From: Candidatus Doudnabacteria bacterium RIFCSPHIGHO2_01_FULL_46_14
GTDB taxonomy: Bacteria; Patescibacteriota; Doudnabacteria; UBA920; 2-01-FULL-46-14
Length of the DNA stretch: 64,000 nucleotides
NCBI GenBank assembly: GCA_001779925.1
Contig: MFEK01000010.1
Location: forward strand, 19,377-83,376
Direction of reading: 5' to 3'
The notes under the pieces were generated by a model. It did not search any database. It was not told the origin of the DNA and worked only from the letters and a program-made list of their open reading frames with translations. Shown in pieces: positions 1 to 64,000 of this stretch (positions are counted from its first letter, which is position 1; each line of letters starts with the position of its first letter). Position numbers and translations under genes: made by a program.

Positions 1-2
1 CA

Positions 3-200
<198 letters not shown>

Positions 201-244
201 AATGGAAAAATACGCGGCCCCTAGAGGTCGCGTATTTTCTTTGA

Positions 245-955
245 TTACTGGGTCTTTTGCAGACACCAGTAGTCAGCTTTATCATCAGTTGGGGATTTCC
301 TGTGCTGAACCAACTCGATATCATAGCCCCACTCTCTGAGAAGTCGAGTCGATTCGTCCCGAGCTTGCCGCAGATACGGATAAGCTCGTTCGAGCTTTTT
401 CTCTGTCATGTTCATAGCATTCAAGGCTGCCCGCCAATCCGTTGGATGCTTACCCAGTTGCCGCCAAACTCCTTGCAACCGTTGTTTATGTTCGCCAGCT
501 TTCAGCGATTCAGCGATTCGCAATTGCACGAATCCAAACCACGGACAGTGGAATCTTGCTTCACCATCCGAAGTAATTATCCGGTTGATTTCCTGAAACA
601 ATCTCCGCGCCTGTTCTTCATTGAAGCACCACAGGTGCGGTCCGTTGCGAGAAAACAGCAACCTCACCGACTCGCTTGGCAAATCAATATTCACCAGAGC
701 GTTCATTTGCCTGAGATTTGGTGTATCTGGTGATGGCGTGACTTGACCCGCGTAGATCGAAACTATACAATCAGTCCCCATCATTTGCGCGGCCCTACCG
801 ACTTGCCCTGTGCCGCAACCAAGATCAACTACCGAGTTAGGCTCTTGGTATGTGGCTAAGGCTTCCAGGCTTAGATCCACATGACCAAGTGTGCTTTCCG
901 CATACTCTGCCAATTGCAAATCCACTAGCTGCTGAACTACCTTTGTATCCCCCAT
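245..955 (-). CDS. class I SAM-dependent methyltransferase
   Basis: 236-aa ORF with VVDLGCGTG SAM-binding motif I. Confidence 0.65.
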   Translation of the reverse strand: MGDTKVVQQLVDLQLAEYAESTLGHVDLSLEALATYQEPNSVVDLGCGTGQVGRAAQMMGTDCIVSIYAGQVTPSPDTPNLRQMNALVNIDLPSESVRLLFSRNGPHLWCFNEEQARRLFQEINRIITSDGEARFHCPWFGFVQLRIAESLKAGEHKQRLQGVWRQLGKHPTDWRAALNAMNMTEKKLERAYPYLRQARDESTRLLREWGYDIELVQHRKSPTDDKADYWCLQKTQ

Positions 956-1020
956 CCTGAGCCTCCTTTAGAATTTTCTCAATGCATATAAAACTGAAAT
1001 TAAGATATAATAATATAACA

Positions 1021-2535
1021 ATGCCACAGTTTAAGCAAGTCATCCTTATTATTCTCGACGGCTGGGGGTATAGAGAAGATACAAAGCACAATCCTATTGC
1101 CGCGGCAAAAAAACCGTTTTTTGATTATCTCTGGAAAACCTATCCGCATGCTCTTCTGGAAGCGTCCGGCGAAGCAGTGGGATTGCCGCCGGGAACTCTC
1201 GGCGGCAGTGAGGTCGGGCATACCACCATCGGTGCTGGGCGGGCCATGGATACGGATCTGGCGCGAATCAACAAATCGTTTGCGGCAGGCGAGGCTAAAA
1301 CCAACCCGGCTTTTGCCGGTTTGTTTGAGCATGTCAAAAAACATAACTCGATCCTGCACATCCTCGGCATGGTCAGTGACAAAGGCGTTCATGCGCACCA
1401 GGAGCATTTGTTTGAATTTCTAAAAGCCGCACATGACGCCGGAATAAAAAAAATCGCGATTCATGCTTTTACGGACGGACGGGATACGCCGCCCCAGAGT
1501 TCGGATAATTATATCCGAGAGCTCGAGGATATTCTGGAAAAAATCGGTGTGGGCCGCATTGCCACAGTCTCGGGAAGATATTATGCCATGGACCGCGACA
1601 AAAATTGGGACCGTATCGAAAAGGTGGAGCACGTCATGTTTCACGGCAAAGGGCAAGCACATACCGGCCGTCCGTCCAAGGTCATCAAGATGCTTTATGA
1701 GCAGGGTCTGACTGACGAACATTTTGAGCCAATGGTGTTCGTGGATGACTCTGGTAAAAGTCTGACTGTTCAGGCAAACGACGGCTTGTTCTTTTTTAAC
1801 TATCGCCCTGACCGCGCGCGGCAAATCAGCCAAAAAATTCTCGAACGCGCTCACGCTCAGAACCTTTGCTTTGTAACCATGACTGAATACGACGAGAGTT
1901 TTCAGTGCCTGGTGGCTTTTGAAAGCAAACCTGTAGAAACCACTCTGGCTTCGGAAATTTCCAAAGCAGGGTTCACTCAGGCCCACATCGCGGAAACCGA
2001 CAAATACGCCCACCTTACATATTTTCTCAATGGCGGCCGCGAGGAACCACACGATAAAGAAGAGTTTGTGCTCGTCGATACCAGAAAAGACGTGAAAACC
2101 CATGACCTGGCTCCGGAAATGCGAGCAAGCGTTATCGCTGACGAGGCGATCGCGAGAATTAAAAATCAGGTCAATTTTATTGCCATCAATTTTGCCAATC
2201 CTGACATTGTCGGGCACAGCGGCAATTTTAAGGCCATGGTAAAAGCGATTGAAACGGTTGATGCCGAGGTTAAGAGAGTTGTGGAAGCCGCCCTCGCAAA
2301 CCACGCGGTCGTCCTAATCACCGCAGATCATGGCAACGCAGAGATTAGTCATGATGAGGAGGTTGGCCAAAATCACACCGCGCATACCTTGAGTCCAGTG
2401 CCCGTGATTTTGACAATAAAAAATCTCAAACTAAAAAACGGCACTCTGGCCGATATTGCCCCAATGATTTTGAAATTATTTAATCTACCAATCCCCTCCT
2501 CCATGACCGGATCCCCTCTTTTTCCCTCCCCTTGA
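1021..2535 (+). CDS. gpmI: 2,3-bisphosphoglycerate-independent phosphoglycerate mutase
   Basis: MPQFKQVILIILDGWGY... and ...NFANPDIVGHSGNF... iPGM motifs; start set to ATG 1021 inside track ORF 982..2535; the last codons (PSP-stop) are encoded by repeat R1. Confidence 0.9.
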   Translation: MPQFKQVILIILDGWGYREDTKHNPIAAAKKPFFDYLWKTYPHALLEASGEAVGLPPGTLGGSEVGHTTIGAGRAMDTDLARINKSFAAGEAKTNPAFAGLFEHVKKHNSILHILGMVSDKGVHAHQEHLFEFLKAAHDAGIKKIAIHAFTDGRDTPPQSSDNYIRELEDILEKIGVGRIATVSGRYYAMDRDKNWDRIEKVEHVMFHGKGQAHTGRPSKVIKMLYEQGLTDEHFEPMVFVDDSGKSLTVQANDGLFFFNYRPDRARQISQKILERAHAQNLCFVTMTEYDESFQCLVAFESKPVETTLASEISKAGFTQAHIAETDKYAHLTYFLNGGREEPHDKEEFVLVDTRKDVKTHDLAPEMRASVIADEAIARIKNQVNFIAINFANPDIVGHSGNFKAMVKAIETVDAEVKRVVEAALANHAVVLITADHGNAEISHDEEVGQNHTAHTLSPVPVILTIKNLKLKNGTLADIAPMILKLFNLPIPSSMTGSPLFPSP

Positions 2536-2563
2536 TGGGGAGGGACTGAGGAAGGGGTGAAAA
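2524..2563. repeat. GC-rich palindromic repeat family A, locus R1 (single unit: palindrome CCCTCCCC-TTGAT-GGGGAGGG plus GGGTGAAAA tail)
   Basis: Direct reading; the same unit recurs about 26 times in the window; the TGA in the core is the gpmI stop. Confidence 0.85.
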
Positions 2564-2567
2564 TACC

Positions 2568-2596
2568 CTATATTAGCATGTTAACACGCTAATATA
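2568..2596. promoter_or_regulatory. 28-bp near-perfect palindrome CTATATTAGCATGTTAACACGCTAATATA (copy A), centred on GTTAAC
   Basis: Nearly identical copy at 30528-30556 immediately upstream of the YerC/TrpR-like gene; here it lies between convergent gpmI and asnS. Confidence 0.45.
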
Positions 2597-2826
2597 TCTT
2601 CTTTCTGAATTTGCGAAGATTAATTTCACAAACTCGGAAAGAGGGGCTACAACAAGAAATTGTTGAAGTAGCCCACCATAACACGATAAACCGTCGTGTC
2701 GGCGGATAGAACGTTAACGTTGACGCCAGCAGAAAAGCTCTGCACTCCTCCTGGCGCAAAAATCACCGATTCCCTACAAGCCGGACAACTCGCCAGCTCC
2801 GGAAATCTGTAAATGATTGACAGGCT

Positions 2827-4134
2827 CTACGGCGTGAGCCGGTAGAGCATCCGCGGAAACGCAATAGTCTCGCGGACGTGCTCGAGTCCGCAGATCCAAG
2901 TAACCAGCCGCTCAATTCCGGCGCCGAAACCAGAATGTGGCACTGACCCGAATTTCCGCAGATCAAGATACCACTGGAACAAAGGCTGTGGCAAAACGTG
3001 CTCTTTGAAACGTTCGACCAGCAGATCATAGCTCGAAATGCGCTGACCGCCCCCGACAATCTCTCCGTATCCTTCCGGAGCGAGTACGTCAACCGAAAGC
3101 GAAACCTCGAATCGTGTCGGATCCGGATCCATATAGAAAGCTTTGATCCCGACTGGGTGACGATGAACCATGACTGGCCGGTCGAATTCCATCGAGATGA
3201 TGGTTTCGTCGGCGCCGCCAAAGTCCCCTCCCCACTGAATTTCCGAACCATGCTTTTTCAGGATATCGATCGCCTCGTCGTATGAAATGCGAGGAAATGG
3301 TGTGGCGATTTTCTCCAGCCTGGATAGATCGCGCTCGAGCGCTTTCAGTTCTGTCGACCGGCGTTCAATTACCCGCCAGACAACAAACGTGATCATGCGC
3401 TCCGCGAGATCCATGGTATCTTCGACCGTTGCGTAGGCGACCTCCGGTTCGACCATCCAGAACTCGGTCAGGTGACGGCGTGTTTTGGATTTTTCAGCCC
3501 GGAACGTGGGTCCGAAACAATAAACTTTGCCCAGTGCCGCCGCAGTTGCTTCATTGTAAAGCTGGCCGGACTGCGTGAGAAAGGCCCTCTCGTTAAAATA
3601 ATTGACCTTAAACGGGGTCGTTGTCCCTTCGCACGTATTTGCTGAGAGAATCGGCGCATCGCAGAGCGTGAATCCATCCTCATCCAGGAAATCGCGGACC
3701 GCCTTGATGATTTCGTGCCGGATTTTCAGAATTGCTCGCTGACGGGTAGACCGGATCCAAAGATGTCGCTGATCCATCAGGAACTCGATACCGTGTTCCT
3801 TAGGCGTAATCGGGAACGGCTCTTCTGTCACCACAACCTGGTGGATCTTCAGGTCTGTGAGATCAAGCTCGTATCCGCTAGGTGCGCGCTCATCCGCGCG
3901 CACTCTACCAGTGACCTCAATAGACGACTCATGCGTCAAACTGTCAGCCGCCTCAAGAATCTCGGCCGAAACACAACGTTTAACGACAACGGCTTGGATA
4001 TAGCCGGTCCCGTCTCGAACGATTATGAACTGGATCTTACCGCCGGTTCGCTTGTTGTGCACCCAGCCGCGAATCGTGACTAGCTCGCCGTTGTGAGCAG
4101 CGATGTCTTGAATGTAAACAACGTTATCGTTCAT
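2827..4134 (-). CDS. asnS: asparagine--tRNA ligase (class IIb aaRS; AspRS not fully excluded)
   Basis: 435 aa; N-terminal OB fold ([26 protein letters not shown]), [41 protein letters not shown] motifs. Confidence 0.7.
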
Positions 4135-4280
4135 GTCTAAAACTCCTCCTGCTTTCTTGGAATTCTCTTCAGGTTGTATTTGCCAAAAAACGGCACCTTA
4201 AGAGACTTTAAACTATAGCACAAATACCGCAAAAAAACAAGAGCCGACGGCCGGCACAAGCGATAAATACCAAAATTATT

Positions 4281-4372
4281 CCTCCCCCTTGAGGGGGGAG
4301 GTTAGGTGGGGGTGAAAAACAACTCTTTATTACCACCCCTCCCTCAATCCCTCCCCCTCAAGGGGAGGGAAA
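4281..4372. repeat. repeat family A, locus R2 (inverted pair, tails inward)
   Basis: cctcccccttgaggggggagg-ttaggtgggggtgaaaaa ... ccacccctccctcaat-ccctccccctcaaggggaggg. Confidence 0.85.
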
Positions 4373-4411
4373 ATACGTAGGAAAGTTTAAATTTCCCTGT
4401 TCAAAGCTAAA

Positions 4412-4451
4412 TAAAAAGACCCACGATCGCAGCTGCGACGCGGGTCTTTTT
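4412..4451 (-). terminator. rho-independent terminator downstream of desaturase gene (A-run/T-run on both sides, possibly bidirectional)
   Basis: aaaaagacccacgatcgcagctgcgacgcgggtcttttt imperfect hairpin with flanking A5/T5. Confidence 0.5.
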
Positions 4452-4481
4452 GGAGGATACCAGGACACTGTATGGAAAGTG

Positions 4482-5252
4482 CTAGATTTTCGGCAGTTGG
4501 ATGTTTCGAACCATGCGCAGGAAACCCATGAGCCAAATCACATACCAAGCCACATCGATCTGGTAAATCCTGAGCCCATGCCGCGCAGACCACGGCCATT
4601 TGTGATGATTCCGATGCCAACCCTCTCCCCAGGCTAAAACCGCTATCCACCATTTGTTGCGCGGCCGGCCTTTGGCATGCCCGAAAGAGTTCACCGACCA
4701 AATAAAATGCCAACAAACTACCACAGCGCACATCCATGCCAAAACATCGCCGAGTCCGCCGTACCAAAAAAGCAAGCCAGCAAATATTACCGGCGGCACC
4801 CAGAATGCTCGATGCATTAGACTGTAGAATGGATCTATCATGAGTTTTGGCGCATAATGCTTTAACTCATCGTCATGCATGAGGCGATTCTTGGCATAAA
4901 CCCAACCAATGTGAGCCCACCAGAAACCATCCTTTGGCGAATGCGTATCTCCATCTTTGTCTGTATGGTCGTGATGTCTGCGGTGCGATGCGACCCAGCG
5001 CAAAGGATCCTGGAGAAGCAGAGCCGCAAAAATCACCAGCGAGTACTCAACTGGCCTTGAAGTTTTGAAGCCTCCATGCGTCAAGCCCCGGTGAAGCCAA
5101 ATGCAAGTGCCGAGACACCCACAGACAAACCAAACTGCGAAAAATTCAACTAGCCTGCGGCCGTTGAAAAAAAACGGAGCAGCGAAAGCGCCAACGTGAA
5201 ACAGTACGAGGACAAAAACAGTACCCCACTGTATTTTGGTGTCCTTCTTCAT
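4482..5252 (-). CDS. membrane fatty-acid (acyl-CoA/acyl-lipid Delta9-type) desaturase
   Basis: Three histidine boxes HRGLTHG, HRRHHDHTD, HNHHKWP in a multi-TM 256-aa protein. Confidence 0.8.
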   Translation of the reverse strand: MKKDTKIQWGTVFVLVLFHVGAFAAPFFFNGRRLVEFFAVWFVCGCLGTCIWLHRGLTHGGFKTSRPVEYSLVIFAALLLQDPLRWVASHRRHHDHTDKDGDTHSPKDGFWWAHIGWVYAKNRLMHDDELKHYAPKLMIDPFYSLMHRAFWVPPVIFAGLLFWYGGLGDVLAWMCAVVVCWHFIWSVNSFGHAKGRPRNKWWIAVLAWGEGWHRNHHKWPWSARHGLRIYQIDVAWYVIWLMGFLRMVRNIQLPKI

Positions 5253-5306
5253 CTAACCCTCCTTAAGAAATTGTTACCTTCATTATAGCAAGAATAGCTG
5301 GACACG

Positions 5307-5335
5307 TTGACAAAAATAAAAATTACTGGTAAGAT
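5307..5335 (+). promoter_or_regulatory. sigma70-like promoter TTGACA-17-TAAGAT
   Basis: TTGACA at 5307-5312, 17-bp spacer, TAAGAT at 5330-5335; drives the small ORF at 5429. Confidence 0.55.
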
Positions 5336-5428
5336 GACGAATCGGCTTGATTATCCGACCGGTAGCCGTTGATACTAAACACTGCATGACTTGGGATATA
5401 GGTACTGCAGAAAGAAAGGATCATCTAA

Positions 5429-5512
5429 ATGATTGACGACACAAAGCCAGCCGCTACAGAAGCGACAGCAGCCGCCCCGGAACAAAAGCCGGCAGAAGCT
5501 GCGAAGGCATAA
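5429..5512 (+). CDS. stand-alone 27-codon ORF (MIDDTKPAATEATAAAPEQKPAEAAKA), A/P/E/T-rich
   Basis: SD-like AGAAAGGA 7 nt upstream; own promoter (5307-5335) and intrinsic terminator (5517-5543); below the 60-aa track cutoff. Confidence 0.3.
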   Translation: MIDDTKPAATEATAAAPEQKPAEAAKA

Positions 5513-5516
5513 CTGA

Positions 5517-5543
5517 AAGCCCCTCATCGTGAGGGGCTTTTTT
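5517..5543 (+). terminator. rho-independent terminator (gcccctc-atcgt-gaggggc followed by T6), shared bidirectionally with obg
   Basis: Perfect 7-bp GC stem plus T-run; overlaps the obg stop codon on the opposite strand. Confidence 0.75.
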
Positions 5544-6504
5544 ATTTCTGTTTCATAATATTATTTAGAATCTTTTTGACCTTTTCGATACTGTCGAAAT
5601 CATATATGGAAATCAGCAAGACTTTCGGGTTAAGTTTTTTCAATTTCAAAATCAACTTTTTCAGGTCCTTGGCCGGCAAAACATCGCTCTTGCTGATAAA
5701 AAGATGTTCCGGTTTTTTTAACAGGGCTTTTTCGTACGCTCCGAGCTCTTTACGGATGGTTTTATAATCCCTTGTCGGATCCTTCGCCTCCGCGGAAATA
5801 AAATGAAACAAAATTTTAGTGCGCTCCACGTGCTTTAAAAATTTGATACCCAAACCTTTTCCTGTGGACGCCCCTTCAATGAGCCCGGGAATATCTGCAA
5901 GAATGAGCGTATAGTAAACTCCGAGATTTGGCTCGAGCGTTGTAAAATGATAGTTTGCTACTTTACTTTTGCTGGCCGTGAGCTCGTTGAGGAGGCTCGA
6001 TTTGCCGACATTCGGCAATCCTACAAATCCCACGTCCGCGATCATTTTCAGCTCCAGCCGGAGCTTGGCGCTTTCCCCCGGCTGGCCGAATTGAAACTGC
6101 GTAGGGCTGACATTCCTCCCCGAGCGAAACAAAAAATTTCCCTTGCCACCCTTGCCCCCCTTCGCCCACAAGGTCTTTTCTCCCACTTTTATTACTTCAT
6201 GTTTGGTACCGGTTTTGAGATTGTGAATGACTGTACCGACAGGTACCTGGAGCGTAAAATCCTTGCCTGTCGTGCCGTCAGAAAACTGCGCCCGACCGTC
6301 CTGGCCATTTTCCGCCTGGAACTTTTTTTTGAAACGGAGACGGTTCAGAGCCGACAGGTCAGATACTCCCTCGATAAAAACATTGCCGCCGCGCCCGCCG
6401 TTGCCACCAGCCGGCCCGCGTTCCATTTTGGCATTATTAAAAGCGACCGCGCCCCGGCCGCCAGCCCCGCTGGATATTTCTATTGTAATGTCGTCAATGA
6501 GCAT
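5542..6504 (-). CDS. obg: GTPase Obg/CgtA
   Basis: N-terminal Obg fold (glycine-rich GGRGGNV...), G1 GLPNVGKSSL, G-domain; start moved to MLIDDITIEI (6504) inside track ORF. Confidence 0.85.
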   Translation of the reverse strand: MLIDDITIEISSGAGGRGAVAFNNAKMERGPAGGNGGRGGNVFIEGVSDLSALNRLRFKKKFQAENGQDGRAQFSDGTTGKDFTLQVPVGTVIHNLKTGTKHEVIKVGEKTLWAKGGKGGKGNFLFRSGRNVSPTQFQFGQPGESAKLRLELKMIADVGFVGLPNVGKSSLLNELTASKSKVANYHFTTLEPNLGVYYTLILADIPGLIEGASTGKGLGIKFLKHVERTKILFHFISAEAKDPTRDYKTIRKELGAYEKALLKKPEHLFISKSDVLPAKDLKKLILKLKKLNPKVLLISIYDFDSIEKVKKILNNIMKQK

Positions 6505-6617
6505 AAATAACTGTAACCTCATTATACAGGCAATCATAAAAATACGCCCAGCAGTCCAATCTTGGCCACCAGGCGTATTTTAATTTTAACGGCTCAGACG
6601 TGTCTGAGCCGTTCAGG

Positions 6618-7052
6618 TTATTTCCAAACCGCGAGAATGATGCCCATCACCAAAAGCGTGACGAGATAGTAGCTGTTGGTCAGCACCCAGAGCTTCCAGG
6701 GCTTGCCGTCCCAGAGCACATTGCCCATGGTCACCGGGGCGATGAATCCCAACCACATCCAAAAACCAGTGGAGAGTCCAGAGCTTACACCTTCTACTTT
6801 CATGTAACTTTGCGCGAACACAAGCGTGTGCGAAAGAACAAACGCCATGATGAGCGCGCCGACAAAGGCGATGAAATAGGATTTACCCATGCCTTTGCCG
6901 CCGCTTGCTTTGGCCTCGGCTATTTTCTCAGGCGTAAAGCCCATGAGCATCATCCATTGTTTGCCGAACAGCGGGCCGTACCACAAAAAGCCAAGCACCA
7001 TATTGGAAACAGCCCCAGCCATCACCGCAAAATAGTTCACCTCAATACTCAT
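6618..7052 (-). CDS. DUF1761-like small membrane protein
   Basis: FLWYGPLFGKQWMMLMG motif, 4 predicted TM segments; start at MSIEVNYF. Confidence 0.45.
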   Translation of the reverse strand: MSIEVNYFAVMAGAVSNMVLGFLWYGPLFGKQWMMLMGFTPEKIAEAKASGGKGMGKSYFIAFVGALIMAFVLSHTLVFAQSYMKVEGVSSGLSTGFWMWLGFIAPVTMGNVLWDGKPWKLWVLTNSYYLVTLLVMGIILAVWK

Positions 7053-7074
7053 ATTAAAAAATGAATTATTAAGT

Positions 7075-7320
7075 CTACCGGGCCAGCTTGTTGTACAGCA
7101 ATGCCCAGATGTAGCCCACAACCCAACCAGTAACTACCAGCGTGAACAGCACGCCGAAATTGAACTGCACATTGATAGGCGCGAGATCGGCCCCCATAAA
7201 CTGAGCGTTAAACAGATACCGAAACATTTCCGGAGAGACCACAGCGATCACGTAAAACACTATGTAAAATATGGCCATGAGTCCGGCAAGCGACGCGGCA
7301 AAAGCGTTTGGTTTTAGCAT
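7075..7320 (-). CDS. small membrane protein (81 aa), unknown function
   Basis: Two hydrophobic helices; adjacent to DUF1761 gene. Confidence 0.4.
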   Translation of the reverse strand: MLKPNAFAASLAGLMAIFYIVFYVIAVVSPEMFRYLFNAQFMGADLAPINVQFNFGVLFTLVVTGWVVGYIWALLYNKLAR

Positions 7321-7385
7321 TTTAGTTCTTGCCCCGTAGTGTCCGATCTGGATCGGACTACTACTGGGGTTCTTTTATTATTTAA

Positions 7386-7667
7386 TCAATTCGACCTTTT
7401 TTCTATTATAGCAGAGTCGCTTCTATTTTTCCGAGAAGTCATGTATCTCTGCCCTGCGAGAACGAGCCAAGCCGCGGCCACCAGGCCCGTGGAAAAAACA
7501 CTCAGCCACAGCGATAAAGAAGCATAAGTAAAAACATAAACCACCAAAATCACGCCGGTCATCAGGCTCGTTGCCAGCGGCGGCTTTTCTTTGGCACGGA
7601 TAGCGGGGATGAGCGCTATGACAAAAATCCAGGAACCGACCGAGAGCACAATGTCTTGCCACGCCAT
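7386..7667 (-). CDS. small membrane protein (93 aa), unknown function
   Basis: Three hydrophobic segments; 4-bp-gap operon with the REC genes. Confidence 0.4.
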   Translation of the reverse strand: MAWQDIVLSVGSWIFVIALIPAIRAKEKPPLATSLMTGVILVVYVFTYASLSLWLSVFSTGLVAAAWLVLAGQRYMTSRKNRSDSAIIEKRSN

Positions 7668-7668
7668 A

Positions 7669-8076
7669 TTATAACTCTCTTACGGATTTATTTTCACCCC
7701 GCAATTCCTCCAAAACTTTCTTGGAGATTTCTGCAAGATTGAGATCGCTCTTGATCCAAAGCTTTACACCTGGAACTTCGGAAATTCTCACGGTGATGCT
7801 GCTGTCGCTGAGATTAGTCAAAACTATAGCCTTTAAATTTTTGCCGCTAGCGTCTTCTCGGATTTTTTTGAGCATAGTAATCCCATCCATCACCGGCATG
7901 AGCATATCCGTCAGGATCAGATCCGGCCTTTCCGCAAGCGCGGCTTCCAGGCCTTCCTCGCCATTGCGCGCGGCCGCAACCTGAAGGCCCGATTGGCGCA
8001 ATTCCCTGGTTATGAGCTCGAGAAGTTCGATTTCATCTTCGACAATTAAAATTTTTTTCCCTAGCACCGCTCGCAT
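7669..8076 (-). CDS. stand-alone response-regulator receiver (REC) domain protein
   Basis: KILIVEDE...DLILTDMLMPVMDG...KAIVLT CheY-like motifs; no output domain. Confidence 0.75.
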   Translation of the reverse strand: MRAVLGKKILIVEDEIELLELITRELRQSGLQVAAARNGEEGLEAALAERPDLILTDMLMPVMDGITMLKKIREDASGKNLKAIVLTNLSDSSITVRISEVPGVKLWIKSDLNLAEISKKVLEELRGENKSVREL

Positions 8077-8079
8077 AAA

Positions 8080-8505
8080 TTAGTCCTTTTTACCTCCTGG
8101 CTCCTGAATCGGCGGAGCTTCGCAGCCGTAAGATTTCAGAACTCTGCAAACGAGTCCGTAGAGTTCCTCAAAACTCGCGCTCTTGTGGATATACGCATCA
8201 AGACCGAGCTCTTTCCAAAATTTCTGCGCTTCTATCGATACATCCTCGTTCGTCAGCAAAATCACCGGCAAATTTTTCGTCGGCTCCTCGCTTTTGAGAT
8301 AGCTTGTAACCTTGAGTCCGTCAAATATCGGCATCCGGTAATCAAGCATAACCAGCTCCGGCATCAGTCGCCTGGCCATTTCCCGCGCTTCATTACCATC
8401 ACTGGCATAGATAACCTCAAAGCCGTGGCGGGCCAGCTCCCCGCCGATTATCCGGCGCATAATCTGGTCATCATCCGCATAAAGAATATGAACTTTTTCA
8501 ACCAT
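8080..8505 (-). CDS. stand-alone response-regulator receiver (REC) domain protein
   Basis: ILYADDD...LVMLDYRMPIFDG...PVILLT; tandem with previous REC gene. Confidence 0.75.
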   Translation of the reverse strand: MVEKVHILYADDDQIMRRIIGGELARHGFEVIYASDGNEAREMARRLMPELVMLDYRMPIFDGLKVTSYLKSEEPTKNLPVILLTNEDVSIEAQKFWKELGLDAYIHKSASFEELYGLVCRVLKSYGCEAPPIQEPGGKKD

Positions 8506-8507
8506 GC

Positions 8508-9362
8508 CTACAGTCTAGCTGATAGACCCAAAAATTCCAATTGTTCTTTAACGAGCGGCCAAACACAGTCGGCAAGCTCTCTTTGTCCCTCGGCTGACGG
8601 ATGCCAGCCGTCAATAGTAGTAACATGTTCCAAAGAATCTGCGGAAAGCCGCGAGAGAATGTCAGAATAGACGATTCGCAATTTTCCGCCTCCATATTGA
8701 TTTTCACAAAACCCTGCGCCTCGCTCCAGCTCTTTATTCATCATGTCAGCCAATTTGACCGTATGTTCCTTGTACTCGGGACGCATTGCAGGAAACATTT
8801 TGTATCCTTTTTCAAAATGGGGAAACAATGCTGGATTTTGTTCCTTAGCAGTTCCGGCCATCTCACGTATTTGAAATAAAGCACGGATGCTGATGAACCC
8901 TAAAACTATTATCACTGCTCGTTTATTTTCCTTTACCGCCCGCTGGCAAAGCCTTTCCAACTGCTTTTGAAAATCTTCTCGAAAATTCGCAATGATTTTT
9001 ACAAAATCATGGTCTTTTTTGATGAGCCAGTTAAGGTCATTGTGCCCGATCCAAACGACGGTCATATCCGGAAATTCGCCGAGTGCCAAAAGCTCGCTGG
9101 TTTGCGTTTCCATATTTTTGATATGAAATAATTTATCGAGAAAATGGCCGAATATTTTGTCTGCCAGTTTCGAGCCGGCACTGCTGAAATTATGAGCTTT
9201 AACCGGAATGTTCTTCTCTATACGCTTGATGATTTCGGAAAACCAGCTGTTTTTCTCTGCCAGCCACATTCGAAAAAACATGTCAACATCAGTGGAAATA
9301 TGAAAACCGGCAGTGACGCTGTCCCCGATCGCCGCGATTTTGAGTCCGCGATTCAGTTTCAT
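8508..9362 (-). CDS. SGNH/GDSL-family hydrolase
   Basis: LKIAAIGDSVTAG block I, WIGHNDL block III; start at MKLNRGLK (9362) gives ATGA overlap with upstream gene. Confidence 0.6.
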   Translation of the reverse strand: MKLNRGLKIAAIGDSVTAGFHISTDVDMFFRMWLAEKNSWFSEIIKRIEKNIPVKAHNFSSAGSKLADKIFGHFLDKLFHIKNMETQTSELLALGEFPDMTVVWIGHNDLNWLIKKDHDFVKIIANFREDFQKQLERLCQRAVKENKRAVIIVLGFISIRALFQIREMAGTAKEQNPALFPHFEKGYKMFPAMRPEYKEHTVKLADMMNKELERGAGFCENQYGGGKLRIVYSDILSRLSADSLEHVTTIDGWHPSAEGQRELADCVWPLVKEQLEFLGLSARL

Positions 9363-9727
9363 TGATCCAAAAATACGCTCTTGTATTTTTTGCAGATAAA
9401 ATACGCGGGCAGGATGAACATCAGAAAATGCCCCAGGAGGAAAAACACAGTCACCCAGCCGAGTAGGTGATGCTGGATAAAATACATGGCCTGAAGGATG
9501 ACGGCCGGAGTGGCAGAGATCACTGTGGCCAGCGCAAAATGAGTGGTGATAAATTTCCGGAAAACCAGATACCCGACAAACGCCCACAGCGCGCCGTAAA
9601 AAATCTTGTGCGGGAAATACTCGAACGGCACGGAAAACCGGGCATCCATTTGGTGGACAATGTAATCAATCACTGTACCGAGGCTGATGATTATTAAAAT
9701 TAGACCAATTCTTTTAAGCCAGATCAT
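9359..9727 (-). CDS. membrane protein (122 aa), unknown
   Basis: 4 TM segments. Confidence 0.45.
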   Translation of the reverse strand: MIWLKRIGLILIIISLGTVIDYIVHQMDARFSVPFEYFPHKIFYGALWAFVGYLVFRKFITTHFALATVISATPAVILQAMYFIQHHLLGWVTVFFLLGHFLMFILPAYFICKKYKSVFLDQ

Positions 9728-9730
9728 AAG

Positions 9731-10255
9731 CTAATTTGTCACCACCACCGAACCGGTCATTGACGGATGAAAAGCGCATTTATAAGTAAATGTTCCCATG
9801 CTTCCAAAAGTAAAGCTATATTTACCGCCTTGGTTCAAGGTCGGACTATTGAGACCTCCATCTCCTGTCACAGTGTGCGGCGCGCTGTCCTGGTTGGTCC
9901 AGACCACAGTGTCGCCCTTTTTGATTGTGATCGAGGCAGGCCCAAAAGCAAAATTGGCAATGCTCACCGCGCGCGTTTGCGGCGCGCTGGCAGGAGGAGG
10001 CGGTGGAGGTATGGGCTTCGGATTCGGCGCGGCTGGAAGCGCGGGATTGGGATTTGTCGGAGATGGATTCTGGCTCGGAGAAGTTGCTGGTGGAGGTGTG
10101 GTTGGAGTCGGTGAAGTTGTCGAAGGTGACGGCGAAACAGAATGATCCGTCTGTTCTTCTTGTGGTGAGCCTGTCGAACCATTATTAATAAAGTAGAGCA
10201 CTCCGGCAGCTCCTAGAACTATGACAATAACTCCTGCAAAAAATTTGGAATTCAT
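9731..10255 (-). CDS. membrane-anchored cupredoxin (type-1 blue copper protein) with Pro-rich linker
   Basis: N-terminal TM, PTPTTPPPATSP...PPPPPP linker, then GDTVVWTNQDSAPHTV...YKCAFHPSMTG (His...Cys-x2-His-x2-Met copper site, amicyanin/plastocyanin-like). Confidence 0.65.
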   Translation of the reverse strand: MNSKFFAGVIVIVLGAAGVLYFINNGSTGSPQEEQTDHSVSPSPSTTSPTPTTPPPATSPSQNPSPTNPNPALPAAPNPKPIPPPPPPASAPQTRAVSIANFAFGPASITIKKGDTVVWTNQDSAPHTVTGDGGLNSPTLNQGGKYSFTFGSMGTFTYKCAFHPSMTGSVVVTN

Positions 10256-10270
10256 ACTGTTTGTATTATA

Positions 10271-10633
10271 TCAGACATCAACCATGACCTTAAATCCACC
10301 GTAGGCAAAACGCTTCATATCAAACGGCATATCTTTCATTGCATCCTTACCGTACTTTTTTTCATAATACGCCATGACTTTTTTGTTTACCGTGTCGCGG
10401 TGTGCCCGAGATTTATAAACTATAAACGAAAACCATACTGTCTCGTCCGGCTTGGTTTTCGCCATTTTTGGAAATGTGTTGATGACCCATTTGGGTTTCG
10501 CGTCATCGAGAATACACTCTTTGTAATCGAGAGCGCCGAATCTTTTCCATACCTTGGATGCATCGCTTGCCATCTTTTTGTATTTACCAGTGTTCTTTTT
10601 TGGAACAGGAATCACAAAACCGTCTACATACAT
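10271..10633 (-). CDS. DUF1428 family protein
   Basis: MYVDGFVIPVPKKNTGKYKKMA...ECILDD signature. Confidence 0.55.
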   Translation of the reverse strand: MYVDGFVIPVPKKNTGKYKKMASDASKVWKRFGALDYKECILDDAKPKWVINTFPKMAKTKPDETVWFSFIVYKSRAHRDTVNKKVMAYYEKKYGKDAMKDMPFDMKRFAYGGFKVMVDV

Positions 10634-10657
10634 AATTGTTTTAGTTATTAATAATAG

Positions 10658-11182
10658 TTATCGGTTATTATTGTAAGCCTTTTCTAGATCAGCAATTACG
10701 ATTTTTTTCATTTGGAGCATGGCCTGCATCACGCGGCCGGCCTTGTCTTTATCCGGATCGGACAGCAACTCACCTAAAATCCTCGGGGTGACCTGCCAAG
10801 TGATGCCGTATTTGTCCGAAAGCCACCCGCATTGCCGGGTTTTAGGGTCACCTCCGGAGGTGAGTTTATTCCAAAAATGATCCACTTCTTCCTGATTTTC
10901 GCAATCAATGAGCAGAGAAATCTGTCCGCTTTTTGGAAAAATGCCGGGGCCGCCATCGAGGGCCATGAACCTCTGCCCGGCAAGTTCAAACACCGCAGTC
11001 AAAACTTTTCCATTCACTTCTTTTGGCCACGGCGGGTTTGGGATATTATCCGGATACTTCTGGATGCTCACTACTCGGGAATTGCCGGAACCGCCCGGAG
11101 CACTGTTAAATACTGCCACGTAAAAATTTACTGCCTCTTCGCAGTCTTTCTCAAACCATAGAAACGGAGTGATCTTTTGCAT
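10658..11182 (-). CDS. VOC-superfamily protein (PhnB/3-demethylubiquinone-9 3-methyltransferase-like domain)
   Basis: MQKITPFLWFEKDCEEAVNFYVAVF N-terminus typical of PF06983. Confidence 0.6.
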   Translation of the reverse strand: MQKITPFLWFEKDCEEAVNFYVAVFNSAPGGSGNSRVVSIQKYPDNIPNPPWPKEVNGKVLTAVFELAGQRFMALDGGPGIFPKSGQISLLIDCENQEEVDHFWNKLTSGGDPKTRQCGWLSDKYGITWQVTPRILGELLSDPDKDKAGRVMQAMLQMKKIVIADLEKAYNNNR

Positions 11183-11279
11183 TATTTATTCTTTAATTTT
11201 TTTGACTTTCTACTTGCTGGCCAGCAAATCGGACACGGACCTTTTCCCGAATATTTATGGCCGCGGCTGCAGATTTTCA

Positions 11280-11687
11280 TCACATTCCTTTCGGCTGCAG
11301 CATGCCCAGGCGGTTGCCTTCGGGGTCGATAAATGAAGCGAACAGCCCTACTCCTGGGATGTCGTCAAACTCCGCGCCCTGGCCGCCGATAAATTTCCCG
11401 CCTGCATCAATCACTTTTTGCTTGTGCTCGCGGATGTCATCAACCGCGATGACTATGGACGGAACATTGTCTTTATCAACTCTGGGGTAAAGCCCGCCAT
11501 TGATCCTGTTAGTTTGTTTGAGCATGCCCATGCTATCCGTTTCATCTGTCGCGGCAAGGACATAGTTGTTCATCTCGGCTCCAAGCTGCTTGAGATTCCA
11601 GCCAAAAGTCTGCTGATAAAATTTTTTCATCCGCTCCATGTCATCCCCAGGAAGCTCAAAATGCACTACCGGATTCATTTTACCCAT
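11280..11687 (-). CDS. VOC/glyoxalase-family protein
   Basis: VVHFELPGDDMERMKKFYQQTFGW...FIDPEGNRLGM. Confidence 0.6.
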   Translation of the reverse strand: MGKMNPVVHFELPGDDMERMKKFYQQTFGWNLKQLGAEMNNYVLAATDETDSMGMLKQTNRINGGLYPRVDKDNVPSIVIAVDDIREHKQKVIDAGGKFIGGQGAEFDDIPGVGLFASFIDPEGNRLGMLQPKGM

Positions 11688-11807
11688 AAATTTCCGCTAT
11701 TAATTATAAATCAATAATACCTCAACTGATAAAAATTTGCATATGTACAAAATGCCAGTGTCCTGCGATAGATTCCGCAGAACACTGGCATTAACGAACA
11801 ACCGCGT

Positions 11808-12437
11808 TCAGGCCTCAACAACGATGAACTCATTACCGCAATAGATGCACTCGTTACGGCCCAAGCTCAGACTGTAAAGGCTGCGGTGGCAAGTCCGATT
11901 CGGGCAAGCCGCATCGTATGTCCCGGCGTAATACGACCCCGTCACTCTCGGGAGGCCGCGGCCTTGTGAGGTTCCACTGGAACCGGCTCCTGCTCGCGCA
12001 GCCATGACTCGCTGTTCCGGCAGAAACCGCCGGGCGACTTTTTCAGAGAGAACGATCCATTTGTGATCATCACCGACCGCTTCAATCACCTCTCTGGTTC
12101 CCGGCTCAAATTCCGGATCCCAGGGCTTGTTGCTGTCATATGGCCGGCGATCCACGATCTCGGCGCACTTCCGGGCAACCTCTCGGTCAAAAGACAGGGC
12201 GACGATCGGCGCGGAATTGTTCTTCCACGCCTTGTTGTCCGGCCGGAAATCGCGATCACCTCGCTGATCAGGGATCTCATCCAAAAACGTTACGATGCCG
12301 GACCGTTCAGTCAGACCGATAGCGCCTCCGTTGAACGATTGCTCCGCTCCAAAACATTGAGTCAAGGTGGCAAAGCGAACACCGGCAGTAGCTCGCCACA
12401 GTCCGCCCGATTGAGTTACCGCAAAAATCTGTTCCAT
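11808..12437 (-). CDS. hypothetical protein with C-terminal Cys-rich (zinc-ribbon-like) tail
   Basis: 209 aa, GC-rich; ...CPNRTCHRS...CIYCGNEF; no family recognised. Confidence 0.4.
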   Translation of the reverse strand: MEQIFAVTQSGGLWRATAGVRFATLTQCFGAEQSFNGGAIGLTERSGIVTFLDEIPDQRGDRDFRPDNKAWKNNSAPIVALSFDREVARKCAEIVDRRPYDSNKPWDPEFEPGTREVIEAVGDDHKWIVLSEKVARRFLPEQRVMAARAGAGSSGTSQGRGLPRVTGSYYAGTYDAACPNRTCHRSLYSLSLGRNECIYCGNEFIVVEA

Positions 12438-12565
12438 AGCACTTACCTCCTGCTAAAATTTTCCTACATAACCGATAATTTACAGCAAATACCCGGCTTT
12501 GTCTATGCTTGCCGGAAACCCTTTTTTTAGATACCATGCCCCCACCAAACTTTCGGGAGGAAAAG

Positions 12566-12859
12566 ATGAACAAGTTGCTGTTGCAAGTAATGCTTGCGGG
12601 TCTCGGGATCATCGTATTGGGTACTGCCCTCAGCGCGGCATTGGGGAAATCTCTGACGGCGAACCCACTCCACGTCATTGGTCTGACCGTCGTGATCGTT
12701 CCCTTGGCTATTTATCCCATCGTGGCACTCAAGGAAAAACTCGGTCCCGCATATTGGGGTACGTCTTTGTTCCTGGCAGTATCGCTGATCGTTGTTGCGC
12801 TGTTTCTAGGAGCGCATACCAAAGGCTTCGGAGAGCTGTTCTCAAGCTTCATACCGTAA
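12566..12859 (+). CDS. small membrane protein (97 aa)
   Basis: Strong SD GGGAGG 6 nt before ATG 12566; 3 TM helices. Confidence 0.45.
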   Translation: MNKLLLQVMLAGLGIIVLGTALSAALGKSLTANPLHVIGLTVVIVPLAIYPIVALKEKLGPAYWGTSLFLAVSLIVVALFLGAHTKGFGELFSSFIP

Positions 12860-12888
12860 ACAATCAACAGAACTACCACAAAAAACTA

Positions 12889-12935
12889 GCCGTGGCCTTC
12901 ACCAATCGGTGACTGGCCGCGGCTGTTTCATTTTA
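12889..12935 (+). terminator. candidate intrinsic terminator after 12566..12859
   Basis: gccgtggcc...ggccgcggc stem followed by tgtttcatttt. Confidence 0.3.
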
Positions 12936-13144
12936 TATTGGTAATTTTATAGACTTTACCCTTTTTATCATAAGTAATCCACTGCCCAGTCTGTTTGCCT
13001 TTTATAAAATGCCCGGAACGCATGAGACTGTCATCTTTTCTAAACCATTCCCAATACCCATGCATCTTCCCAGCCAGCAAAACTACCCTTGGCCCAGACC
13101 GAACCGTCTTTGTGATAATGAATGTGTTTGGTGATTTTCGGCAT
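12928..13144 (-). pseudogene. frameshifted MORN-repeat (YwqK-like) gene remnant
   Basis: Two consecutive minus-strand reading frames, MPKITKHIHYHKDGSVWAKGSFAGWEDAWVLGMV-stop and MRSGHFIKGKQTGQWITYDKKGKVYKITNIK-stop, both with G-x-W-x-x-Y MORN_2-like repeats, offset by +1. Confidence 0.3.
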
Positions 13145-13154
13145 ATTTCAATTA

Positions 13155-13200
13155 TAGTAAAACAAGAAGCGCAGACATCCCACTTAAAGGATGTCTGCGC
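13155..13200 (-). terminator. rho-independent terminator downstream of RidA gene
   Basis: Perfect 12-bp stem gcgcagacatcc/ggatgtctgcgc with 8-nt loop; T-rich tract follows on the minus strand. Confidence 0.55.
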
Positions 13201-13221
13201 CTTGTAGTCTAGCGATAGGGC

Positions 13222-13623
13222 CTAGTCGTCGACCACAGCAATGAATTGACAACGAATGTTGCCGTAGCTGAGCTTTTCTTCGGTGGTTCCGCGCGTCGGT
13301 TCGGAATGCTCATCAGGAAACATCGATTTCCACGGACCGTTCAGAACCTCTTTGTTCTTTTTGTCGCCCATGAAGACTTTCACATCGATGATGTCGTCAA
13401 CCGTGCCGCCGGCCGTTTCGACCGTGGTTTTCATGTTCTGAAGCAGCAGGGTACTCTCTTCCTGGATCGTGTCTGGAAATCGGTGCCCCTTGCCCTTCTT
13501 TCCTTCCTCGGGATAGAAACCGAAGATGCCGGAACTCGTGATCACGTTCCCCTTTCGAGTCACGTTCGGAATCGGATTATCGTGCAATAGTGTCGGAATA
13601 TGGTAACTCACTCGCTTGCTCAT
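13222..13623 (-). CDS. RidA/YjgF/TdcF-family protein
   Basis: 133 aa from MSKRVSYHIP; chorismate-mutase-like fold signature ...GDKKNKEVLNGPWKSMFPDE... Confidence 0.65.
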   Translation of the reverse strand: MSKRVSYHIPTLLHDNPIPNVTRKGNVITSSGIFGFYPEEGKKGKGHRFPDTIQEESTLLLQNMKTTVETAGGTVDDIIDVKVFMGDKKNKEVLNGPWKSMFPDEHSEPTRGTTEEKLSYGNIRCQFIAVVDD

Positions 13624-13637
13624 ACGTTGCCCCCTTG

Positions 13638-14672
13638 TTATGTAACTGTGATCCACTGCTCGATTTTCGGGTAAACTCGTCGAGCATTTTTTTCGAACAC
13701 TTTGTCTCGGTCATCCTCGCTAATTTCCAGCGCATCGATATACAGCTTGGTGTTGTCGTAGTGATCTCCGGTTTCCGGATTGATCACTTCAGGGAACGCA
13801 CCGTCTGACTCGTCGCCGAACAAGATGAAATCCGCTGCAATCGCGTCAAACAACGCCCTCATGTTTCTCTTTTTATACATGCAGGAGTCCACGAGAAGAT
13901 TGCCCTGTTCCATCAGCTGATGTGGATTCGCCCAGCCCTGTTTCTTGTTGAACGCAGCCAGTGCCTCGAACCTGCCGTCCTGGCAAGCGAGAGGACCTCC
14001 TCCGTGCGGAATCACAAATCGCAGCCGGGGAAAGTCCTTAAAAAGCTGTGAGGCAAACACCATGGGCAAAACAACTCCGACTGTGTCGCCGACGAGATAG
14101 TGCACGGCGGTGTGAGGGAAATTGTCATTGCACGACTCGCTGGCATGAATCACCAGCGGCACATCCATGGCCTCGGCGGCTTCAAACACCGGATACCACT
14201 GCCGGCCTGTGAAAGGCTGTCCTTGCCATCTGGCGCCGGTGCCGTCCGGATCGAAATTGAAACCAATGAATCCCTGTTCCACCCACTTCACCAACTGCTT
14301 TGCACATTTCTCCGCCGGGACGCTCGGGTGCTGCCCCAGCATACCGATCGGCGCGAACGTGCCTTTGTTGAGCTGCGCAGCGCGGAGTACGAGACCATTG
14401 TTCAAATCGGCCCAGATCTCGTTTTGTTCTGCCGTGCCGTCATGAGTGGCCATGGCTTTGGCGCGGGGTGATGCTCCGGCCAAATCAATCCGGCGAGCTG
14501 CCATAAGTCCGAGCACGGTTGCAAGGGTTTGCTGGATAGCCTCATCGCCGAGATCCGGTGGGTCAGGATTTTCGCCTCTGAGCTGTCGCTCGCGGAAATT
14601 CTCGACAATGGCAAGCTTTGCCAGCCTCACCAAATGCTGATGGATATTGATGATCATCCGACGTCTTTTCAT
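13638..14672 (-). CDS. amidohydrolase-2 (ACMSD-like, PF04909) family metal-dependent hydrolase
   Basis: MIINIHQHL N-terminal His pair, ...VIHASESC..., ...VIPHGGG..., TIM-barrel amidohydrolase_2 pattern. Confidence 0.65.
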   Translation of the reverse strand: MKRRRMIINIHQHLVRLAKLAIVENFRERQLRGENPDPPDLGDEAIQQTLATVLGLMAARRIDLAGASPRAKAMATHDGTAEQNEIWADLNNGLVLRAAQLNKGTFAPIGMLGQHPSVPAEKCAKQLVKWVEQGFIGFNFDPDGTGARWQGQPFTGRQWYPVFEAAEAMDVPLVIHASESCNDNFPHTAVHYLVGDTVGVVLPMVFASQLFKDFPRLRFVIPHGGGPLACQDGRFEALAAFNKKQGWANPHQLMEQGNLLVDSCMYKKRNMRALFDAIAADFILFGDESDGAFPEVINPETGDHYDNTKLYIDALEISEDDRDKVFEKNARRVYPKIEQWITVT

Positions 14673-14782
14673 ACTGCCTCCGTTGTTTTTTCAGTCGCAA
14701 AGTAAAAACTGCGATTAACTATTGTATCTATTAATCAGAGCCCGGTCAAAGCAGTATATCCCTAAATAACGATAATAATATA

Positions 14783-14811
14783 TTGACAAACGATAAATAG
14801 TAGATTATTCT
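14783..14811 (+). promoter_or_regulatory. candidate sigma70 promoter TTGACA-17-TATTCT for the DUF2975 operon
   Basis: TTGACA 14783-14788; TATTCT 14806-14811. Confidence 0.4.
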
Positions 14812-14840
14812 GTATTTGTTAATAAACTAATAGCTTGTTT

Positions 14841-15365
14841 ATGAATGAAGAAATGTCCGCCCAAGGCGGATCCGCCTCTGGCGGAAAAAAAGGTTCTACT
14901 TGGTTCTTGAGAGGGGTTCTTTTGATCATGGCGCTCATTGCCCTGGCTGTCGGTATTTTTGCGGTCCCTGCGATATACAACGCCACGCCAAAAGAATATC
15001 CAGTTGATATAAATTATCTCCGCTTATTTGTCGGCGGTTTATACCTCTCCATAATCCCCTTTTACGTGGCACTGTACCAGGCTCTGAAACTTTTGAACTT
15101 CATAGACCACGACACGGCTTTCTCGGAGGCTTCAGTGAGTGCGCTAAAAACTATAAAATACTCCGCAATCGCAGTTAGTGTTTTGCATGGCACAGCTATA
15201 CCATTTTTGTTTCAGATAGCAGAACTCGACGATGCGCCGGGCGTATTAGTGCTGGCCTTGGCCTTTACCTGCGCGCCTCTGGTTATAGCTGTCTTTGCAG
15301 CCGTGCTCGAAAAGCTGCTCCAGAACGCAATCAGCATCAAATCAGAAAACGATTTAACAGTTTAA
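14841..15365 (+). CDS. DUF2975-family membrane protein (paralog 1)
   Basis: 4-TM protein; start set to ATG 14841 (MNEEMSAQGGSASGGKK) matching the paralog at 15582; track ORF begins at TTG 14835. Confidence 0.55.
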   Translation: MNEEMSAQGGSASGGKKGSTWFLRGVLLIMALIALAVGIFAVPAIYNATPKEYPVDINYLRLFVGGLYLSIIPFYVALYQALKLLNFIDHDTAFSEASVSALKTIKYSAIAVSVLHGTAIPFLFQIAELDDAPGVLVLALAFTCAPLVIAVFAAVLEKLLQNAISIKSENDLTV

Positions 15366-15366
15366 T

Positions 15367-15570
15367 ATGGCGATCATCATAAACATAGACGTGATGCTGG
15401 CCAAGCGGAAAATGAGCGTCACTGAACTTGCGGAAAAAGTCGGCATAACCATGGCAAATATATCTGTATTGAAAAATGGAAAGGCGCGAGCCATCCGTTT
15501 CTCAACCCTTGAGGCCATCTGCAAGGCTTTGGATTGCCAGCCCGGAGATATTTTAGAATTTAAAAATTAA
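15367..15570 (+). CDS. XRE/Cro-C1-type HTH transcriptional regulator (YozG-like)
   Basis: MAIIINIDVMLAKRKMSVTELAEKVGITMANISVLKNGKARAIRFSTLEAICKALDCQPGDILEF. Confidence 0.8.
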   Translation: MAIIINIDVMLAKRKMSVTELAEKVGITMANISVLKNGKARAIRFSTLEAICKALDCQPGDILEFKN

Positions 15571-15581
15571 TAACCTATTTT

Positions 15582-16100
15582 ATGAATGAAAATATGTCCG
15601 CCAAAGGCGGATCCGCCTTTGGCGGAAAAAAAAGCTCAACAGTATTTCTACAGGTAGTAATTGTACTAATCGGAATCGTGACACTTGCAGTTATGATACG
15701 GTTTCCCTTGACCGAGGGGAGAGCCGCAAATTTGGACTTGTTTAGTATTTACGCTGATCCATTCCTGGTGTATGGCTACCTAGCGTCTATCGCATTTTTT
15801 GTTGCCCTGTATCAGGCGTTCAAATTACTCGGATATATCGGGCAAAATAAAGTATTCTCGCTAAACTCTGTGAAGGCTTTAAGGACTATAAAATATTGCG
15901 CAATCGTACTGAGCATCTTAATTGTGATGGCGGCAATATACATAAGGCTATCGTTTTCAGTTAAATCAGTTACAGATGATGATCCGGCCGGTTTTATTGC
16001 CGTAAGTATTGTGGCTACTTTTATTTCTGTCGTAATCGCCACGGCGGCGGCGATGTTTGAACGGATTTTACGAAATAATAATTCATCCCACAAATTATGA
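15582..16100 (+). CDS. DUF2975-family membrane protein (paralog 2)
   Basis: MNENMSAKGGSAFGGKKSST... N-terminus nearly identical to paralog 1. Confidence 0.55.
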   Translation: MNENMSAKGGSAFGGKKSSTVFLQVVIVLIGIVTLAVMIRFPLTEGRAANLDLFSIYADPFLVYGYLASIAFFVALYQAFKLLGYIGQNKVFSLNSVKALRTIKYCAIVLSILIVMAAIYIRLSFSVKSVTDDDPAGFIAVSIVATFISVVIATAAAMFERILRNNNSSHKL

Positions 16101-16166
16101 ACCCCGTTAGAAGTTTTGTATCACTTGTGACTAACGAGAAAAAGTTAAGTAAGAAAGCAAAAAAAT

Positions 16167-16508
16167 ATGGATGCTGAATTAAAAAATACTTCTAACGGGG
16201 TGAACAAACTTATACAACGAAGTTTATTCAATGCTCTAGGCACGATCGCCTATGTGTCTGTCGTGGTTACGATCATGCAAAACGGCGAAAAGATATTTGG
16301 GAGCATAAACCAAACCATCGCGCCGATAGCGATGCTAACTCTTTTCGTTCTCTCTGCGGCCGTGACCGGTAGCTTGGTTTTGGGCAAACCCGTGATGCTG
16401 TATCTAAACAACCAAAAAAACGAGGCGATAAAGCTGTTTGTTTACACGCTTTGCTGGCTTGCGTTAGCCGTTATAATTTTATTAATAGTCAGCGTTCAGT
16501 TTAAATAA
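16167..16508 (+). CDS. membrane protein (113 aa), unknown
   Basis: 3 TM helices. Confidence 0.4.
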   Translation: MDAELKNTSNGVNKLIQRSLFNALGTIAYVSVVVTIMQNGEKIFGSINQTIAPIAMLTLFVLSAAVTGSLVLGKPVMLYLNNQKNEAIKLFVYTLCWLALAVIILLIVSVQFK

Positions 16509-16539
16509 AATAAAAAAGAAGCAATCTTTTTAAACATTC

Positions 16540-16797
16540 TTATTTCCCGCGATGGGGGCAGCCCATCCAGCAGCACGGCCGGCGCATCCCGCCTTTAAGC
16601 TTCGAGAGGGCCTTCTCAATACGGATACCCCTTGTCTCCATTTTTTTGCCTGACGTAACCCAGCAGATCCACTCATTGCGCGCGAGCGAGGTGATATCTT
16701 CCCATGCGGCTTGCGCTGCCGGGGCAGAAGCAATGGCCTTTCGTAAATCCGCTGGCATTATGTGTACCGTACCAGTTGAAATTTCTTTTTTAATCAT
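16540..16797 (-). CDS. YdeI/OmpD-associated family protein (C-terminal domain only)
   Basis: ...ARNEWICWVTSGKKMETRGIRIEKAL...GGMRRPCCWMGCPH. Confidence 0.4.
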   Translation of the reverse strand: MIKKEISTGTVHIMPADLRKAIASAPAAQAAWEDITSLARNEWICWVTSGKKMETRGIRIEKALSKLKGGMRRPCCWMGCPHRGK

Positions 16798-16864
16798 ACT
16801 TCATTTTATCACTTTCACATTTAACAAAAAACCGAGGTTTGAACTCGGTTAGTTAATGTTTTTG

Positions 16865-16940
16865 TGGCTCCGGGGGTGGGACTCGAACCCACGACCAATT
16901 GATTAACAGTCAACTGCTCTACCAACTGAGCTACCCCGGA
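16865..16940 (-). tRNA. tRNA-Asn (anticodon GTT), CCA encoded
   Basis: Reverse complement TCCGGGGTAGCTCAGTTGGTAGAGCAGTTGACTGTTAATCAATTGGTCGTGGGTTCGAGTCCCACCCCCGGAGCCA folds as cloverleaf with anticodon loop CT-GTT-AA. Confidence 0.9.
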
Positions 16941-16992
16941 ACATTTTGATACTTTGTTTATAGCCTGAGCGTAAGAGAATTTTACCAAAAAG

Positions 16993-17943
16993 TTATTGTT
17001 TGGTCAAAGCCTCCCTGTATGCAACTAGAACTTTCTGTCCGTGGGAGCCCGGATGGAATGACAGCTCATTGTCAGAAACAAGAATGTTCTCCTGCCTGCG
17101 GATGCGGTGCTTTTGATAGATTCCGAGCAGGTAATTCAAAACCGGAGCGATCGTATAGTCCAGGATCAACTCTAAAATCTTACCCGCGACGCTGAATCGA
17201 AAATCGAAAAATGGCACTGCCCTCTCGTACCGAACATTCGGCAGATAGCCTTTTATCCATTGGTTTTTTTGCCAAAATCTCTTGAGTGTATCGCCGCCGA
17301 TCACCGGCAGGAGACTGGCGTATTCGACCGCGGTATAAAGATTGCGATCATCGGTAATCTCGGTATCGTCCGCCAAATAATGGTTGAGGCAAAATCGGCC
17401 AGCAATTCTTTCCGCATACCTCCGCTGTCCCACCAGCTGAAAATATGCCGAAACCAGCGCGCGGGTCAGCCAAATGCGATTTTTTTTTGTGATGATAAAA
17501 AGATCAATGTCTGATCCGGACTCAGAGTTGAGTAGCGCCTGGGAGCCGGACAGGGCCACGGCCCGCACATATGGCAGGTGCCGCAAAAAACGCAAATATT
17601 TTTTGGTTTTGGCAAATCGCAGCAGCGAGATCTGGTAGCGGTGCTTTCTCTCGGCGATCAATTCTGCGCGACCGCGCAAAAAATACAGGCCTTCGCGATG
17701 CTCGACTTTGCCGGATAATTCTACGGTAATCGTGCTTTCGATTTCAGACAGGATTTCACCCCCACCTTTATCCTCCCCCCTCAAGGGGGAGGAATGGGAA
17801 CCGGTCCCCGCTTTTCCCTCCCCTTGAGGGGGAGGGACCGAGGGAGGGGTGTGAATTAGATAATTTTTCAGTTCCAGGCCCGTCAGCGCCATATCCTGCG
17901 TGTCAAAAAAAACCAGAGTGCTATAGGCTGAATTTTTCTGCAT
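16993..17943 (-). CDS. nucleotidyltransferase (Pol-beta superfamily, MNT-type GS...SDIDL) domain protein
   Basis: LSGSQALLNSESGSDIDLFIIT motif; start chosen at MQKNSAY (17943); repeat locus R3 translated in-frame near the N-terminus. Confidence 0.5.
   Translation of the reverse strand: MQKNSAYSTLVFFDTQDMALTGLELKNYLIHTPPSVPPPQGEGKAGTGSHSSPLRGEDKGGGEILSEIESTITVELSGKVEHREGLYFLRGRAELIAERKHRYQISLLRFAKTKKYLRFLRHLPYVRAVALSGSQALLNSESGSDIDLFIITKKNRIWLTRALVSAYFQLVGQRRYAERIAGRFCLNHYLADDTEITDDRNLYTAVEYASLLPVIGGDTLKRFWQKNQWIKGYLPNVRYERAVPFFDFRFSVAGKILELILDYTIAPVLNYLLGIYQKHRIRRQENILVSDNELSFHPGSHGQKVLVAYREALTKQ
17754..17855. repeat. repeat family A, locus R3 (inverted pair, tails outward) inside NTase CDS
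   Basis: tttcacccccacctttatcctcccccctcaagggggagg ... ttttccctccccttgagggggagggaccgagggaggggtgtgaa; encodes ...PPSVPPPQGEGKAGTGSHSSPLRGEDKGGGE... Confidence 0.85.
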
Positions 17944-18268
17944 CAATTTCTTTCCACTCATCCTCCATGTCATTCCATTTATAAACCTTGAAAGTATTGA
18001 CCAATTCGCTGTCGGAAAATTTATATTCCACACGTGCTCCCTGCCCCTGCTGATGACTGTAGTGGTACTTTTTCCCCTCCACCTTGGGCTTTTGGCCAAA
18101 CTGCAGTTTCATGCGCCCCAGTGGCCCCTCGAAAACAACAAACTCGGCTACCCCGAGCTTGACCGGTCCGTCACCGGTTTCGTGAATGAGATCTTCAGTG
18201 CCTTGATCCTCAAGCGCAAACTGCTTTTTCACGATATCTTTGATTTGTTCCCATTTTTCTGGTGTCAT
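17921..18268 (-). CDS. hypothetical protein (115 aa)
   Basis: ORF immediately upstream of and overlapping NTase gene. Confidence 0.4.
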   Translation of the reverse strand: MTPEKWEQIKDIVKKQFALEDQGTEDLIHETGDGPVKLGVAEFVVFEGPLGRMKLQFGQKPKVEGKKYHYSHQQGQGARVEYKFSDSELVNTFKVYKWNDMEDEWKEIDAEKFSL

Positions 18269-18321
18269 TGATTTTGCAATTGGCGACTGGTGATTAGCGA
18301 TTTGATTTCCTAATCGCTAAT

Positions 18322-19257
18322 TTACTTTTGGCAATGCGGGCAATACGAGCCTGTCCTGCCCCCCAATTTTACACGCATTATCTCTTCCCCGCAAACGCGG
18401 CAATTTTCCCCGTAGCGGCCATAAACCATGTGCACGCGGCCGTAGTGCCCCTCACTGCCGTCTACCCGAAAAAAATCTCCGACCGAGGAACCGCCCGCTT
18501 TCAATGCGCCTTTCAAGACCTTGGGGACAGCTCTATAGATTGCGGAAAAGTCTGCGAGGTCCAATGATCGCAAAACGCGCGCCGGTCGTATCTTGGCCCA
18601 GTATAATATTTCATCGGAATAAATATTACCGATGCCGGCTACGATTTTTGGATCCATGAGAAACTGTTTGATGGACAGCTTTGGCCGGGTCATCGCTTTG
18701 TCCATGAAGTATTGCACTGTAAATTTTTTGTCGTCAGGTTCAGGACCGTATTCCGCCAGCTCGCGCACGTGTTCGAGATCCTGATCACGCACTAGTCTGA
18801 GATATCCAAACTGCCGAATATCATTGTAATACAAATGACTGCCATCCGAAAATTTAAAAATCACGTGCGTGTACTGGTGAGGCAGGGTTTCTCTGCGCGA
18901 ATTCAAGGCATTGAAAATTTTCACAGCCTTTTTTTCGCCTTTTTTGGCAAAGATCATCTGCCCAGTCATTTTCAGGTGAACGAGAATAGTGAGCGGGCCC
19001 TGCCTGCCGGCAGGCAGGCCGGACAAATCAATCATCAGCATTTTGGCGCGCCGCGATACACCGATGATCTTGTGGCCGACAGCGAGCGTGCGGAATTTTT
19101 TTGCCGTAACGGCGGAGTTTTTACGGATGTTGCTCACCACGGCCGGTCCAATGCTGATGATCTTGGGCAAACGCACCTCGACATCAACTATCTTTTTACC
19201 AATGATAGTTTTTTCGAGACCTCTTCTGATGGTTTCAACTTCGGGTAGCTCGGGCAC
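18322..19257 (-). CDS. mutM: formamidopyrimidine-DNA glycosylase
   Basis: N-terminal MPELPEVE catalytic Pro/Glu; H2TH; C-terminal zinc finger CRVCG...CPHCQ. Confidence 0.9.
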   Translation of the reverse strand: MPELPEVETIRRGLEKTIIGKKIVDVEVRLPKIISIGPAVVSNIRKNSAVTAKKFRTLAVGHKIIGVSRRAKMLMIDLSGLPAGRQGPLTILVHLKMTGQMIFAKKGEKKAVKIFNALNSRRETLPHQYTHVIFKFSDGSHLYYNDIRQFGYLRLVRDQDLEHVRELAEYGPEPDDKKFTVQYFMDKAMTRPKLSIKQFLMDPKIVAGIGNIYSDEILYWAKIRPARVLRSLDLADFSAIYRAVPKVLKGALKAGGSSVGDFFRVDGSEGHYGRVHMVYGRYGENCRVCGEEIMRVKLGGRTGSYCPHCQK

Positions 19258-19385
19258 GAATGTAAAGTTTAAAAATCAAAATGTAAAATTACAGTGTAAA
19301 ATTTTAAAATTTTTAATTGTCATTTTGATCTTTGATATTTACATTTTAAATTATCTTCTCCGGGTGTATACTTATCTTACCATAT
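19258..19385. promoter_or_regulatory. AT-rich divergent promoter region (mutM <-> rel) with inverted TGTAAAAT/ATTTTACA repeats
   Basis: aaaatgtaaaattacagtgtaaaatt...atttacattttaaatt. Confidence 0.35.
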
Positions 19386-20879
19386 ATGGACAAATCTTCG
19401 GTCTTCTATCATTTCAAAAAGCACTACAAACCTGACCAGGTCAAGCTGCTTGAACGGGCTTATCAGTTCGCCTCACTGGCACACCAGGGACAAAAACGCA
19501 AATCCGGAGATGATTACATCATGCACTCTCTGGCTGTGGCCAATTACCTCGGAAACCATCTGCATATGGATATGGACACTGTAGTGGCAGGCATGCTACA
19601 CGATGTTCCGGAAGATACAAAAACTACCCTTCCGGAGATCCGTCAAAATTTCGGGCCGCAGGTGGCGTTTATGGTCGAGGGTATTACCAAGCTCGGAAAA
19701 ATCAAGCTACGAAACCAACGCGACGAAAACTATATTGAGACCCTGCGCAAAATGTTTTTGTCCATGGCCGCGGATATCCGCGTGGTGCTCATCAAGCTTG
19801 CAGACCGCCGCCACAACATGAAAACCATTGAGTTTCTCCCCGAAGAAAAACGAAAACGAATCGCCCGCGAAACTCTGGAGGTTTACGCGCCGATCGCCAA
19901 CCGCCTGGGAATGGGAGAGCTGACGGGCGAGCTGGAAGACCTGGCCTTTCCGGTGGTTTACCCCAAAGATTATGAATGGCTAGCCGGCCAGGTCAAAGAA
20001 CGCTATGAAGAAATGGCAATCTACGTGAAGCGCGTTCGTGATACCATTATAAAAAATTTCCACGAGGCGGGGATAAAATGGACTGATATTCACGGCCGCG
20101 CCAAACATCTCTATAGCCTTTATGAAAAAATCTTGCGTCCCAAATATGATCGGGACATTACAAAAATTTATGATCTGGTCGCCCTGCGCATCATCACGAA
20201 AAATCTGGAGGATTGCTATGCTACGCTCGGCGTCCTGCATTCCAAATACCGCCCTTTGCCGGGCCGTATCAAAGATTATATCGCCTTTCCCAAACCCAAC
20301 GGCTACCGCAGTATCCATACCACGGTCTTTGGACCCGAGGGCCGGGTGCTCGAGGTGCAGATTCGCACTGCGGAAATGCATTATGAGGCAGAATACGGAA
20401 TCGCAGCGCACTGGGCATATATTGAACACGGCAAACCAAAATGGGGTTACAAGATTCCCAAACAACTCGAATGGGTCACTCAGCTTCGCGATTGGCAAAA
20501 AGACATTGGCGGGAGTTCCGAGGAATTCATGGAAGCCCTGAAAATCGATTTTTTCAAAAACCGAATTTTTATTTTCACGCCCAAAGGCGAGGTCAAAGAC
20601 CTGCCCGAAGGGGCAACCACCCTCGATTTCGCGTTTGCGGTCCACACTGACCTCGGGCTCTATGCCATGGGCGCAAAAGTCAATGGAAAAATGGGCAAAC
20701 TCTCAGACGAACTTTCCAACGGCGATGTGGTGGAAATCGTCAAAGGCTCCAAGATCAATGTTTCCCGCGACTGGATGGGCGTGGCCCGCACCTCCAGCGC
20801 CCGCTCAAAAATAAAAGCCTACCTCAACCAAAACAACCAAGGCTGGGGCTTCCTGCCGGAATTTATCCGGAAAAAATAA
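19386..20879 (+). CDS. rel: (p)ppGpp synthetase/hydrolase, short Rel/SpoT homolog (HD + synthetase + TGS, no ACT domain)
   Basis: HD motif MLHDVPEDT; synthetase RIKDYIAFPKPNGYRSIHTTV; TGS IFIFTPKGEVKDLPEGATTLDFAFAVHTDLG. Confidence 0.85.
   Translation: MDKSSVFYHFKKHYKPDQVKLLERAYQFASLAHQGQKRKSGDDYIMHSLAVANYLGNHLHMDMDTVVAGMLHDVPEDTKTTLPEIRQNFGPQVAFMVEGITKLGKIKLRNQRDENYIETLRKMFLSMAADIRVVLIKLADRRHNMKTIEFLPEEKRKRIARETLEVYAPIANRLGMGELTGELEDLAFPVVYPKDYEWLAGQVKERYEEMAIYVKRVRDTIIKNFHEAGIKWTDIHGRAKHLYSLYEKILRPKYDRDITKIYDLVALRIITKNLEDCYATLGVLHSKYRPLPGRIKDYIAFPKPNGYRSIHTTVFGPEGRVLEVQIRTAEMHYEAEYGIAAHWAYIEHGKPKWGYKIPKQLEWVTQLRDWQKDIGGSSEEFMEALKIDFFKNRIFIFTPKGEVKDLPEGATTLDFAFAVHTDLGLYAMGAKVNGKMGKLSDELSNGDVVEIVKGSKINVSRDWMGVARTSSARSKIKAYLNQNNQGWGFLPEFIRKK
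20841..20879. repeat. direct repeat DR1 (39 bp, = last 12 codons + stop of rel)
   Basis: ggctggggcttcctgccggaatttatccggaaaaaataa; exact copy at 21535-21573. Confidence 0.9.
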
Positions 20880-20919
20880 GAACATTGACAGGACTGCCAA
20901 ACAAAATTAAACTAAAAAT

Positions 20920-21147
20920 ATGAAATTTACCCGTATTACAATCAATCCAGAAAAAATGGATGGCGTGCCCTGCATCAGGGATTTGCGTATTCCTGTAGCA
21001 ACAGTAGTGCAGATGACCGCTGAAGGCATGACTGCCCCAGAAATCATCAAGACTTTGCCTGATTTGCAGACGGAAGACGTTCGTGAAGCCTTGCAATATG
21101 CCGCAACCGCAGTGCAGGATCGCGTCATGCCCTATGCCCTGCCTTGA
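20920..21147 (+). CDS. DUF433 domain protein (putative antitoxin)
   Basis: 75 aa; ...[18 protein letters not shown]...; 4-bp overlap with DUF5615 gene. Confidence 0.7.
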
Positions 21148-21524
21148 TGAAATTTCTGATTGACAATGCGCTTTCTCCTCAAATCGCTGCTGGCCTGAAA
21201 AGCAGCGGTTTTGATGCTGTGCATGTACGTGATCGCCAAATGCAGTCCGCAACTGACGCGGATATTTTTGAATTCGCCAAATCCCAAAATCGAATCATTA
21301 TCTCCGCTGACACTGATTTTGGTAGCTTGCTCGCTTTGCGGCAAGAGATAAAGCCGTCCGTGATTCTGTTTCGGCGCGGAACACTTCGCCGTCCGCCAGC
21401 ACAACTGGCAATTTTGCTTGCCAATTTGCCAAAACTGAAAGAGTCGCTGACCAAAGGCTGTATTGTCATTCTAGAAAGCGGACGCATCAGGATCCGCCTC
21501 CTGCCTATCGGCGATAAGCTTTAG
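21144..21524 (+). CDS. DUF5615 (PIN-like) domain protein (putative toxin)
   Basis: [18 protein letters not shown]...[10 protein letters not shown]; classic partner of DUF433. Confidence 0.7.
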
Positions 21525-22367
21525 CTCACAAACTGGCTGGGGCTTCCTGCCGGAATTTATCCGGAAAAAATAACCGGCTCTTCCTCGCCCCTTGCGGGAG
21601 AGGATTGCAATGGCTGCCACCGACTCATCAGTGTTCATTTTTTTCAGCGCCGAAATAACATTGCGAAAATAGTTTGCTTCATCATAATTGTCCAAAAAGG
21701 CATCAACATTTTTCAAATCAACAATTTCTGCCAGGGCCGGATAAGGAACTCTGTCCTCATAAAATATTCGATTAAGGTACATTAGATTTTCGGGATTGTT
21801 TCCCATTTTTTGCACAACTGATGCGCAGGCCTGGTAAGCCGGTTTATTATCATATTTAGTCAGACCGTAAGAACCGGTTTCGTGCTTGCCAAATTTGACT
21901 AGCGATTCATGCGTGTTCATCAAAAAATCGCTTTTTGTTACCAAAGGATTGTCATCCTGCAAATCTTCAAGCAACTCGACTATTTTTTTAAAATCTATTT
22001 TGTCAAGCAAACTATTCATTTCTGTCAGCCACTGCTCCTCGGCAAACTCTCTCGATTCTGAATCTTGCGACCAGCTTAGCTTCTGTAATAACATTCTGCG
22101 CCTATTCCAATCTGTGGTGTCAGCAAGCTCGGCTTGGATATCATTCAGACTACTGGGTTCACTTTTTGCTTTCTCAATTAATTCCCGCCTCCTCTGCTCA
22201 ATCTCGGCCAGTCTTACTTGCTCACGCGCTCGGTATTCTTCTTCGCGTTTCCTCGATTCTTCCAACATGCGATCAAATTCTGGCGGACGACTATATATAG
22301 GTCGCCGCCCAGCAGATTCATTCTCTTTTTCAGAACCCGGATCATATCCTGGTATTTCTCTTCTCAT
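21471..22367 (-). CDS. hypothetical charged/coiled-coil protein; its C-terminus reads through DR2 into the TA cassette
   Basis: 298 aa, E/R/K-rich; last ~30 codons overlap DUF5615 gene and DR2 (..[13 protein letters not shown]..). Confidence 0.4.
21535..21573. repeat. direct repeat DR2 (39-bp exact duplicate of rel 3-prime end)
   Basis: Identical to 20841-20879; brackets the DUF433/DUF5615 cassette. Confidence 0.9.
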
Positions 22368-22447
22368 GCCCCAATCATACCAAAAAACCCTGCCTTTTGG
22401 CAGGGCTGGAGTCTTACACTAAATACTTTATACTGACTACTTAATAC

Positions 22448-23041
22448 TTACTTGAATACTTCGTCGTCGGTGCGGGCGTAGTCGTGGATGACGGCGCGGC
22501 CAAACCAGTGCTGCATCTCGTGCTTGGCTTCCGCTTCGGTTTCCGAGGCGTGGACTAGGTTGAATACAGAGCGCTTTTCGCGGTTGGCCACTGCAGGGCT
22601 GTCCACGGAAAAATCGCCGCGGATCGTGCCCAGAGGCGCGTCCACCGGCATGGTCGGGCCGGCAAGTTTTCGGATCATAGCCACGGCATGCACGCCTTTG
22701 ACAGCCATGATCACCACTGGCGCGGAGGTCATAAAATCGATAAGCCATTTGCGCACCATGGGCCCGATTTTGGCTGGATCTTTTGTGCCGAGTTCTTTTA
22801 TCGCGTCAAATCCGAATTTCTCGTAAGTATTCAGGGTCTTTTCGCCGAGCCGGTTGATCCATTCACGGCTCTTTGGGTAATGATCGTCCACCTGCTTGCG
22901 CGACGGACGCTGCAGCTCGAGCCCAACGATCTTCAAACCCACCTGCTCAATACGACGGACGATCTCGCCCGTTAGCCCGCGGCGCACGCCGTCCGGCTTG
23001 ACCATTAAAAAGGTAAGTTCTTCTCTGGGATGTGTAGCCAT
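22448..23041 (-). CDS. ndk: nucleoside-diphosphate kinase (long form)
   Basis: TFLMVKPDGVRRGLTGEIVRRIEQVGLKIVGL..., NLVHASET (N-x-x-H active-site His region). Confidence 0.7.
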   Translation of the reverse strand: MATHPREELTFLMVKPDGVRRGLTGEIVRRIEQVGLKIVGLELQRPSRKQVDDHYPKSREWINRLGEKTLNTYEKFGFDAIKELGTKDPAKIGPMVRKWLIDFMTSAPVVIMAVKGVHAVAMIRKLAGPTMPVDAPLGTIRGDFSVDSPAVANREKRSVFNLVHASETEAEAKHEMQHWFGRAVIHDYARTDDEVFK

Positions 23042-23043
23042 GA

Positions 23044-23646
23044 TTATTTTATAAATGCTTTATTAATTATCACCGGATTTGTTGGTTTGTCGCTGGCATC
23101 AGTTTCAACAGCGGCGATTTTATCCACCACATCCATGCCGGCAGTCACCTGGCCAAACACTGTGTACTGGCCGTCGAGCATAGGCAGGTCTTGAAGGGCG
23201 ATGTAAAACTGGCTGCCGCTTGAGGCGCGGCTGGGATTAGCCTGATCGCCGAGCCTTGCGGTCGCAATACTGCCGCGCTTATGCAGAAGCTTGATTTCCG
23301 CAGGAACAGTATAGCCAGGACCGCCAGTGCCATCTCCCTGCGGGTCTCCGCCCTGAATCACAAATCCGGGAATGATGCGATGGAATGTGAGGTTATTGTA
23401 AAATCCGTCTTTTACCAGCTTCTCAAAATTGGCCGAGGTCTGGGGCGCGGCAGCTTTATCAAGAGCGATCTCAATGTTGCCATAATTGGTTTCCAGAACC
23501 ACGGCAGTGTTTTTGGTTGAATTTGAAATTGAATCTGTCACGTCTTTTTTTACTTCTTTATGCAGCACGATGCCGGAAAAAAAAATCATCCAGACAACCC
23601 CGGCTAGCAGAATAATAGATATTGCAGTTGCGAAATACTTTGTCAT
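23044..23646 (-). CDS. cyclophilin-type peptidyl-prolyl cis-trans isomerase with N-terminal TM anchor
   Basis: [24 protein letters not shown]..., [14 protein letters not shown]. Confidence 0.8.
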
Positions 23647-23671
23647 ATCTAATACTGATTCTATCAAAAAA

Positions 23672-24541
23672 TTATTTATTTAGCAATTCCACCCTGTCTG
23701 GATAAATCTTAAAGCTAACATCGCCCTGCTCGTCTGTGCGCAAAATGTCGGCATGGACACGCGAGAGCGCGTCCATAGCCTCACTGTGCGGGTGTCCATA
23801 GCTGTTTTTACCTACGGAAACCACAGCGTAGCGCGCGCCGACCTTCTGCGCAAAATCCTGGCCAGTAGAATGTCTGGAGCCATGGTGGCCGACCTTGAGA
23901 ATCTCTGCCGATATGGGCAGACCTGCTTTGAGCAAAAAATCCTCAATGACTTTTCCCGCATCGCCTGTGAGTAAAACCTGGCTTTGGCCAAATGACAGCT
24001 TGGCCACAACCGACGAATCATTTATATCATCAGGCGCATGGACAAAATGACCGATAATCGGATAGAGAATATCGAGCGCGGTTGAGTTGTCCAGGAATAT
24101 TCTCTGTCCTAATTTTGGCTGGACTATCTGAACATGGTTTTCTGCCAGTAAATTCAAAAACGCGGTATATGTCGCGGTTTCGTATTCTACCTCGGGTAGC
24201 ATCATTCTCTCCACACGGTAACGCTTGAGCATTTCCACAAGTCCGCTGACATGATCAGCGTGCGGGTGCGTCAAAATCACCAGTTCAATCTTGCGGTCGC
24301 CGTAGGGCAGAACGCGTCCAAGTTTGGAAAGCACCGCATCCCCAGGCCCGCCGTCAATGAGAACATCGTTGCCTGCTGCCGTACGCAGATAAATGGCGTC
24401 GCCCTGGCCGATATCAAACACAGTGAATTCCAAAAAATCGTCCTGTCGGGAAAACACAGCAGACCAGACTGCCAGATTAGCGGCCAACAAAATCCCTACT
24501 GCGTACCAGACAGAACTAAATTTTTGCTTTTTGGGAAACAT
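23672..24541 (-). CDS. ComEC/Rec2-type metallo-beta-lactamase domain protein (C-terminal module of a split comEC)
   Basis: [20 protein letters not shown] motifs; overlaps the upstream ComEC membrane-domain ORF by 26 bp in a different frame. Confidence 0.65.
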
Positions 24542-26069
24542 CGCTAGTAAAAATCAACAAATTTCTAGCTGGAAATTTTCGCAATCGCCAAAATAGGACG
24601 GCGTAATAAACAAAAATCCCTGCGACCGGCACGCCGAGCGCGACCTGAGCAAACGGGATTCGCGCGAAAAATTCCACCACCCAGATTTGAAATGCCAGAA
24701 TCCCCCAAAGCACAACAGCCAATATTTTCGCCACAGGTACATAAATCATACCGAGCACCCCGGCCGTAAGAGCCAAAAACATAGCATAAGGTACTGTCCA
24801 GAGGATCAGCACATTGACCACAATGGAAACAATAGAGAGGCGTTCAAAATAAAAGATGAGGAGAGGCAGAGCGAAAATTTGCGCAGCCATAGTGGAAGCC
24901 AGATTCTTGCGAAATTCCAAGATATTCGGCACCCATTGTAGTTTATTCTCAAACCATGAGCCAAGATAGATAAGCCCGGCTGTAGCCATGAATGAGAGCT
25001 GAAAACCCAAATCAAACCCCAGAATCTTGGGGTTTTCGAGTACCATAAGCGCAGCAACAAAGATCAGGGCATTCAGAGACACATAAATTCGTCCGACATT
25101 TAAAGCCGCAACCGCCAGCATGGCCATGACTGCCGCGCGAACCACAGACGCGTCCGCGCCGGTGATGACGACAAACGCGAGCACCAGCAAAAATGATAAA
25201 ACAAGGGCACTGCGCCGGCCTACATACTGCCGGGTTTTCAAAATATTCTGAGTAATAATCGACATATTATATCCAGAAATTACAATGATGTGGGATACAC
25301 CAACAGCAATCATAGCGTTTTTGAGATCTTCCGGAATCCTGTGCTTCACGCCGAGGATCAGGCCCTGGGCCAAAGCGTTATGCGGCTCTGGTAAAATTTG
25401 CGAGAGCACTCCCTGAAATCGATGCTTTATACTTAGCAGAGCCGCTTTCATCTTATTTCCTTGATCTTCCCCTATTTTTTCAATCTTTGGAAAACGCATC
25501 ACCGCATAAGTATCATAACGCGACAAATAATCTTTATAGGAAAACTCTTCGCTCACAAACGGCTCTTCGACTTTTCCTGAAAATTTTAATCTATCGCCGT
25601 ATTGATATTCCGGATATTTCCCGACATTCAACAAAATATTTCCAGTAAGCTCCCTCTCCTTACCCTCTTTCTCTTCCACTCCCCTCCCTTGCAGTGTCCG
25701 CCGCAGCCTTGCGCGGAGACTGGGAGGGGAGGGTGAAGTTACTTTCACTGTCAAATTCACCTTATCGCTCCTCACATCCGGCTCTTTCACTATTATCCCT
25801 TCCAGTTCAACTTCTTGCCCATAATATTTTCCAATAAAATTTTCTTGATCGGGAAAGCTCGCCTGATATCTTACCGCTCCAAAAAGCGCGACCAATCCCA
25901 AAAATCCCGCCAGCACAAACCTTTTATCACTCCACCAAATCGTAATTAGAATCAAAAAAAACATGGCCGCGATAGCCATGATATAGTAATTAACATACCT
26001 GCCCGCGCCCACCCCGGCCACAAAACTCAAACAGAAAAACAGAAAAATTTTAGATTTTTCGAATTTCAC
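24516..26069 (-). CDS. comEC: ComEC/Rec2 DNA-uptake channel (DUF4131 + competence domains), lacking the MBL domain
   Basis: Multi-TM 517 aa; ...GVSHIIVISGYNMSII...; repeat R4 in-frame in the N-terminal region. Confidence 0.7.
   Translation of the reverse strand: MKFEKSKIFLFFCLSFVAGVGAGRYVNYYIMAIAAMFFLILITIWWSDKRFVLAGFLGLVALFGAVRYQASFPDQENFIGKYYGQEVELEGIIVKEPDVRSDKVNLTVKVTSPSPPSLRARLRRTLQGRGVEEKEGKERELTGNILLNVGKYPEYQYGDRLKFSGKVEEPFVSEEFSYKDYLSRYDTYAVMRFPKIEKIGEDQGNKMKAALLSIKHRFQGVLSQILPEPHNALAQGLILGVKHRIPEDLKNAMIAVGVSHIIVISGYNMSIITQNILKTRQYVGRRSALVLSFLLVLAFVVITGADASVVRAAVMAMLAVAALNVGRIYVSLNALIFVAALMVLENPKILGFDLGFQLSFMATAGLIYLGSWFENKLQWVPNILEFRKNLASTMAAQIFALPLLIFYFERLSIVSIVVNVLILWTVPYAMFLALTAGVLGMIYVPVAKILAVVLWGILAFQIWVVEFFARIPFAQVALGVPVAGIFVYYAVLFWRLRKFPARNLLIFTSDVSQKAKI
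25677..25738. repeat. repeat family A, locus R4 (variant palindrome with 34-nt internal spacer) inside comEC
   Basis: cactcccctccc-ttgcagtgtccgccgcagccttgcgcggagactg-ggaggggagggtgaagt. Confidence 0.7.
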
Positions 26070-26491
26070 AAACGACTCCCGGTTTTACTCGCCTCCCCTT
26101 GCGAAAGGACATCTCCTCTTACTCCCCTCCCTTGACGGGAGGGGCTGGGGAAGGGTGGTGCGCAAAGTTTTCCAATTCTATCAAAGACACCTTCCCGGTT
26201 TTGCAAAACTTCGTTATTCCAGAATCGTAAAATTGCAAACCCCTGTGAGCTTAACCATTCGTCGCGAATCTTATCCTGTTCTAAAGTTTCATCTGCATGC
26301 TGGCCGCCGTCTATCTCGATGATCAATTTAACCGAAAAGCAAACAAAATCAACAATATAATTTCCGATTGGCTCCTGACGGCGGAATTTCGATCCAGAAA
26401 GTTGCTTTGAGCGAAGAAAATACCAGACGGCTTTTTCCGCTTCGGTCATCTGGTTTCTCAACTTTCTGACTACATTTGTTGTTTGTCTCAA
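26066..26491 (-). CDS. DUF559 (Vsr-like endonuclease fold) protein
   Basis: ...EPIGNYIVDFVCFSVKLIIEIDGGQH...WLSSQGFAILRFWNNEVLQN...; C-terminal 30 aa encoded by repeat R5; start codon abuts R6. Confidence 0.7.
   Translation of the reverse strand: MRQTTNVVRKLRNQMTEAEKAVWYFLRSKQLSGSKFRRQEPIGNYIVDFVCFSVKLIIEIDGGQHADETLEQDKIRDEWLSSQGFAILRFWNNEVLQNREGVFDRIGKLCAPPFPSPSRQGRGVRGDVLSQGEASKTGSRL
26092..26160. repeat. repeat family A, locus R5 (within 3-prime end of DUF559 gene)
   Basis: cctccccttgcgaaaggacatctcctcttactcccctcccttgacgggaggggctggggaagggtggtg. Confidence 0.75.
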
Positions 26492-26525
26492 TCACCCTCT
26501 CCTACCTCTCCCATCAAGGGAGAGG
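26492..26525. repeat. repeat family A, locus R6 (variant; immediately upstream of DUF559 start)
   Basis: tcaccctctcctac-ctctccc-atcaa-gggagagg; inverted relative to R5. Confidence 0.7.
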
Positions 26526-26568
26526 AATAAATCACTTCCTGTTTGCCAGTTGCACAAATTCTAAAACG

Positions 26569-27297
26569 CTATTCAAATTCATCTGCCTGAAACGGATACC
26601 GATATTCACCTAGCGCCAGAGTTGCTGTTTCCAGTCTTTTACCAATCTCCATGAGCTTCCCTGCCTTATGGCCCTTGTCTCTCATTGCCTCTTCGATCTT
26701 ACGCTCCGCGTCTTCCACCATGAATGCTCTCTTCTCGTTGCTTGGCACCAAGCTGCCAAATGAGCCGCGTATCTCCCGCGCCCACTCATGGACCTGCCAG
26801 TTGCTTCTGTCTTCGCCCCTGGGAAGTTTAGTTTTGTTCATTTGGTAGGACTCCATTGCACCCTTCCCTGCTTTACGCACTCTTTGATCTAGCGTGGCAG
26901 TAAACCCATACAGCCGCCTCTGTAAAAATTCTGCCAGAGCCTGGTCAATGCTTTGGTTATGCGGGGACCTCATCCGCGCTTGTTCACTTATACGGGAGAC
27001 TGAACCCATCGCAAGTTTTGCTTCCTCTAAAGGCACTCGCGGCAAATTTTTATCCTTTGTGTACCCCGTGGCGATCTTTGCGTAATCTATCAAAGCTTGT
27101 AACGCTTCTCCATTTACTTCGCGGTTGTGGGCCAAGACTTCGCCAAGTTCGCGGGTTCGGCCATCTGATTGTTTAATTGACAACATAACTCCCAAGTCTT
27201 CTCTAAACGCTGCTCTTTGATCAGCGTAAGGGTCGGGGGCTGATTGATCGCGGGAGCGAAAAGCCGCATGTTCCTGAGTTGGGTGCCTCTCATTCAT
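26569..27297 (-). CDS. hypothetical protein (242 aa)
   Basis: Long ORF in operon position upstream of hisS; no family recognised. Confidence 0.4.
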   Translation of the reverse strand: MNERHPTQEHAAFRSRDQSAPDPYADQRAAFREDLGVMLSIKQSDGRTRELGEVLAHNREVNGEALQALIDYAKIATGYTKDKNLPRVPLEEAKLAMGSVSRISEQARMRSPHNQSIDQALAEFLQRRLYGFTATLDQRVRKAGKGAMESYQMNKTKLPRGEDRSNWQVHEWAREIRGSFGSLVPSNEKRAFMVEDAERKIEEAMRDKGHKAGKLMEIGKRLETATLALGEYRYPFQADEFE

Positions 27298-27307
27298 TAT
27301 AATTACT

Positions 27308-28630
27308 TTAATTAATATTTAAAAACTTTACCAAATCTTTTTGTTGCTTCACCTTTTCTTGCTTTCCTGTTTTCAGATTTTTGACGGTCGCCTCGTTTTT
27401 CTTTGCCTCATCCGGTCCGATGATCACAGCAAAGTTAATATTTTTCTTATCCGCATATTTCAGCTGTTTATCAAGCTTGGCAGGTGTATAGTAAAAATCG
27501 GTCTTTACCCCACTTTCCCTAATTTCCCTTACTATTTTAAGATAAAGTTCCTCAAGCGCCTCCTCAAGATTGCAAACCAGCACGTCCGAAACCAAATCAT
27601 ATTTTATCAATTCCAACTCTTCCAGCGCGGCCACAAGCCGGTCAATGCCAATGGACCCGCCGACAGCGGGAACCGACCTCCCCTTTGATTCCCCTCCTCG
27701 TGAGGAGGGGTTAGGGGAGGTTAAAAACATGCCCACAAGGTTGTCATATCTGCCGCCGCCCGCAACACTGCCATATTGCGGCGCGTCCGGCAAGATCACT
27801 TCAAAAACCGTGCCTGTATAATAATCAAGACCGCGGGCCAGGGTGAGATCAATCTGATAATTCTTCATTCCCCATTCCAGCAAAATCTCCACAAGCTCGG
27901 CAAGCTCCCCTGCACCTGACAGGCCAGCGAGTTTGGTCTCAATATCTTTTGAGTCTTCGAGTCCCAATTTGAGAGTTTCAAATAGCTCTTGTCTGGCTTT
28001 GGTTTTGATGCCGACAAGCGTGAGTTCCTCGCGCACTTTCGCTTCTCCGATTTTATCCATTTTATCGATCACCCGAATAGCGTCGACAACTTTATTTTTA
28101 GCCACACCCGAATTCTGTAAAATCGCATCAAGCAGTTTGCGGTTATTGATTCTGATAATTACGTCTTCAATCCCCAAGCTCTTCAGCGCTTCATTTATGC
28201 AAGCAATGACCTCTGCGTCCGCGATAATCGAATCTGACCCCACCACGTCCACGTCGCACTGGTAGAATTCGCGGTACCGTCCCTTTTGCGTATTATCCGC
28301 CCGCCACACTGGGGCAATCTGATAACGCTTGAAAGGCATGGGCAATTCATTCTGATACTGCGCAATCACCCTCGCCAAAGGCACAGTGAGGTCATAGCGC
28401 ATCGCCACATCTCGCTCGCCGCGATCCCGGAAACTGTACATGAGCTTTTCGCCCTCGCTACCGTATTTGCCGGTCAAAATTTCTTTGTATTCAAGGACCG
28501 GCGTTTCCATTGGCAAAAAACCGTATTTCTGAAATACAGCTCGGATGGTTTCAAAGATTTTTTCTCTCTCCAAAGCCTTCTCCGGCAAAAAATCCCGAAA
28601 ACCTTTCAATGTTTGCAATTCTTTTTTCAT
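27308..28630 (-). CDS. hisS: histidine--tRNA ligase
   Basis: MKKELQTLKGFRDFLPE...; motif 2/3 region ...SVAGGGRYDNLVGMF...; anticodon-binding domain; R7 in-frame between motif 3 and PAVGGSIGIDRL. Confidence 0.9.
   Translation of the reverse strand: MKKELQTLKGFRDFLPEKALEREKIFETIRAVFQKYGFLPMETPVLEYKEILTGKYGSEGEKLMYSFRDRGERDVAMRYDLTVPLARVIAQYQNELPMPFKRYQIAPVWRADNTQKGRYREFYQCDVDVVGSDSIIADAEVIACINEALKSLGIEDVIIRINNRKLLDAILQNSGVAKNKVVDAIRVIDKMDKIGEAKVREELTLVGIKTKARQELFETLKLGLEDSKDIETKLAGLSGAGELAELVEILLEWGMKNYQIDLTLARGLDYYTGTVFEVILPDAPQYGSVAGGGRYDNLVGMFLTSPNPSSRGGESKGRSVPAVGGSIGIDRLVAALEELELIKYDLVSDVLVCNLEEALEELYLKIVREIRESGVKTDFYYTPAKLDKQLKYADKKNINFAVIIGPDEAKKNEATVKNLKTGKQEKVKQQKDLVKFLNIN
27677..27728. 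repeat. repeat family A, locus R7, in-frame within hisS
   Basis: cctcccctttgattcccctcctcgtgaggaggggttaggggaggttaaaaa; encodes ...LTSPNPSSRGGESKG... Confidence 0.8.
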
Positions 28631-28736
28631 AAGTTAATAATACCACTTTCCATGTCTTAATTCTAATAGAAATACAGAAAGGCAAGACCGTAGTCTTGCC
28701 TTTCACTAATTCCGACTCCCCAGAACGGCTTGTGTT

Positions 28737-29066
28737 TCAACCGACTTTCACTTCATTGAAGAAACACGAGTTCTGTCCGGGAACGTGGCATGCAGGCCCT
28801 GCAGGCTGAACTAAATACAACAGCGCATCGCTGTCGCAGTCTAGGGTCATGGATACCACTTTCTGTGTATGTCCCGAAGTTGCTCCTTTGATCCAGAGTT
28901 CGTTTCTGGATCTGGACCAAAGGCAAACACCTCCTGTATGTTTAGTGATCACAAATGCTTCTTCGTTCGTATATGCCAGGGTCAGCACTTGCAGAGTGTT
29001 GCTGTCTTGAATGATGACCGGCACCAAACGGTCTGGATATTTCGCAAAATTCGGTTCAGGATTCAT
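28737..29066 (-). CDS. hisI: phosphoribosyl-AMP cyclohydrolase
   Basis: LVPVIIQD...VLTLAYTNEEAF...LWSRSRNELWIKGATSGHTQKV...LDCDSDALLYLVQPAGPACH. Confidence 0.75.
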   Translation of the reverse strand: MNPEPNFAKYPDRLVPVIIQDSNTLQVLTLAYTNEEAFVITKHTGGVCLWSRSRNELWIKGATSGHTQKVVSMTLDCDSDALLYLVQPAGPACHVPGQNSCFFNEVKVG

Positions 29067-29111
29067 TAAGGTTCCTCCCTTTGTCGACGTTCATAATACC
29101 AGATTTTGGTT

Positions 29112-29873
29112 TTACTTCCAATCCGACCACAGACTATTCATGTGCTTGTCCTTATCGCTGTATTCCTCTCTAAGTGCAATAATCTTCCGTGCCAGAAGAT
29201 TGACAACATGCTGCCACGCCTGTCCAGTGTTAGGGCCTTTTGGTCGAATGAACAGCTTTGTTGTGGAAATGCCAAGCTCTTGGATCACATGCAGGCGATT
29301 TTCTCGAAGGCTCTTTCCGCTTGCCACGACCGTAATCCCGTAAGGATACCTTTTTGGGACCATAGCCTCAACAGATCCGTACGAAAAAACTACATCTGCC
29401 TCACGCAGTAAATCTCTTTTGGTCCAGAATGGAAACTCCGAGAGGACTTTTGTGCCCTTTTCAATCTTTTCCAGAACACCCCAAGGCTCTTCTGTATCGG
29501 GTCCGACTAGTGCAATTTTTGCTCGCCCCTCGGCAGCAGCCCTGATTTCTGCCAGAGAATCATCGAGATTGCAGCCGGGATGATATGTACTTGGGAGCGA
29601 ACGCAAAAAGTACTCCCGGTTATTTATGGTGGGGTTGTTCTGGTAAAACCACTCGTAATAACAGTCGAGCCCAGTGATACCCAGATCAACAATTCCATGA
29701 TAAATCATCTCAGGAATATGCTGTGGTCGCATCCAAACGATCTGGGCAATCAGATCATGGTCAACCCTAACCCAGTGCTGACGTGTCGGCTTCGGCAATT
29801 CAATCCCAATTGCGAGAAATAGTTGCAGAATTGCCTTCTGTAAGGTTCCATTAGGTAACGCGATAGTCAACAT
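29112..29873 (-). CDS. hisG: ATP phosphoribosyltransferase (HisG-like)
   Basis: MLTIALPNGTL..., GIVDLGITGLD..., VASGKSLRENRL (S-G-x-[TS]-L-x-x-N) motifs; strong SD AAGGAGG upstream. Confidence 0.55.
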   Translation of the reverse strand: MLTIALPNGTLQKAILQLFLAIGIELPKPTRQHWVRVDHDLIAQIVWMRPQHIPEMIYHGIVDLGITGLDCYYEWFYQNNPTINNREYFLRSLPSTYHPGCNLDDSLAEIRAAAEGRAKIALVGPDTEEPWGVLEKIEKGTKVLSEFPFWTKRDLLREADVVFSYGSVEAMVPKRYPYGITVVASGKSLRENRLHVIQELGISTTKLFIRPKGPNTGQAWQHVVNLLARKIIALREEYSDKDKHMNSLWSDWK

Positions 29874-29886
29874 TTTTCTTCCTCCT

Positions 29887-29918
29887 TAAAAAACAAAAAT
29901 CCCCTGCGCTTGCAGGGG
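29887..29918 (-). terminator. rho-independent terminator between the YerC-like gene and hisG
   Basis: cccctgc-gctt-gcagggg hairpin followed on minus strand by ATTTTTGTTTTTT. Confidence 0.5.
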
Positions 29919-30061
29919 TTCGCCAGATTGAGTATTGAGAAAAATTAAACCATGCTCATACCAAATCTAACCAACCTCTCCAAGCTTGGAGAAGTGAGAA
30001 TGGTTAGAATGATGAGAATTGATAATATCAAACATATTTTTATAAATAAAACGTTTCGTAT

Positions 30062-30190
30062 TTCCCTCCCCTTACCGGCGGTCCCCCGAAAGCGTAATCG
30101 CTTTCGGGGTAGACTTGAGGGGGAGGGACTGAGGGAGGGGTGTGGTATTGAAGTTTCACCCCCACCTTGCCTCCCCCATCAAGGGGGAGG
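30062..30190. repeat. repeat family A, locus R8 (inverted pair; first unit carries a nested 40-nt hairpin insertion)
   Basis: ttccctcccctt[accggcggtcccccgaaagcgtaatcgctttcggggtagac]ttgagggggagggactgagggaggggtgtgg ... tttcacccccaccttgcctcccccatcaagggggagg. Confidence 0.85.
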
Positions 30191-30201
30191 AATAAAATCA
30201 G

Positions 30202-30519
30202 TCACAACTTCTTCAAACGATCAAGAACCAGGCGATAACCTCCCCTGCCGTGCTTGAGCCAATGCGCGACGCGGGTCACTGTGGACGTGCTGGTTTCGGC
30301 TTTATCGGCAATGCTCATATAAGTCATTTTGAGACGCAGCATACGAGCGATGCGAAAGCGCTCGGCCATTTCTTTAAGCTCTCGCATAGTCATGAGGTCG
30401 CGGAAAAAATCCTCGCATTCCTTGACTGTTTTCAACTTCAAAATCCCCTGGAACAGGGTCCTAGTGTCGTCGTTTTCCCAGCCGTACAGCTCGTCGTTCA
30501 ACATGAAAGAAAGCCTCAT
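30202..30519 (-). CDS. TrpR-like YerC/YecD-family DNA-binding protein
   Basis: ...LFQGILKLKTVKECEDFFRDLMTMRELKEMAERFRIARML... Confidence 0.65.
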   Translation of the reverse strand: MRLSFMLNDELYGWENDDTRTLFQGILKLKTVKECEDFFRDLMTMRELKEMAERFRIARMLRLKMTYMSIADKAETSTSTVTRVAHWLKHGRGGYRLVLDRLKKL

Positions 30520-30527
30520 TAATAATG

Positions 30528-30556
30528 CTATATTAGCATGTTAACACGCTAGTATA
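30528..30556. promoter_or_regulatory. 28-bp palindrome copy B (CTATATTAGCATGTTAACACGCTAGTATA), 8 bp upstream of YerC-like start codon
   Basis: Near-identical to 2568-2596; candidate operator. Confidence 0.45.
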
Positions 30557-30576
30557 GCCGTGTCAAGCCCTCTGAA

Positions 30577-30622
30577 TTTTCCCTCCCCTCAATGGGAAGG
30601 GATTGAGGGGAGGGGTGTATAA
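30577..30622. repeat. repeat family A, locus R9 (variant)
   Basis: ttttccctcccctcaatgggaagggattgaggggaggggtgtataat; its 3-prime end creates a TATAAT box 10 bp before the next gene. Confidence 0.75.
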
Positions 30623-30632
30623 TATAAATAGC

Positions 30633-31262
30633 ATGAATATTTTCAGCAATTTAAATACTTCCGAATTGAGAGTCTTTCAAAGGCTCAACTCCCCTGCCAA
30701 GATTCAGGACTATCTGGAAACGATCCCGATCAATTTTGAACGAAACGGACAGACATGCTATTCACCGAGGCAGGTTTTGAAGTTTAATCGCGCGCACTGC
30801 ATGGAGGGGGCGATGCTGGCCGCCACTATCCTCTATTTCCACGGTCATAAGCCGCTCATTGTAGACCTACGCGCTCACAAGCGCGACCGAGATCATGCTA
30901 TTGCGGTTTTTAAAGTCGGCGGCAAATGGGGCGCCATCTCCAAAACCAACCACGCAGTGCTGAGATATCGCGAACCGATCTATAACTCCATCCGCGAACT
31001 CGTTATGTCGTATTTCCACGAATATTTCCTGGACAACGGAAAAAAAACTTTGCGCAGTTACAGCCTGCCAGTGGACTTATCAAAATTTGATTCCAAAAAT
31101 TGGATCACTTCCCCGCAAGACCTCTGGTATATTGATAAGTATTTAAACCAAGTCCACCACATCCCTATTCTAAATAAAAAGCAGATCGCATCTCTGCGAT
31201 CTGCTGACAGAATTGAAATCCAGGCAGGCAAACTCACCGCTCAGAAGAAAAATCAGAACTAG
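30633..31262 (+). CDS. hypothetical protein (209 aa) with conserved Cys/His (..NRAHCMEGAMLAATILYFHG..)
   Basis: Start at ATG 30633 (MNIFSNL); no family assigned. Confidence 0.4.
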   Translation: MNIFSNLNTSELRVFQRLNSPAKIQDYLETIPINFERNGQTCYSPRQVLKFNRAHCMEGAMLAATILYFHGHKPLIVDLRAHKRDRDHAIAVFKVGGKWGAISKTNHAVLRYREPIYNSIRELVMSYFHEYFLDNGKKTLRSYSLPVDLSKFDSKNWITSPQDLWYIDKYLNQVHHIPILNKKQIASLRSADRIEIQAGKLTAQKKNQN

Positions 31263-31786
31263 TTTTCAATTATCTCAACTGGAAAATTCTCGGACTCCTT
31301 AATTAAATAGTCCTGAATAATTCTTGATGCCTCAAAACCTTCAATTCGATCATAGGTGCGCTCCCTGTGCTGAAAATATTGTGAACTATGCTTTTCTTTA
31401 TCGGGCGTCTCTATGAGTATCAATTTACCAAATTTTTGTAGCTTTTGAGGATCCAAAAACGCAGCTTCCATAATCAAATTGTCCGGAAACTTGCTTATCT
31501 CCCTGTCCACATAAAAGGACATACTCTCTCTAACGGCCTTTAAGCCTTTAACCACATTTTCTTCCGTGAGCGCGCCAAATCTCCTGAACGCTTCCTTGGT
31601 TCCCACATACAGGAAGGGGTCTTCTTTTTCGGTTTTTTCTTTTTGTGCCACTACTTCTCGCAGATAATCAGCTTCGACCAAGGGGTAATCTAATTCTGAT
31701 TTCAATCTCCGGCCATAGGTAGTTTTGCCTACTCCCGGCGCTCCATATATAAAAATTTTTGAAACTGGCTCCATAAATCCAATCAT
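31259..31786 (-). CDS. P-loop NTPase/kinase-family protein
   Basis: Walker A IFIYGAPGVGKTT; start chosen at MIGFMEPVSKIF. Confidence 0.45.
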   Translation of the reverse strand: MIGFMEPVSKIFIYGAPGVGKTTYGRRLKSELDYPLVEADYLREVVAQKEKTEKEDPFLYVGTKEAFRRFGALTEENVVKGLKAVRESMSFYVDREISKFPDNLIMEAAFLDPQKLQKFGKLILIETPDKEKHSSQYFQHRERTYDRIEGFEASRIIQDYLIKESENFPVEIIEN

Positions 31787-31918
31787 AACAAAAAAGCGCC
31801 TCTTCAGCGATTGTGATAGCCTTGCGGACAGCCATGGTACAATTCGCGCGAATTGTACCATGCACAAAATAAGGCTCAACACGTGTTGAGCCTTATTTTC
31901 CCAGACTTTTGTGCTAAT

Positions 31919-32170
31919 TCAAACCCGTTTCTCGACAGTGATTGTGCATTTAGCCACTAGCGCGGCGATTGCGCCAACTGCGGCAAAGACTGGCAGCAAA
32001 GCCGCACCAACCACGCCGATGGTCAGCGGAATTTCGATAAGGCTTTTGCCTTCTTCGTTTTTGATGATGATCCGGCGGACATTGCCGGCTTTCACAATTT
32101 CCTTGATCTTGCGCAAAACATCCTCCCCGGAAATCTTGAACTCTTCAATTGTAAATTGTTCTTCTGCCAT
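31919..32170 (-). CDS. DUF4342 family protein
   Basis: ...GNVRRIIIKNEEGKSLIEIPLTIGVVGAALLPVFAAVGAIAALVAKCTITVEK. Confidence 0.55.
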   Translation of the reverse strand: MAEEQFTIEEFKISGEDVLRKIKEIVKAGNVRRIIIKNEEGKSLIEIPLTIGVVGAALLPVFAAVGAIAALVAKCTITVEKRV

Positions 32171-32181
32171 ATAACAAAAAA

Positions 32182-32337
32182 TTAATCAATAAACCCCGGA
32201 CAAGTACATCCTTCAAACCGGCAGCTCGCCTCCCTTTCCGGTTCATCCAAATCTTCGGAAAAAGACTCGTGCGCGCCCGACGGATGACTGCAAGTTTTAC
32301 AAGCTGGCCCTATTTTTTCGTGTTCGTCGTTATTCAT
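32182..32337 (-). CDS. candidate 51-aa Cys-rich mini-protein (MNNDEHEKIGPACKTCSHPSGAHESFSEDLDEPEREASCRFEGCTCPGFID)
   Basis: Unannotated intergenic ORF between DUF4342 and PEBP genes; C-x2-C ... C-x4-C-x-C pattern; weak SD. Confidence 0.25.
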   Translation of the reverse strand: MNNDEHEKIGPACKTCSHPSGAHESFSEDLDEPEREASCRFEGCTCPGFID

Positions 32338-32358
32338 CCCGTTAAATCCTGGTAATAA

Positions 32359-32805
32359 TTATTTCGTTCGGCTATAAAGGCCGATTATTTGGGCTTGGCC
32401 GAGAATATGATTTTCCATGGCTTGTTCCAGGCCGGATTTGTCAATGCTCGCCGGCAAATCCAAAGTCGTATCCAGAGCGTAGAGTTTAAAAAAATAATGA
32501 TGCGCCCCGGAAGGAGGGCATGGTCCGCCGTAGCCAGGTTTGCCAAAACTCGTAGTCCCCTCTACTCCGGCTGGTGGCACGGAATTTTCAGCGATTTGTT
32601 TTGTTGCCGGGTTGATATTCCAGACCAGCCAATGCACCCAGCCATCGGCCACTGGCGCATCCGGATCATCGACAATCAAGGCCAAACTTTTCGCCTCGGC
32701 AGGAATGTCAGAAATCTCCAGAGGCGGATTTACATTTTCCTCGTCGCAAGTATATTTTGCCGGAATATTTTGATTGTTGGCGAATGCCGAGCTTGTGATT
32801 TGCAT
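32359..32805 (-). CDS. YbhB/YbcL-family PEBP (Raf-kinase-inhibitor-like) protein
   Basis: ...LIVDDPDAPVADGWVHWLVWNI...GPCPPSGAHHYFFKLYALD. Confidence 0.75.
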   Translation of the reverse strand: MQITSSAFANNQNIPAKYTCDEENVNPPLEISDIPAEAKSLALIVDDPDAPVADGWVHWLVWNINPATKQIAENSVPPAGVEGTTSFGKPGYGGPCPPSGAHHYFFKLYALDTTLDLPASIDKSGLEQAMENHILGQAQIIGLYSRTK

Positions 32806-32814
32806 ATCATGACT

Positions 32815-33447
32815 TCATTTGTTACTTAAGGTCGCCACTTTGATTCCCAGGGCGATGAGGACTGCGCCCATGACTCGTTCGAGGTAATGCTGGACTCCGG
32901 CAAAACGACTTTTTACGATCGGGCTGGAGAAAATAATACCGACAAGAGAAAACCACAGTAAAGTAGCTAGCGACATTTCCAAACCATACACGAGCTGAAT
33001 AGCAAGCGGCGTGGCGGGATCAATAATCTGCGTGAACAGCGCAAGGAAAAACGCCGTGGCTTTAGGGTTGAGTGCATTGGTCAAAAAACCCATTTTGATT
33101 GCTTCCCATCTGGAAATGTCTGCTGTTCTTGTTTCTTGGATTTCTGTGGGCGCTGCAGGCTTAGCGCGCAGAGACTTAACCCCAATGAAAATCAGGTAAG
33201 CTGCGCCCAAAAACTTAATGGTGTTAAAAATCATCACAGATTTGGTAATGATAAATCCAATACCCACGAGCGAATAAGTAACGTGCAGGGAAATCCCCAG
33301 CGCCAATCCCAAAGCCGAGTACCTGGCGATCCGCCGGGAATATTTAAAACTGTTTCTGACAATCAGGGCAAAGTCCGGCCCTGGGCTCATCACAGCCAGC
33401 AGATGGATGCCGGCAACTGTCAGCAATTGAGGAAGATAATGCATCAT
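32815..33447 (-). CDS. LysE/RhtB-family amino-acid exporter
   Basis: 6-TM, ...AVMSPGPDFALIV... signature. Confidence 0.7.
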   Translation of the reverse strand: MMHYLPQLLTVAGIHLLAVMSPGPDFALIVRNSFKYSRRIARYSALGLALGISLHVTYSLVGIGFIITKSVMIFNTIKFLGAAYLIFIGVKSLRAKPAAPTEIQETRTADISRWEAIKMGFLTNALNPKATAFFLALFTQIIDPATPLAIQLVYGLEMSLATLLWFSLVGIIFSSPIVKSRFAGVQHYLERVMGAVLIALGIKVATLSNK

Positions 33448-33466
33448 AGCTTTATTTTAGCACTTT

Positions 33467-33952
33467 CTAATTGCCCGCAAATAGCAGATAGATAAAATAG
33501 CCGGCCATGGCAAAAACCACGCCGAGCTTGATTGCTGTGCCGATCAAAAATGCGAGAAACGCCCGCCAAGCGGCTTCGGCAGCTTTGTGCGTATCGTAAG
33601 AGGTTAAAAACTCGCCAACGAACGCCCCGATGAGCGGGCCGAAGATTATACCGAGCGGCCCCAAGAGTACCACGCCAAAAACCGTTCCCAATATCGCCCC
33701 GAGCGCGCCCTTTTTCGAAGAACGCACCCCGAGCGCGGGCGCAAAAAAATCCATGGCAAAGGTCAGGATAGTCAGGACCAAAAAAATCGCAATCGCCCAG
33801 CCGGAAAAATTCTCAAAATGCGTGGCAACCCCATAAAGGATCAACCCGCCCAAAACCAACGGCGGCCCCGGCAAAAACGGCGCGACTGTGCCTACAATGC
33901 CGACCAGAATCAAGATCCCTGAAACAATTGTCCAAAGAATGTCGTAATTCAT
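33467..33952 (-). CDS. DUF456 family membrane protein
   Basis: ...GIVGTVAPFLPGPPLVLGGLILYG... pattern. Confidence 0.5.
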   Translation of the reverse strand: MNYDILWTIVSGILILVGIVGTVAPFLPGPPLVLGGLILYGVATHFENFSGWAIAIFLVLTILTFAMDFFAPALGVRSSKKGALGAILGTVFGVVLLGPLGIIFGPLIGAFVGEFLTSYDTHKAAEAAWRAFLAFLIGTAIKLGVVFAMAGYFIYLLFAGN

Positions 33953-34308
33953 CTAGTCAGAATTGCCAGACCGGCAGTCAGAAGCATCAGATCAAATTCC
34001 CAGCCGGTAACAGTCTGACCCATAAACGGCATCTTCCATTTAAAAATTTTAAAATAAATCGCGCCCAGCATGATTAGCGCGACAACTGCGGCCGCGTACT
34101 GGACAAATTGATTTGCAATCAAAGCGACCCCGGCCGCGACCTCGATTGCCCCATGAAGCGTGCCAACAAATGAAGGCGCGCCATAAGCGCTCGCTACCTG
34201 CGCTGGATTTTTCAGCTTCGGCACAGCATGCACGATAAAAATTACACCAACCACTGCCTGCAAAACCCAAAAGGCAATGTCCGCGTACTGGTTTAAGCCT
34301 TCAAACAT
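33949..34308 (-). CDS. DoxX-family membrane protein
   Basis: 4-TM 119 aa with DoxX-like N-terminus. Confidence 0.55.
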   Translation of the reverse strand: MFEGLNQYADIAFWVLQAVVGVIFIVHAVPKLKNPAQVASAYGAPSFVGTLHGAIEVAAGVALIANQFVQYAAAVVALIMLGAIYFKIFKWKMPFMGQTVTGWEFDLMLLTAGLAILTR

Positions 34309-34329
34309 ACGATTTCCTTTCTTTTAATT

Positions 34330-35238
34330 TTAACTTAAAATTTCCTGTAAAAGCGCCATCCGCAGATACAGACCGTTTTTAACCTGGGCAAAATATTTAG
34401 CATTGGGGAGGCTGTCTACCTCCATGGCGATTTCATCAATGCGCGGCAAGGGATCGAGCACCACCACGTCTTTATCCTTGAGCATGTCTGCAGTAAGAAT
34501 CAATGCGCGGCGATACTTTTCAAATTCATTCTTCTCCGCAAAACGTTCCTCTTGCAGACGGTTCATGTATAACACATCTGCGTCCAAACCGGATTTGAGA
34601 TCCGCTGTTTCGGTAAGCTGAATGCCTCGCTGCTTTAACTTTTCCAAAAAATCCGGAGCGGCGCGCAAGCTCTCAGGAGAAATGAAAGTCAGCTTATTCC
34701 CACGATACAAACTGAGCAGCAACGCCAGCGAACGAATTGTTCGCGAGTGTTTCGGGTCGCAAGCCAATGCGACGTGCAAATTATCAAGTCGGCCTGTTTC
34801 CCTTTTAATCGTATAAAGGTCATTTAGAGCCTGGGTCGGATGTTCATTTGCACCGTCTCCGGCATTGATCAAAGGTATGTCAGAAACTTTTGCGGCCGCT
34901 TCCGCACTCCCCTCTTTGGAATGTCTGAATACTACGGCATCGGCATATTGATTAACTACACGAATGATGTCCTCAAGCGGCTCACCCCGCGCCGCTTTCG
35001 TGGATTCCATGGCATTTTCCGCGCTGATCACGCCTGCCCCGAGTTTCAAAGCAGCGGCCTCGAACGACAGACGGGTGCGAGTGCTCGGCTCAAAAAATAA
35101 AGTAGCGACAATTTTCCCAGCCAGCGTTTGAGGAATTTTGCCTTTGTCATCCGCCGCCTGCATCCTGTCAGCCAATTTGAAAAGTTTTTCTAGTTCTTTC
35201 GTGTCTGTGAATTGCTCAGCTTTCAAAATATGTTTCAT
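34330..35238 (-). CDS. pyrB: aspartate carbamoyltransferase catalytic subunit
   Basis: FFEPSTRTRLSFE, HPTQAL, ...LHVALAC... motifs. Confidence 0.9.
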   Translation of the reverse strand: MKHILKAEQFTDTKELEKLFKLADRMQAADDKGKIPQTLAGKIVATLFFEPSTRTRLSFEAAALKLGAGVISAENAMESTKAARGEPLEDIIRVVNQYADAVVFRHSKEGSAEAAAKVSDIPLINAGDGANEHPTQALNDLYTIKRETGRLDNLHVALACDPKHSRTIRSLALLLSLYRGNKLTFISPESLRAAPDFLEKLKQRGIQLTETADLKSGLDADVLYMNRLQEERFAEKNEFEKYRRALILTADMLKDKDVVVLDPLPRIDEIAMEVDSLPNAKYFAQVKNGLYLRMALLQEILS

Positions 35239-38200
35239 GATTTATTATATTCCTGCCACGATTTAATTTTCAAGTCTTCCAATTTATAGGTCGTCAGAGC
35301 GCGGACAAAGGCGCGCGCGAGAAACAGATCCGTAAACAGTGGGGTGTTATTGTCCACGGTTGCCCGGCGAATGAGATGCCCGTCGGTAATGGTTGAGGCG
35401 ACATTACGCTGTTCATCAGGACTGCGCTCCGTCAGGTTAATCACAAACGCGACCTTTTTTTGGTTGATAAATTCCAGGACATTCAGCTTTCGCGATTCGT
35501 GGACTTTGTAGACTTTGGAGCATTTTACCCCGGATTTATTGAAAAAGTCGCACGTAGTATCAGTCGCGTAAATTTTAAATCCAGCTCTGAGAAGCGCTTT
35601 CGCGCTTTCCAAAAACCGTTTTTTGTTCATGATGCCGCCGAGGGACAAGAGCACGGCTTTTTTGTTGATAAACGGCACGGTAGCATAAACAGATTTGAGA
35701 AGGGCTTCGTCCGCATCATCACCAAAACACGCGACCTCGCCGGTGGAAGCCATTTCCACATGCAGGAGCGGATCCGCGCCTGCAAGCCTGGCAAAAGAAA
35801 ACTGCGGCGATTTTACTACAACGCTACTAGGATAAGGGATTTCAATCCTACGACTTTTACCATAGAACGAGGCCACGATCATTTCCGCAAAATTAACACC
35901 GGTGGCCTTGGAAAGAAGCGGAAAGGTTCGGGACGCGCGGAGGTTTGCTTCAATCACGTAAACCCGGTTGTCTTTGACCAAAAACTGCACGTTTAATGGC
36001 CCGGTGATGGTGAGGGCGCGAGCCAGGGCGGCCCCGACCTTCATGATCTTCTGTTCCGTGGAAGCAAAAACCCGCTGGGTCGGATAAACAATCGTCGCAT
36101 CTCCGGAATGCACGCCCGCATTTTCAATGTGTTCGGAGATAGCTTGCACCTGAATGCGGCCATTTTGCGCGACCGCGTCAAGCTCGATCTCCCGCGCGCT
36201 CGTGAAAAATTTGGAAATAGTCACAGGATGGGTCTTGTTAAGAGTCGTTGCTTTATTTACAAACCATTCCAGCTCGTGCTCATTGTAACAAACTGACATT
36301 GCCGACCCGGAGAGCACGTATGAGGGACGCACCAAAACCGGATAGCCCACCTCGCTTGCAAACTTTTGCGCCTCGGCCATATCCGTAAAACTGTTCCAGC
36401 GCGGCTGGGGGATGGCAAGCCTGTCTAGCAGCGCGGAAAATTTATTACGGTCTTCCGCCCGATCAATATTTTCGGCCGCGGTGCCGAGAAGTTTCGCCCC
36501 ATATTCAGAAAGAGCGTTGGCCAGGTTGTTCGGCGCCTGGCCGCCGACCGACACAACCACGCCTTCGGGTTTTTCAAAATCGAGAATCTCGGTCACTGTT
36601 TCAAATGACAGCTCCTCGAAATAGAGCCTTGCCGACATGTCGTAGTCCGTAGAAACTGTTTCCGGATTGCAATTAATAATGATCGACTGCCTGCCGTATT
36701 TCGGAAGCGCAAGCGCGGTATGGACGCACGACCAGTCAAACTCTACGGACGAACCAATATGATATGGGCCGGAACCCAAAACCACCACGCTTTTTTTACC
36801 AAGGGCCCTCACATCATGGTGCGAACCATTATAGGTCAAGTAAAGATAATTGGTTTTCGCCGGTACCTCGCCTGCCAGCGTGTCGATCTGAAATACCGAG
36901 GGCGTAACACGCAGTTTTTTGCGAAGCTTGCGGATCTCTGTTTCCGGCACATTCCTGATATGCGCTATGCGACGATCAGAAAACCCGAGTTGTTTGAGGT
37001 GCCAAAGCTCGTCTGTTTCCAGTTTCTTATTTCTGGCAAGTCCGAGCTCGGCCTCGACAATATTTTTAACGCGATAAAGAAACCATGGATCAATCCCAGT
37101 CAGAGCTTTGATTTTCCTGATCGGCACATTGCGTTTTATGGCTGAAGCCAGGGCAAATAGACGCTTTGGCGTGGGCACGCGCAAATAGCGCTCAAGCTCT
37201 TCCGGAGAAAAATTATTATCCGTTACGCCTTCCACACGGCCATGGAGCATGCGCACGGCTTTCTGCAGAGCCTCCTCAAACGTGCGGCCAACGGCCATAA
37301 CCTCGCCCACGCTCTTCATGGCACTGCCGATTTTTTCCTCGGCCCCGCGGAATTTTTCCAAATCCCAGCGCGGGATTTTCACTACTACGTAATCAAGCGC
37401 TGGTTCAAAAAAAGACTGGGTAACCTTTGTAACTTGATTCTGTACATCAAGAAGAGATTTTCCAAGGGCAAGTTTCGCGGCTACGTATGCGAGCGGATAA
37501 CCCGTGGCTTTCGAAGCCAAAGCCGAAGATCGGGAGAGGCGGGCGTTGACCTCTATAACTTCAAAATCAAATCCACCCCCACCCCGCCTCCCCCCTCGAG
37601 GGGGAGGAATCCTTCTGTACTTCCCTCCCCTTGAGGGGGAGGGACTAAGGGAGGGGTGAGGGTTTACCGCATATTGAACGTTGCACTCGCCGACTATTCC
37701 CAAAGAACGCACGATTTTTATGGAAGCCTCGCGCAACAAATGATATTCGTCATTGGTCAGGGTCTGGCTCGGCGCCACCACAATCGAATCACCGGTATGG
37801 ATGCCGAGGGGATCGAGGTTTTCCATGTTGCAGACAGTAACGCAATTGTCATAGGCATCCCGAACCACTTCGTATTCAAGCTCTTTGTAGTGATGTAGAT
37901 ATTTTTCTACGAGAATTTGCGAGGAGATAGCGAGCGCGTCTCTTGCAATCTTTTCTAATTCCTCCCTACTCCGCGCCATCCCAGATTTTTGTCCACCGAG
38001 CGCATAAGCCGCTCTGACCATGACCGGGTAGCCAATATTTTTGGCAATCTTTAACGCCTGCGGTAAATTTGTAGCCGCCTTGCTTTTCGGCACGGAAATA
38101 TTTATTTTTTTCAAATGATCAGCAAATTTCTGACGATCTTCAGTAAGAACAATGGCCTCAATAGGGGTTCCGAGCACTGCTACGCCATATTTTTTCAGAA

Positions 38201-38546
38201 CGCCTTTTTTGTGCAAAGCCAGGCCGCAGTTGAGCGCAGTCTGTCCGCCAAATGACAGAAAAATTCCATCAGGCCGCTCTTTTTCTATCACCCGTTCCAC
38301 AAAATAGGGCGTAACCGGCAGGAAATAAATTTCGTCCGCAAGAAGCGGCGAGGTCTGAATGGTCGCAATATTGGGATTTACGAGAATGATTTTGATTCCT
38401 TCCTCCCGCAGAGCTTTCATTGCCTGGCTGCCAGAGTAATCAAACTCGCCTGCTTCGCCGATTTTCAGCGCGCCTGATCCCAGAACTAAAACTTTTTTTA
38501 TACCCCCTCTCCTTTCTAAGGAGAGGGTTGGGGTGAGGTCTCTCAT
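35235..38546 (-). CDS. carB: carbamoyl-phosphate synthase large subunit
   Basis: 1103 aa, two ATP-grasp halves + MGS-like domain; N-terminal 14 aa (MRDLTPTLSLERRGG) encoded by repeat R11; R10 in-frame after first ATP-grasp. Confidence 0.95.
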   Translation of the reverse strand: MRDLTPTLSLERRGGIKKVLVLGSGALKIGEAGEFDYSGSQAMKALREEGIKIILVNPNIATIQTSPLLADEIYFLPVTPYFVERVIEKERPDGIFLSFGGQTALNCGLALHKKGVLKKYGVAVLGTPIEAIVLTEDRQKFADHLKKINISVPKSKAATNLPQALKIAKNIGYPVMVRAAYALGGQKSGMARSREELEKIARDALAISSQILVEKYLHHYKELEYEVVRDAYDNCVTVCNMENLDPLGIHTGDSIVVAPSQTLTNDEYHLLREASIKIVRSLGIVGECNVQYAVNPHPSLSPSPSRGGKYRRIPPPRGGRRGGGGFDFEVIEVNARLSRSSALASKATGYPLAYVAAKLALGKSLLDVQNQVTKVTQSFFEPALDYVVVKIPRWDLEKFRGAEEKIGSAMKSVGEVMAVGRTFEEALQKAVRMLHGRVEGVTDNNFSPEELERYLRVPTPKRLFALASAIKRNVPIRKIKALTGIDPWFLYRVKNIVEAELGLARNKKLETDELWHLKQLGFSDRRIAHIRNVPETEIRKLRKKLRVTPSVFQIDTLAGEVPAKTNYLYLTYNGSHHDVRALGKKSVVVLGSGPYHIGSSVEFDWSCVHTALALPKYGRQSIIINCNPETVSTDYDMSARLYFEELSFETVTEILDFEKPEGVVVSVGGQAPNNLANALSEYGAKLLGTAAENIDRAEDRNKFSALLDRLAIPQPRWNSFTDMAEAQKFASEVGYPVLVRPSYVLSGSAMSVCYNEHELEWFVNKATTLNKTHPVTISKFFTSAREIELDAVAQNGRIQVQAISEHIENAGVHSGDATIVYPTQRVFASTEQKIMKVGAALARALTITGPLNVQFLVKDNRVYVIEANLRASRTFPLLSKATGVNFAEMIVASFYGKSRRIEIPYPSSVVVKSPQFSFARLAGADPLLHVEMASTGEVACFGDDADEALLKSVYATVPFINKKAVLLSLGGIMNKKRFLESAKALLRAGFKIYATDTTCDFFNKSGVKCSKVYKVHESRKLNVLEFINQKKVAFVINLTERSPDEQRNVASTITDGHLIRRATVDNNTPLFTDLFLARAFVRALTTYKLEDLKIKSWQEYNKS
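37573..37661. repeat. repeat family A, locus R10 (inverted pair) in-frame within carB
   Basis: ccacccccaccccgcctcccccctcgagggggagg...ttccctccccttgagggggagggactaagggaggggtgagg; encodes ...PSLSPSPSRGGKYRRIPPPRGGRRGGGGF... Confidence 0.85.
38500..38540. repeat. repeat family A, locus R11 (variant) at the carA/carB junction
   Basis: ataccccctctcctttctaaggagagggttggggtgaggtc; carA stop and carB start overlap (ATGA) at 38543-38546. Confidence 0.7.
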
Positions 38547-39646
38547 TCCAATTTCTTTATAAATTCATCGAAAATCCAGCCAGTGTCGAGCGGGCCGGGG
38601 TGAGACTCGGGATGAAACTGCACAGACATGAACGGCAAATGCTCGTGGATAATCCCTTCGTTGGTTTTGTCATTGACATTCACAAACCAAGCCCGAAAAC
38701 CTTTAGGGATTTTTTTGACCGCAAAACCGTGATTTTGCGTGGTGAGATAAGCGCGCTTAGTACCGACCAGAATGGCCCCGTGGTTTTGCCCGCGGTGGCC
38801 GAATTTTAGCTTATAAGTATCTCCGCCAGCGGCCAGAGTGAGAATCTGGTTACCAAGACAAATACCGAGAATGGGAATTTTTTTTTCTAAAGCAATTTTG
38901 GTAATCGCAATCGTTCTCGTGGCCATCTTCGGATCGCCCGGGCCATTGGAAATAACTATACCGTCAAACTTTAACCGCTTGGCAAAAATATCATAGTCCC
39001 AAGGCACAACTGTCACGCGGATTTTTCTTTTGACCAGTTCGCGGATAATATTCTGTTTTACGCCGCAATCGAAAACCACAACTGTCTTTCGTCCGGAACC
39101 GGATTTTACTATTCGTTTTGTGGAGACCTCTGCAACCAAGTTACGCAAATTAGGATCTGCAAAATCACCCCCACCTAACCTCCTCCCTCGAGGGGGAGGA
39201 ATCCGCGATTTTCCCCTCCCTGGAGGGGAGGGGTTGGGGGAGGGTGAAAATGAGATTTTGCCTAGCATTACACCCTTTTCCCGCAATTTTTTCGTAAGCG
39301 CTCTGGAGTCTTTGATTTCCAGGGCTGGGATATTTTCCGCAGCTAGCCACTGCGCTAACGTCCGCCGCGAAGAATAATGCGACGGCGTATCTATATAATT
39401 AGATACTATCAATCCCGAAACTTTGATGCTGGCTGATTCCCAAACTTTTTTGTCTGGCACGCCATAGTTCCCGACCAGCGGATAAGTGAGTACCAAAATC
39501 TGCCCTTGATACGACGGATCAGTGAGGCTTTCCGGATATCCAACCATTCCCGTGGCAAAAACCACCTCACCAGAAACACTCCTCCGCGCACCGAAGCTGG
39601 TCCCGATTAATTCGGTATTATCTTCTAAAATTAGGCGTCCTAGCAT
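38543..39646 (-). CDS. carA: carbamoyl-phosphate synthase small (glutamine amidotransferase) subunit
   Basis: GATase triad region ...GICLGNQ...; R12 in-frame (..SPSPNPSPPGRGKSRIPPPRGRRLGGGDF..). Confidence 0.9.
   Translation of the reverse strand: MLGRLILEDNTELIGTSFGARRSVSGEVVFATGMVGYPESLTDPSYQGQILVLTYPLVGNYGVPDKKVWESASIKVSGLIVSNYIDTPSHYSSRRTLAQWLAAENIPALEIKDSRALTKKLREKGVMLGKISFSPSPNPSPPGRGKSRIPPPRGRRLGGGDFADPNLRNLVAEVSTKRIVKSGSGRKTVVVFDCGVKQNIIRELVKRKIRVTVVPWDYDIFAKRLKFDGIVISNGPGDPKMATRTIAITKIALEKKIPILGICLGNQILTLAAGGDTYKLKFGHRGQNHGAILVGTKRAYLTTQNHGFAVKKIPKGFRAWFVNVNDKTNEGIIHEHLPFMSVQFHPESHPGPLDTGWIFDEFIKKLE
39165..39250. repeat. repeat family A, locus R12 (inverted pair) in-frame within carA
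   Basis: tcacccccacctaacctcctccctcgagggggagg...ttcccctccctggaggggaggggttgggggagggtgaaaa. Confidence 0.85.
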
Positions 39647-39739
39647 AAATTTCTAATTGCTCTAATTTCTAATTGACCTAAATAATGACCAAATCCCAAT
39701 TTCCCAATATTAATCATTGGTGCTTGTTTAGAAATTAGG
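39647..39739. repeat. AT-rich repeat family B, copy X (carA upstream region)
   Basis: atttctaattgctctaatttctaattgacctaaataatgaccaaat...; related copies at 46853-46968 and 47377-47414. Confidence 0.5.
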
Positions 39740-40951
39740 TTAATTCTTTCCATACACTTTCCCTCTCACTATCGTATGCGTAATCCTTCCCGGGAATGTT
39801 ACTCCCTCAAACGGGGACCAGCCGACCTTGGTTTTCAGGTCAGTTTTCTGCACAGTGATTCCAAGTGAAAAATCCAGAATAGCAAGCGAACCAACGTAAC
39901 CGGCCGCAATTTTGCCGAATTTATTTACAGTAAATTGACTGAGAAACAAGCCTGGGTTATAAGAGCAAACTTTGGCAATCTGCATGGGTAGAAAATCATA
40001 GGTCTTCATGAGCCAGCCGGCAAACAGACCGTAAGTATCCAGGTGCGGCAAACCGGCAGCACCTGCTTCTTTCTCCTCCATAGTATGAGGCGCGTGATCA
40101 GAAGCAAGATAATCAATAACGCCGTCTCGCAGTCCACCAATAAGCGCCAAGCGATCGGCTTCTGCACGCAGAGGCGGATTCATCACGAGCGGCGTCGAGT
40201 CGTCGAAATATAAATGATGCGGCGTAACCTCGGCCGTTACCGGCAAGCCGCGAAGCTTTGCCTCACGGATCATTTCCAGACCTTCTCTGGTGGTCAGGTG
40301 GCAGATCTTCCCCTGGATTTCATATTTCTCAATGAGCATGATGGCAAATTTGATGGCAGAAATTTCCGCTTCCCGCGGCCGGCGCGCTTCATGCACTGGC
40401 TCGTTTTGGCTGAACTGGAGGATTTCCGGGTCCTCACAATGAAAACTTACAAACTGCCCCTGATAATTTTTCACCGTCTCTTCTACCTCCGCAAGCGAGG
40501 TAAAAAACAGATCACCAATCGAAGGTCCCAAAAAAACTTTATAAGGCACTCTCGTGGTTAACGGAATCGAACCAGAACGAATCCCCGCGTACAGCACCAC
40601 GTCGACCAGTGATGATCTGGTCAAGGTTTTTTTGAGAGCATAGCTCTCGGAATCGATCGGCGGCACGGTATTGTTGGGCATGTCTGCCACAGTCACAACG
40701 CCGCCATTTATGGCTGCTTCAGACATGGACTGAAAATCTTCCTTATAATTTTGACTGCCGCTCACATCCTCCCGAGCGTGTACGTGCACGTCCACAAATC
40801 CGGGGAAAATAAGCCCCGGAGTTTTGATATCCGCGGTTCCAAGATTTTGTCCAACGCTTTCTATCAATCCAGAATCCTGATCAATGAGAATCTGGCCATC
40901 CTGCTCTCCGTCCACATTTACGATTTTTCCTTCGACAATTAATTTGTTCAC
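39740..40951 (-). CDS. pyrC: dihydroorotase
   Basis: FPGFVDVHVHARED... metal-binding His pair; amidohydrolase fold. Confidence 0.85.
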   Translation of the reverse strand: MNKLIVEGKIVNVDGEQDGQILIDQDSGLIESVGQNLGTADIKTPGLIFPGFVDVHVHAREDVSGSQNYKEDFQSMSEAAINGGVVTVADMPNNTVPPIDSESYALKKTLTRSSLVDVVLYAGIRSGSIPLTTRVPYKVFLGPSIGDLFFTSLAEVEETVKNYQGQFVSFHCEDPEILQFSQNEPVHEARRPREAEISAIKFAIMLIEKYEIQGKICHLTTREGLEMIREAKLRGLPVTAEVTPHHLYFDDSTPLVMNPPLRAEADRLALIGGLRDGVIDYLASDHAPHTMEEKEAGAAGLPHLDTYGLFAGWLMKTYDFLPMQIAKVCSYNPGLFLSQFTVNKFGKIAAGYVGSLAILDFSLGITVQKTDLKTKVGWSPFEGVTFPGRITHTIVRGKVYGKN

Positions 40952-41016
40952 CCCGTTAGAAATTCCTTGTGATTAAATATGTAAATTTACGTAATTTCTC
41001 CATATGTCAACGGTAT

Positions 41017-42186
41017 CTATTGATTATCATGTATTTCTAACGGGGCGAGTCTATGATTTGCTCCAACAACTTCTTTAACTGACCGAAATCCATCAGCTTC
41101 CAATAATTTTACCAAACCCCGTTTAATTTTTTTCGGCAACGAAGGACCTTCATAAATCATACCCGTATAAATTTCCACGAGGCTTGCGCCAGCGCGGATC
41201 TTTTCGTACGCATCCTCAGCGGAAAAAATCCCCCCTGCTCCGATTATCGGTACTCGGCCTTCAAGCTTTTTGTAAAGATAACCGATCACTTCAGTAACTC
41301 TCTTGGCAATCGGGCGGCCAGACAAACCGCCCCCGCCCATGCCCTCAGTGGCAGCGGTATTAGTCGCAATAACCCCGTCAATCTTTGTTTCCAAAACAAT
41401 CTCTGCAATATCATCAAGCTCACCGTCAGTCAGATCAGGTGAGATTTTGAGAAGCAAAGGCCGCCACCCCCACCTAACCTCCTCGCCTCGCCTTCGCTCG
41501 GACGAAGCGGGCCCCCTCAAAGGGGAGGAATTCGTTTGTATTTCCCTCCCCTCGAGGGGGAGGGCTGGGGAGGGGTGATTCAATTTCTGTAATTCCATAA
41601 GCAAATTCCTCAGCTCCTCTTTCCCCTGTAATTCCCGCAGTCCCGGTGTATTTGGAGAACTAACATTGACCACCACATAGTCGGCCAAGGGCGCTAATTC
41701 TGTAAATCCCGTGGCATAATCGCGCAGAGCCTCCTCGTTCGGCGTAATTTTATTTTTTCCTAGATTGACCCCGATCACAAAATCGCGCTTCTCAAGTCTT
41801 TTCAAATTTTTCGCCACTGCCATTGCGCCCATGCTGTTAAATCCCATCCGGTTGATGATCGCCTTATCCGCATCCAGACGAAATAGTCGTGGTTTGGGAT
41901 TGCCCGGCTGCGGCTCAGGGGTCACAGTCCCCACTTCAATAAACCCAAACCCGAGCGCGGCCATGAACCGCGCAAAGCCGCCGGATTTATCATAGCCAGG
42001 TGCAAGGCCGATCGGATTTTTGAATCTGACTCCAAAGACTTCAGTCTCAAGCGATGGATGTTCGTACCGAAACAACGGCGAAAACACTTCGGAAAGTCCC
42101 GAAAAATTCCTGCCCAAAGCCGCCACAGCATTGTGCATGGTTTCTGGCTGGATAGTAAATAAAATCGGCCGCAAAAGTTTATACAT
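41017..42186 (-). CDS. pyrD: dihydroorotate dehydrogenase (class 2-like, with N-terminal extension)
   Basis: FKNPIGLAPGYDKSG..., FIEVGTVTPEPQPGNPKPRLFRL; R13 in-frame. Confidence 0.85.
   Translation of the reverse strand: MYKLLRPILFTIQPETMHNAVAALGRNFSGLSEVFSPLFRYEHPSLETEVFGVRFKNPIGLAPGYDKSGGFARFMAALGFGFIEVGTVTPEPQPGNPKPRLFRLDADKAIINRMGFNSMGAMAVAKNLKRLEKRDFVIGVNLGKNKITPNEEALRDYATGFTELAPLADYVVVNVSSPNTPGLRELQGKEELRNLLMELQKLNHPSPALPLEGREIQTNSSPLRGPASSERRRGEEVRWGWRPLLLKISPDLTDGELDDIAEIVLETKIDGVIATNTAATEGMGGGGLSGRPIAKRVTEVIGYLYKKLEGRVPIIGAGGIFSAEDAYEKIRAGASLVEIYTGMIYEGPSLPKKIKRGLVKLLEADGFRSVKEVVGANHRLAPLEIHDNQ
41464..41578. repeat. repeat family A, locus R13 (inverted pair; first unit with nested hairpin insertion) in-frame within pyrD
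   Basis: cacccccacctaacctcctcgcc[tcgccttcgctcggacgaagcgg]gccccctcaaaggggagg...tttccctcccctcgagggggagggctggggaggggtga. Confidence 0.85.
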
Positions 42187-42982
42187 TGCGGTACTGGTTT
42201 ATCTCATCTCGCAATTTCTTAGCCTCTTTCCCCGGGTCTTTAGCGAAAATTATCGAGCGAGCGGCATTAATTATCATGCCTTTTTTCTCGCTGTTCAGGC
42301 CCGCTTCTACCGCAGCTTTCACATCGCCGCCTTGCGCCCCGATACCGGGCACAAGCAAGGTCATATCGCCCGTGATCTCCCTCACCTTTTTTAACTCTGC
42401 TGGATAGGTCGCACCCACAACTAGCATGCAGTTCTGGTTTTCATTCCATTCGCTCGAGACCTTTTCGGCAACAATCTGCCACAGTGGTTTTTCGTTCGAA
42501 ATCAGATCCTGAAACTCGCCTGCGCCCGTGTTAGAGGTCCGGCACAAAATGATCGAGACCTTATCATAACGAACCAGAAACGGCTGGAGCGCTTCCCGGC
42601 CAAGATAAGGGTGCAGAGTGATCGCGTCAAAACCGAAATAGTCGAAAAATGCAGTCACATAACCCGCATTGGTGTTGCCAATGTCTGCGCGCTTGGCGTC
42701 GCAGATCGTAAAAATCTCCGGGTGCTTCTTATGCAGATAATCCATGGTGAGTTTCAACTCAGTTATTCCGGACTCGCCGCGCGATTCATAAAAAGCCAGG
42801 TTCAGCTTGTAAGCTGCCGCATATTTGTGTGTTTCATTGATAATGTATCTATTGAACGCTAACTGCGGCTGGGACATAGTTTGAAATTCCTGCGGCAATT
42901 TCGTCAGGTCTGAATCAAGTCCTACGCATAACAGAGAATTTATTTCGTCGACACAGGAATTGTATCTATCAATTGGATTCAT
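42179..42982 (-). CDS. pyrF: orotidine-5-prime-phosphate decarboxylase (type 2, long form)
   Basis: 267 aa; ...LLCVGLDSD...; ...ICDAKRADIGNT... motifs. Confidence 0.8.
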   Translation of the reverse strand: MNPIDRYNSCVDEINSLLCVGLDSDLTKLPQEFQTMSQPQLAFNRYIINETHKYAAAYKLNLAFYESRGESGITELKLTMDYLHKKHPEIFTICDAKRADIGNTNAGYVTAFFDYFGFDAITLHPYLGREALQPFLVRYDKVSIILCRTSNTGAGEFQDLISNEKPLWQIVAEKVSSEWNENQNCMLVVGATYPAELKKVREITGDMTLLVPGIGAQGGDVKAAVEAGLNSEKKGMIINAARSIIFAKDPGKEAKKLRDEINQYRNV

Positions 42983-43557
42983 GATTTCCTCCGTTTTAAT
43001 TCTCCTATCACCAAATTTACCAATTTCACAGGATTGCTTTCAAAAATTATTTTCGCCTTACGTTTTTTGGAGGTCTCTTTTAAAAGTCTGGGCAATTCAT
43101 CGGCAAATCCGCCGCTTTTGACGAGCACGCCGATGACCCGGCCGTAATCATGCAAACTGCAAAATTCGTGCATAGTGCCCCAGCGCCCGGCAATGATTAC
43201 GCCCGCATCACACGTAGCAGTAGACATTACGTTCCGGTATTTTCTGGTCACCTCAAGGTCGCGGGCGAAAGGAAAATTTTTCGGCACAAACACTATTTTA
43301 CTGTATACCCGGGGATCATCATCAGGAAAAAATTTACTGTGGTCTTTTTGATTTCTGAGAGGCGAAAAACCCCACACCTCGCCGCCGGATTCATGCGCAC
43401 CGACAGCGGCTGCATAAGGCAGTCCCGGGCAAGCGCCAGTGACGACGATATTTCCAGCTGTGGCAATCGCGCGGCCGATTTTTTCGGACTTCATTGTGGC
43501 TTTGACGATTTCTGCCTCGCCCCCAGCTGAGCCAAAAACTCCGATTTTATATTTCAT
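42979..43557 (-). CDS. LOG/TIGR00725-family Rossmann-fold protein embedded in the pyr operon
   Basis: IGVFGSAGG...; GRWGTMHEF (GGxGTxxE-like). Confidence 0.5.
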   Translation of the reverse strand: MKYKIGVFGSAGGEAEIVKATMKSEKIGRAIATAGNIVVTGACPGLPYAAAVGAHESGGEVWGFSPLRNQKDHSKFFPDDDPRVYSKIVFVPKNFPFARDLEVTRKYRNVMSTATCDAGVIIAGRWGTMHEFCSLHDYGRVIGVLVKSGGFADELPRLLKETSKKRKAKIIFESNPVKLVNLVIGELKRRKS

Positions 43558-44204
43558 ACTTTTTCTTTATTAGCTTCGTGCCAAGCATCAGGGTCTTTAC
43601 TCCAGCTTAGAGCGTTATCCTTTTCCTCATCATTCAAATATTTCTCTTGAGAAGCTAGCTTGATTAAGGTAGAAAGATTGCTGAGTGCAAAAAAATTCAC
43701 GTTGGCATCAGCAAAAGCTTTCTTGGCTTTCTCCATTTCGTAATTAAAAATCGCCAAAACCGCAACAATATTCGCGTCATACTCCCGCTTACAAGCATTC
43801 ACAGAAGAGAGCGAACTCCGGCCTGTTGAAATTAAATCCTCTACAACCAAAACTCTAGCGCCTTTTGCCATTACCCCTTCCACCTGTTTTGCAGCACCGT
43901 AATCCTTTGGTTGGGCCCTGACATATACCAATGATTTTTCTAACTCTGCTGCCAGGAAAGATGCCCAAGGAATGCCAGCTGTTGCAGTGCCTGCTATTAC
44001 ATCGAATTCCAGATTATTTTCTTTGATCAAATCCTTAAATCCTTCCAAAACAACACTTCGCTCTTTTGGATAAGAGATTAAAAGACGATTATCGCAATAA
44101 ATCGGGGCAAGCAATCCCGTATTCCATTCAAACGGTGGATTAACGCTTACTTTCACAGCTTTTATACCCAGTAACAATTTGGCGATAGCTTCTTCTCTGT
44201 TCAT
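43554..44204 (-). CDS. pyrE: orotate phosphoribosyltransferase
   Basis: PRPP-binding motif VLVVEDLISTGRS. Confidence 0.85.
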   Translation of the reverse strand: MNREEAIAKLLLGIKAVKVSVNPPFEWNTGLLAPIYCDNRLLISYPKERSVVLEGFKDLIKENNLEFDVIAGTATAGIPWASFLAAELEKSLVYVRAQPKDYGAAKQVEGVMAKGARVLVVEDLISTGRSSLSSVNACKREYDANIVAVLAIFNYEMEKAKKAFADANVNFFALSNLSTLIKLASQEKYLNDEEKDNALSWSKDPDAWHEANKEKV

Positions 44205-45043
44205 AAACTTTGGACTTTATCTTTAATCGAAACTTTGGCCTGCGGCGAAACAATCGAGTCAGTCGAGAACACGCATTCAGCGAGCTTGCCGATCTGCGCG
44301 GGCGAATCAAACAAAAACAGTCCGTGAACCGCGGCCACGCATATGCGCTTGGCGCCGCAGGCTTTTATTTTCTCAATGCCAGTAATCATCGTGGAACCAG
44401 TACTTATCATATCATCGATTAAAAGCACGTTTTTGTCCTGCACATCAAACTCGCAAACCATTCCTTCGATCGGCCGGTAATCTACCTTACCTTCATACTG
44501 CTTGCGATTCTTTTTCATAAATTTCCCGCCGTGGTTTTTCACGAGGTAGGATGCGCCCTCATCCAAACCAATGATCTCAAAATCCTCGCCGCCGAAAAAA
44601 TCTTTTGCCTGCATGATCAACTCATCTCCCATGGACAGATTTTGAATTTTCAAATTCCCATATTTTTTTTCGCCTTCCTCATTGAGAAAATGACAATCAA
44701 ACGTGATGAGTTTTTCACAGCCCGCGGCCGCTATCAGATTGCACGTTATCGGCGCGCTGGCAATCTCGCCATCAAGGATCTGTTTTTCATGGCGCGCATA
44801 CGGCAGATACGGCGACACCACAGTCACGCGCGCCTTGTGCTCTTTGAGCGCCTCGAGAATGAGGAGGAGTTCTACAAACATGCTGTTTTGTTTGGGATAA
44901 AGGCGATGAAATAGCATGACCTCTTTCCCGGCATACTCCTGGAGATTCGGGATGCGCACATGCGTGTTGCCATCAGGAAATTTGCCGATTTCGACGTTCG
45001 GCTCAAAAAGGTCTGAAAAGTTTGGGGAAACGAGTTTTATCAT
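44201..45043 (-). CDS. prs: ribose-phosphate pyrophosphokinase (PRPP synthase)
   Basis: ...LLIDDMISTGSTM... PRPP motif, N-terminal PRTase-type domain. Confidence 0.9.
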   Translation of the reverse strand: MIKLVSPNFSDLFEPNVEIGKFPDGNTHVRIPNLQEYAGKEVMLFHRLYPKQNSMFVELLLILEALKEHKARVTVVSPYLPYARHEKQILDGEIASAPITCNLIAAAGCEKLITFDCHFLNEEGEKKYGNLKIQNLSMGDELIMQAKDFFGGEDFEIIGLDEGASYLVKNHGGKFMKKNRKQYEGKVDYRPIEGMVCEFDVQDKNVLLIDDMISTGSTMITGIEKIKACGAKRICVAAVHGLFLFDSPAQIGKLAECVFSTDSIVSPQAKVSIKDKVQSL

Positions 45044-45093
45044 ATTTTTGTGCGACCCGTCCCTGCGGCGTCCGCCCTAGGCGGACTGCTGGG

Positions 45094-45118
45094 CAAAAAA
45101 ATAGACCCCATTGGGGTC
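45094..45118 (-). terminator. rho-independent terminator between a short leader transcript and prs
   Basis: gacccc-att-ggggtc hairpin followed on minus strand by T7. Confidence 0.6.
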
Positions 45119-45179
45119 TTATTACACCTTAAGAAAGTTTACGCGGATTGGGCAGTTGAGCTTAGTCATTTCTTCTGGG

Positions 45180-45208
45180 ATCTTACACGAAAAACAGGGG
45201 TTTGTCAA
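45180..45208 (-). promoter_or_regulatory. sigma70-like promoter TTGACA-17-TAAGAT on minus strand
   Basis: Reverse complement of 45203-45208 = TTGACA; of 45180-45185 = TAAGAT; same hexamers as the promoter at 5307. Confidence 0.6.
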
Positions 45209-45224
45209 ACACCCACAAGTTGAA

Positions 45225-45266
45225 TAAAAAAATACAAAAGGGCTGGGAAAACAGGTCCCAGCCCTT
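45225..45266 (-). terminator. rho-independent terminator (gggctggga / tcccagccc stem + T7)
   Basis: Direct reading, minus strand. Confidence 0.65.
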
Positions 45267-45352
45267 TGGGGTGAGTCAAAAAGGTAGCGGAGTTTAGTCT
45301 GAGGCGCGCCAGCTTGGTAAACAGTCTGACGCAGATTGAGGATCCCCTCCTT

Positions 45353-45439
45353 TCATGCCTGCAAAATTTCGGTCTGGCTACCCACGCTCACTCCTTTCAG
45401 GTATGAAATTGGGAATTTCCTGTTGGTCGCGATCTTCAT
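45353..45439 (-). CDS. candidate micro-ORF B (MKIATNRKFPISYLKGVSVGSQTEILQA) with perfect SD AAGGAGG
   Basis: AAGGAGG 6 nt upstream of ATG; lies between ORF A and terminator 45225-45266. Confidence 0.2.
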   Translation of the reverse strand: MKIATNRKFPISYLKGVSVGSQTEILQA

Positions 45440-45442
45440 GGC

Positions 45443-45544
45443 CTACCTCCTTATTCGAAAGAAAAATCCAGAAAGGCTAACTGCTGCGAGCAACTGACGC
45501 CTTTGGTACCATCTGCGGCGAGAGCCGAAATGGCTATTTCCCAT
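45443..45544 (-). CDS. candidate micro-ORF A (MGNSHFGSRRRWYQRRQLLAAVSLSGFFFRIRR; track ORF 45443..45634 extends it upstream) with perfect SD AAGGAGG
   Basis: AAGGAGG 6 nt upstream of internal ATG; its stop overlaps ORF B SD. Confidence 0.2.
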   Translation of the reverse strand: MGNSHFGSRRRWYQRRQLLAAVSLSGFFFRIRR

Positions 45545-45665
45545 CAAGTGCCTCCTTGGAGCTTGGATGATTTTATAATACCGAACTAACCCATAGGAGC
45601 AAAACAAGATACCCACATAAAACAGGTGGCTCATCTAATTTTCAATCAGATGGTAGCAAAACAAT

Positions 45666-45705
45666 GAAAAAGACGGCGACTGCCAGGCAGTGCACCGTCT
45701 TTTTG
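45666..45705. terminator. bidirectional intrinsic terminator (A5-hairpin-T5) after gene 45722..46150
   Basis: aaaaagacggcgactgccaggcagtgcaccgtcttttt. Confidence 0.55.
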
Positions 45706-45721
45706 GATTGGGTTTTAGAGC

Positions 45722-46150
45722 TTAACTAGCTTGTGGCTGATTGCATATCCACGACCTGATAGTCGCTTTCCCAAATATGGGAATTGCCAGCAGGTTGACA
45801 CCGCAGTTTTCCAATCGTATCAACCCGTCGTTATCAATTCTTCCTGCAGTACAAAATCCCGTAAGCACCTTTGATATCTCATTGAGATTCTCAGCCGTGA
45901 TGAATATGCAGTCGGGAATTGTGACAATCGACGTCTCCGGCTGATAAACCGCCACGTACATGAAATCATTGACATCATTGCCCAACCGCGTGTATATCTC
46001 AAACAATGTCACCAAACCCGGACCGTCAGCGAGCACAGTGCCAGAAGGCGGCGGGAACACCTTGGCCTTTGACAGATCAATACCCAGCCAGCGCTTGATA
46101 AAACTTCTAAGCTCAGCCATGTTCATTTCTCCTCTTTGAAATTTGTTCAA
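45722..46150 (-). CDS. hypothetical protein (142 aa; TTG start in track)
   Basis: No family recognised. Confidence 0.4.
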   Translation of the reverse strand: MNKFQRGEMNMAELRSFIKRWLGIDLSKAKVFPPPSGTVLADGPGLVTLFEIYTRLGNDVNDFMYVAVYQPETSIVTIPDCIFITAENLNEISKVLTGFCTAGRIDNDGLIRLENCGVNLLAIPIFGKATIRSWICNQPQAS

Positions 46151-46328
46151 ACGAAAAACGGCCTCTGTTTGAGGCCGCCTGACAAAGTTCGTAAAAACTT
46201 TTACAATTTACAAGCGCTAGCAAATAACCTCAAACAGGGAACCGTTTGAGTGACGCAACATTTGATGCTGTGGAATATTTGCTTCATATTTTGATTATAT
46301 TCCTCTATTATAGACCCGTCAAAGTTAA

Positions 46329-46369
46329 TTCACCCCTCCCTCAATCCCTCCCCCTCAAGGGGAGGGAAG
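46329..46369. repeat. repeat family A, locus R14; supplies the last codons and stop of gene 46355..46852
   Basis: ttcacccctccctcaatccctccccctcaaggggaggg; minus-strand reading gives ...RFLPSP-stop. Confidence 0.85.
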
Positions 46370-46852
46370 AAAACGGGGATCATATCGCTTTACTAACTCG
46401 AAACTCCCAAACATCACTCCTGCATAAAACAAATCCCCGAGGAGAGTATTACGGAAAAATGGGAGGGCGTTTAGGTAGGATTGGATTTGGCCGGAAAGAT
46501 CATGGCTGTACATAGTTGGCTCGTAAAGGAAAACTAAGTTTGTAATTAGATAAAAGAGAGCAGAGCTGGCCACTGTACCGCCAATCATATTTAGCACACT
46601 CTTATTATTTCTCAGCCATAAACCAATAAGCCCTGACAAAATAAAACTGCTGTAAACCGTGGCTCGCGACTGCCACGAATCAAATCCAATAAAATAATCT
46701 GAAACGACCATGGCGGCGACTGGTACAAGCAATGCAAATTTTTTATTGAGATAAGTGCCGCCGAACAATGCGATAGCAGAAATAGGAGCGAAGTTTGCTG
46801 GGTGAGGCAGGAATCTTAAAATGGCACCAATGAGGACTAAAATATACTCCAT
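46355..46852 (-). CDS. small multi-TM membrane protein (DUF6580-like)
   Basis: ...LRFLPHPANFAPISAIALFGGTY... N-terminus; 5 TM. Confidence 0.45.
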   Translation of the reverse strand: MEYILVLIGAILRFLPHPANFAPISAIALFGGTYLNKKFALLVPVAAMVVSDYFIGFDSWQSRATVYSSFILSGLIGLWLRNNKSVLNMIGGTVASSALFYLITNLVFLYEPTMYSHDLSGQIQSYLNALPFFRNTLLGDLFYAGVMFGSFELVKRYDPRFLPSP

Positions 46853-46968
46853 ATAGAATTTCTAATTGTTCTAATTGACCTAATTTCTAAACAATGACCA
46901 ATGCACAATTTCTAAATTTAGGAATTGGGATTTATTTAGGTCAATTAGAAATTAGAATAATTAGAAAT
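46853..46968. repeat. AT-rich repeat family B, copy Y (116-bp imperfect palindrome)
   Basis: tttctaattgttctaattgacctaa...ttaggtcaattagaaattagaataattagaaa (arms are reverse complements). Confidence 0.55.
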
Positions 46969-47376
46969 TTACTTCTGCACTTTCTCCACTACCCACTCGA
47001 TGATATCGCCCTTTTTGGTTTCAAGCTTGTCCGCGCCAACCTGGGAATCCTTGCCGTTTATGTAGAGCTTCCAAAAATGCTCGGCATCAGGCTTCAGTCC
47101 GCCAATCGATTCCACCATCACGCCAAAATCATACTGCTTAAATTCCACCTTATCGTTTACCGCGTTTTTGAGAAGCTGAAAGGCGTTCGCGCCCTCTTTG
47201 CCTGGATAACGGACGTAATCAGATAAAACAATAGTTTTTCCAGCAAGAGCGGGCGCAACTGGATAAAGCCCCTGCTGATAATTTACAGGTGTACGGTTTT
47301 GATACCAATAAACTCCGCCCCCAACTGCGGCAAGTACCAAAACGATAATTAGAATCTTCTTCCATTGTTTATTCAT
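46969..47376 (-). CDS. DUF4430 (transcobalamin-like, cobalamin-binding) domain protein with N-terminal TM anchor
   Basis: ...FWKLYINGKDSQVGADKLETKKGDIIEWVVEKV C-terminal DUF4430 signature. Confidence 0.55.
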   Translation of the reverse strand: MNKQWKKILIIVLVLAAVGGGVYWYQNRTPVNYQQGLYPVAPALAGKTIVLSDYVRYPGKEGANAFQLLKNAVNDKVEFKQYDFGVMVESIGGLKPDAEHFWKLYINGKDSQVGADKLETKKGDIIEWVVEKVQK

Positions 47377-47414
47377 TTGGAATTTATTTAGAAATTAGAA
47401 TAATTAGTAATTTA
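47377..47414. repeat. AT-rich repeat family B, copy Z
   Basis: aatttatttagaaattagaataattagtaattta, near-identical to right arm of copy Y. Confidence 0.5.
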
Positions 47415-47966
47415 CTAGTAATCTATTCCTCTCTCCGCAAGCCGACCCTGGTAATACGGATGCTTGATCATTTTCATTTCCGTAACCAGATCCGCCGCTT
47501 CTAATAACTCATTATATTTATTGTGCCCGGTAAGGGCAAGAGGCACTATATGCTCACGTGCCAAATCCATTATCCCCTTTACATCCGCGACCGTTAAAAG
47601 CTCCACCTCAATCGCAGAAATCAGCTCGTCTGCGATAACCAGGTCATAGTCCCCTGATTTTAAACTTAATTGTAGCCACTCTAAACCCTCTTGAGCTGCA
47701 GTTTTATGGATCTCTTTGTCCTTGGTATCGCCCAAAATGCCCACAAAGCCCCTGCCCAGGATTTTCACAGTTATGCCGGGAATGGATTTGAGAATTTCGA
47801 TCTCACTCGACAATGGCCACTCGCCTGATTCGGTTGCAGTCGCGGCTTTAACAAACTGGCAAAACAGCACGCGCTTTCCCGCACCCGCCGCGCGCACTGC
47901 CAACCCCACCGCGGCCGTAGTCTTGCCTTTCCCATCACCAATGTAAATGATATTCAAGCCCTTCAT
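47415..47966 (-). CDS. cobO: ATP:cob(I)alamin adenosyltransferase (CobO/BtuR/CobA type)
   Basis: IIYIGDGKGKTTAAVGLAVRA P-loop, ...DLVIADE...; start at MKGLNII. Confidence 0.8.
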   Translation of the reverse strand: MKGLNIIYIGDGKGKTTAAVGLAVRAAGAGKRVLFCQFVKAATATESGEWPLSSEIEILKSIPGITVKILGRGFVGILGDTKDKEIHKTAAQEGLEWLQLSLKSGDYDLVIADELISAIEVELLTVADVKGIMDLAREHIVPLALTGHNKYNELLEAADLVTEMKMIKHPYYQGRLAERGIDY

Positions 47967-48565
47967 GCTTTTTTCACAAAAAACATTATCCAATTCTCAT
48001 TTTTGCGAACAGGATGAGGTTTGCTCCCTTTCTTCAGGGTCTTAAATCCGTTTTGTTGCAAAAGTTTTTTGAAACCCTGCAAGGTATGGTACGAAAAAAA
48101 TCTTTTCATCCCAGGATAAGCATCTTCCACCAACCCTTCCCATGGCCGCGATTTGGATTTTAGAGAAATAAAAGCGACGCCGCTTTCTTTCAAGACCTTA
48201 TGCAAAGATTTAAAAACTACAGGCAATTGTTTTTTTGGAATATGCAAAAGAGAAGCACACGCCCAAATCCCATCAAACAGTTTTTCCGGCAGTTTCATTT
48301 TGAGCATATCCATCTTCTGAAATCTTGCTTTTGGCACCAGCTTTCTCGCGACCTTCAACATTGCGGAGGACGCATCAATTCCGAGATAATTGAATTTATC
48401 TTTTATAAAATACTCCGCTTCATGACCGGTGCCACAGCCGACCTCAAGTATGTTTTTGCCTTTCAACATTCTTTTAAAAATGCGGAACTCCGGCATCCAG
48501 AAATCCCTGCGCCTTTGTGCATACTCCTCTGCTACCTTGGCATAAGTTTTAAGAGTTGCGTTCAT
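47963..48565 (-). CDS. class I SAM-dependent methyltransferase
   Basis: ILEVGCGTGHEAEYF motif I. Confidence 0.65.
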   Translation of the reverse strand: MNATLKTYAKVAEEYAQRRRDFWMPEFRIFKRMLKGKNILEVGCGTGHEAEYFIKDKFNYLGIDASSAMLKVARKLVPKARFQKMDMLKMKLPEKLFDGIWACASLLHIPKKQLPVVFKSLHKVLKESGVAFISLKSKSRPWEGLVEDAYPGMKRFFSYHTLQGFKKLLQQNGFKTLKKGSKPHPVRKNENWIMFFVKKA

Positions 48566-48617
48566 AAATTTTCTTATTCATCGTTTATTCACGATCGTAA
48601 ATGGAAACCGAATCTTA

Positions 48618-49037
48618 TTAATTATCAAAAAAATATTTTTTGGTCCTTATAGCTTCCAGATAAATTGGAACGTTGGCAAACAGGGGGTGAGGCAAATTGT
48701 CCAAATCATACCAGGCCCAGTCCTCGGATTTGTCAGGCTCCAGGTTCTGCGGCTCCCCGCTTTTCCAGTCAGCAATTATACCGATATTCACGAAATGCGC
48801 TGGTGGATACGTTTTGAGATTGGAAAGACTCAAAAACCTTAGATTATCTATTTCCATGCCGGTTTCCTCACGGACCTCTCGCCTCGCGCACTGCTCAAAT
48901 GATTCCATATTGTCGAGCCCGCCGCCGGGAGGGGCATATTGTCCTTCGCCATGAGCGCCTTTTCTTTTGCCTAGCAAAACTTTCCCGTCCTTCAGCACCA
49001 TTACTCCGATTCCAACTTTGGGAATATTGTCGTTCAC
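48618..49037 (-). CDS. NUDIX hydrolase
   Basis: NUDIX box GGGLDNMESFEQCARREVREETG. Confidence 0.75.
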   Translation of the reverse strand: MNDNIPKVGIGVMVLKDGKVLLGKRKGAHGEGQYAPPGGGLDNMESFEQCARREVREETGMEIDNLRFLSLSNLKTYPPAHFVNIGIIADWKSGEPQNLEPDKSEDWAWYDLDNLPHPLFANVPIYLEAIRTKKYFFDN

Positions 49038-49486
49038 AAGATTTCGAAAAGCTCTCTTAATTCTCTAATCCTATGCGTCGGCTGGCCTGTTTCCGCATTG
49101 GGCAGTTCCTGTGCATACTTTCCTTTTTCCAACCAAACTGTCGGATGGCCATGCTCGTTTCCGTATTTTATACCGCGCACTGTTCGATCATCAACAATCA
49201 TTATTTCCGAACGAGGCAAATCCCAATTCCTGACAATTTCATCGAGAAATTTATCTTTATACTCTGCGGTCACAAAAAATAAATCCAAATACTGACGCAA
49301 TGGCGAATTTTCGATAAGCTGAGTTCGTCCTTCCACCGTATGATTGCCGCTCACCTTGGAGACCAAAGCCATCCTACAGCCTTTTTCTTTACAGAATCGT
49401 AAAATCTCTTTTGCACCATCGGCTTCGCGGTTCAAATCATTGTCGTAAAGCGTTCGCCCCCAATCAAAAATAACGGCTTTGATCAT
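49034..49486 (-). CDS. HAD-superfamily hydrolase
   Basis: MIKAVIFDWGRTL motif I (DxD/DxG-type), ...MIVDD... Confidence 0.6.
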   Translation of the reverse strand: MIKAVIFDWGRTLYDNDLNREADGAKEILRFCKEKGCRMALVSKVSGNHTVEGRTQLIENSPLRQYLDLFFVTAEYKDKFLDEIVRNWDLPRSEIMIVDDRTVRGIKYGNEHGHPTVWLEKGKYAQELPNAETGQPTHRIRELRELFEIL

Positions 49487-49495
49487 ACCTGTATT

Positions 49496-49531
49496 TCTCT
49501 CCCCCTCGTGAGGGGGATCTGGAGGGGGTTA
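49496..49531. repeat. repeat family A, locus R15 (abuts stop codon of DUF559 gene 2)
   Basis: tctctccccctcgtgagggggatctggagggggtta. Confidence 0.75.
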
Positions 49532-49909
49532 TCATAAATTTAGCTTGTGAATTAAATCATCAAAGACACCGGAAGTATTGTGCATGATATCACGATTACT
49601 GTATCTAACAATCTGGCAACCTAGTGATTTCAGATAATTTTCTCTCATAATATCATTCCCCATTGTGGAGGCTTCTGCATGCGTATCGCCATCAATCTCG
49701 ATAATATATTTTTTTTCTGGACAATAAAAATCGACTACATAATCTCCAATTGCATGCTGGCGCCGGAATTTTAAATTATAGAACTGCTTGCCCCCAACTT
49801 TGGTCCAGAATATTTGTTCTGCAGGGGTCATATCGCGACGCAATCTTCTGCGTATGGAAATGGTTTTTGGAGAACCTGATTTTGGCCCGCGAGATTGATT
49901 GAATTTCAT
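49532..49909 (-). CDS. DUF559 (Vsr-like endonuclease fold) protein, paralog 2
   Basis: ...HAIGDYVVDFYCPEKKYIIEIDGDTH...LGCQIVRYSNRDI... Confidence 0.7.
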   Translation of the reverse strand: MKFNQSRGPKSGSPKTISIRRRLRRDMTPAEQIFWTKVGGKQFYNLKFRRQHAIGDYVVDFYCPEKKYIIEIDGDTHAEASTMGNDIMRENYLKSLGCQIVRYSNRDIMHNTSGVFDDLIHKLNL

Positions 49910-49943
49910 AACCTCCCCTAACCCCTCCTCACGAGGAGGGGAA
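49910..49943. repeat. repeat family A, locus R16 (abuts start codon of DUF559 gene 2; inverted relative to R15)
   Basis: aacctcccctaacccctcctcacgaggaggggaa. Confidence 0.75.
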
Positions 49944-49951
49944 CTAATGCG

Positions 49952-52483
49952 CTACCCGCACTTACTGAACCCGCAGAGGTCGCATTTGAGGCATCCCTCG
50001 GCCATCATCAGCATATTGCCGCAATCCGGACAGGCCGGAGCGTGGCCGAGATTGGCAATGGAGGTTTTGACTTCTAGTTCTGCCTCGCCAGAACTCCCCC
50101 CCGCCCCCTCTTTGGTAAAAGAGGGGGAGACTGATTCAACCTGAGGCGTTTCGTCTTTTCCGAATTTCAGCCCCAGCTCTGTCTGGCCGCGCTTGATGTG
50201 GCTTTCCAAAACCTGGCCGATGGCATCCGGCAGAGAATGAATCGTGCCGCCATTGGCAAAGATAATGTCCGGGCCGCGGATGCCTTTGAGCTGATCGATT
50301 ATTTCCGTGGTCGCAGTGCCGGTGCGCAGAGCCAGGGAAATGAGTCGGCAGATCGCTTCAGTCTGCGCGTGGAAAAAACCGCCCGCTTTGCCAAGACTGG
50401 AGAAGACCTCAAACGGGCCGTGCTCGTCCTCGTTGATCGTCACAAACAGATTGCCGTACGAGGTACGCGTGCGGTAAGTCACGCCCCGCATCACATCCGG
50501 CCGCTCACGCGGAATGGTTTTGTAATTGTTCGAGCCGTTGACGATTTTAGCACTTAAAATTTGCTCGACTTTTTCGGCAACCTTATTTTCTCCCATAGAA
50601 GCTGACATGCTCATGTGTTCCATGCCTGGGGCAAGCGATTTGGCTTTATCGAGGTTCTTATTGAGGTTCAGTACCTGGACTTCGCGTGAGCCATCGCGGT
50701 ACAAGGTGCAGCCTTTGCAGCCCAGTTTCCAGGCCATGATATAGCCATCCTCAATGTCCTGAACAGTGGCTTCATGCGGAAAATTGATGGTTTTGGAAAT
50801 GGAGTTCTCTACGTATTTCTGGAACGCGCCCTGAGCTTTGATGTGATCCTGCGCGGAAATATCCATGGCCACGCGGAACGTATCTTTGACCTCTTGAGGA
50901 ATCCCCGCGATATTTTCCACAGATCCTTCCTGGATAATCTGATTTTTAATTTCTTCCGAGATGCCATGCTTGACGAGGGCGGCTTCCAGATAGCGGTTCA
51001 AATATTTATAAGTATGGCCATCTTTGTCCTGTTTGGTAAAAGCCAGGGCAAAGTTCGGCTCAATCCCGGAACTGGTATCAAAGAACATGGAGATTGAACC
51101 GGTCGGTGCAACTGTGGTGACCATGGTGTTGCGCCGTTTTATGCCCTGGATGGCCCAGGTCGAGTGTTCCCACAAAGGAAATTCTGCTTTTTCCGCGGCC
51201 AGGGCGACAGATGTGTTGTGCGATGACTCCTGAATGGTTTTCATGACCAGCTCACCGGTTTCAAAGCCCTTATCAGAATCATAACGCACATTCATTTGGT
51301 AAAGCATATCTGCATAACCCATGACGCCGAGGCCGAGTCTGCGGGTATTGTGGGACATCTCCTGCACCTCGCGCACCGGGTAGTCGAACAGATCAATGAC
51401 ATTGTCGAGAAAACGCGTGGACACCATGGACACATGCTCGAGGCGCTTGAGATCCAGCTGGCCGTCTTTTACAAAAGCCGCGAGATTGATCGAGCCAAGA
51501 TTGCAGACATCATAAGGCGGCAGACCCTGCTCGCCGCACGGATTGGTGGCCTCGATCGGGGTTTTCGGCATGGTGTTGCCGCGGTTGAACGCATCGAGAA
51601 ATATGACTCCCGGCTCGCCATTGTGCCAGGCATTCTGCACGATCTCATTGTAAAGCTCTTTGGCGGTCATATTGAGCTCTTCGATATTTACGACCACGCC
51701 AAAACGGTCGCGGGTGATACGCCGCGGCTTCATTTTTTCGCCCTGGAAGCGGCAGTACCACTGCTCATTGGGCCGCTCGCTCACCGCTTTCATGAATTCA
51801 TCAGTCATGCCCACGCTGATGTTAAAATTGCGAATGTCACCTTCCACGCGCTTGCAATGCACAAAATCGAGAATATCCGGATGATCAACCGGCAAAATCG
51901 CCATGTTCGCGCCATGCCTGCCCTGCTGTTTTATCACGCCAAAGGCCTGGTTGTAGACTTGCAGGAACGAAACCGGACCAGAGGCCATCCCTACCGAGGC
52001 TTTGACCACAGTGCCGGCAGGCCTGAGCCTGCCAAAAGAAAAACCCAAACCGCTACCGGCTTTTTGGAGGAGCGCCGCGTCCTTCAAAGTCTTGAAAATC
52101 CCTTCCATGCTGTCCTCGATAGGGAGGACTATGCAGTTAGCCACGACCGGCGAAGGTGCGCCGGCATTGGTAATGGTCCGGCCGGCCGGCGTAAACTCTT
52201 TGTGAGCCACAATCTCAAAAAATTCTTTTTCCCAGTAGCGGATCTTATCGGCAGGAAGGCCGTAGTTTTTGTCAGCACCGGCTACCGCATGGGCAATGCG
52301 GTGGATCATTTCAGCCGGGGTTTCCTGGGTGCCATCCTCGCGTTTTACGAGGTAGCGCTTTTTCATCATCCGCAGGGCATTCTCGGAAAAAGAATCATTT
52401 ACTTTTTTTGCCAAATCCGCGCTCAAAAAATCGCAGTTTTGGATTTCGACCATTATTTCTTTTCTTTTGGTTTGTGTGGCCAT
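49952..52483 (-). CDS. nrdJ: ribonucleotide reductase, class II (adenosylcobalamin-dependent) type
   Basis: N-terminal ...SENALRMMKKRYLVKREDGTQETPAEMIHRIAHAVA...; active-site NPCGEQ; C-terminal CxxC...CxxCxxC tail; no nrdB nearby; R17 in-frame in the C-terminal tail. Confidence 0.8.
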   Translation of the reverse strand: MATQTKRKEIMVEIQNCDFLSADLAKKVNDSFSENALRMMKKRYLVKREDGTQETPAEMIHRIAHAVAGADKNYGLPADKIRYWEKEFFEIVAHKEFTPAGRTITNAGAPSPVVANCIVLPIEDSMEGIFKTLKDAALLQKAGSGLGFSFGRLRPAGTVVKASVGMASGPVSFLQVYNQAFGVIKQQGRHGANMAILPVDHPDILDFVHCKRVEGDIRNFNISVGMTDEFMKAVSERPNEQWYCRFQGEKMKPRRITRDRFGVVVNIEELNMTAKELYNEIVQNAWHNGEPGVIFLDAFNRGNTMPKTPIEATNPCGEQGLPPYDVCNLGSINLAAFVKDGQLDLKRLEHVSMVSTRFLDNVIDLFDYPVREVQEMSHNTRRLGLGVMGYADMLYQMNVRYDSDKGFETGELVMKTIQESSHNTSVALAAEKAEFPLWEHSTWAIQGIKRRNTMVTTVAPTGSISMFFDTSSGIEPNFALAFTKQDKDGHTYKYLNRYLEAALVKHGISEEIKNQIIQEGSVENIAGIPQEVKDTFRVAMDISAQDHIKAQGAFQKYVENSISKTINFPHEATVQDIEDGYIMAWKLGCKGCTLYRDGSREVQVLNLNKNLDKAKSLAPGMEHMSMSASMGENKVAEKVEQILSAKIVNGSNNYKTIPRERPDVMRGVTYRTRTSYGNLFVTINEDEHGPFEVFSSLGKAGGFFHAQTEAICRLISLALRTGTATTEIIDQLKGIRGPDIIFANGGTIHSLPDAIGQVLESHIKRGQTELGLKFGKDETPQVESVSPSFTKEGAGGSSGEAELEVKTSIANLGHAPACPDCGNMLMMAEGCLKCDLCGFSKCG
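50094..50129. repeat. repeat family A, locus R17 (variant) in-frame in nrdJ tail
   Basis: ctcccccccgccccctctttggtaaaagagggggag; encodes ..SPSFTKEGAGGSSGE.. Confidence 0.7.
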
Positions 52484-52519
52484 GTGATTTTAATTAATAA
52501 TTGATAAGTTTTTCTCTGG

Positions 52520-52602
52520 TTCCCCTCCCTCGAGGGGAGGGGTAAGGGGAAGGTGATATTTAATTTTCCACCCCCACCTAACCTCCCCCCTCAAGGAGGA
52601 GG
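52520..52602. repeat. repeat family A, locus R18 (inverted pair, tails inward) between nrdR and nrdJ
   Basis: ttcccctccctcgaggggaggggtaaggggaaggtga...ttccacccccacctaacctcccccctcaaggaggagg. Confidence 0.85.
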
Positions 52603-52615
52603 AATACATACACAA

Positions 52616-53062
52616 TCATAACTTCTGCAACTCTTTTTTGAATTCCTCTATATCTTCAAATTGACGGTAGACAGAAGCGAAACGGATATAGGCGACCTGG
52701 TCGAATTTCTTGAGTTTTTTTACCACAATATTGCCGATTTCCTTTGATTCAATCTTGCCATTCTCCAATTTCTTCTGAATCTCCTGTTCAATCTCGGACA
52801 CCAGTTGGCGGAAATTGTCATGAGTAATCGGACGTTTCTCCAAAGCCTTATGGAGTCCTGCCTCCAGCTTTTCGCGAGCATACGGCTCAGTCCGACCGTC
52901 CCGTTTGGCCACCACGAGGTCGAGAATTTCTACCTCTTCATAGGTCGAGAACCTCCCCGAGCAGGATTCGCACTCACGCCTTCGCCTAATCGAAAGCCCG
53001 TCCGAGGCAACCCGGCTGTCTATGACTTTGGTATCTTCTTTTGAGCAGAAAGGGCAGTTCAT
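52616..53062 (-). CDS. nrdR: transcriptional repressor NrdR (zinc ribbon + ATP-cone)
   Basis: MNCPFCSKEDTKVIDSR...CESCSGRFSTYE... Confidence 0.9.
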   Translation of the reverse strand: MNCPFCSKEDTKVIDSRVASDGLSIRRRRECESCSGRFSTYEEVEILDLVVAKRDGRTEPYAREKLEAGLHKALEKRPITHDNFRQLVSEIEQEIQKKLENGKIESKEIGNIVVKKLKKFDQVAYIRFASVYRQFEDIEEFKKELQKL

Positions 53063-53174
53063 TTCATCTTAATTTAAGGAATTTTGGGGACAAAAAAGAG
53101 AGAGGCCTCCAGTTTCTTATATTCCAGCTTAAAAACTACAATCGGTTGGTTTTTGTATCAGGGGTTTTTGCCAA

Positions 53175-53224
53175 ACCACTACATATAGTGGTCTATGTAC
53201 TCAACTTATCCCTATATGTAGTTT
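53175..53224. promoter_or_regulatory. tandem candidate NrdR boxes upstream of nrdR
   Basis: accactacatatagtggt (53175-53192, near-perfect palindrome matching consensus acaCwAtATaTwGtgt) and ccctatatgtagttt (53210-53224); shared core ACTACATATAG; centres about 34 bp apart. Confidence 0.5.
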
Positions 53225-53461
53225 CTGTCAAATCCCCGATTTTTCGGGATTTTTCCGACTTTTCCACAAAAGAGCACGGCAACAATACAACTCCCCCCTT
53301 GCCTGCCCGCAATCGCTGACGCTCAAGCGTCTTGCAGGCGGGCGAGAGGAGAGTACCCCGAGCTCTTCTCGAGGGGGAGAGAGAAAGGTGAATTTACGGC
53401 TCACACGCGCTTGAGCCGTTAGTTGACGAATGTAACATCACAATGGCAAAATAAGGCACTT

Positions 53462-53497
53462 GCCTAAATAGCAAGATTCAAAACGCGCCTAAATAGC
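53462..53497 (+). promoter_or_regulatory. direct repeats GCCTAAATAGC x2 (25 bp apart) just upstream of SD of gene 53512
   Basis: Direct reading. Confidence 0.3.
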
Positions 53498-53511
53498 GCA
53501 CAGGAGGACCT

Positions 53512-54672
53512 ATGAAAAACTATTCGCCATTTCTGGACTTTGCGCCTACAGTCGTGCTCAAGCCCGAGGCAGTTGCGGAACGAATGAAGTCTAACCCTTT
53601 TGACCTGTTCGATGATGCCAACCATTTTCCAGAGGTCAGAGAAAAAATCGTCGGCCACTTAAAATCCGGCTTCGGAGGGCCCTATCGAAGCCTTTTACAA
53701 TATGAATGGGCCGAAAGCCGAATCCTTGGACTGTTTCACGACGGTGATACTCTTTGGCGGCCCTTGCTGGAATGGTATTGCTCAGGCTACGGAAGTAAAG
53801 ATGTAGGATCTGTACGGCCAATCGAGTTTGCAATCAGCATGGCCAGAGACCAACCCTACCTAATTACAGAAATAACTAAGGTAGTTTGCCCCAACGCGAA
53901 GTATAACAACTGCTATTGGAACTCTCCTTCCATGAAAGTGTTTTTAGACGACTGCTGGGCAAGTCTGATTCGTGACGTCGAGGCTGGACATGAATCCAAG
54001 ACAACCATCGCGACTTTTCAGGCAATCAGACGAGTCGCCCGCCTTCTCATCGAGGTCAAAGACACCACATGGCTGCCAAAGCTCGCGGAAATACGAGACA
54101 TGCTCAAAAACATCCATCCGAGATGGATACCGCCGACAGGAAAGGACGAATTTGAGGTACCGATAGTGGGTGGTGTCATTACTCACACCATTCGCATTCT
54201 CGAGGAGGAAGCAGCGGATTGGATGAAAGACCCGCTGGCGGAAGGGATTCGGGAGAGAATCTACGCCAAACCCGAACCCAATGTCATAGTCAATGTGGAA
54301 TACCCGGAAAAATGGCAGGCAGGTTCACCTATGCTTCTCTTAGTTCAAGTGATCTTTAAAAACGTTGCCCCATCGCGTCCCGACCTTCCGAAAATCATCA
54401 TGGAAGATTTTACAGCTGCTATTCGCACGGACGGCTTTGAAAAAGTGTCTGCAGGGGGTCCCTGGGAAAAGCTTCGAGGATACAACTTTCGGTTCCTTGG
54501 ACAAGGCTTTTATCAAGCCTTCGGAGAAAAGACTCCTGAGGTTTTCGAATCAGCATTTACGCTAGTTCCCACTGGCGGCATTAACCGCTTCCACCTATGC
54601 TTAGTATACGAAGACTCGCGCCATGCAGTGTGGGATGTAGGAAAAACCGCTGGTTATGTACTCTGCGAATAA
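53512..54672 (+). CDS. hypothetical protein (386 aa)
   Basis: Strong SD CAGGAGG; followed by strong terminator; no family recognised. Confidence 0.5.
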   Translation: MKNYSPFLDFAPTVVLKPEAVAERMKSNPFDLFDDANHFPEVREKIVGHLKSGFGGPYRSLLQYEWAESRILGLFHDGDTLWRPLLEWYCSGYGSKDVGSVRPIEFAISMARDQPYLITEITKVVCPNAKYNNCYWNSPSMKVFLDDCWASLIRDVEAGHESKTTIATFQAIRRVARLLIEVKDTTWLPKLAEIRDMLKNIHPRWIPPTGKDEFEVPIVGGVITHTIRILEEEAADWMKDPLAEGIRERIYAKPEPNVIVNVEYPEKWQAGSPMLLLVQVIFKNVAPSRPDLPKIIMEDFTAAIRTDGFEKVSAGGPWEKLRGYNFRFLGQGFYQAFGEKTPEVFESAFTLVPTGGINRFHLCLVYEDSRHAVWDVGKTAGYVLCE

Positions 54673-54684
54673 ATGAACAACAAA

Positions 54685-54751
54685 CACATGTCGAGATTGG
54701 AGGATCTCGACATGTGTGATTTTTTAAAAAATCCCGACTTTTGGTCGGGAT
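54685..54751. terminator. tandem hairpins: perfect 13-bp stem (cacatgtcgagat/atctcgacatgtg) + T-run, then atcccgac-ttttg-gtcgggat; bidirectional
   Basis: Direct reading. Confidence 0.65.
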
Positions 54752-54758
54752 TAATTAT

Positions 54759-54800
54759 TTCATCTTCTTCCTGATAAACGCCGGGGTGTCGAATTCTTCG
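54759..54800. repeat. degenerate duplicate of the ftsZ 3-prime end (39/41 identity, 1 indel, to 56235-56276)
   Basis: ttcatcttcttcctgataaacgccggggtgtcgaattcttcg vs ttcatcttcttcctgataaacgcggggatgtcgagttcttcg. Confidence 0.8.
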
Positions 54801-54801
54801 G

Positions 54802-55221
54802 TTACTTTTGTGGAAACATGAAGGAAAAAGAGCTAGGGTGAACGATTGGAATGTTTCGAAATTGTCTCAGTCGAAGCAAATGTTTGTCCATTGATACTAT
54901 TAAATTTGCTCCTGCGGCTAAAGCGCATTCCAAAATTTTGTCATCATCTGGATCGTCCTTGATTACCTGTAAGGTTTCCTTCGGAATAACTTGGTGAATA
55001 TATTCATCGATAATAATCCGCAGATTTGTAACTGTCCTGTGGTCTGCCAATTTCTCATTTACCCAAATTTGTAATTTTTCTTCGATTTCGTCTTTGATGT
55101 CAGGAGAAATAAATACTATATAATTAAAATCCGGGCTGAAAATTTCCCGAAACATCCGAAAAACGAATCCGCCTTCCCGTAATGCGGCCAGATAAATATT
55201 TGTGTCTAGTACAACGCGCAA
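54802..55221 (-). CDS. PIN-domain (VapC-like) toxin
   Basis: MRVVLDTNIYLAAL...; acidic residues D6, E?, D typical PIN. Confidence 0.75.
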   Translation of the reverse strand: MRVVLDTNIYLAALREGGFVFRMFREIFSPDFNYIVFISPDIKDEIEEKLQIWVNEKLADHRTVTNLRIIIDEYIHQVIPKETLQVIKDDPDDDKILECALAAGANLIVSMDKHLLRLRQFRNIPIVHPSSFSFMFPQK

Positions 55222-55224
55222 AGC

Positions 55225-55464
55225 TTAACCAAAATACTTTTCTACGTCATCATCAGTTTTGATCCCTAGCTTTTCAAATGCCGGGGCAAAGCCCTTTTGA
55301 ACCTGTGACCATTGGGACAAAAACAGCTGATAACGCAGGGTTTCTTTTACATATTGACTCACGGGGATATCCTGCTCTTTGGCATACCGAATCAGTTCCC
55401 GCCGTAAGGATTTTGGCAATGATACACTTAAAATTTCGGTCTTTTCTCGTTTTATACTTGGCAT
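55225..55464 (-). CDS. ribbon-helix-helix (CopG/VapB-like) antitoxin
   Basis: 79 aa, ...ILSVSLPKSLRRELIRYAKEQDIPVSQYVKETL... RHH pattern; 3 bp upstream of PIN gene. Confidence 0.65.
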   Translation of the reverse strand: MPSIKREKTEILSVSLPKSLRRELIRYAKEQDIPVSQYVKETLRYQLFLSQWSQVQKGFAPAFEKLGIKTDDDVEKYFG

Positions 55465-55475
55465 AACTTAAAAAT

Positions 55476-55520
55476 TATTATTCTGTAATAATACTATATT
55501 ATTCTGTAATAATTGTCAAG
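55476..55520 (-). promoter_or_regulatory. putative TA promoter/operator: two direct repeats TATTATTCTGTAATAAT 21 bp apart overlapping TTGACA-18-TAGTAT (minus strand)
   Basis: Repeats at 55476-55492 and 55497-55513; -35 rc of 55515-55520, -10 rc of 55491-55496. Confidence 0.5.
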
Positions 55521-55632
55521 GGCAAGAAAAGAGCTCGATCCATAATGGTCGAGCTACCTGTCCATCCGGTCAGGTTCGGTTAAATCACAACAGAGTCTGT
55601 GCCTCTCGTCTGATAGACTTTCACGCAGATAT

Positions 55633-56103
55633 TTAAAACTGCTTGGCAGGACGCAGCATCGCTTCGAGTTTCTCCCTTTCATTGTTTAACCCCCAAGTCG
55701 CCATTGCTGCGGCGCAATCATAGATCATGTAAGGGAATCTCTTGCCCCAAACACCCTCGCCTATCACTGACACGAAAGTTTCGAGCGCGATCTGTTTCGC
55801 CTTTATTTTCGCTACCAGGTAAATAAGATCATCCATAGCATCAGGAGGAAAATCATCCACTGCTGCCGTTAAGATCATTTGACGAACTGCCTCGCAGAAA
55901 GCTTGCCGTGCCTCCGTAGACAGTCTATCAAACAGTGTTTTGAGGGCATCGAGATTCGATTCATACCCCCATATGCCAATTTCCCGGAAGCCGAAAGGGT
56001 CGCGAAGTCTGACACTGAGGTAATACTGGCGGCGCAAGCCACGATCTAGCCATGACTTGAAGTCATCGGCCTGATATCCGTTTAGCTCTAACAAAGTTGC
56101 CAT
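55633..56103 (-). CDS. hypothetical protein (156 aa), GC-rich
   Basis: Between ftsZ and the PIN/RHH pair; no family recognised. Confidence 0.4.
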   Translation of the reverse strand: MATLLELNGYQADDFKSWLDRGLRRQYYLSVRLRDPFGFREIGIWGYESNLDALKTLFDRLSTEARQAFCEAVRQMILTAAVDDFPPDAMDDLIYLVAKIKAKQIALETFVSVIGEGVWGKRFPYMIYDCAAAMATWGLNNEREKLEAMLRPAKQF

Positions 56104-56230
56104 ACTTGCCTCCTGTCTATTGCACTAGTCGGTACATAGCTTTGCATTGCTCCTCCTAACGCGAAATCATAAGAACAACTAAAAATAGCACTTCTGTGCT
56201 ATTTTGTAAAGCCGTCGCCGGATAATAATT

Positions 56231-57388
56231 CTACTTCATCTTCTTCCTGATAAACGCGGGGATGTCGAGTTCTTCGTTTTCCTCGTCCTCTTCGTCCTCA
56301 TCCACGGCTTTGGGGGCATAGGTCGAACGGGCTGGGGTTTCCGAGATCTCCTGAGTAACGCCAAAGCCGAGGGGCGCAGAGATCGGCGCCATCCGCTGCT
56401 GGGGGATAGCTTTTCGCGTGCGCGCCACCTCGTCAAAACCCGTGGCGATCACGGTAATGCGCACCTCGTCTGACATGGCTTCGTCAATCACAGCCCCAAA
56501 AATAATCTTGGCATCGCTGTCCACGCTCTTAGTGATAATCTTAGCTGCTTCATCAACCTCATACATGCCGAGGTCCTTGCCACCAGTAATGTTAAACAGC
56601 ACGCCACGCGCCCCGTCAATGGAAACCTCAAGAAGCGGTGAATCAATGGCTTGTTTAGCTGCCTCAATGGCCCGGTTTTCGCCTGAGCCGCGGCCAATGC
56701 CCATGAGTGCCGAGCCGCTATCCGTCATCACGCTTTTCACATCCGCAAAATCTACATTGATGAGGCCCGGGGTCGTCACCATATCGGCAATGCCCTGCAC
56801 GCCTTGCCGCAGAACATCATCCACGGTGCGAAACGCGTCGAGAAGCGAAGTCTTTTTATCAATAATCTGCAAAATGCGGTCATTGGGGATGATAATGATT
56901 GTATCCACGCTGGACTTGAGCTCCTCGAGCCCTTTTTCTGCCAACTCGCGGCGCTTGGCTCCCTCGAATGCAAAAGGCTTCGTTACCACTGCCACTGTCA
57001 GGATGCCTTCTTCTTTGGCCAGCTCGGCAACCACCGGAGCCGCTCCCGTGCCAGTGCCACCGCCCAAGCCGCAAGTTACGAACACCATGTCAGCGCCATG
57101 CAAAACTTCTAAAATCTCTTCCTTGTTTTCTTCCGCGGCGGCGCGGCCCACATCCGGATTCATACCAGCGCCCAAACCACGCGTAGCTTGTTTGCCAATC
57201 TGAACCTTTCGGTCAGCTTTGGAATGGTGAAGCGCCTGGGCATCAGTGTTGATCGCCACAAACTCAACGCTTTGCAGACCTGCCGTAATCATGCGGTGAA
57301 TCGCGTTATGGCCCGAGCCTCCCACGCCAATGACCTTAATGCGGGCAATGGTCTCGATTTTTGGTTTTAATTCGGTGGATTTCGGCAT
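56231..57388 (-). CDS. ftsZ: cell-division GTPase FtsZ
   Basis: [17 protein letters not shown] tubulin signature, conserved C-terminal [11 protein letters not shown] peptide; start at MPKSTEL. Confidence 0.95.
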
Positions 57389-57489
57389 ATTGTATGGGAA
57401 TAATACATGAGTCCGAATCAATAATCAATAAAAAATAATCGATAATGTCAAGGACCGGTCTGACTGGTCAAGGCACCCTTCGACTTCGC

Positions 57490-58746
57490 TCAGGGCAGGA
57501 ATTGCTTGAAAAACTTACGGATTTTCTCAATACTGGCATTCTGCAAAATATTGGAAGCAAATCGGCCCATACCGCTTCGGGAAGTTTCCAGATATTCAGC
57601 TGCCCAAAGCACTAGGCCGACAGCCGTGGCATAAGCCGGGTCGTCCACTCGGTCGATTATCGTAGAAATATTGAGGGGATAACCGATCTGTACAGGCAGA
57701 CGAAGTTCCTTTTTGGCCAGCTCCACAATGCCGGGGATTTTGGCGCCGCCGCCGGTCAAGAGAGCACCAGCCGGAAGTTGGCCGTCCCGGCCTACGGTTT
57801 TGAGCTCTTTGTTAACCATCGCAAAAATTTCTTCGAGGCGCGCGCTGATAATATCCGTGAGGTGATTGCGGGAAATCTGCCCTTCTTCATTTTTATCAAT
57901 CTTGGAGAGGTTGATGACCTCGTCTTTTTTCCCGGAGGCTGCCGGCAAAACCGCGCGGCCGTACTGAAGTTTTACAGTTTCCGCCACATCTACAGAGGTG
58001 CGCAAACCAATAGCAATGTCATTTGTAATGTGGTCTGCACCGACTGCCAAAATATTAGTATGCAAAAGTTCTGACTCTTCAAAAGCCACGATGCCTGTCG
58101 TGCCGCCCCCCAGCTCAATGAGCACCACACCCAGCTCTTTTTGACGGCGGGTCAAAACAGCTTGCGCTGAGGCCAGAGGGGCGAGTACTAGGTCGTCAAT
58201 ATCAATACCGGCCTGGATCACGCACTTGGTCAAATTCTTAATAAACGGAATCGAAGCCTGAATAATCTGTGCATCCACCTCAAGGCGAATCCCTGTCATG
58301 CCCACAGGGTCTTTGATCCCCGTCTGTCCGTCTACGGTAAAATCTTTAGGGATAACGTGCAGAATCTCGCGGTTGGTGGGAATCTGGATAGCCTGCGCCG
58401 CGTCGATCACACGCACCACATCATTTTCCGATATCTCCCCGTCGGCCCGCGCTACCGCAATCACTCCATGGCTCTCAAGCGACACCACATGCGCGCCACC
58501 CACAGACACGACCGCGTGTTCAGTGGGAATGCCGGTCATTCGTTCGGCTTTCTCCAGAGCCTTGGAAATCGAAGACACTGCCTCTTCAATATCCACAATA
58601 ACACCGCGTCGAATGCCCGAGGCTTTAGCCTCGCCGACTCCGATAATGCTAGGCGCTGTACCTTCGTTTTCTTTTTTACCGACCACCACGCGGATTACGG
58701 ATGTTCCAATATCCAAGCCGACAAGGATTTGATCAGACGAGGCCAT
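57490..58746 (-). CDS. ftsA: cell-division protein FtsA
   Basis: Actin-like ATPase: LVGLDIGTSVIRVVVG..., ...GGGTTGIV... Confidence 0.9.
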   Translation of the reverse strand: MASSDQILVGLDIGTSVIRVVVGKKENEGTAPSIIGVGEAKASGIRRGVIVDIEEAVSSISKALEKAERMTGIPTEHAVVSVGGAHVVSLESHGVIAVARADGEISENDVVRVIDAAQAIQIPTNREILHVIPKDFTVDGQTGIKDPVGMTGIRLEVDAQIIQASIPFIKNLTKCVIQAGIDIDDLVLAPLASAQAVLTRRQKELGVVLIELGGGTTGIVAFEESELLHTNILAVGADHITNDIAIGLRTSVDVAETVKLQYGRAVLPAASGKKDEVINLSKIDKNEEGQISRNHLTDIISARLEEIFAMVNKELKTVGRDGQLPAGALLTGGGAKIPGIVELAKKELRLPVQIGYPLNISTIIDRVDDPAYATAVGLVLWAAEYLETSRSGMGRFASNILQNASIEKIRKFFKQFLP

Positions 58747-59196
58747 CTAAGATAATTTTTCTTTTAACTTTTGTGAAACAATTTGCCCGTTCGCTCGGCC
58801 GGCAATCTTGGGCATTAAAATCTTCATAACTTTGCCGAAATCCGCAGATGAGGAAGCTTTGGTTTCAGCCACGGACTCGTTAATGAGGGTTTGCAGTTCG
58901 CTGTCAGTGAGTTGGGCCGGCAAATACGCCTGAATGACCACAAGCTCCCCCTTTTCTTGCTCCACCAAATCAGGCCGATTGCCGGATGCAAATTGCGCGA
59001 TCGAGTCCTCATGCTTTTTTGCGCTCTGACTAAGAACCCGCATCACGTCTTCATCCGTAGCGGTTTTTTGCTTGTCGATTTCCAGGTTTTTTATCTCCGC
59101 GCTAATCATCCGCAAAACTGAAATCTTGCGCGTATTTTTTTGTTTCATCGCGTCTTTGATGTCAGAAGCGATCTGTTCCTTTAACGGCTTTTCCAT
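58747..59196 (-). CDS. GatB/YqeY domain protein
   Basis: MEKPLKEQIASDIKDAMKQKN...VLRMISAEIKN... typical YqeY. Confidence 0.75.
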   Translation of the reverse strand: MEKPLKEQIASDIKDAMKQKNTRKISVLRMISAEIKNLEIDKQKTATDEDVMRVLSQSAKKHEDSIAQFASGNRPDLVEQEKGELVVIQAYLPAQLTDSELQTLINESVAETKASSSADFGKVMKILMPKIAGRANGQIVSQKLKEKLS

Positions 59197-59417
59197 TTAT
59201 AGCTGACTGGTTTACCTAATTTCTTAAGATTTTCGCGCTCAGCCGTGAGCTCGGCGCGCCTCCGGGCACTAACGCGCGCCAGATTGCGCGATTTGGTCGG
59301 CGTATAAAACTGAATTTTTCTGGCGCGAACCAATACACCGCTTTGCTGGATTTTACGGTTAAAACGCCTCAAGAGGCTTTCAAACGATTCTCCGTCTTTC
59401 CGCTTTACTTCTACCAC
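59181..59417 (-). CDS. rpsU: 30S ribosomal protein S21
   Basis: MVEVKRKDGESFESLLRRFNRKIQQSGVLVRARKIQFY... Confidence 0.7.
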   Translation of the reverse strand: MVEVKRKDGESFESLLRRFNRKIQQSGVLVRARKIQFYTPTKSRNLARVSARRRAELTAERENLKKLGKPVSYKWKSR

Positions 59418-59855
59418 TTTAAATTGAACACCCCCGATCTATAGATAAATTAAAAATCATCCTAAATTATAACATCGCCGGCTCAAATCTGCAAATCACG
59501 AACCGTCACAGTTTAGTGTCTTGGGAATAATTTTCTGGATGCAATTGTAACGGTAATCGCTCGACAAAAAACTAAATATGATCAACGGCTATATTTTTTT
59601 GTATCACCGGGAAGCTCCCGTAATCCACTGCACACCGCACCAAGCATATTATCCTCTCAAAAAAATGGGCCTTGCGCAAATCCAGGTTACAAAAACCCTG
59701 AATCCGGATTGACGATTCAGGGTACCGTATCCTCGAGGGTTTTGTCCAACCAAGTCAGGCTTGGTTCAACCCGCTAACCACGGTTGCTGGTCAAACCTTT
59801 CTCATCCATAAATTTATCCTAATCTCTAATCTCAGAGCGACTGCCTGACAATTGT

Positions 59856-61121
59856 TCACTTACCCAATCGCTTTTTGACCTCTTCGATGATCCGATCGAG
59901 GGCGAAGACTTCCTGCATGCCGGAACGCATATCGCGCAGAATCACGGTTTCGTCGATGGCCTCTTTCTGGCCGATGATCAGGGCGATCTCGCATTTCTTG
60001 GCTACTGCTTCTTTGAGCTGATTTTTGATGCTGGTATTGCCCAAAATCGCCTCGGCCGAAGAAATCCCGGAATGCTGCAGGTCACGGTGCAAAACCATGG
60101 CTTTGCGTGTTGCAATCGGTCCTAACGGCACCATAAAGACCTCGATCCTGGGCCCTGTTCTGCGACGTTCTTCCGGAACCGAATTCATAAGCTTCTCAAA
60201 AGTAGTAACAAATCCCATAATCGGCAAAACATCCTGGTAGCCAAGGATATTGGCCCAGGTGCTATAATTGCCGCCCTGGCCAATGACACCGCCAATGGCC
60301 TCGGGCGCGGTGATTTGGAACACTACTTTTTCCTGAACAAGCGACGCCTTGAGGACTGGGTTGAGCGTATAAGGAATGCCGAGATCATCAATGTCCTCCA
60401 GGACCCCCATGAGATTTGTTTTACAATTTTCATCAAGCGAATCCACAATCTGCGGGGCACCGGCCACGATCTCCTGACAGCCGGAATTATCGCAACGCCA
60501 AATCGCAATAGGATTCTTTTCCAAATCTGTTTCGCATCGGTCGCATAAACGCGGTGCCGCGTTTGTCAGATGGCTCTCCAGAAGCGCTCCATAATTTTTC
60601 TGGCAGAGTTTGCATCCCAAAGAATTCAGCTCGATCATAAATTCCGAAATACCAAGCTCGCGGAAAATCTCGGCCGTGGCGTTAATGAGCTGAGCGCCGG
60701 CCATGGACGTGTCTTCGCCGAGAATATAAAGTCCCAGTTCGTGACTCGCGCTGGGCTTGCTCCCAGGCAGGCTCACTATCGGAGACAAATGAAACCATTT
60801 GCTGACGTGCGGCCCGCGGGCGCGAACATTCTGCAAATAACGACGGATCACAGAAAACATATGAGTCGGTGCTAAAACAAAATCGCTTTCACCCGGTACG
60901 ATCTCTAGCAAATCTTCTCCGTAAAGCCTGACCAATTCCGGGTGTTTGCCAAAAATCTTTCTTTCCTCAACCGGGGATGGCAGGATCTGCTGAAAACCGA
61001 AATTGTTGATTACGCGATGCAGATTATCCAAAAATACATCGGGCTGAGGTGCTTCGGTGGGAACCACTGCGAGGGGCAAATGCTGAGTCTCTGCGCGCTT
61101 CTTTTTTTGCATGTTAATCAT
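59856..61121 (-). CDS. HisRS-like class II aaRS paralog with anticodon-binding domain (possible HisZ, ATP-PRTase regulatory subunit)
   Basis: Degenerate motifs (..GQGGNYS.. instead of GGRYD), C-terminal HisRS-type anticodon-binding domain; second HisRS-like gene in window besides hisS. Confidence 0.4.
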   Translation of the reverse strand: MINMQKKKRAETQHLPLAVVPTEAPQPDVFLDNLHRVINNFGFQQILPSPVEERKIFGKHPELVRLYGEDLLEIVPGESDFVLAPTHMFSVIRRYLQNVRARGPHVSKWFHLSPIVSLPGSKPSASHELGLYILGEDTSMAGAQLINATAEIFRELGISEFMIELNSLGCKLCQKNYGALLESHLTNAAPRLCDRCETDLEKNPIAIWRCDNSGCQEIVAGAPQIVDSLDENCKTNLMGVLEDIDDLGIPYTLNPVLKASLVQEKVVFQITAPEAIGGVIGQGGNYSTWANILGYQDVLPIMGFVTTFEKLMNSVPEERRRTGPRIEVFMVPLGPIATRKAMVLHRDLQHSGISSAEAILGNTSIKNQLKEAVAKKCEIALIIGQKEAIDETVILRDMRSGMQEVFALDRIIEEVKKRLGK

Positions 61122-61737
61122 TGTAAACTGGTGAGGGAATAAACAATTCTAACTCCTGTACGGGAAACAGGCGCAGGTATACCCGCCCGATAATATCATC
61201 CTTGGGCAGAATTCCCCAAACCCGCGAGTCCGAAGAAGAGAGGCGGTTATCTCCGAGGACGAAAAACTCATCCTCTTTCAATTTTCGGTCGATATTGCCG
61301 TAGGTAATATTCTGGCTCACAAGATATGGCTCTTCCAAGAGAATTCCGTCCTGGTTTTCGGAATTGTAAATCGTGACCCGGCCATCGCGGATCACGATGT
61401 GTTCGCTGGGCAAAGCCACGATGCGTTTGATGAAAAACTGCGAGGGGTCTTTGGGAAAACGCATCACGACCACCTCGCCGCGCGAAGGCTCTCGAAAACG
61501 GTAAGTCAGCTCGTCGATAATCAGGTAATTTCCGTCATGAAAATTCGGCCGCATGGAATCGCCCGTAACCACAAACGGCTGAAACAGAAAATAACGCACC
61601 GGAATAATGATGGCTACGGCCATCAGAAAGACTTTTAAAAAATCAAAAAAGAAATAACGCAGCGGCTCATGGCCATCTGCCGGCAAAGCAGACTGCGTTT
61701 CTTTTTGGGTGTCGTTATCGCTCGTGTTTTCCGACAT
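61114..61737 (-). CDS. lepB: signal peptidase I
   Basis: VTGDSMRPN (Ser), FIKRIVALP (Lys), GDNRLSSSDSR boxes. Confidence 0.85.
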   Translation of the reverse strand: MSENTSDNDTQKETQSALPADGHEPLRYFFFDFLKVFLMAVAIIIPVRYFLFQPFVVTGDSMRPNFHDGNYLIIDELTYRFREPSRGEVVVMRFPKDPSQFFIKRIVALPSEHIVIRDGRVTIYNSENQDGILLEEPYLVSQNITYGNIDRKLKEDEFFVLGDNRLSSSDSRVWGILPKDDIIGRVYLRLFPVQELELFIPSPVYND

Positions 61738-61854
61738 ATATTTGATAAATTTATTTCGAAACGAAATTGCGTTCCTATACTATATCAGGAAAAAAAGGTA
61801 AATTCAAGGGCTACAATGCGCTTATTTATGCAATTTATCTGCCTTTTATCAGAG

Positions 61855-61881
61855 CAAACAAAAAAAACGCTCTGAAGCGTT
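61855..61881 (-). terminator. rho-independent terminator ~120 nt downstream of tRNA-Val
   Basis: aacgct-ctga-agcgtt hairpin followed on minus strand by T8. Confidence 0.55.
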
Positions 61882-61999
61882 GTGATTTTGTGCGCAAAAC
61901 CCTGCAGTCCCTGCGATACTTGTCCTGTTGCAATTTTCTGGTGGGCGCAGAAGGGATCGGGCCTTCGGCCTCGCCGACCAGCCTGACTGGACTTTGGAA

Positions 62000-62076
62000 T
62001 GGTGGACCCGAGTGGGTTCGAACCACTGGCCTTACGAATGTGAATCGTACGCTCTAACCAACTGAGCTACGGGTCC
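62000..62076 (-). tRNA. tRNA-Val (anticodon CAC), CCA encoded
   Basis: Reverse complement GGACCCGTAGCTCAGTTGGTTAGAGCGTACGATTCACATTCGTAAGGCCAGTGGTTCGAACCCACTCGGGTCCACCA; cloverleaf with anticodon loop TT-CAC-AT. Confidence 0.9.
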
Positions 62077-62253
62077 ATTCAAAGTCGGGCAGGTGTGAAC
62101 GGCGCGCTCTACCACTGTCCGACCATAGTCGTCCGATCTCACATCGGACTCCGAAATCGGTCGGGAGGACTCCGACACGGGTCGGAGAGCTATGCGCCCT
62201 TTGGAGTATTTAAATAATACCAAAAAGCGTGCTATTTTGCTATAATTGAATCC

Positions 62254-63639
62254 ATGCTTGATGCGATCAATCGCCCGAGTGGCTCGGGACAATTTTCTCC
62301 GGAACCGCCGCAGCGCAAGCGCTCGCGGTTTCGGCTTTATGCGATAATTTTCATGTTTTTGCTTTTGGCCAGCGGGATTTTCATGGGCAGTAAATTGGTA
62401 ATCTTTGCCCAGAAAATTTTCGAGGGACAAAAATTCTCATTCGGAAGGCTATTTATTTCCTCTGACAAACTCGTCATCGGGGAACAGCAGGGAGAAATAA
62501 AAATCCTGCTAATGGGTATTGCCGGCGGCAATCACGACGGAGCTACTCTCGCAGACACTATGATCTTGGCTACCCTCAAACCCTCGCAAAAAAAAGATGG
62601 AGGCGTTGCTGTCAGTTTATTTTCCATTCCGCGCGACCTTGCAGTCGAGGTCCCGGGATTTGGCATAAAAAAAATAAACTCTGCCTATGCCTATGGCGAA
62701 GCGGAAAACAAGCATGACGGACCAAATCTTGCCAGAAAAGCCGTGGAAGGATTTCTAGGCATTGATATTCCTTATTACGCGGTGATTGATTTTCAGGGCT
62801 TCAAACAAATCGTTGACCATGTGAACGGAATAAACGTGAATGTTGAAATGCCGTTCACTGACCGGGAATTTCCAGACGAAAAAGGCGGCTATCTGTCGCC
62901 TCTCGTTTTTGAAAAAGGGCAGCAAAGTATGGATGGTAGGCGCGCTCTACAGTTCGTGCGCTCCAGGCACGGCGACAATGGCCAGGGCTCGGATTTTGCG
63001 CGATCGCGCCGCCAGCAGATCGTGCTCAAATCTCTCAAGGACCGGGTCTTGCGCGTGAAGGTTCTGGCCAATTTTAACCTGGTCAGTAAACTCCTTGATG
63101 ACGTCTCCGATCATTTCCGCACTAACCTCGGGCCTGCGGAGCTGCGCCGGCTCTATGATCTCACCAAAGACGCTGAGCAGGAAAACATTCTTTCGCAAAG
63201 CCTTGATGACGAGAGCGGTCTTTTGTGCGATTATATTTCGCCGGAAGATGGGGCATATCTTTTGGTCCCCTGCCAAGGATTTGGCGATTTCTCAGCGATC
63301 CGGGAGTTCTGGAAAAATCAATTCGTAGACGCACGCCTGGCTAGCGAAAACCCACGGATCGAGATTCAAAACGCTGCTACTGGAGAACCACTAGCCGGCT
63401 ATACTGCCGGGCTTCTGAAAATGCCGCACGTCAAACCGATCCTTGGCAATTTCACCGGCGATGCTGTTTATGCCCAGAGCGTTATCTATGACAACACCGG
63501 CGGCAAAAAACCGCAAACGCTATCCTACCTGCAAGACACCCTAAAGATAAAAACCGCTTCTAGTCCGTTCCCCTTCAGCACACTGGCCACTGACGGCGCG
63601 GATTTTGTGATCATTGTGACCCCTGATATAAAAAGATGA
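62254..63639 (+). CDS. LytR-CpsA-Psr (LCP) family cell-envelope phosphotransferase
   Basis: N-terminal TM, ...ILLMGIAGGNHDGATLADTMILATL...FSIPRDLAVEVPG...INSAYAYG... Confidence 0.8.
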   Translation: MLDAINRPSGSGQFSPEPPQRKRSRFRLYAIIFMFLLLASGIFMGSKLVIFAQKIFEGQKFSFGRLFISSDKLVIGEQQGEIKILLMGIAGGNHDGATLADTMILATLKPSQKKDGGVAVSLFSIPRDLAVEVPGFGIKKINSAYAYGEAENKHDGPNLARKAVEGFLGIDIPYYAVIDFQGFKQIVDHVNGINVNVEMPFTDREFPDEKGGYLSPLVFEKGQQSMDGRRALQFVRSRHGDNGQGSDFARSRRQQIVLKSLKDRVLRVKVLANFNLVSKLLDDVSDHFRTNLGPAELRRLYDLTKDAEQENILSQSLDDESGLLCDYISPEDGAYLLVPCQGFGDFSAIREFWKNQFVDARLASENPRIEIQNAATGEPLAGYTAGLLKMPHVKPILGNFTGDAVYAQSVIYDNTGGKKPQTLSYLQDTLKIKTASSPFPFSTLATDGADFVIIVTPDIKR

Positions 63640-63670
63640 TTTACCCGACTGAAATTTTTCTCTCTATATT

Positions 63671-64000
63671 ATGACAAAAATTAATAAAATTCCGGAAAAA
63701 TTTGGGCGGGTGAAAATTCTTCTAATAACGGGACTCGGCAATCCCGGTAAAAAATACGAACATACGCGCCACAACATCGGCTTTCGGGTGCTGGATGCGC
63801 TAGCGGACAAATTTTCCGCCGTATTTATTGACGAGGTAAAATTTAAATCCCAAACCTCGGCCTTTGATCACCAGACGACTCGGGTGATTTTGGCCAAACC
63901 GCAAACTTTCATGAACGATTCCGGAACTGCTGTGGCGGCCTTAAAAAACTTTTTCAAAATCCAAAACGATCATCTGCTGATTGTCCATGACGAAATGGAT
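63671..64000 (+). CDS. pth: peptidyl-tRNA hydrolase, N-terminal fragment (3-prime end outside window)
   Basis: ILLITGLGNPGKKYEHTRHNIGFRVLDALA... Confidence 0.85.
   Translation, partial: MTKINKIPEKFGRVKILLITGLGNPGKKYEHTRHNIGFRVLDALADKFSAVFIDEVKFKSQTSAFDHQTTRVILAKPQTFMNDSGTAVAALKNFFKIQNDHLLIVHDEMD

What the first reader, a model, noticed from the sequence alone, without database searches (positions are those of the whole stretch)
2524..52602. Abundant ~38-nt GC-rich palindromic repeat family (about 26 units, 18 loci) inserted in-frame inside essential genes (RPE-like)
The unit is about TTTCACCCCCACCTAACC + CCTCCCCC-TCAA-GGGGGAGG. It is found at R1 2524, R2 4281, R3 17754, R4 25677, R5 26092, R6 26492, R7 27677, R8 30062, R9 30577, R10 37573, R11 38500, R12 39165, R13 41464, R14 46329, R15 49496, R16 49910, R17 50094 and R18 52520. 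It occurs as single units or inverted pairs, with tails inward or outward. The loop varies (TTGA, TCAA, TCGA, CGTGA, TGGA) while the stem is kept, which suggests selection on the hairpin. Two units (R8, R13) carry a nested secondary hairpin insertion. Copies lie in-frame within carA, carB, pyrD, hisS, nrdJ, comEC and an NTase gene, where they add 10-35-aa P/G/R/S/E-rich segments to otherwise full-length proteins. That pattern is described for Rickettsia palindromic elements but not for this sequence family. Density is roughly 1 per 3.5 kb.
Basis: seen in the sequence. Interest (0 to 1): 0.9.

Follow-up and report, generated by a model that had tools for sequence, protein, structure and literature searches.

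The report
Triplex-motif repeats inserted inside genes
A groundwater Candidatus Doudnabacteria genome is peppered with a variant of the long-known but unexplained BoxC/PIT/TMECO "triplex-motif" repeat; several copies sit in-frame inside intact housekeeping genes, and across bacteria the same repeat forms both ends of a small cassette carrying an uncharacterised nuclease gene (DUF559), a candidate for the enzyme that handles these repeats.

Summary
About 24 units at 17 of the 18 listed loci belong to one family, far above chance, and the sequence is identical in five independent assemblies. Syntenic relatives and solved structures show that the copies in carB (two), carA, pyrD, hisS, comEC and an NTase gene are true in-frame insertions of 13-39 aa. 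The nrdJ copy is not supported.

The family is not new as a kind. The unit is a C-rich tail that mirrors the C-arm of an 8-9-bp hairpin. That is the architecture of BoxC / PIT / TMECO intrastrand-triplex repeats (Holder 2015), here as a sequence variant that fails the strict published pattern. Near-identical units occur in more than 15 phyla.

I found no report of the following. Both DUF559 (Vsr-like nuclease) genes in the window are bracketed by inverted units. In 80 independent metagenome DUF559 loci, a reverse unit lies upstream in 52/77 and a forward unit downstream in 45/78.

Best reading: a REP-like selfish repeat whose gene-carrying form is a DUF559 cassette. Intragenic copies survive only in-frame in tolerant loops. 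Mobilisation by DUF559 is inferred, not shown.

The parts
2522..2562 (-). Solo B-type unit. The loop TTGA supplies the stop codon (2533-2535) of the iPGM gene 982..2535.
4278..4371 (.). Intergenic dimer, A(-) 4278-4317 plus B(+) 4333-4371, tails inward. It has the same layout as the DUF559 cassette but without the ORF.
17754..17852 (.). Dimer A(+)/B(-), tails outward, in-frame in the NTase gene (ORF 16993..18099, - strand). It adds about 33 aa that are absent from L127.
25677..25765 (-). Divergent unit with a second palindrome nested in its loop, in-frame in comEC (24516..26069, -). It is part of an 84-nt insertion absent from L127.
26066..26491 (-). DUF559 (Vsr-like PD-(D/E)XK) nuclease gene 1. 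Its last residues (PPFPSPSRQGRG...) are encoded by the downstream unit.
26123..26157 (-). Unit at the 3' end of DUF559 gene 1 (right end of cassette 1; C-tail next to the gene, hairpin outermost).
26492..26528 (+). Unit directly upstream of DUF559 gene 1 (left end of cassette 1). The region 26066-27339 is absent from L126/L127.
27677..27724 (-). Single unit (C-tail, hairpin CCCCTCCTC/GAGGAGGGG, G-tail), in-frame in hisS (27308..28630, -). The 13 aa are absent from L126, L127 and PDB 6nhi.
30063..30193 (.). Intergenic dimer B(-)/A(+), tails inward. The B unit carries a 42-nt nested palindrome in its loop.
30579..30619 (-). Solo B-type unit upstream of the gene at about 30639..31262 (+).
37571..37659 (.). 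Dimer A(+)/B(-), tails outward, in-frame in carB (35235..38546, -), aa 296-326. The model gives pLDDT below 50 for aa 301-324.
38500..38540 (-). Divergent unit (CCCTCTCC/GGAGAGGG arms, GGGTGAGG tail; the copy closest to the E. coli type). It encodes carB residues 3-16, at the carA/carB junction.
39164..39249 (.). Dimer A(+)/B(-), tails outward, in-frame in carA (38543..39646, -), aa 133-161, in the linker between its two Pfam domains.
41465..41579 (.). Dimer A(+)/B(-), tails outward; the A unit holds a nested palindrome. In-frame in pyrD (41017..42186, -). The 117 nt / 39 aa are absent from L126/L127.
46328..46368 (+). Solo B-type unit overlapping the 3' end of the DUF6580 gene 46355..46852 (-).
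49497..49528 (-). Unit 3 nt downstream of DUF559 gene 2 (right end of cassette 2).
49532..49909 (-). DUF559 nuclease gene 2 (125 aa), between nrdJ and a NUDIX gene. L127 has a GIY-YIG gene at this position.
49910..49941 (+). Unit abutting the start codon of DUF559 gene 2 (left end of cassette 2).
50094..50135 (.). Membership in the family and insertion status are NOT supported.
52520..52605 (.). Intergenic dimer B(-)/A(+), tails inward, between nrdJ and nrdR.

Best explanation
The repeats are a Patescibacteria variant of the BoxC / PIT / TMECO intrastrand-triplex-motif repeat. Each unit consists of a pyrimidine tail, a short spacer, a pyrimidine arm, a conserved loop (A/G/C)TCAA, and a purine arm. 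The tail is the mirror image of the pyrimidine arm.

The repeats behave as a selfish, REP-like element. The gene-carrying form is a cassette of about 450 bp in which a DUF559 (Vsr-like PD-(D/E)XK) nuclease gene lies between two inverted units of different subtype. ORF-less derivatives are far more numerous. These are solo units, 'tails-inward' dimers (the cassette without its ORF) and 'tails-outward' dimers.

They invaded this Doudnabacteria lineage after it split from close relatives. Copies that landed in genes were kept only where the insert was a multiple of three, free of stop codons, and located in a tolerant loop or linker. There they are translated as disordered P/G/R/S-rich segments and inherited.

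Shown: family membership, insertion status, lineage-specific gain, hairpin and mirror covariation, and the DUF559 bracket.
Inferred: that the inserts are translated.
Inferred with about 0.4 probability: that DUF559 is the nuclease that recognises the folded unit and mobilises it in trans.
For: Family and excess over chance.

Insertions:
- They are absent from syntenic orthologs at protein and DNA level and from solved structures.
- L126 and L127 (40 kb, syntenic) hold no unit and no DUF559. The window holds about 24 units and 2 DUF559 genes.
- The carB and carA inserts are orthologous in L213 (CarB 86% identical). They differ there by -2/+2/+3-nt indels that restore the frame while changing the peptide (LSPSPSRGG versus PALPIKGRE). 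So the frame is selected, not the peptide.
- In the CarB model (pTM 0.85), residues 1-10 and 301-324 have pLDDT below 50 and no secondary structure.
- The elements are poor in stop codons: 32 of 78 frames are open, against about 23% for shuffled 90-mers.

Structure of the unit:
- Hairpin covariation.
- The tail mirrors the arm in 57 units and copies it directly in 2, among units found next to DUF559.
- This is the published triplex motif, with the same A+B inverted pairing as in E. coli.

DUF559 link:
- Both window genes are bracketed by units.
- DUF559 is the only ORF family that recurs next to units in 120 GTDB loci.
- In 80 metagenome loci chosen from the DUF559 core alone, a reverse unit lies within 80 nt upstream in 52/77 and a forward unit within 80 nt downstream in 45/78. 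Both are present in 35. The wrong orientation occurs in 4-5. Background is 0.16 hits per kb.
- The strict TMECO pattern sits directly upstream of DUF559 in about 19 of those loci, and 200 nt downstream of E. coli ycjD.
- The catalytic D...ExD..H residues are invariant. The fold is that of PDB 3HRL, 'endonuclease-like protein'.
- None of the 39 window ORFs scanned against Pfam is a transposase or RAYT.
Against: - No activity of DUF559 on these units has been shown, here or in the literature searched.
- Holder et al. reported no association of TMECO with mobile elements, and no stable triplex in vivo.
- Target-site duplications could not be resolved from the diverged empty sites.
- One Deinococcus cassette has the opposite polarity, with tails outward. 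E. coli ycjD has only vestigial or distant units.
- The 80 DUF559 loci are the closest relatives of the window gene (50-65% identity), so the bracket is not shown for all of PF04480.
- A bracket is also what a homing endonuclease that settles inside repeat dimers would produce.
- Translation of the inserts is inferred from frame conservation only.
Confidence: 0.65

Rival explanations
1. DUF559 is a free-standing homing endonuclease, or simply a passenger, that preferentially settles inside pre-existing unit dimers. For example, it could cut the spacer of an ORF-less dimer and be copied in by repair. The units themselves would spread by another route, such as an unseen transposase, template switching at folded DNA, or recombination.
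For: - Both cassettes sit in intergenic gaps that are empty in relatives. At the nrdJ-NUDIX gap, L127 carries a GIY-YIG nuclease gene instead. That is typical behaviour for free-standing homing endonuclease genes near RNR genes.
- ORF-less tails-inward dimers with 8-18-nt spacers exist and could serve as targets.
- The polarity of the bracket is not universal.
- Vsr-like nucleases include homing enzymes (my own knowledge, not tested here).
Against: - It does not explain how the units spread, or why a 38-nt sequence stays nearly identical across more than 15 phyla.
- The left and right units of cassettes are of consistently different subtypes, and the right one is read into the DUF559 C-terminus in a constant frame. 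This looks like one integrated element.
Confidence: 0.22
2. The units are host-useful structural DNA or RNA elements kept by selection for the host. Examples would be triplex- or hairpin-forming sites that modulate replication, recombination or mRNA stability. On this view the DUF559 association is incidental.
For: - The stem, mirror tail and loop are strongly conserved, with compensatory changes.
- Triplex formation of the E. coli motif in vitro, and raised local genome variability, are published.
Against: - Syntenic close relatives have none, so no conserved host function is tied to position.
- Copies sit inside coding regions at unrelated sites.
- Published tests found no promoter or terminator activity and no stable triplex in vivo.
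- G-U intermediates (8 cells) are no commoner than C-A (about 10). This argues against an RNA-level constraint.
Confidence: 0.1
3. The P/G/R/S-rich segments are ancestral low-complexity linkers of these proteins, or the repeats are an assembly artefact.
For: None found.
Against: - The segments are missing from syntenic orthologs and from solved structures.
- The same DNA unit occurs in intergenic DNA.
- The sequence is identical in five assemblies from different samples.
Confidence: 0.01

Closest known systems
BoxC / PIT elements / TMECO intrastrand triplex motif (E. coli and 262 proteobacterial genomes; Hoyne & Maher 2000; Holder et al. 2015, PMC4666352)
   Same: - Three-block architecture: C-rich arm, loop, G-rich arm, short second loop, and a second G-rich block that mirrors the first.
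- 8-9-nt blocks.
- Type A has TTA as its second loop.
- Dimers always pair one type A with one type B in inverted configuration.
- Presence/absence varies between relatives.
- No transposase is known.
   Different: - The strict published pattern gives 0 hits in the window. Arms are CCTCCCCC or CCCTCCCC rather than CCCTCNCCC, and the B-type second loop is 5 nt.
- The host is a CPR bacterium.
- Seven copies are intragenic and in-frame, whereas the E. coli copies are 'always intergenic'.
- The units are linked here to DUF559, whereas the paper found no link to mobile elements.
REP / BIME elements with RAYT transposases (REPtrons)
   Same: - Short GC-rich hairpin units.
- Mostly inverted dimers, in both polarities.
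- One or a few protein genes flanked by inverted units, against many ORF-less copies.
- Occasional intragenic dimers encoding 20-30 aa (PMC3733652).
   Different: - No GTAG or CGTC tag.
- The flanked gene is a PD-(D/E)XK / Vsr-like nuclease, not an HUH Y1 transposase.
- The unit has a third, mirror-image block.
Rickettsia palindromic elements (RPE)
   Same: In-frame insertion of palindromic repeats into unrelated housekeeping genes, which adds peptide segments without destroying the protein.
   Different: [quoted passage not shown] That they are confined to Rickettsiales is my own knowledge.
- Here the units are 38 nt (dimers 86-117 nt), occur in many phyla, and the peptide is not conserved: the reading frame differs between sites and between orthologous copies.
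Bacterial MITEs (e.g. Coxiella QMITE, Correia, Nezha)
   Same: Non-autonomous short elements with terminal inverted repeats, sometimes giving in-frame fusions (PMC10969869).
   Different: No IS-type parent with a transposase. The elements are G+C-rich rather than A+T-rich. No target-site duplications could be demonstrated.

Membership tests
BoxC / PIT / TMECO intrastrand triplex motif | Three consecutive blocks (Py arm, Pu arm, second Pu block) with mirror symmetry between the third block and the duplex | tested here: met
   The tail mirrors the arm more closely than it copies it directly in 57 units versus 2 among DUF559-flank units, and in 5 versus 0 among window seeds. Four covarying arm/tail types were seen.
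BoxC / PIT / TMECO intrastrand triplex motif | Published sequence pattern CCCTCNCCC N3-6 GGGNGAGGG N3 GGGNGAGGG | tested here: not met
   0 matches in the window. The pattern does match units beside DUF559 in about 19 metagenome loci and near E. coli ycjD. The window copies are therefore a sequence variant, not TMECO in the strict sense.
BoxC / PIT / TMECO intrastrand triplex motif | Inverted dimers that combine one type A with one type B unit | tested here: met
   All seven dimers in the window pair A with B. The same is reported for E. coli.
BoxC / PIT / TMECO intrastrand triplex motif | Strictly intergenic location (as in E. coli K-12) | tested here: not met
   Seven in-frame intragenic sites.
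BoxC / PIT / TMECO intrastrand triplex motif | Forms an intrastrand triplex as single-stranded DNA | not testable with these tools
   No triplex folding tool is available. Only the sequence requirement is met.
REP / RAYT (REPtron) | HUH Y1 (RAYT) transposase gene flanked by the repeats | tested here: not met
   No such domain in the 39 window ORFs scanned. The flanked gene is DUF559. The rest of the genome was not seen.
REP / RAYT (REPtron) | Unpaired GTAG or CGTC tag at one end of the hairpin | tested here: not met
   The unit consensus TCACCCC...GGAGGAAT has neither tag. The definition comes from PMC3733652.
Rickettsia palindromic elements | Sequence membership in RPE-1 to RPE-10 | not tested
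The comparison rests on behaviour only.
MITE | Terminal inverted repeats plus target-site duplication, derived from an IS | tested here: inconclusive
   Inverted ends are present. No duplication was recognisable at filled versus empty sites of diverged orthologs. No parent IS was found.
DUF559 / PF04480 (YcjD-like PD-(D/E)XK nuclease) | Pfam match above the gathering score, with conserved D...ExD..H residues | tested here: met
   141 bits and 102.9 bits against a cut-off of 20.6. The residues are invariant. PDB 3HRL matches at E = 1e-29.

The most novel reading that the evidence does not exclude
DUF559 / YcjD-like proteins are the dedicated structure-specific nucleases of BoxC/PIT/TMECO triplex-motif repeats. 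This would be a second, mechanistically different 'REPtron' system found across bacteria. A Vsr-like PD-(D/E)XK enzyme would recognise a folded hairpin-plus-mirror-strand (triplex) DNA and mobilise 38-nt units, including into coding regions. It would give a function both to a 30-year-old orphan repeat and to a widespread domain of unknown function.
Probability: 0.35. Interest if true: 0.85.

Novelty: new variant of a known kind. Interest (0 to 1): 0.62.

Why it matters
BoxC/PIT/TMECO repeats have been known since the 1990s. In the latest dedicated study they still have no function, no spreading mechanism and no partner protein (PMC4666352).

This window shows three things:
1. The kind extends far beyond Proteobacteria, into the Candidate Phyla Radiation and more than 15 phyla.
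2. It can colonise coding regions of core enzymes in a small genome, producing lineage-specific disordered loops in CarA, CarB, PyrD, HisRS and ComEC.
3. It is bracketed around DUF559 nuclease genes in a fixed geometry.

The third point turns 'what moves or reads these repeats?' into a direct experiment, because E. coli has both the repeats and a DUF559 gene (ycjD).

For annotators, it also explains the common 'PSP..GRG / TLTLPHQGGG' junk peptides and over-extended DUF559 ORFs.

Tried and rejected
- **Rfam.** No family reaches its gathering score or comes near it. The only hits on units are sub-threshold miRNA-hairpin matches.
- **Strict TMECO pattern.** 0 hits in the window.
- **Transposase or RAYT in the window.** None among the 39 ORFs scanned.
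- **nrdJ insertion (R17).** Rejected. The linker has the same length in L127, and there is no HMM hit.
- **Tail as a direct repeat of the arm (alternative hairpin).** Rejected in favour of a mirror repeat.
- **RNA-level structure.** Not favoured, because G-U intermediates are not enriched.
- **Intrinsic terminator.** Not favoured. No T-run follows the hairpin on either strand, copies lie inside long ORFs, and published tests found no terminator activity. I did not run the terminator scanner.
- **Target-site duplication.** I looked for it at five filled/empty site pairs. It cannot be called at about 70% nucleotide identity.
- **The search for related loci with a 7-sequence DUF559 alignment.** Failed because no conserved stretch was available. 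It was redone with 2 sequences.
- **Phages as carriers.** DUF559 occurs in only 2 of 50,697 phage records. 109 IMG/VR contigs carry a unit and 8 of these carry DUF559, but not adjacent to the exact-pattern unit.
- **PADLOC.** Only weak nuclease-domain hits, and no defence system.
- **P0004 contig DNA.** Unavailable.

Full report

The core hairpin occurs 8 times with up to 2 mismatches, against 0.02 expected. A pattern for the whole unit occurs 9 times against 0 expected. Reading the 18 listed loci and scanning with an HMM built from eight seed units gives 22 units on their best strand. Two divergent copies, R4 and R11, come in addition.

There are two subtypes:
- A: TTTCACCCCCACCTAACCTCCCCCCTCAAGGGGGAGGAAT
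- B: TTCACCCCTCCCTCAGTCCCTCCCCCTCAAGGGGAGGGAAA

Every dimer joins one A with one B. The polarity is either 'tails outward' (A+ then B-) or 'tails inward' (A- then B+, or the flipped equivalent). R4, R8 and R13 carry a second, unrelated palindrome nested in or next to the loop.

4.3-7.1-kb stretches of the window (35543-42646), which include three to five of the intragenic copies, are 99.96-100% identical, without gaps, in five assemblies from different samples. The repeats are therefore not an assembly artefact.

**2. Are the copies really inside genes?**

Pfam confirms the host genes as carB, carA, pyrD, hisS, nrdJ, comEC and a nucleotidyltransferase. The best CarB match names the organism as a Candidatus Doudnabacteria bacterium (CPR/Patescibacteria) from the Rifle aquifer.

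Alignments to solved structures break exactly at the repeats:
- CarB residues 297-327 correspond to a 2-residue gap in human CPS1.
- CarA residues 137-161 correspond to chain residues 178-180.
- PyrD residues 199-242 correspond to 7 residues.
- HisRS has a 13-residue gap.

Two syntenic relatives, L126 and L127 (CarB 78-80% identical, same gene order), lack the segments:
- 117 nt in pyrD
- 39 nt in hisS
- 84 nt in comEC
- about 33 aa in the NTase
- the carA insert (L126 has a different repeat at the same spot)
- the carB mid-gene insert

The carB N-terminal unit is absent from L127 but also present in L126.

R17 in nrdJ is not supported. It lies in a variable linker of equal length in L127 and is not an HMM hit.

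An AlphaFold model of CarB (60-sequence alignment, pTM 0.85) gives pLDDT below 50 and no secondary structure for residues 1-10 and 301-324, which are the two inserts. The rest folds normally.

**3. History of the inserts**

L126 and L127 (40 kb) contain no unit and no DUF559 gene. The family therefore entered or expanded after these lineages split.

The carB and carA inserts are orthologous in L213 (CarB 86% identical). There the element is about 88% identical, with -2, +2 and +3-nt indels that restore the frame inside the element while changing the peptide. Selection therefore keeps the frame open, not the peptide.

The elements are poor in stop codons: 32 of 78 frames are open, against about 23% for shuffled 90-mers. 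This makes survival inside ORFs plausible.

Across 119 Patescibacteria CarB proteins, 35 have at least 8 extra residues in this same loop. About 16 of them have unit-like PSP..GRG/GEG peptides, and the others come from other repeat families. The site is a recurrent, tolerant hotspot.

**4. What the unit is**

The units found are near-identical and come from Alpha-, Beta-, Gamma- and Deltaproteobacteria, Nitrospirae, Dehalococcoidia, Planctomycetes, Cyanobacteria, Bacteroidota, Spirochaetes, Atribacterota, Omnitrophota, Elusimicrobia and others.

The hairpin is kept by compensatory changes. Of all cells, 97.7% are paired. Six of 8 pairs show double changes, with 51 such cells against 17.3 ± 3.4 in shuffles (0 of 500 shuffles reach the observed value). 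G-U intermediates are no commoner than C-A, so the constraint looks strand-symmetric, that is, at DNA level.

The 5' tail is the mirror image of the C-arm, not a direct copy. It covaries with the arm in four types:
- arm CCCTCCCC with tail CCCCTCCC
- arm CCCCTCCC with tail CCCTCCCC
- arm CCCTCCCCC with tail CCCCCACCC
- arm CCTCCCCC with tail CCCCCACC

Among units found next to DUF559, the mirror fits better than a direct copy in 57 units and worse in 2. This is the sequence requirement for an intrastrand triplex.

The literature search then showed that this is the known BoxC / PIT / TMECO motif. The published findings are:
- 23 copies in E. coli K-12, always intergenic
- type A (second loop TTA) paired with type B
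- 3610 copies in 262 proteobacterial genomes
- triplex formation in vitro on single strands, but not demonstrated in vivo
- no promoter or terminator activity
- association with local genome variability
- no association found with transposons, phages or plasmids

The strict published pattern does not match the window. The window copies are a sequence variant of that kind. Rfam has no model for it.

**5. The DUF559 link**

The window has two DUF559 (Vsr-like PD-(D/E)XK) genes, at 26066..26491 and 49532..49909. Both are bracketed the same way: a reversed unit (hairpin, then G-tail) abuts the start, and a forward unit (C-tail, then hairpin) lies at or within the 3' end. Both cassettes lie in gaps that are differently filled or empty in L126/L127.

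Among the 120 GTDB loci chosen only by the unit, DUF559 is the only ORF family that recurs next to it.

The reverse test used 80 metagenome loci chosen only from two peptide patterns in the DUF559 core and confirmed with the 110-aa core:
- A reverse unit lies within 80 nt upstream in 52 of 77 loci.
- A forward unit lies within 80 nt downstream in 45 of 78 loci.
- Both are present in 35 loci.
- The wrong orientation occurs in 4-5 loci.
- Background is 0.16 hits per kb.
- Median gaps are 28 nt upstream and 11 nt downstream.

The canonical TMECO pattern itself sits directly upstream of DUF559 in about 19 of these loci, and 200 nt downstream of E. coli ycjD.

Variants exist:
- A Deinococcus plasmid cassette between paaD and paaZ has perfect 45-bp inverted ends of opposite polarity.
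- Azospirillum has only the upstream unit.
- Pseudanabaena has a C6/G6 version of the same architecture.
- E. coli ycjD keeps a degenerate unit.

The catalytic D...ExD..H residues are invariant, and the fold is that of PDB 3HRL. In the searchable literature, 25 papers mention DUF559 and 17 mention ycjD. None links them to repeats.

**6. Interpretation**

The anatomy parallels REP/BIME elements and their RAYT genes (REPtrons). There are many ORF-less hairpin units and inverted dimers, and a few protein genes flanked by inverted units. The protein, however, belongs to a different class, and the unit has a different fold.

Tails-inward dimers look like the cassette without its ORF. Tails-outward dimers, the form found inside genes, correspond to a right-end/left-end junction.

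I rate the overall reading (a selfish triplex-motif repeat with a DUF559-carrying form, and intragenic copies filtered by frame and location) at about 0.65. Within it, the specific claim that DUF559 mobilises the units stands at about 0.4. The main rival is that DUF559 is a homing endonuclease or passenger that settles in repeat dimers. That rival is supported by the GIY-YIG gene occupying the same nrdJ-proximal gap in L127. A host-function model is weak, because close relatives lack the units altogether.

**7. Limits**

- Only 64 kb of the genome was seen.
- The mirror statistic for the GTDB units is biased by the search pattern. The DUF559-flank set is less biased, but it was found with an HMM trained on those units.
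- The 80 DUF559 loci are the nearest relatives of the window gene.
- No target-site duplication could be read.
- Translation of the inserts, triplex formation and nuclease activity are all untested.

Noticed in passing
window 25700-25745, 30072-30113, 41486-41514: A second, unrelated palindrome family is nested inside the loops or arms of three units (R4, R8, R13). An example is CCCCGAAAGCG-TAAT-CGCTTTCGGGG. Folded units seem to be insertion targets for other repeats.
   Followed up: partly
CarB loop, window about 37560-37680; proteins P0001-P0120: 35 of 119 Patescibacteria CarB proteins carry at least 8 extra residues in this one loop, from several unrelated repeat families (GLTRN.., RLRQGYGGQ.., PSP..GRG). 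The native codons NPHP (AAC CCT CAC CCC) already resemble the unit's TCACCCC tail, which may guide insertion.
   Followed up: partly
L127 1906-2097 versus window 49532-49909: In the relative, a 63-aa GIY-YIG nuclease gene occupies the gap downstream of nrdJ where the window has the DUF559 cassette. Two different small nuclease genes occupy the same RNR-proximal site.
   Followed up: no
L185 42-513: A tandem array of eight reversed units, with a period of about 62 nt, lies directly upstream of a DUF559 gene in a 158-kb metagenome contig.
   Followed up: no
window 26569-27297 (-): A 242-aa ORF with no Pfam, NCBIfam or PADLOC hit lies next to DUF559 cassette 1. Together with the cassette it is absent from L126/L127.
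   Followed up: partly
window 28660-30630: A 2-kb segment with hisG-like and PRA-CH (hisI-like) genes is absent from both syntenic relatives. It is bordered on one side by the dimer at 30063-30193 and the unit at 30579-30619.
   Followed up: no
window 35235-39646: CarA and CarB score far better against human mitochondrial CPS1 (1090 bits) than against E. coli CarB (822 bits).
   Followed up: no
whole window: GC skew is negative in every 4-kb bin and most genes lie on the - strand. Orientation of units relative to transcription and relative to replication therefore cannot be separated here.
   Followed up: no
L211 707-830 (Pseudanabaena plasmid), L054 (Nostoc): Cyanobacteria carry a C6/G6 version of the same tail-plus-hairpin architecture (CCCCCCTAGCCCCCCAATTCTGGGGGG) beside DUF559. 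The architecture is conserved beyond the sequence.
   Followed up: no

What the first reader, a model, noticed from the sequence alone, without database searches (positions are those of the whole stretch)
2515..46369. Repeat units provide translation termini: PSP-stop tails of gpmI and of gene 46355..46852, and the start/N-terminus of carB
In one orientation and frame the palindrome core CCTTGA(G/T)GGG reads Pro-Ser-Pro-stop. Both gpmI (ending 2535) and the membrane protein gene ending at 46355 terminate exactly on this TGA inside a repeat unit. At the carA/carB junction, repeat R11 encodes the first 14 codons of carB (MRDLTPTLSLERRGG) while preserving the ATGA stop/start overlap. The first DUF559 gene also ends inside R5. 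So the elements have been domesticated as gene ends.
Basis: seen in the sequence. Interest (0 to 1): 0.6.

Follow-up and report, generated by a model that had tools for sequence, protein, structure and literature searches.

The report
Triplex-type palindromic repeats inside genes
A known kind of short G/C-rich palindromic repeat (BoxC/"triplex motif") has spread through this Candidatus Doudnabacteria genome, landing inside essential genes and on gene ends; the repeat-encoded gene ends look like passive by-products rather than adaptations, and the repeats turn out to bracket small DUF559 nuclease genes.

Summary
gpmI (982..2535) and the DUF6580 gene (46355..46852) both stop on the TGA in the loop of a repeat unit, and carB codons 3-14 are encoded by a unit. 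Two details are wrong. The carB ATG and its ATGA overlap lie outside the unit. The first DUF559 ORF reads through its unit and stops 55 nt further on.

Close relatives with empty sites show that native termini were displaced. "Domestication" is not supported. An orthologous filled site reads the same unit in another frame, giving a different tail. Both terminal units carry a stop in all three forward frames, so ending inside them is automatic.

All 22 units analysed fit the three-block architecture of BoxC/PIT/"TM" intrastrand-triplex repeats, which are reported as always intergenic in E. coli. Here about 26 copies lie in 64 kb, and 17 of the 28 I catalogued touch an ORF. They sit in frame in carA, carB, pyrD, hisS, a ribonucleotide reductase gene and a nucleotidyltransferase-like ORF, much like Rickettsia palindromic elements.

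Unexpectedly, both DUF559 (Vsr-like nuclease) genes are bracketed by inverted units. The same holds across 79 metagenomic DUF559 loci (95/154 gene ends against 6/136 for other ORFs) and downstream of E. coli ycjD. I found no report of this link.

The parts
982..2535 (+). gpmI (2,3-bisphosphoglycerate-independent phosphoglycerate mutase); roughly its last 4-8 codons and its stop come from a unit
   Evidence: Pfam iPGM_N and Metalloenzyme. Tail MTGSPLFPSP*. Orthologs end MTG plus 5-9 variable residues, apart from one 21-residue read-through tail (P0003).
2510..2563 (+). Triplex-type unit (A type), forward relative to gpmI; loop TGA 2533-2535 is the gpmI stop
   Evidence: All three forward frames contain a stop.
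46355..46852 (-). DUF6580 membrane protein gene; tail DPRFLPSP* is unit-derived
   Evidence: Pfam DUF6580. Empty site in L164 and a filled site read in another frame in L166.
46328..46377 (-). A-type unit, forward relative to the DUF6580 gene; 38/38 identical to the intergenic unit at 4334-4371
   Evidence: (family D1).
38505..38540 (+). Degenerate unit (CCCTCTCC arms, GACCTCACCC tail), reverse relative to carB; encodes carB codons 3-14
   Evidence: (10-bp hairpin, z -3.6). The same subtype flanks DUF559 genes in L088, L095 and L135.
35235..38546 (-). carB, carrying the N-terminal unit and an internal doublet
37569..37659 (.). Tails-out inverted doublet in frame in carB (HPSLSPSPSRGGK-YRR-IPPPRGGRRGGGGF) in a variable loop after QYAVNP
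   Evidence: z -3.8. The forward unit has a TCGA loop, so CGA (Arg) stands where TGA would be.
38543..39646 (-). carA
39162..39251 (.). Tails-out doublet in frame in carA between the two domains; absent from 11 orthologs, shared with L001
41465..41583 (.). Tails-out doublet (with a nested GC hairpin) in frame in pyrD 41017..42186
   Evidence: Query residues 199-241 have no counterpart in solved DHODH 8ofw.
27689..27723 (+). Single unit in frame in hisS 27308..28630; 35/35 identical to the unit upstream of DUF559 #2
   Evidence: (I14). It makes a 13-aa insertion relative to 6nhi.
50094..50127 (-). Unit in frame in the ribonucleotide reductase gene 49952..52483 (VSPSFTKEGAGGSS)
17754..17855 (.). 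Tails-out doublet in frame near the N-terminus of a nucleotidyltransferase-like ORF (ATG 17891)
   Evidence: z -3.2.
26066..26491 (-). DUF559 gene #1 (Vsr-like PD-(D/E)xK nuclease); its C-terminal 30 aa read through the downstream unit(s)
   Evidence: Pfam DUF559, E 1.6e-41..
26491..26529 (-). Unit immediately upstream of DUF559 #1; its GGGTGA end abuts the TTG start
26092..26157 (.). Unit 26123-26157 plus a degenerate unit 26092-26110 inside the 3' tail of DUF559 #1
   Evidence: (D5).
49532..49909 (-). DUF559 gene #2
   Evidence: Pfam DUF559, E 1.1e-29. Closest solved structure is 3hrl.
49912..49943 (-). Unit ending GGGGAGGTTA directly before the ATG of DUF559 #2 (Shine-Dalgarno-like)
49499..49531 (+). 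Inverted unit starting directly after the stop of DUF559 #2
4277..4373 (.). Intergenic tails-in doublet (B + A type)
52520..52606 (.). Intergenic tails-in doublet between the reductase gene and nrdR
30114..30194 (.). Intergenic partial unit plus a full unit downstream of the Trp-repressor-like gene
30577..30618 (+). Unit overlapping the nominal TTG start of ORF 30603..31262

Best explanation
The repeats are G/C-rich three-block palindromic units: a pyrimidine arm, a complementary purine arm, and a third purine block that mirrors the second. This is the BoxC / PIT / "triplex motif" kind. They have multiplied in this Candidatus Doudnabacteria genome as single units and as inverted doublets that pair two unit types.

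They land in intergenic DNA and in coding DNA, and selection then filters what survives:
- On the C-rich reading strand most units are open in all three frames, so insertions in permissive loops persist as 12-40-aa in-frame inserts (carA, carB, pyrD, hisS, the reductase gene).
- On the G-rich reading strand, canonical units carry stops: TGA in the TTGA loop, TGA or TAA in the spacer, and TGA at the GGGGTGA end.
- Such copies therefore survive only in the last few codons of a gene, where they replace the native tail and supply the stop (gpmI, DUF6580), or as variants that lack a stop in the frame read (TCGA loop in carA and carB).

The repeat-encoded termini are thus passive, near-neutral consequences of insertion.

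Shown: the architecture, the in-frame positions, the empty and filled orthologous sites, and the frame and stop pattern.

Inferred: how units spread. The most likely agent is the small DUF559 Vsr-like nuclease, whose genes sit exactly between two inverted units. It may cut or nick at units and so provoke copying by recombination or gene conversion.
For: Architecture:
- 22/22 units obey the three-block rule with 8-10-nt blocks and at most one mismatch, against 37/3000 random 45-mers.
- The published E. coli consensus is CCCTCNCCC N3-6 GGGNGAGGG N3 GGGNGAGGG, with inverted doublets that always pair type A with type B (PMC4666352). The window's six full doublets likewise all pair a B-type unit with an A- or C-type unit.

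Insertion:
- Empty sites exist in close relatives for the DUF6580, gpmI and carB N-terminal sites.
- The carA insert is absent from 11 orthologs.
- The pyrD and hisS inserts are absent from solved homologs.

Passive filter:
- Both terminal units have stops in all three forward frames. Most reverse frames are open.
- The four internal A-type units are all in reverse orientation, and the only forward A-type units that overlap confirmed genes are the two terminal ones.
- The forward units in carA and carB are read in the PSP frame but have CGA in place of TGA.
- L166 reads the orthologous unit in another frame.

Ongoing copying:
- Unit pairs at unrelated sites are 35/35 and 38/38 identical.

DUF559 link:
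- Both window genes are bracketed by inverted units.
- L030 has a bracketed DUF559 gene between carA and carB.
- In 79 metagenomic loci, 95/154 DUF559 gene ends have a unit within 60 nt, against 6/136 for other ORF ends (Fisher p = 2e-27).
- Unit density is 5.6 per kb near DUF559 genes and 0.10 per kb far from them.
- E. coli ycjD ends ...SPSP* in a degenerate BoxC hairpin, with published TMECO #9 lying 154 nt downstream.
- No transposase or RAYT matched any of the 69 window ORFs scanned against Pfam; carA and carB were identified by homology instead.
Against: - No de novo insertion or target-site duplication was seen, so mobility is inferred from presence/absence and from identical copies.
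- The two DUF559 genes are only 44% identical, and each was found at a single genomic site, so there is no sign of recent movement of the genes themselves.
- The same carA and carB loops carry unrelated inserts in other lineages (L002, L001, L003). Part of the pattern therefore reflects permissive loops rather than targeting.
- The carA doublet is 95-97% conserved between genomes whose CarA is 82% identical. That could mean constraint rather than neutrality.
- In E. coli these repeats are reported never to be intragenic, and no phenotype was found for them (PMC4666352). Behaviour may differ between lineages.
Confidence: 0.75

Rival explanations
1. Domestication. The units were recruited because a hairpin at the stop codon, or the Pro-Ser-Pro tail, is useful, for example for mRNA 3'-end stability, termination efficiency or protein function. 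For carB, the N-terminal peptide or hairpin would tune translational coupling with carA.
For: - Two unrelated genes end on the same loop TGA in the same frame.
- The ends are stable across independent assemblies.
- A 10-bp hairpin sits 19-42 nt into carB.
- Many DUF559 genes take their stop from the TAA in the spacer of the downstream unit, and E. coli YcjD ends SPSP*. For DUF559 genes, at least, a unit-supplied stop is recurrent.
Against: - The orthologous filled site in L166 uses another frame and gives another peptide.
- Empty sites occur in equally close relatives.
- Native tails are short and unconserved.
- With stops in all three forward frames, termination inside the unit is unavoidable.
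- Earlier work cited in PMC4666352 found that these repeats have no promoter or terminator activity in E. coli.
Confidence: 0.1
2. Not insertions at all. The G/C-rich three-block sequences would arise or be maintained in place, by local selection for a DNA or RNA structure or by slippage or repair bias at C/G runs. Their overlap with gene ends would then be a coincidence of where low-complexity sequence is tolerated.
For: The same loops of CarA and CarB carry various low-complexity inserts in other lineages. No target-site duplication was found.
Against: - Exact 35-38-nt copies lie at unrelated loci.
- Filled and empty boundaries are sharp.
- There are discrete unit types and a fixed doublet architecture.
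- The association with one gene family is tight.
Confidence: 0.07
3. Artefact. Mis-assembly or frameshift errors in repeats, or mis-called starts and stops, would create the apparent repeat-encoded termini.
For: The source is a metagenome-assembled genome. Other assemblies break near DUF559 #2 (L167 and L168).
Against: - Identical gpmI, DUF6580 and DUF559 #1 proteins occur in independent assemblies from different samples.
- The reading frames of carA, carB, pyrD and hisS stay open and homologous on both sides of each insert.
- carB has no alternative canonical start.
Confidence: 0.03

Closest known systems
[quoted passage not shown] 2015, PMC4666352)
   Same: The same three-block architecture: a C-rich arm, a 3-6-nt loop, a complementary G-rich arm, a short spacer (often TTA) and a mirror G-rich block. 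Units are about 35 nt and multi-copy. Inverted doublets pair two unit types. Loci vary between relatives.
   Different: - In E. coli they are reported as always intergenic, at 23 copies in 4.6 Mb, with no mobility function nearby.
- Here there are about 26 copies in 64 kb, and 17 of the 28 catalogued touch ORFs.
- They form in-frame inserts and gene ends.
- They bracket DUF559 genes.
- The arm sequences differ (CCCTCCCC or CCTCCCCC rather than CCCTCNCCC).
Rickettsia palindromic elements (RPEs), as summarised in PMC10969869
   Same: Palindromic repeats inserted in frame into many unrelated housekeeping genes, adding peptides that the protein fold tolerates.
   Different: RPEs are about 100-150 bp, AT-rich and confined to Rickettsia, with no sequence or architectural relation to these units. 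No associated nuclease is known for them, and triplex architecture is not a feature.
REP/REPIN elements with RAYT (Y1) transposases
   Same: Short imperfect palindromes at high copy number. Inverted doublets fold into long hairpins. A single-copy enzyme gene is flanked by inverted repeat units. Copies within a genome are homogeneous.
   Different: There is no GTAG or CGTC head. No Y1 transposase was found in the window. The flanked gene is a Vsr-like PD-(D/E)xK nuclease instead. The units are not restricted to extragenic DNA.
Vsr-fold homing endonucleases (EDxHD family, I-Bth0305I; PMC3239194), placed in one clade with Vsr, DUF559 and DUF2726 in PMC3424549
   Same: A small Vsr-like nuclease domain encoded by a selfish insert. 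I-Bth0305I acts as a homodimer on a pseudopalindromic target, which is the kind of site an inverted unit pair would offer.
   Different: I-Bth0305I lies in a group I intron and has extra DNA-binding domains. DUF559 proteins here are about 110-residue single domains with no intron or intein. No activity has been shown for any DUF559 protein.

Membership tests
BoxC / PIT / G/C-rich class II intrastrand triplex motif | Three consecutive blocks: a pyrimidine block, a complementary purine block, and a third block that mirrors the purine block (G for G, A or T for A). Stems of 6-15 nt with at most one mismatch. | tested here: met
   22/22 units, with blocks of 8-10 nt, against 37/3000 random 45-mers. 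Rule taken from PMC4666352.
BoxC / PIT / G/C-rich class II intrastrand triplex motif | Short loops (1-6 nt), with the second loop often TTA | tested here: met
   First loops are 2-5 nt and second loops 1-5 nt. TTA or TTAGG spacers occur in the B and D types.
BoxC / PIT / G/C-rich class II intrastrand triplex motif | Multi-copy, with inverted doublets that pair two different unit types | tested here: met
   About 26 copies. All six full doublets pair a B-type unit with an A- or C-type unit. E. coli shows A + B pairs.
BoxC / PIT / G/C-rich class II intrastrand triplex motif | Match to the E. coli TMECO consensus CCCTCNCCC...GGGNGAGGG...GGGNGAGGG | tested here: not met
   The window arms are CCCTCCCC, CCTCCCCC or CCCCTCCC. 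They are related in design, not in exact sequence, so this is a different sequence subfamily.
BoxC / PIT / G/C-rich class II intrastrand triplex motif | Actual formation of a triplex by the single strand | not testable with these tools
   Only hairpin folding could be computed. CD and NMR were needed in PMC4666352.
BoxC / PIT / G/C-rich class II intrastrand triplex motif | Intergenic location (as reported for E. coli) | tested here: not met
   17 of the 28 catalogued units or fragments lie in or overlap ORFs (plus the reductase unit). This is a behavioural difference, not an architectural one.
REP/REPIN-RAYT system | Conserved GTAG or CGTC head on the palindrome | tested here: not met
   Units begin TTCC... 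and end ...GGGGTG(A), with no such head. Criterion from PMC3733652.
REP/REPIN-RAYT system | Associated Y1 (IS200/IS605-like) RAYT transposase flanked by REPs | tested here: not met
   None of the 69 window ORFs scanned against Pfam (all but two of those of at least 105 aa, carA and carB, which were identified by homology, plus four shorter ones) matched a transposase. The rest of the genome was not examined.
Rickettsia palindromic elements | In-frame insertion of a palindromic repeat into unrelated protein-coding genes | tested here: met
   carA, carB, pyrD, hisS, the reductase gene and the nucleotidyltransferase-like ORF. This is a behavioural resemblance only.
Rickettsia palindromic elements | Sequence family of about 100-150 bp specific to Rickettsia | tested here: not met
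   Units are about 35-45 nt and G/C-rich, and the host is a CPR bacterium.
MITE | Terminal inverted repeats plus a target-site duplication, derived from an IS with a transposase | tested here: inconclusive
   No clear duplication shows at the one sharp filled/empty junction. No parent IS was found in the window.
DUF559 / Vsr-like PD-(D/E)xK nucleases (the bracketed genes) | Pfam PF04480 above its gathering score, with a conserved D...E-x-D-G-x2-H core | tested here: met
   141 and 102.9 bits against a cut-off of 20.6. Invariant VDF...EIDG..H. 3hrl at E 1.4e-15.
Homing endonuclease gene | The same site is found with and without the gene in relatives, and the enzyme cleaves the empty site | not tested
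   No sufficiently close relatives were available for either DUF559 locus. Biochemistry is required.

The most novel reading that the evidence does not exclude
DUF559 proteins, including E. coli YcjD, are the long-missing partner enzymes of BoxC/PIT/triplex-motif repeats. A DUF559 gene sitting between two inverted units would be the autonomous form of a widespread selfish element. The nuclease would recognise the unit or the doublet (as duplex, cruciform or triplex) and drive its copying. Solo units and doublets would be the non-autonomous derivatives. In CPR bacteria the system would be active enough to colonise essential genes in frame. One metagenomic locus (L086) carries the whole unit-DUF559-unit cassette in frame inside a 2,655-nt ORF (884 codons).
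Probability: 0.35. Interest if true: 0.8.

Novelty: new variant of a known kind. Interest (0 to 1): 0.55.

Why it matters
[quoted passage not shown] The main survey found no mobility gene near them and reported the E. coli copies as always intergenic.

This window shows the same kind of repeat behaving like Rickettsia palindromic elements in a reduced CPR genome. It reshapes loops and termini of carA, carB, pyrD, hisS, a ribonucleotide reductase gene, gpmI and others. That matters for annotating and modelling CPR proteins, because many "CPR-specific inserts" may be repeat-derived.

The tight, cross-phylum bracketing of DUF559 genes by these units gives two orphan problems a shared hypothesis that can be tested in E. 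coli: the function of DUF559/YcjD, and the origin of BoxC repeats.

The specific claim I was given, that the repeats were domesticated as gene ends, is the least remarkable part.

Tried and rejected
- My first regex hairpin scan was badly designed and found nothing useful. I replaced it with an nhmmer profile.
- Searching protein databases for the doublet-encoded peptide failed. The query was too short. The exhaustive HMMER search gave a single repeat-rich protein. How widely such peptides occur in proteins therefore remains unmeasured.
- Rfam found only two tRNAs and no known RNA family at the units.
- An intrinsic-terminator role is unlikely: neither orientation has a hairpin followed by a T run.
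- I considered the RAYT/REP and MITE readings and rejected membership of both (no head motif, no transposase, no clear duplication).
- Looking for other genomic sites of the two DUF559 genes gave only the same locus in other samples.
- No close relative of L030 was available to date its carA-carB cassette.
- E. coli population check at fabI-ycjD: about 38% of genomes diverge right after fabI, and the one genome I inspected has different genes there. This fits the published instability, but I did not pursue it as far as an empty-site test.
- PADLOC gave only weak partial matches to nuclease domains of DpdF and a methyl-directed restriction enzyme, which is not evidence for a defence system.

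Full report
**1. What is in the sequence**

The core CCTTGAKGGG occurs 10 times in the window, against 0.23 expected from shuffles. Repeat finding and an nhmmer profile built from 12 copies give about 25 non-redundant unit sites of 35-45 nt. A strict detector adds one more in the reductase gene.

The canonical unit is TTCCCTCCCC-TTGA-GGGGGAGGG-ACTGA-GGGAGGGGTG(A). It is a hairpin followed by a second G-rich block.

Units fall into types:
- A: CCCTCCCC arm with an ACTGA spacer.
- B: CCTCCCCC arm with a TTAGG spacer.
- C: CCCCTCCC arm.
- D: CCCCTCC arm with a TCGTGA loop.
- A CCCTCTCC type.

Many units form inverted doublets. Tails-out doublets lie at 17754/17812, 37569/37620, 39162/39209 and 41465/41540. 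Tails-in doublets lie at 4277/4331 and 52520/52563. All six pair a B-type unit with an A- or C-type unit.

As single-stranded DNA, the doublets fold better than shuffles (z -3.2 to -3.8), with the two tails pairing with each other. Rfam has nothing at these positions.

**2. Source and gene content**

The window comes from a Candidatus Doudnabacteria bacterium of the Candidate Phyla Radiation. Exact protein matches carry that name and A2751_ locus tags, and the nearest carA locus is another Doudnabacteria MAG. I scanned 69 ORFs against Pfam, which is nearly the whole gene set. They are ordinary housekeeping genes. None matched a transposase, integrase or RAYT.

**3.

*gpmI.* The gene ends ...PSSMTGSPLFPSP*, with its TGA (2533-2535) in the loop of a forward A-type unit. 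Twenty-three homologs from other organisms end MTG plus 5-9 variable residues, except P0003, whose 21-residue tail is read-through. The 80%-identical relative ends MTGTSRIK* with no unit in its last codons or in the 7 nt that remain before the contig ends. The 70% relative reads through into the neighbouring gene, also without a unit.

*DUF6580.* The gene ends ...VKRYDPRFLPSP*, in the same orientation and frame. One 79%-identical ortholog (L164) has an empty site and ends ...VKRYLIRARLA*. Another (L166) has a unit at exactly the same site but reads it in another frame, ending ...VKRFVSLPLRGERSRER*. Two further homologs have tails of that second kind. In my gene set, only these two ORFs end in PSP*.

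*carB.* The ATG at 38546 is the first start codon after the upstream in-frame stop. No ATG, GTG or TTG follows before the conserved KKVLVLGSG strand, so the unit is translated. The unit itself (GACCTCACCCC...GGAGAGGG) covers codons 3-14. In several of the relatives the carB reading frame also begins within a few bases of the carA match end, and their N-termini are M plus 1-4 residues before KK. The start codon and the ATGA overlap therefore look native, and the event is an in-frame insertion behind the start.

*DUF559 #1.* The ORF does not end inside a unit. It runs through one unit and a degenerate second one, then stops 55 nt beyond the full unit and about 25 nt beyond the degenerate one.

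**4. The larger pattern**

The same units lie in frame inside genes:
- A doublet in carA (31 aa). It is absent from 11 orthologs and shared with the closest one.
- A doublet in carB (30 aa), in a loop that varies among relatives.
- A doublet with a nested hairpin in pyrD. About 43 aa have no counterpart in solved DHODH.
- A single unit in hisS, giving a 13-aa insertion relative to 6nhi.
- A unit in the ribonucleotide reductase gene.
- A doublet near the N-terminus of a nucleotidyltransferase-like ORF.

In all, 17 of the 28 units or fragments I catalogued touch an ORF (plus the reductase unit).

**5. Why termini fall inside units**

Translating every unit in six frames shows an asymmetry. Most C-rich-strand frames are open. 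The G-rich strand of canonical A-type units has a stop in each frame: PSP* from the loop TGA..GRD* from the spacer, and ..G* from GGGGTGA. This is true of both terminal units and of the A-type unit in carB.

The distribution fits. The four internal A-type units are all in the open orientation. The only forward A-type units that overlap confirmed genes are the two at 3' ends.

The forward B-type units inside carA and carB are read in the very frame that gives PSP*, but they have a TCGA loop, so CGA (Arg) stands where TGA would be.

An ORF that is hit in its last codons by a forward unit must therefore end within it. This, together with the frame switch in L166 and the unconserved native tails, argues against selected "domestication". 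It favours insertion followed by purifying filtering.

Exact copies at unrelated sites suggest recent or continuing copying. Unit 27689-27723 matches 49909-49943 at 35/35, and 4334-4371 matches 46331-46368 at 38/38.

**6. What the units are**

The hairpin-plus-mirror-block design is that of BoxC / PIT / "triplex motif" repeats. Holder et al. 2015 (PMC4666352) give the following:
- The E. coli consensus is CCCTCNCCC N3-6 GGGNGAGGG N3 GGGNGAGGG.
- E. coli K-12 has 23 copies, which are "always located intergenically".
- There are two types, which pair A with B in inverted doublets.
- The loci show genomic instability.
- No mobility function was found nearby.

All 22 window units that I tested satisfy the three-block rule, with 8-10-nt blocks and at most one mismatch, against 1.2% of random 45-mers. 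The arm sequences differ from the E. coli consensus, so this is a different sequence subfamily of the same kind.

The behaviour of in-frame colonisation of housekeeping genes is best matched by Rickettsia palindromic elements (PMC10969869). They share no sequence relation with these units.

**7. An unexpected association**

Both DUF559 genes in the window are bracketed by inverted units whose tails face the gene.
- For gene #2, the upstream unit ends GGGGAGGTTA directly before the ATG, and the downstream unit starts right after the stop.
- For gene #1, the upstream unit abuts the TTG start, and the downstream unit lies within the C-terminal tail.

In locus L030, from another CPR lineage, a DUF559 gene bracketed by units of a different sequence but the same design sits between carA and carB.

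A metagenome scan with a DUF559 alignment returned 80 loci:
- 32 of 79 have flank-to-flank inverted matches above the 95th percentile of a cross-locus control.
- A strict detector finds 5.6 units per kb within 150 nt of the gene, against 0.10 per kb beyond 300 nt.
- 95 of 154 DUF559 gene ends have a unit within 60 nt, against 6 of 136 ends of other ORFs in the same loci (Fisher p = 2e-27).

The arm sequence differs between loci while the design is kept. In several of the 14 loci inspected, the gene's stop is the TAA in the spacer of the downstream unit. In L086 a unit-DUF559-unit cassette lies in frame inside a 2,655-nt ORF of 884 codons.

E. coli K-12 ycjD is that organism's DUF559 gene. It ends ...NRRSPSP*, with its TGA in a degenerate BoxC hairpin. 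Published TMECO #9 lies 154 nt downstream.

DUF559 belongs to the Vsr clade of PD-(D/E)xK nucleases, together with the homing endonuclease I-Bth0305I (PMC3424549 and PMC3239194). Its closest solved structure, 3hrl, has no known function.

Of the 22 papers listed from the 25 in the library that mention DUF559, none appears to concern repeats. Holder et al. do not mention DUF559, ycjD or any endonuclease.

I therefore propose, as an inference and not a demonstration, that DUF559 nucleases act on these units and drive their copying.

**8. Limits**

- No insertion event, target duplication or enzyme activity was observed.
- The two DUF559 genes are old (44% identical), and each is single-site.
- Part of the intragenic pattern reflects permissive loops that also accept unrelated inserts in other lineages.
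- Peptide-based searches for other proteins carrying unit-derived segments failed for technical reasons.

**9. Verdict**

The native termini were indeed displaced. The repeat-encoded termini are nevertheless best read as passive consequences of a BoxC/triplex-type repeat family that is unusually invasive in this genome. The DUF559 association is the most interesting lead.

Noticed in passing
L175 (E. coli K-12 NC_000913.3 1344000-1356000): 7205-7420: E. coli ycjD (DUF559) ends ...RRSPSP* with its TGA in a degenerate BoxC hairpin. Published TMECO #9 lies 154 nt downstream in inverted orientation. A partial duplicate of the ycjD 3' end (ETVLENIRQGLNR) sits between them. About 38% of 5,426 E. coli genomes diverge immediately after fabI.
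   Followed up: partly
L086:151-2805: A complete unit-DUF559-unit cassette is inserted in frame in an 884-codon ORF. A further solo unit (SLPPLPLGEGRGEGE) lies later in the same ORF. I read the host ORF as resembling a type I restriction-modification methyltransferase, from its sequence only; it was not scanned against Pfam.
   Followed up: no
L030:11049-11540: In another CPR lineage a DUF559 gene bracketed by TTCCCCTC-TTTTAA-GAGGGG...GGGGTG units sits between carA and carB. This is essentially the junction where the window has a lone unit inside carB codons 3-14.
   Followed up: partly
window 27689-27723 and 49909-49943: The unit inside hisS is 35/35 identical to the unit immediately upstream of DUF559 #2. 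This suggests recent copying from a cassette end.
   Followed up: partly
window 41486-41512: The B-type unit in pyrD carries a nested 27-nt GC-rich hairpin (GCTTCGTCCGAGCGAAGC) inside its purine arm, that is, an insertion within an insertion.
   Followed up: no
window 39646-39702 and 46915-46971 (also 39717-39745 / 47377-47405): A 57-nt AT-rich inverted repeat (86%) lies immediately upstream of carA and about 60 nt upstream of the DUF6580 gene start. A second shared 29-mer lies nearby. This may be a common promoter or operator.
   Followed up: no
window 20841-20879 and 21535-21573: An exact 39-nt direct repeat (GGCTGGGGCTTCCTGCCGGAATTTATCCGGAAAAAATAA) occurs at the 3' end of the RelA/SpoT-like gene and again 694 nt downstream.
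   Followed up: no
window 14819-14899 and 15560-15640: Two tandem DUF2975 paralogs each have a conserved 81-nt leader containing the palindrome CCGCCAAAGGCGGATCCGCCTTTGGCGG.
   Followed up: no
L002:10001-11173 and L018 carB: L002 carA has an unrelated insertion of about 50 aa (SLRASASERSNLSQEK...) at exactly the site of the window's carA doublet. L018 carB has a unit-like PPQPSPSQGREKG at the site of the window's carB doublet. The same loops are hit repeatedly.
   Followed up: no
window 22448-23041: The nucleoside diphosphate kinase ORF is 197 aa and its Pfam match is split in two. It carries an insert that is not unit-derived.
   Followed up: no
L167, L168: Other assemblies of the same organism break within about 200 nt of DUF559 #2, as expected if the units confound short-read assembly.
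   Followed up: no

Follow-up and report, generated by a model that had tools for sequence, protein, structure and literature searches.

In Candidatus Doudnabacteria bacterium RIFCSPHIGHO2_01_FULL_46_14, from groundwater, a toxin-antitoxin (TA) gene pair is inserted at the 3' end of rel, between two perfect copies of that gene's terminus. No mobility gene accompanies it in the 64-kb stretch of DNA that we analysed (the window, from whose first letter all coordinates are counted), and the layout recurs around some homologous cassettes in other phyla. On balance, we think it probable that a 655-bp type II TA operon with its own promoter was inserted directly after the rel stop codon, and that 39 bp of the target were duplicated as it entered.

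Structure of the rel locus

The target gene, rel (19386-20879, plus strand), is intact and encodes a RelA/SpoT-type (p)ppGpp synthetase/hydrolase of 497 aa with Pfam HD_4, RelA_SpoT and TGS matches. Its orthologues, at 72-91% identity, have a common C-terminal tail, GW.F.LPEF.RKK. The 39-mer GGCTGGGGCTTCCTGCCGGAATTTATCCGGAAAAAATAA from the end of this gene occurs exactly twice in the window, at 20841-20879 and 21535-21573 with an offset of 694 bp, and this unique pair confirms the exact duplication reported in the initial annotation. The count is still two when up to three mismatches are allowed, so that the 39-mer is not a dispersed high-copy repeat, and 100 shuffled controls gave zero matches at the same tolerance. 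The first copy (DR1, plus strand), delimited by the repeat and by sequence search, comprises the final 12 codons and the stop of rel and is the functional gene end. The second (DR2, plus strand) is continuous with what alignment to the related locus L009 identifies as the ancestral DNA 3' of rel. The insert between them (20880-21534) measures 655 bp and, as had been annotated, carries a DUF433 and a DUF5615 gene and no other, both with Pfam matches well above the cutoffs. Non-coding DNA inside the repeats amounts to 40 bp on the left of the TA genes and 10 bp on the right, the latter being the spacer CTCACAAACT (21525-21534, plus strand), which runs from the toxin stop to DR2 and forms the right end of the insert. 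We tried to extend the repeat leftward with mismatches, but the pairing of CTCACAAACT with CTCAACCAAAACAACCAA was unconvincing.

Some assemblers use a k-mer size of 39, the very length of the repeat, and a foreign fragment might in principle have been joined to rel through such a repeat during assembly or binning. We give this a negligible chance. All seven contigs that are long enough, which come from independent assemblies including MEGAHIT k141 and JGI, have the occupied structure with both copies 694 bp apart, and their flanks match at 99.6-100% identity across as much as 13.5 kb; the structure is therefore not an assembly artefact. Moreover, the two copies of a comparable repeat at ftsZ in the same window, described below, have diverged (43/48 identical), which an assembly could not have produced.

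The toxin-antitoxin module

The cassette begins with a promoter-like site, TTGACA-17-TAAACT (20885-20913, plus strand), which agrees with the consensus at 10 of 12 positions and whose putative -35 box lies 5 bp after DR1. Since the site ends 6 nt upstream of the antitoxin ATG and no Shine-Dalgarno sequence precedes that ATG, the cassette transcript is probably leaderless. An exact copy of the 17-mer ATTAAACTAAAAATATG, found at the cassette's head, lies 100 bp downstream from rel in L009, whose rel promoter is of the same general type, with three mismatches. We considered that the cassette might have borrowed a native promoter; a leaderless consensus typical of the clade would explain ATTAAACTAAAAATATG equally well.

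The antitoxin gene (20920-21147, plus strand) encodes a DUF433 (COG2442) protein of 75 aa (PF04255, E = 1.1e-20, 73.6 bits, cutoff 23.6) that has a weak match to the DUF433 protein in PDB entry 2ga1. The toxin gene (21147-21524, plus strand) encodes a PIN-like protein of 125 aa from the DUF5615 family (COG4634, Mut7-C group; PF18480, E = 6.6e-26, 90.8 bits against 23.8; PIN_10). In an alignment with 14 homologues it retains all 33 of 33 invariant columns, including D6, D37 and D57; in its motif SADTDFG, residues S53, T56, D57, F58 and G59 are invariant and A54 and D55 nearly so. Sequence searches returned no solved structure for the DUF5615/COG4634 branch. Judged by the two family signatures in adjacent, co-oriented genes, the module is an intact type II TA pair, and its toxin is a predicted RNase. 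Pairs of DUF433/COG2442 with a PIN toxin are a recognised TA family (PMC2701414, PMC3834315, PMC5499597). The arrangement resembles the PIN/COG2442 systems VapBC10 of Synechocystis and VapBC45 of M. tuberculosis in that a DUF433 DNA-binding antitoxin lies upstream of, and abuts, a toxin of the Mut7-C-group PIN-like type (PMC3834315, PMC2701414, PMC5499597). It differs from them in having a toxin of the DUF5615/COG4634 branch and in that the cassette is apparently leaderless here, whereas the relatives have a Shine-Dalgarno leader. The two genes do overlap, as the initial annotation has it, although not by 4 bp: from the ATG at 21147 (MKFLIDNA...), which is the start in homologues and in the public gene call, the overlap is 1 nt (TGATG), and 4 nt are reached only from a TTG at 21144.

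The nearest relatives of the cassette, at 66-69% amino acid identity, lie outside the CPR bacteria. A search for the same cassette with other flanks, as the initial annotation had suggested, returned nothing above 69% amino acid identity in the genome and metagenome scans. Among 15 billion sequences we found no protein at least 90% identical elsewhere, and both 90%-identity clusters consist of this population only. Phages lack the family, and its plasmid members are only about 32% identical. The insertion had also been called recent. The word fits the identity of the repeats (39/39), but it does not extend to arrival from a sampled donor, none being at least 90% identical.

Empty sites in related genomes

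In related Doudnabacteria, a single rel end is followed directly by the sequence that lies 3' of DR2 in the window. Positions 21534-21607 align with 2530-2608 of L009 at 86% identity, the rel end and REP-like hairpin of L009 being colinear with DR2 and the right flank, and removal of 694 bp from the window restores colinearity with the relatives that have one rel end. In L010-L013, ndk follows 52 bp after rel. No second copy of the rel end was detected in L009, L012, L014 or L015, which include the closest relative, the best matches being at null level. The unoccupied site with a single 39-mer, for which the initial annotation proposed to look, is thus present in relatives; these are other species with rel DNA 74-83% identical to that of the window, and not conspecific strains. 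Within the same population we found no empty allele, all contigs with identical rel and cassette proteins being occupied and nearly clonal. Because the relatives have one rel end, the rel cassette is a lineage-specific insertion with target duplication, and they agree with the original description of a cassette placed at the rel 3' end with rel kept intact.

The REP-like palindromic element behind DR2 (21577-21603) is a diverged copy of repeat family D3 and, since the alignment with L009 shows it there too, is ancestral. Read on the minus strand, it folds into a hairpin, behind which comes a T-run inside DR2. The orphan ORF298 (21471-22367, minus strand; no Pfam match) converges with rel and reads across the hairpin, then DR2, and on into the 3' end of the toxin gene, its coordinates agreeing with the read-through noted earlier. 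It continues 64 nt beyond DR2 (21471-21534) and overlaps the toxin gene by 54 nt, so that it now encodes 298 aa, compared with 284 aa ending in ...PQPWLFWLR and a stop in the reconstructed empty site. We sought homologues that might reveal its native C-terminus and found none.

Mobility machinery and element class

Neither the insert, nor the 40 largest ORFs outside the locus, nor the gene tables for 6 kb on either side contained an integrase, a transposase or a recombinase of the tyrosine or serine type; the recombinase search suggested in the initial annotation therefore returned nothing within the 64-kb window. No terminal inverted repeats join the ends of the insert, and attC was found in neither the insert nor the window. 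The rel locus has no Rfam match and no tRNA gene, the two tRNAs of the window being at 16865-16940 and 62000-62076. The features that mark DDE and other transposons (inverted repeats, a transposase, a short duplication) are all lacking, and a transposon target-site duplication had rightly been discounted, 39 bp being far too long for one. Neither attC nor IntI/attI identifies an integron cassette, and the repeat is rel coding sequence. In contrast, the four features of insertion with long target duplication that we took from Furuta et al. 2010 were all found: a gene unit between repeats longer than 30 bp, a single-copy empty site in relatives (here of other species), no mobility gene in or next to the insert (within the window), and a repeat that is not dispersed.

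The initial annotation had favoured site-specific, att-like integration. In its strongest form, this would be a non-autonomous unit that carried its own rel terminus and was integrated either by a recombinase acting in trans or by RecA on the 39-bp homology of a circular intermediate, thereby restoring the end of the gene in the manner of phages and genomic islands that integrate at the 3' ends of tRNA and protein genes. We regard this as possible but unlikely. It accords with the left edge of the repeat, which coincides with the start of a rel block conserved at the nucleotide level in all relatives, and with the presence in both targets of the window, rel and ftsZ, of the 14-mer TTTATCNGGAARAA, which has no other exact occurrence in the 64 kb. 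The rel copy of the repeat also contains the palindrome CCGGAATTTATCCGG. The shared 14-mer could reflect a target preference, which would tell against long target duplication, but it encodes FIRKK and follows from the C-terminal peptide common to the two proteins, and thus need not be a recognition site. Neither the 655-bp insert nor the window supplies the recombinase that an att-type element requires, and the non-coding stretches inside the repeats, 40 bp and 10 bp, leave little room for recombinase arm sites. We also know of no donor with a rel-like end, the 90%-identity clusters being confined to this population, and the first acquisition of a target copy by such an element would itself still need an illegitimate event.

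A hint of site specificity, at least within one clade, comes from the Syntrophus-type cassettes, which are closest to the rel cassette and whose units have a conserved 10-bp CTTCCTG(A/T)AA at both ends; this counts for the att-type explanation and against long target duplication. CTTCCTG is present in the repeat of the window (chance of about 0.004). We rejected this motif as a crossover junction because the two copies continue to match for 8 nt on its left side and 24 nt on its right.

Recurrence in other phyla

Exact flanking repeats of at least 18 bp were found around 13 of 103 homologous DUF433-DUF5615 cassettes from many phyla; the shifted controls gave 3 of 602 (odds ratio 29, p = 2.7e-9). 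When mismatches were tolerated, the figures became 15/103 and 3/602, or about 1 in 7 against 1 in 200. In other phyla these repeats measure 26-148 bp, are unrelated in sequence and length from one locus to another and number exactly two per locus. Wherever the neighbour could be identified, they cover the end of a host gene (RNase H, histidine phosphatase, HlyD, pseudouridine synthase, ABC ATPase). We also considered the flanking repeats of four homologous loci, L067, L068, L083 and, possibly, L119, as target duplications, but these loci resemble repeat-separated cassette arrays, and we did not count them as support. The recurring layout suggests a general way for TA modules to enter genomes.

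These data bear on the att-type explanation from both sides. At four loci the repeat terminates 0-5 nt past the upstream stop codon: at the stop itself for rel and ftsZ, and within 1-5 nt of it for L146 and L036. This is what one would expect of an element that carries the end of its target, and is an argument against long target duplication. All flanking repeats that we observed are at least 26 bp long, and homologous recombination becomes efficient at about that length, a point in favour of the att-type explanation. The repeats of different genomes, however, have neither sequence nor length in common, and for this reason long target duplication fits them better than a dedicated att site; on this count, together with the lack of a recombinase in the window and the scant room for arm sites, the integration proposed in the initial annotation found no support.

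A second cassette behind ftsZ

The window holds a second TA cassette between two copies of a gene end. The ftsZ gene (56231-57388, minus strand; 385 aa; Pfam Tubulin and FtsZ_C; identical to P0122) terminates in copy a of a 48-nt repeat (56232-56279, minus strand; repeat family D6), which is its functional terminus. The insert (54804-56230, minus strand) comprises, from Pfam matches and sequence features, a hairpin, the orphan ORF156 (55633-56103), a putative promoter with repeated ATTATTACAGAATAATA, a CopG-like antitoxin (55225-55464) and a PIN_3 toxin (54802-55221). Copy b (54756-54803, minus strand) begins inside the toxin stop codon, so that the CopG/PIN_3 cassette sits between two copies of the final 48 nt of ftsZ, and a hairpin with a T-run resembling an intrinsic terminator follows it at about 54726-54750.

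The ftsZ site is empty in L181. In L177 and L179, other cassettes lie between orthologous copies of the ftsZ end, the one in L179 being a HigB/HigA-like pair; the slot is occupied either by CopG/PIN_3 alongside differing ORFs or by a HigB/HigA-like pair. Copy b has one and the same left boundary in the window, in L177 and in L179, and derived substitutions are common to copy b of the window and of L179. By these comparisons the ftsZ duplication is old, with different cassettes between the same copies. Repeats can therefore persist after the event from which they arose, and the repeat at rel need not have been created by the cassette that it now flanks, a point that weakens long target duplication at rel and that an att-type element, with one slot serving different cassettes, would accommodate.

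The same observation raises the possibility that the repeat came first: an earlier insert or a local duplication would have produced the 39-bp duplication, and the TA cassette would have replaced the intervening content by homologous exchange through the flanking genes or the repeats. [quoted passage not shown] (PMC2853133). We nevertheless consider this order of events improbable for rel, where the repeat is 39/39 identical and absent from the four relatives examined, the closest included, with no sign of an older slot, and where the insert fits tightly, the gap from DR1 to the -35 box being 5 bp and that from the toxin stop to DR2 10 bp.

Proposed mechanism and comparison with known systems

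For insertion with long target duplication, the reading that we prefer, we envisage the following course. A linear fragment, foreign or relocated, would be joined at two illegitimate junctions 39 bp apart on two sister or template strands, either through staggered breaks with fill-in or through template switching at a fork stalled beside the hairpin. At a packed gene junction, insertions that delete sequence would be lost and those that duplicate it would survive. Rel would then keep its full 3' end as DR1, while its old end and hairpin (DR2 and the REP-like element) would now lie behind the cassette. Recombination between direct repeats would ordinarily remove a short insert that they enclose; here, loss of the cassette may leave the stable toxin without its antitoxin, and the module would in this way guard its own insertion. 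A point against this reading is that the nearest empty sites, with rel DNA 77-83% identical, are in other species and not in the same population.

The closest known phenomenon is the 'insertion with long target duplication' of restriction-modification systems. Such units have been found inserted between target repeats longer than 30 bp with no other mobile element (Nobusato et al. 2000, Gene 259:99; Furuta, Abe and Kobayashi 2010, PMC2853133); some of the repeats overlap the 3' end of a gene, and most cases come from naturally competent species (PMC2853133; Nobusato et al. 2000). Likewise, the rel cassette would be an addictive unit that has no transposase or integrase and is flanked by unique host repeats longer than 30 bp, of variable length, that are single-copy in the empty site of a relative; its repeat can overlap the 3' end of the neighbour, and, while the hosts of restriction-modification insertions are often competent, ComEC is encoded in this genome. 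The cassette differs in its cargo, a TA pair, and in that the empty sites come from sister species and not from the same species. For restriction-modification units it has been proposed that their own DNA cleavage drives insertion (Nobusato et al. 2000; PMC2853133); since the toxin here is a predicted RNase, this idea cannot apply. Our literature search found no paper on long-target-duplication insertion of TA modules.

Other systems are more distant. As in elements that regenerate a 3' end (the attL/attR of phages and genomic islands at tRNA, tmRNA or protein genes, and integrase-less derivatives mobilisable in cis), the repeat is the end of the target gene, the gene is intact and the element follows right after the stop; unlike them, the rel cassette has no integrase in or near it, is only 655 bp long with almost no arms, and has no att site in common with related cassettes. 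With the TA gene cassettes of chromosomal integron arrays it has in common a small unit of promoter and TA pair, a very tight 3' boundary and flanking repeats, but the repeat is rel coding sequence, the 39-mer lacks a GTTRRRY/RYYYAAC box, and there is no IntI or array in the window. The Mycoplasma elements IS1630 and IS1634 also make target duplications above the usual 2-14 bp; these, however, encode a transposase, have terminal inverted repeats and duplicate 19-26 bp (PMC2853133).

Implications

TA loci are patchily distributed and are called mobile, yet no agreed explanation exists for their entry where no plasmid, phage, integron or transposon carries them. The rel locus provides a clean, datable footprint of host gene end, cassette and host gene end. 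The same footprint around RNase-type TA pairs points to addiction as the trait that they have in common with restriction-modification units, and addiction may protect inserts from repeat-mediated deletion. In the reduced genomes of CPR bacteria, the ends of essential genes (rel, ftsZ) serve as harbours for selfish cassettes. We further entertain, as an improbable extension of these results, that TA pairs of several families are self-contained mobile units that enter at gene termini by an undescribed route duplicating 26-150 bp, through either a recruited host function or their own antitoxin and PIN-like nuclease, and that the duplicated end serves as a reusable slot for cassette exchange, as at the Doudnabacteria ftsZ. 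If this were true, such units would be minimal mobile elements of a new class and would answer the question of how 'orphan' TA modules move.

A toxin-antitoxin cassette between two copies of the rel terminus

The 39-mer GGCTGGGGCTTCCTGCCGGAATTTATCCGGAAAAAATAA occurs in two exact copies in the window, at 20841-20879 (DR1) and 21535-21573 (DR2), with a spacing of 694 bp; in 100 shuffles no match arose, even when three mismatches were allowed. As the initial annotation had stated, DR1 comprises the final 12 codons and the stop codon of rel, and the 655 bp between the copies hold only a DUF433 and a DUF5615 gene. The rel product is a RelA/SpoT protein of 497 aa whose domains are HD_4, RelA_SpoT and TGS. 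The antitoxin gene (DUF433) occupies 20920-21147 and the toxin gene (DUF5615/PIN_10) 21147-21524, both with Pfam scores far above threshold. The 4-bp overlap given there for the two genes is to be corrected: the ATG at 21147 is the toxin start, in agreement with its homologues (MKFLIDNA...), and the overlap is therefore 1 nt. A promoter-like TTGACA-17-TAAACT ends 6 nt upstream of the antitoxin ATG, without a Shine-Dalgarno sequence. Both repeat copies are found in every contig of sufficient length, seven in all; these stem from independent assemblies, k141 MEGAHIT contigs among them, and match the window at 99.6-100% identity, and an assembly artefact is thus excluded.

The 17-mer ATTAAACTAAAAATATG at the head of the cassette (20906-20922), comprising -10 box, spacer and start codon, has no further copy within the window. 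It recurs exactly in L009, the contig of the closest relative (assembly GCA_964349925.1), at 2671-2687, about 100 bp downstream of rel, where it precedes an unrelated 99-aa coiled-coil ORF; the promoter of rel in L009 reads ATTATACTGATAATATG. Two explanations offer themselves for the 17-mer: a local promoter that was borrowed, or a leaderless promoter of a kind typical of the clade.

The cargo and its relatives

The pairing of DUF433 (COG2442) with a PIN-like toxin is established as a type II toxin-antitoxin (TA) family (PMC2701414), and VapBC10 of Synechocystis is a PIN-COG2442 pair that has been studied (PMC3834315). Among PIN-like nucleases, DUF5615/COG4634 falls in the Mut7-C group (PMC5499597). 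The window toxin keeps all invariant columns in an alignment with 14 homologues, which, together with the Pfam matches, upholds the TA identity of the cassette. Its nearest relatives, 66-69% identical, are found in Syntrophus, other deltaproteobacteria, Nitrospirota and cyanobacteria, not in CPR bacteria, and no sequence at least 90% identical to the cassette proteins was found outside this population.

The cassettes closest to that of the window, of the Syntrophus/Smithellaceae type (L016-L026, L030-L034, L039, L040, L096-L100), are mutually 85-97% identical in DNA and lie in unrelated genomic contexts. Their ends are sharp, similarity extending from about 115 bp before the antitoxin ATG to about 20 bp past the toxin stop, with a conserved CTTCCTG(A/T)AA at both ends, and a degenerate copy of the cassette 5' region, about 50-60 nt in length, forms the 3' flank in L019 and L020 (z = 7-10). 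The Syntrophus-type cassette has the appearance of a discrete mobile unit, perhaps with a core site. The window 39-mer also holds CTTCCTG; its junctions lie away from that motif.

Evidence for insertion at rel

The contigs carrying Rel orthologues of 81-91% identity were identified. In L009, a REP-like hairpin follows the rel stop codon, and this stretch is 86% identical to window 21534-21607 (DR2 and its right flank); with 694 bp removed, the window is colinear with L009. A second copy of the rel end is absent from all four relatives examined, the best matches being at null level, so that the single-copy empty site which the initial annotation proposed to look for does exist in related genomes. 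From these observations, we conclude with high confidence that insertion and duplication have taken place at rel.

In L010-L013, a convergent ndk lies 52 bp after rel; therefore both the cassette and ORF298, an orphan minus-strand ORF (21471-22367) for which no homologue was found anywhere, are additions to a variable rel-ndk junction. ORF298 does run through DR2 into the cassette, as had been noted: in the reconstructed empty site it would have 284 aa and overlap rel by 61 bp; at present it has 298 aa, its last 7 residues having been replaced by 21 different ones.

The hairpin belongs to a dispersed REP-like family of G/C-rich palindromes of about 40-45 nt, of the form CCTCCCC..TCAAGGGGGAGG, with sites at 2509-2564, 4277-4371, 17753-17856, 21564-21608, 30103-30621, 37568-37663, 39160-39252, 41489-41584, 46331-46386 and 52563-52607. 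One diverged copy, also present in L009, lies directly 3' of DR2, and two (17757-17838) lie in frame inside an ORF (16993-18099). Separately, an 81-nt repeat, 80% identical (14819-14899 and 15560-15640), heads two neighbouring DUF2975 genes on either side of a small HTH_3 gene, an arrangement that suggests paralogues in tandem and not a target duplication. Immediately upstream of comEC, and in the same operon direction, is a DUF559/Vsr-like endonuclease-fold gene (26066-26491), which L010-L013 lack at that position; there hisS comes after comEC.

A second slot after ftsZ

A 48-nt repeat (43/48 identical) links the last 48 nt of ftsZ (56232-56279, copy a) with 54756-54803 (copy b), and between the copies, directly after ftsZ, lies a second TA cassette (region 54756-56279, minus strand). 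Read on the minus strand, the insert opens with a hairpin and the orphan ORF156; a promoter that bears a repeated operator-like motif then precedes the genes for a CopG-like antitoxin and a PIN_3 toxin. Copy b has its first bases within the toxin stop codon, and a clean terminator-like hairpin with a T-run comes after it. The ftsZ-nrdR interval is an empty site (ftsZ, terminator, nrdR) in L181, from the assembly of L009, whereas between the a and b copies L177 holds two unannotated ORFs and a 79-aa ORF/PIN_3 pair, and L179 a HigB(Gp49)/HigA(HTH_3)-like pair. The b copies have a common left boundary, and the window and L179 have derived substitutions in common; therefore one old duplication has persisted while its content changed. 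This makes it plausible that at rel, too, the repeat came first and the cassette later, but nothing at rel itself speaks for this order: the repeat there is 39/39 identical and its second copy is present in none of the four relatives examined.

The DNA after rel differs in every Doudnabacteria lineage examined (L009, L014, L015, L010-L013), as does that after ftsZ (L176-L181), the contents being small orphan ORFs, a methyltransferase, TA pairs or nothing. The rel and ftsZ downstream junctions are gene-gain hot spots beside essential genes.

Rel of the clade ends in LPEFIRKK*, which resembles the FtsZ C-terminal peptide here (20850-20879 and 56231-56260), and both TA insertions of the window lie at these look-alike termini, which may reflect a target preference or functional mimicry of the FtsZ tail by the Rel tail.

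Recurrence of flanking repeats and mode of insertion

Among 160 loci with homologous cassettes, 103 had 400-bp flanks on both sides and formed the test set. Exact direct repeats of at least 18 bp span the cassette in 13 of these, against 3 of 602 positions shifted in the same loci (odds ratio 29, p = 2.7e-9), and in 15 when mismatches are permitted (again against 3/602). The repeats are 26-148 bp long, occur in exactly two copies per locus and are unrelated between loci. Since L067, L068 and L083 go back to a single event, as do L131 and L138 to another, and since the former three and possibly L119 resemble repeat-separated cassette arrays and were not counted as target duplications, about eight independent cases are left. 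Wherever neighbouring genes are identifiable, the repeats cover their ends: those of an RNase H (L146, stopping 1 nt past the stop codon), a histidine phosphatase (L036, 5 nt past), HlyD (L138, L131), a convergent pseudouridine synthase (L149) and a convergent ABC ATPase (L134), and the start of a downstream gene (L064). The second repeat starts 8-15 bp past the toxin stop in 6 of 12 loci, with 40-156 bp of promoter on the other side.

In the array-like loci, DUF433-DUF5615 cassettes lie between near-identical repeats of 73-148 bp that have CATCCATAAAAAA.TTGG.C in common. L067, L068 and L083 have further repeat pairs between adjacent small ORFs, L119 a single flanking pair; upstream of the first repeat L067 differs from L068, the comparison being limited to these two as L083 starts there. 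These loci may be cassette arrays, integron-like or of another kind.

The initial annotation had read the rel duplication as site-specific, att-type integration. Three observations favour such a process: the stop codon marks the end of the repeat in four cases, the 14-mer TTTATCNGGAARAA is common to the rel and ftsZ ends and exact only in the four repeat copies within the window, and the closest cassette clade has conserved CTTCCTG(A/T)AA ends in unrelated contexts. However, no integrase, transposase or recombinase, tyrosine or serine, was found among the genes within 6 kb on each side of the locus or the 40 largest ORFs elsewhere in the window; repeats from different genomes are unrelated, the cassette has almost no non-coding arms, and the 14-mer, which follows from the C-terminal peptide FIRKK common to both proteins, need not be a recognition site. 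Nor did we find an inverted repeat joining the insert ends, or a tRNA gene or Rfam match at the locus; an attC identity is rejected, the repeat being rel coding sequence. Insertion, TA identity and a regenerated rel end thus stand from the earlier reading, while att-type integration is not shown.

The best reading is that the TA cassette was inserted with long target duplication, a mode known for restriction-modification systems. Comparison of genomes revealed such insertions with repeats of >30 bp, no other mobile element and a single copy in the empty site, sometimes overlapping a gene 3' end, in hosts that are mostly naturally competent; the authors suggested DNA breakage by the restriction enzyme as the common cause (PMC2853133). 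The rel cassette resembles these units in structure but differs in cargo, and we found no report in the literature of such insertion for TA modules. Since the cargo is a predicted RNase, the trait in common with restriction-modification units would be addiction, not DNA cleavage. Repeats on either side would make an insert liable to be deleted, and a module lethal to cells that lose it would be preferentially retained; we hold this proposal for joining and retention with moderate confidence. The recurrence across phyla is evidence that long target duplication is a recurrent mode of insertion for TA cassettes.
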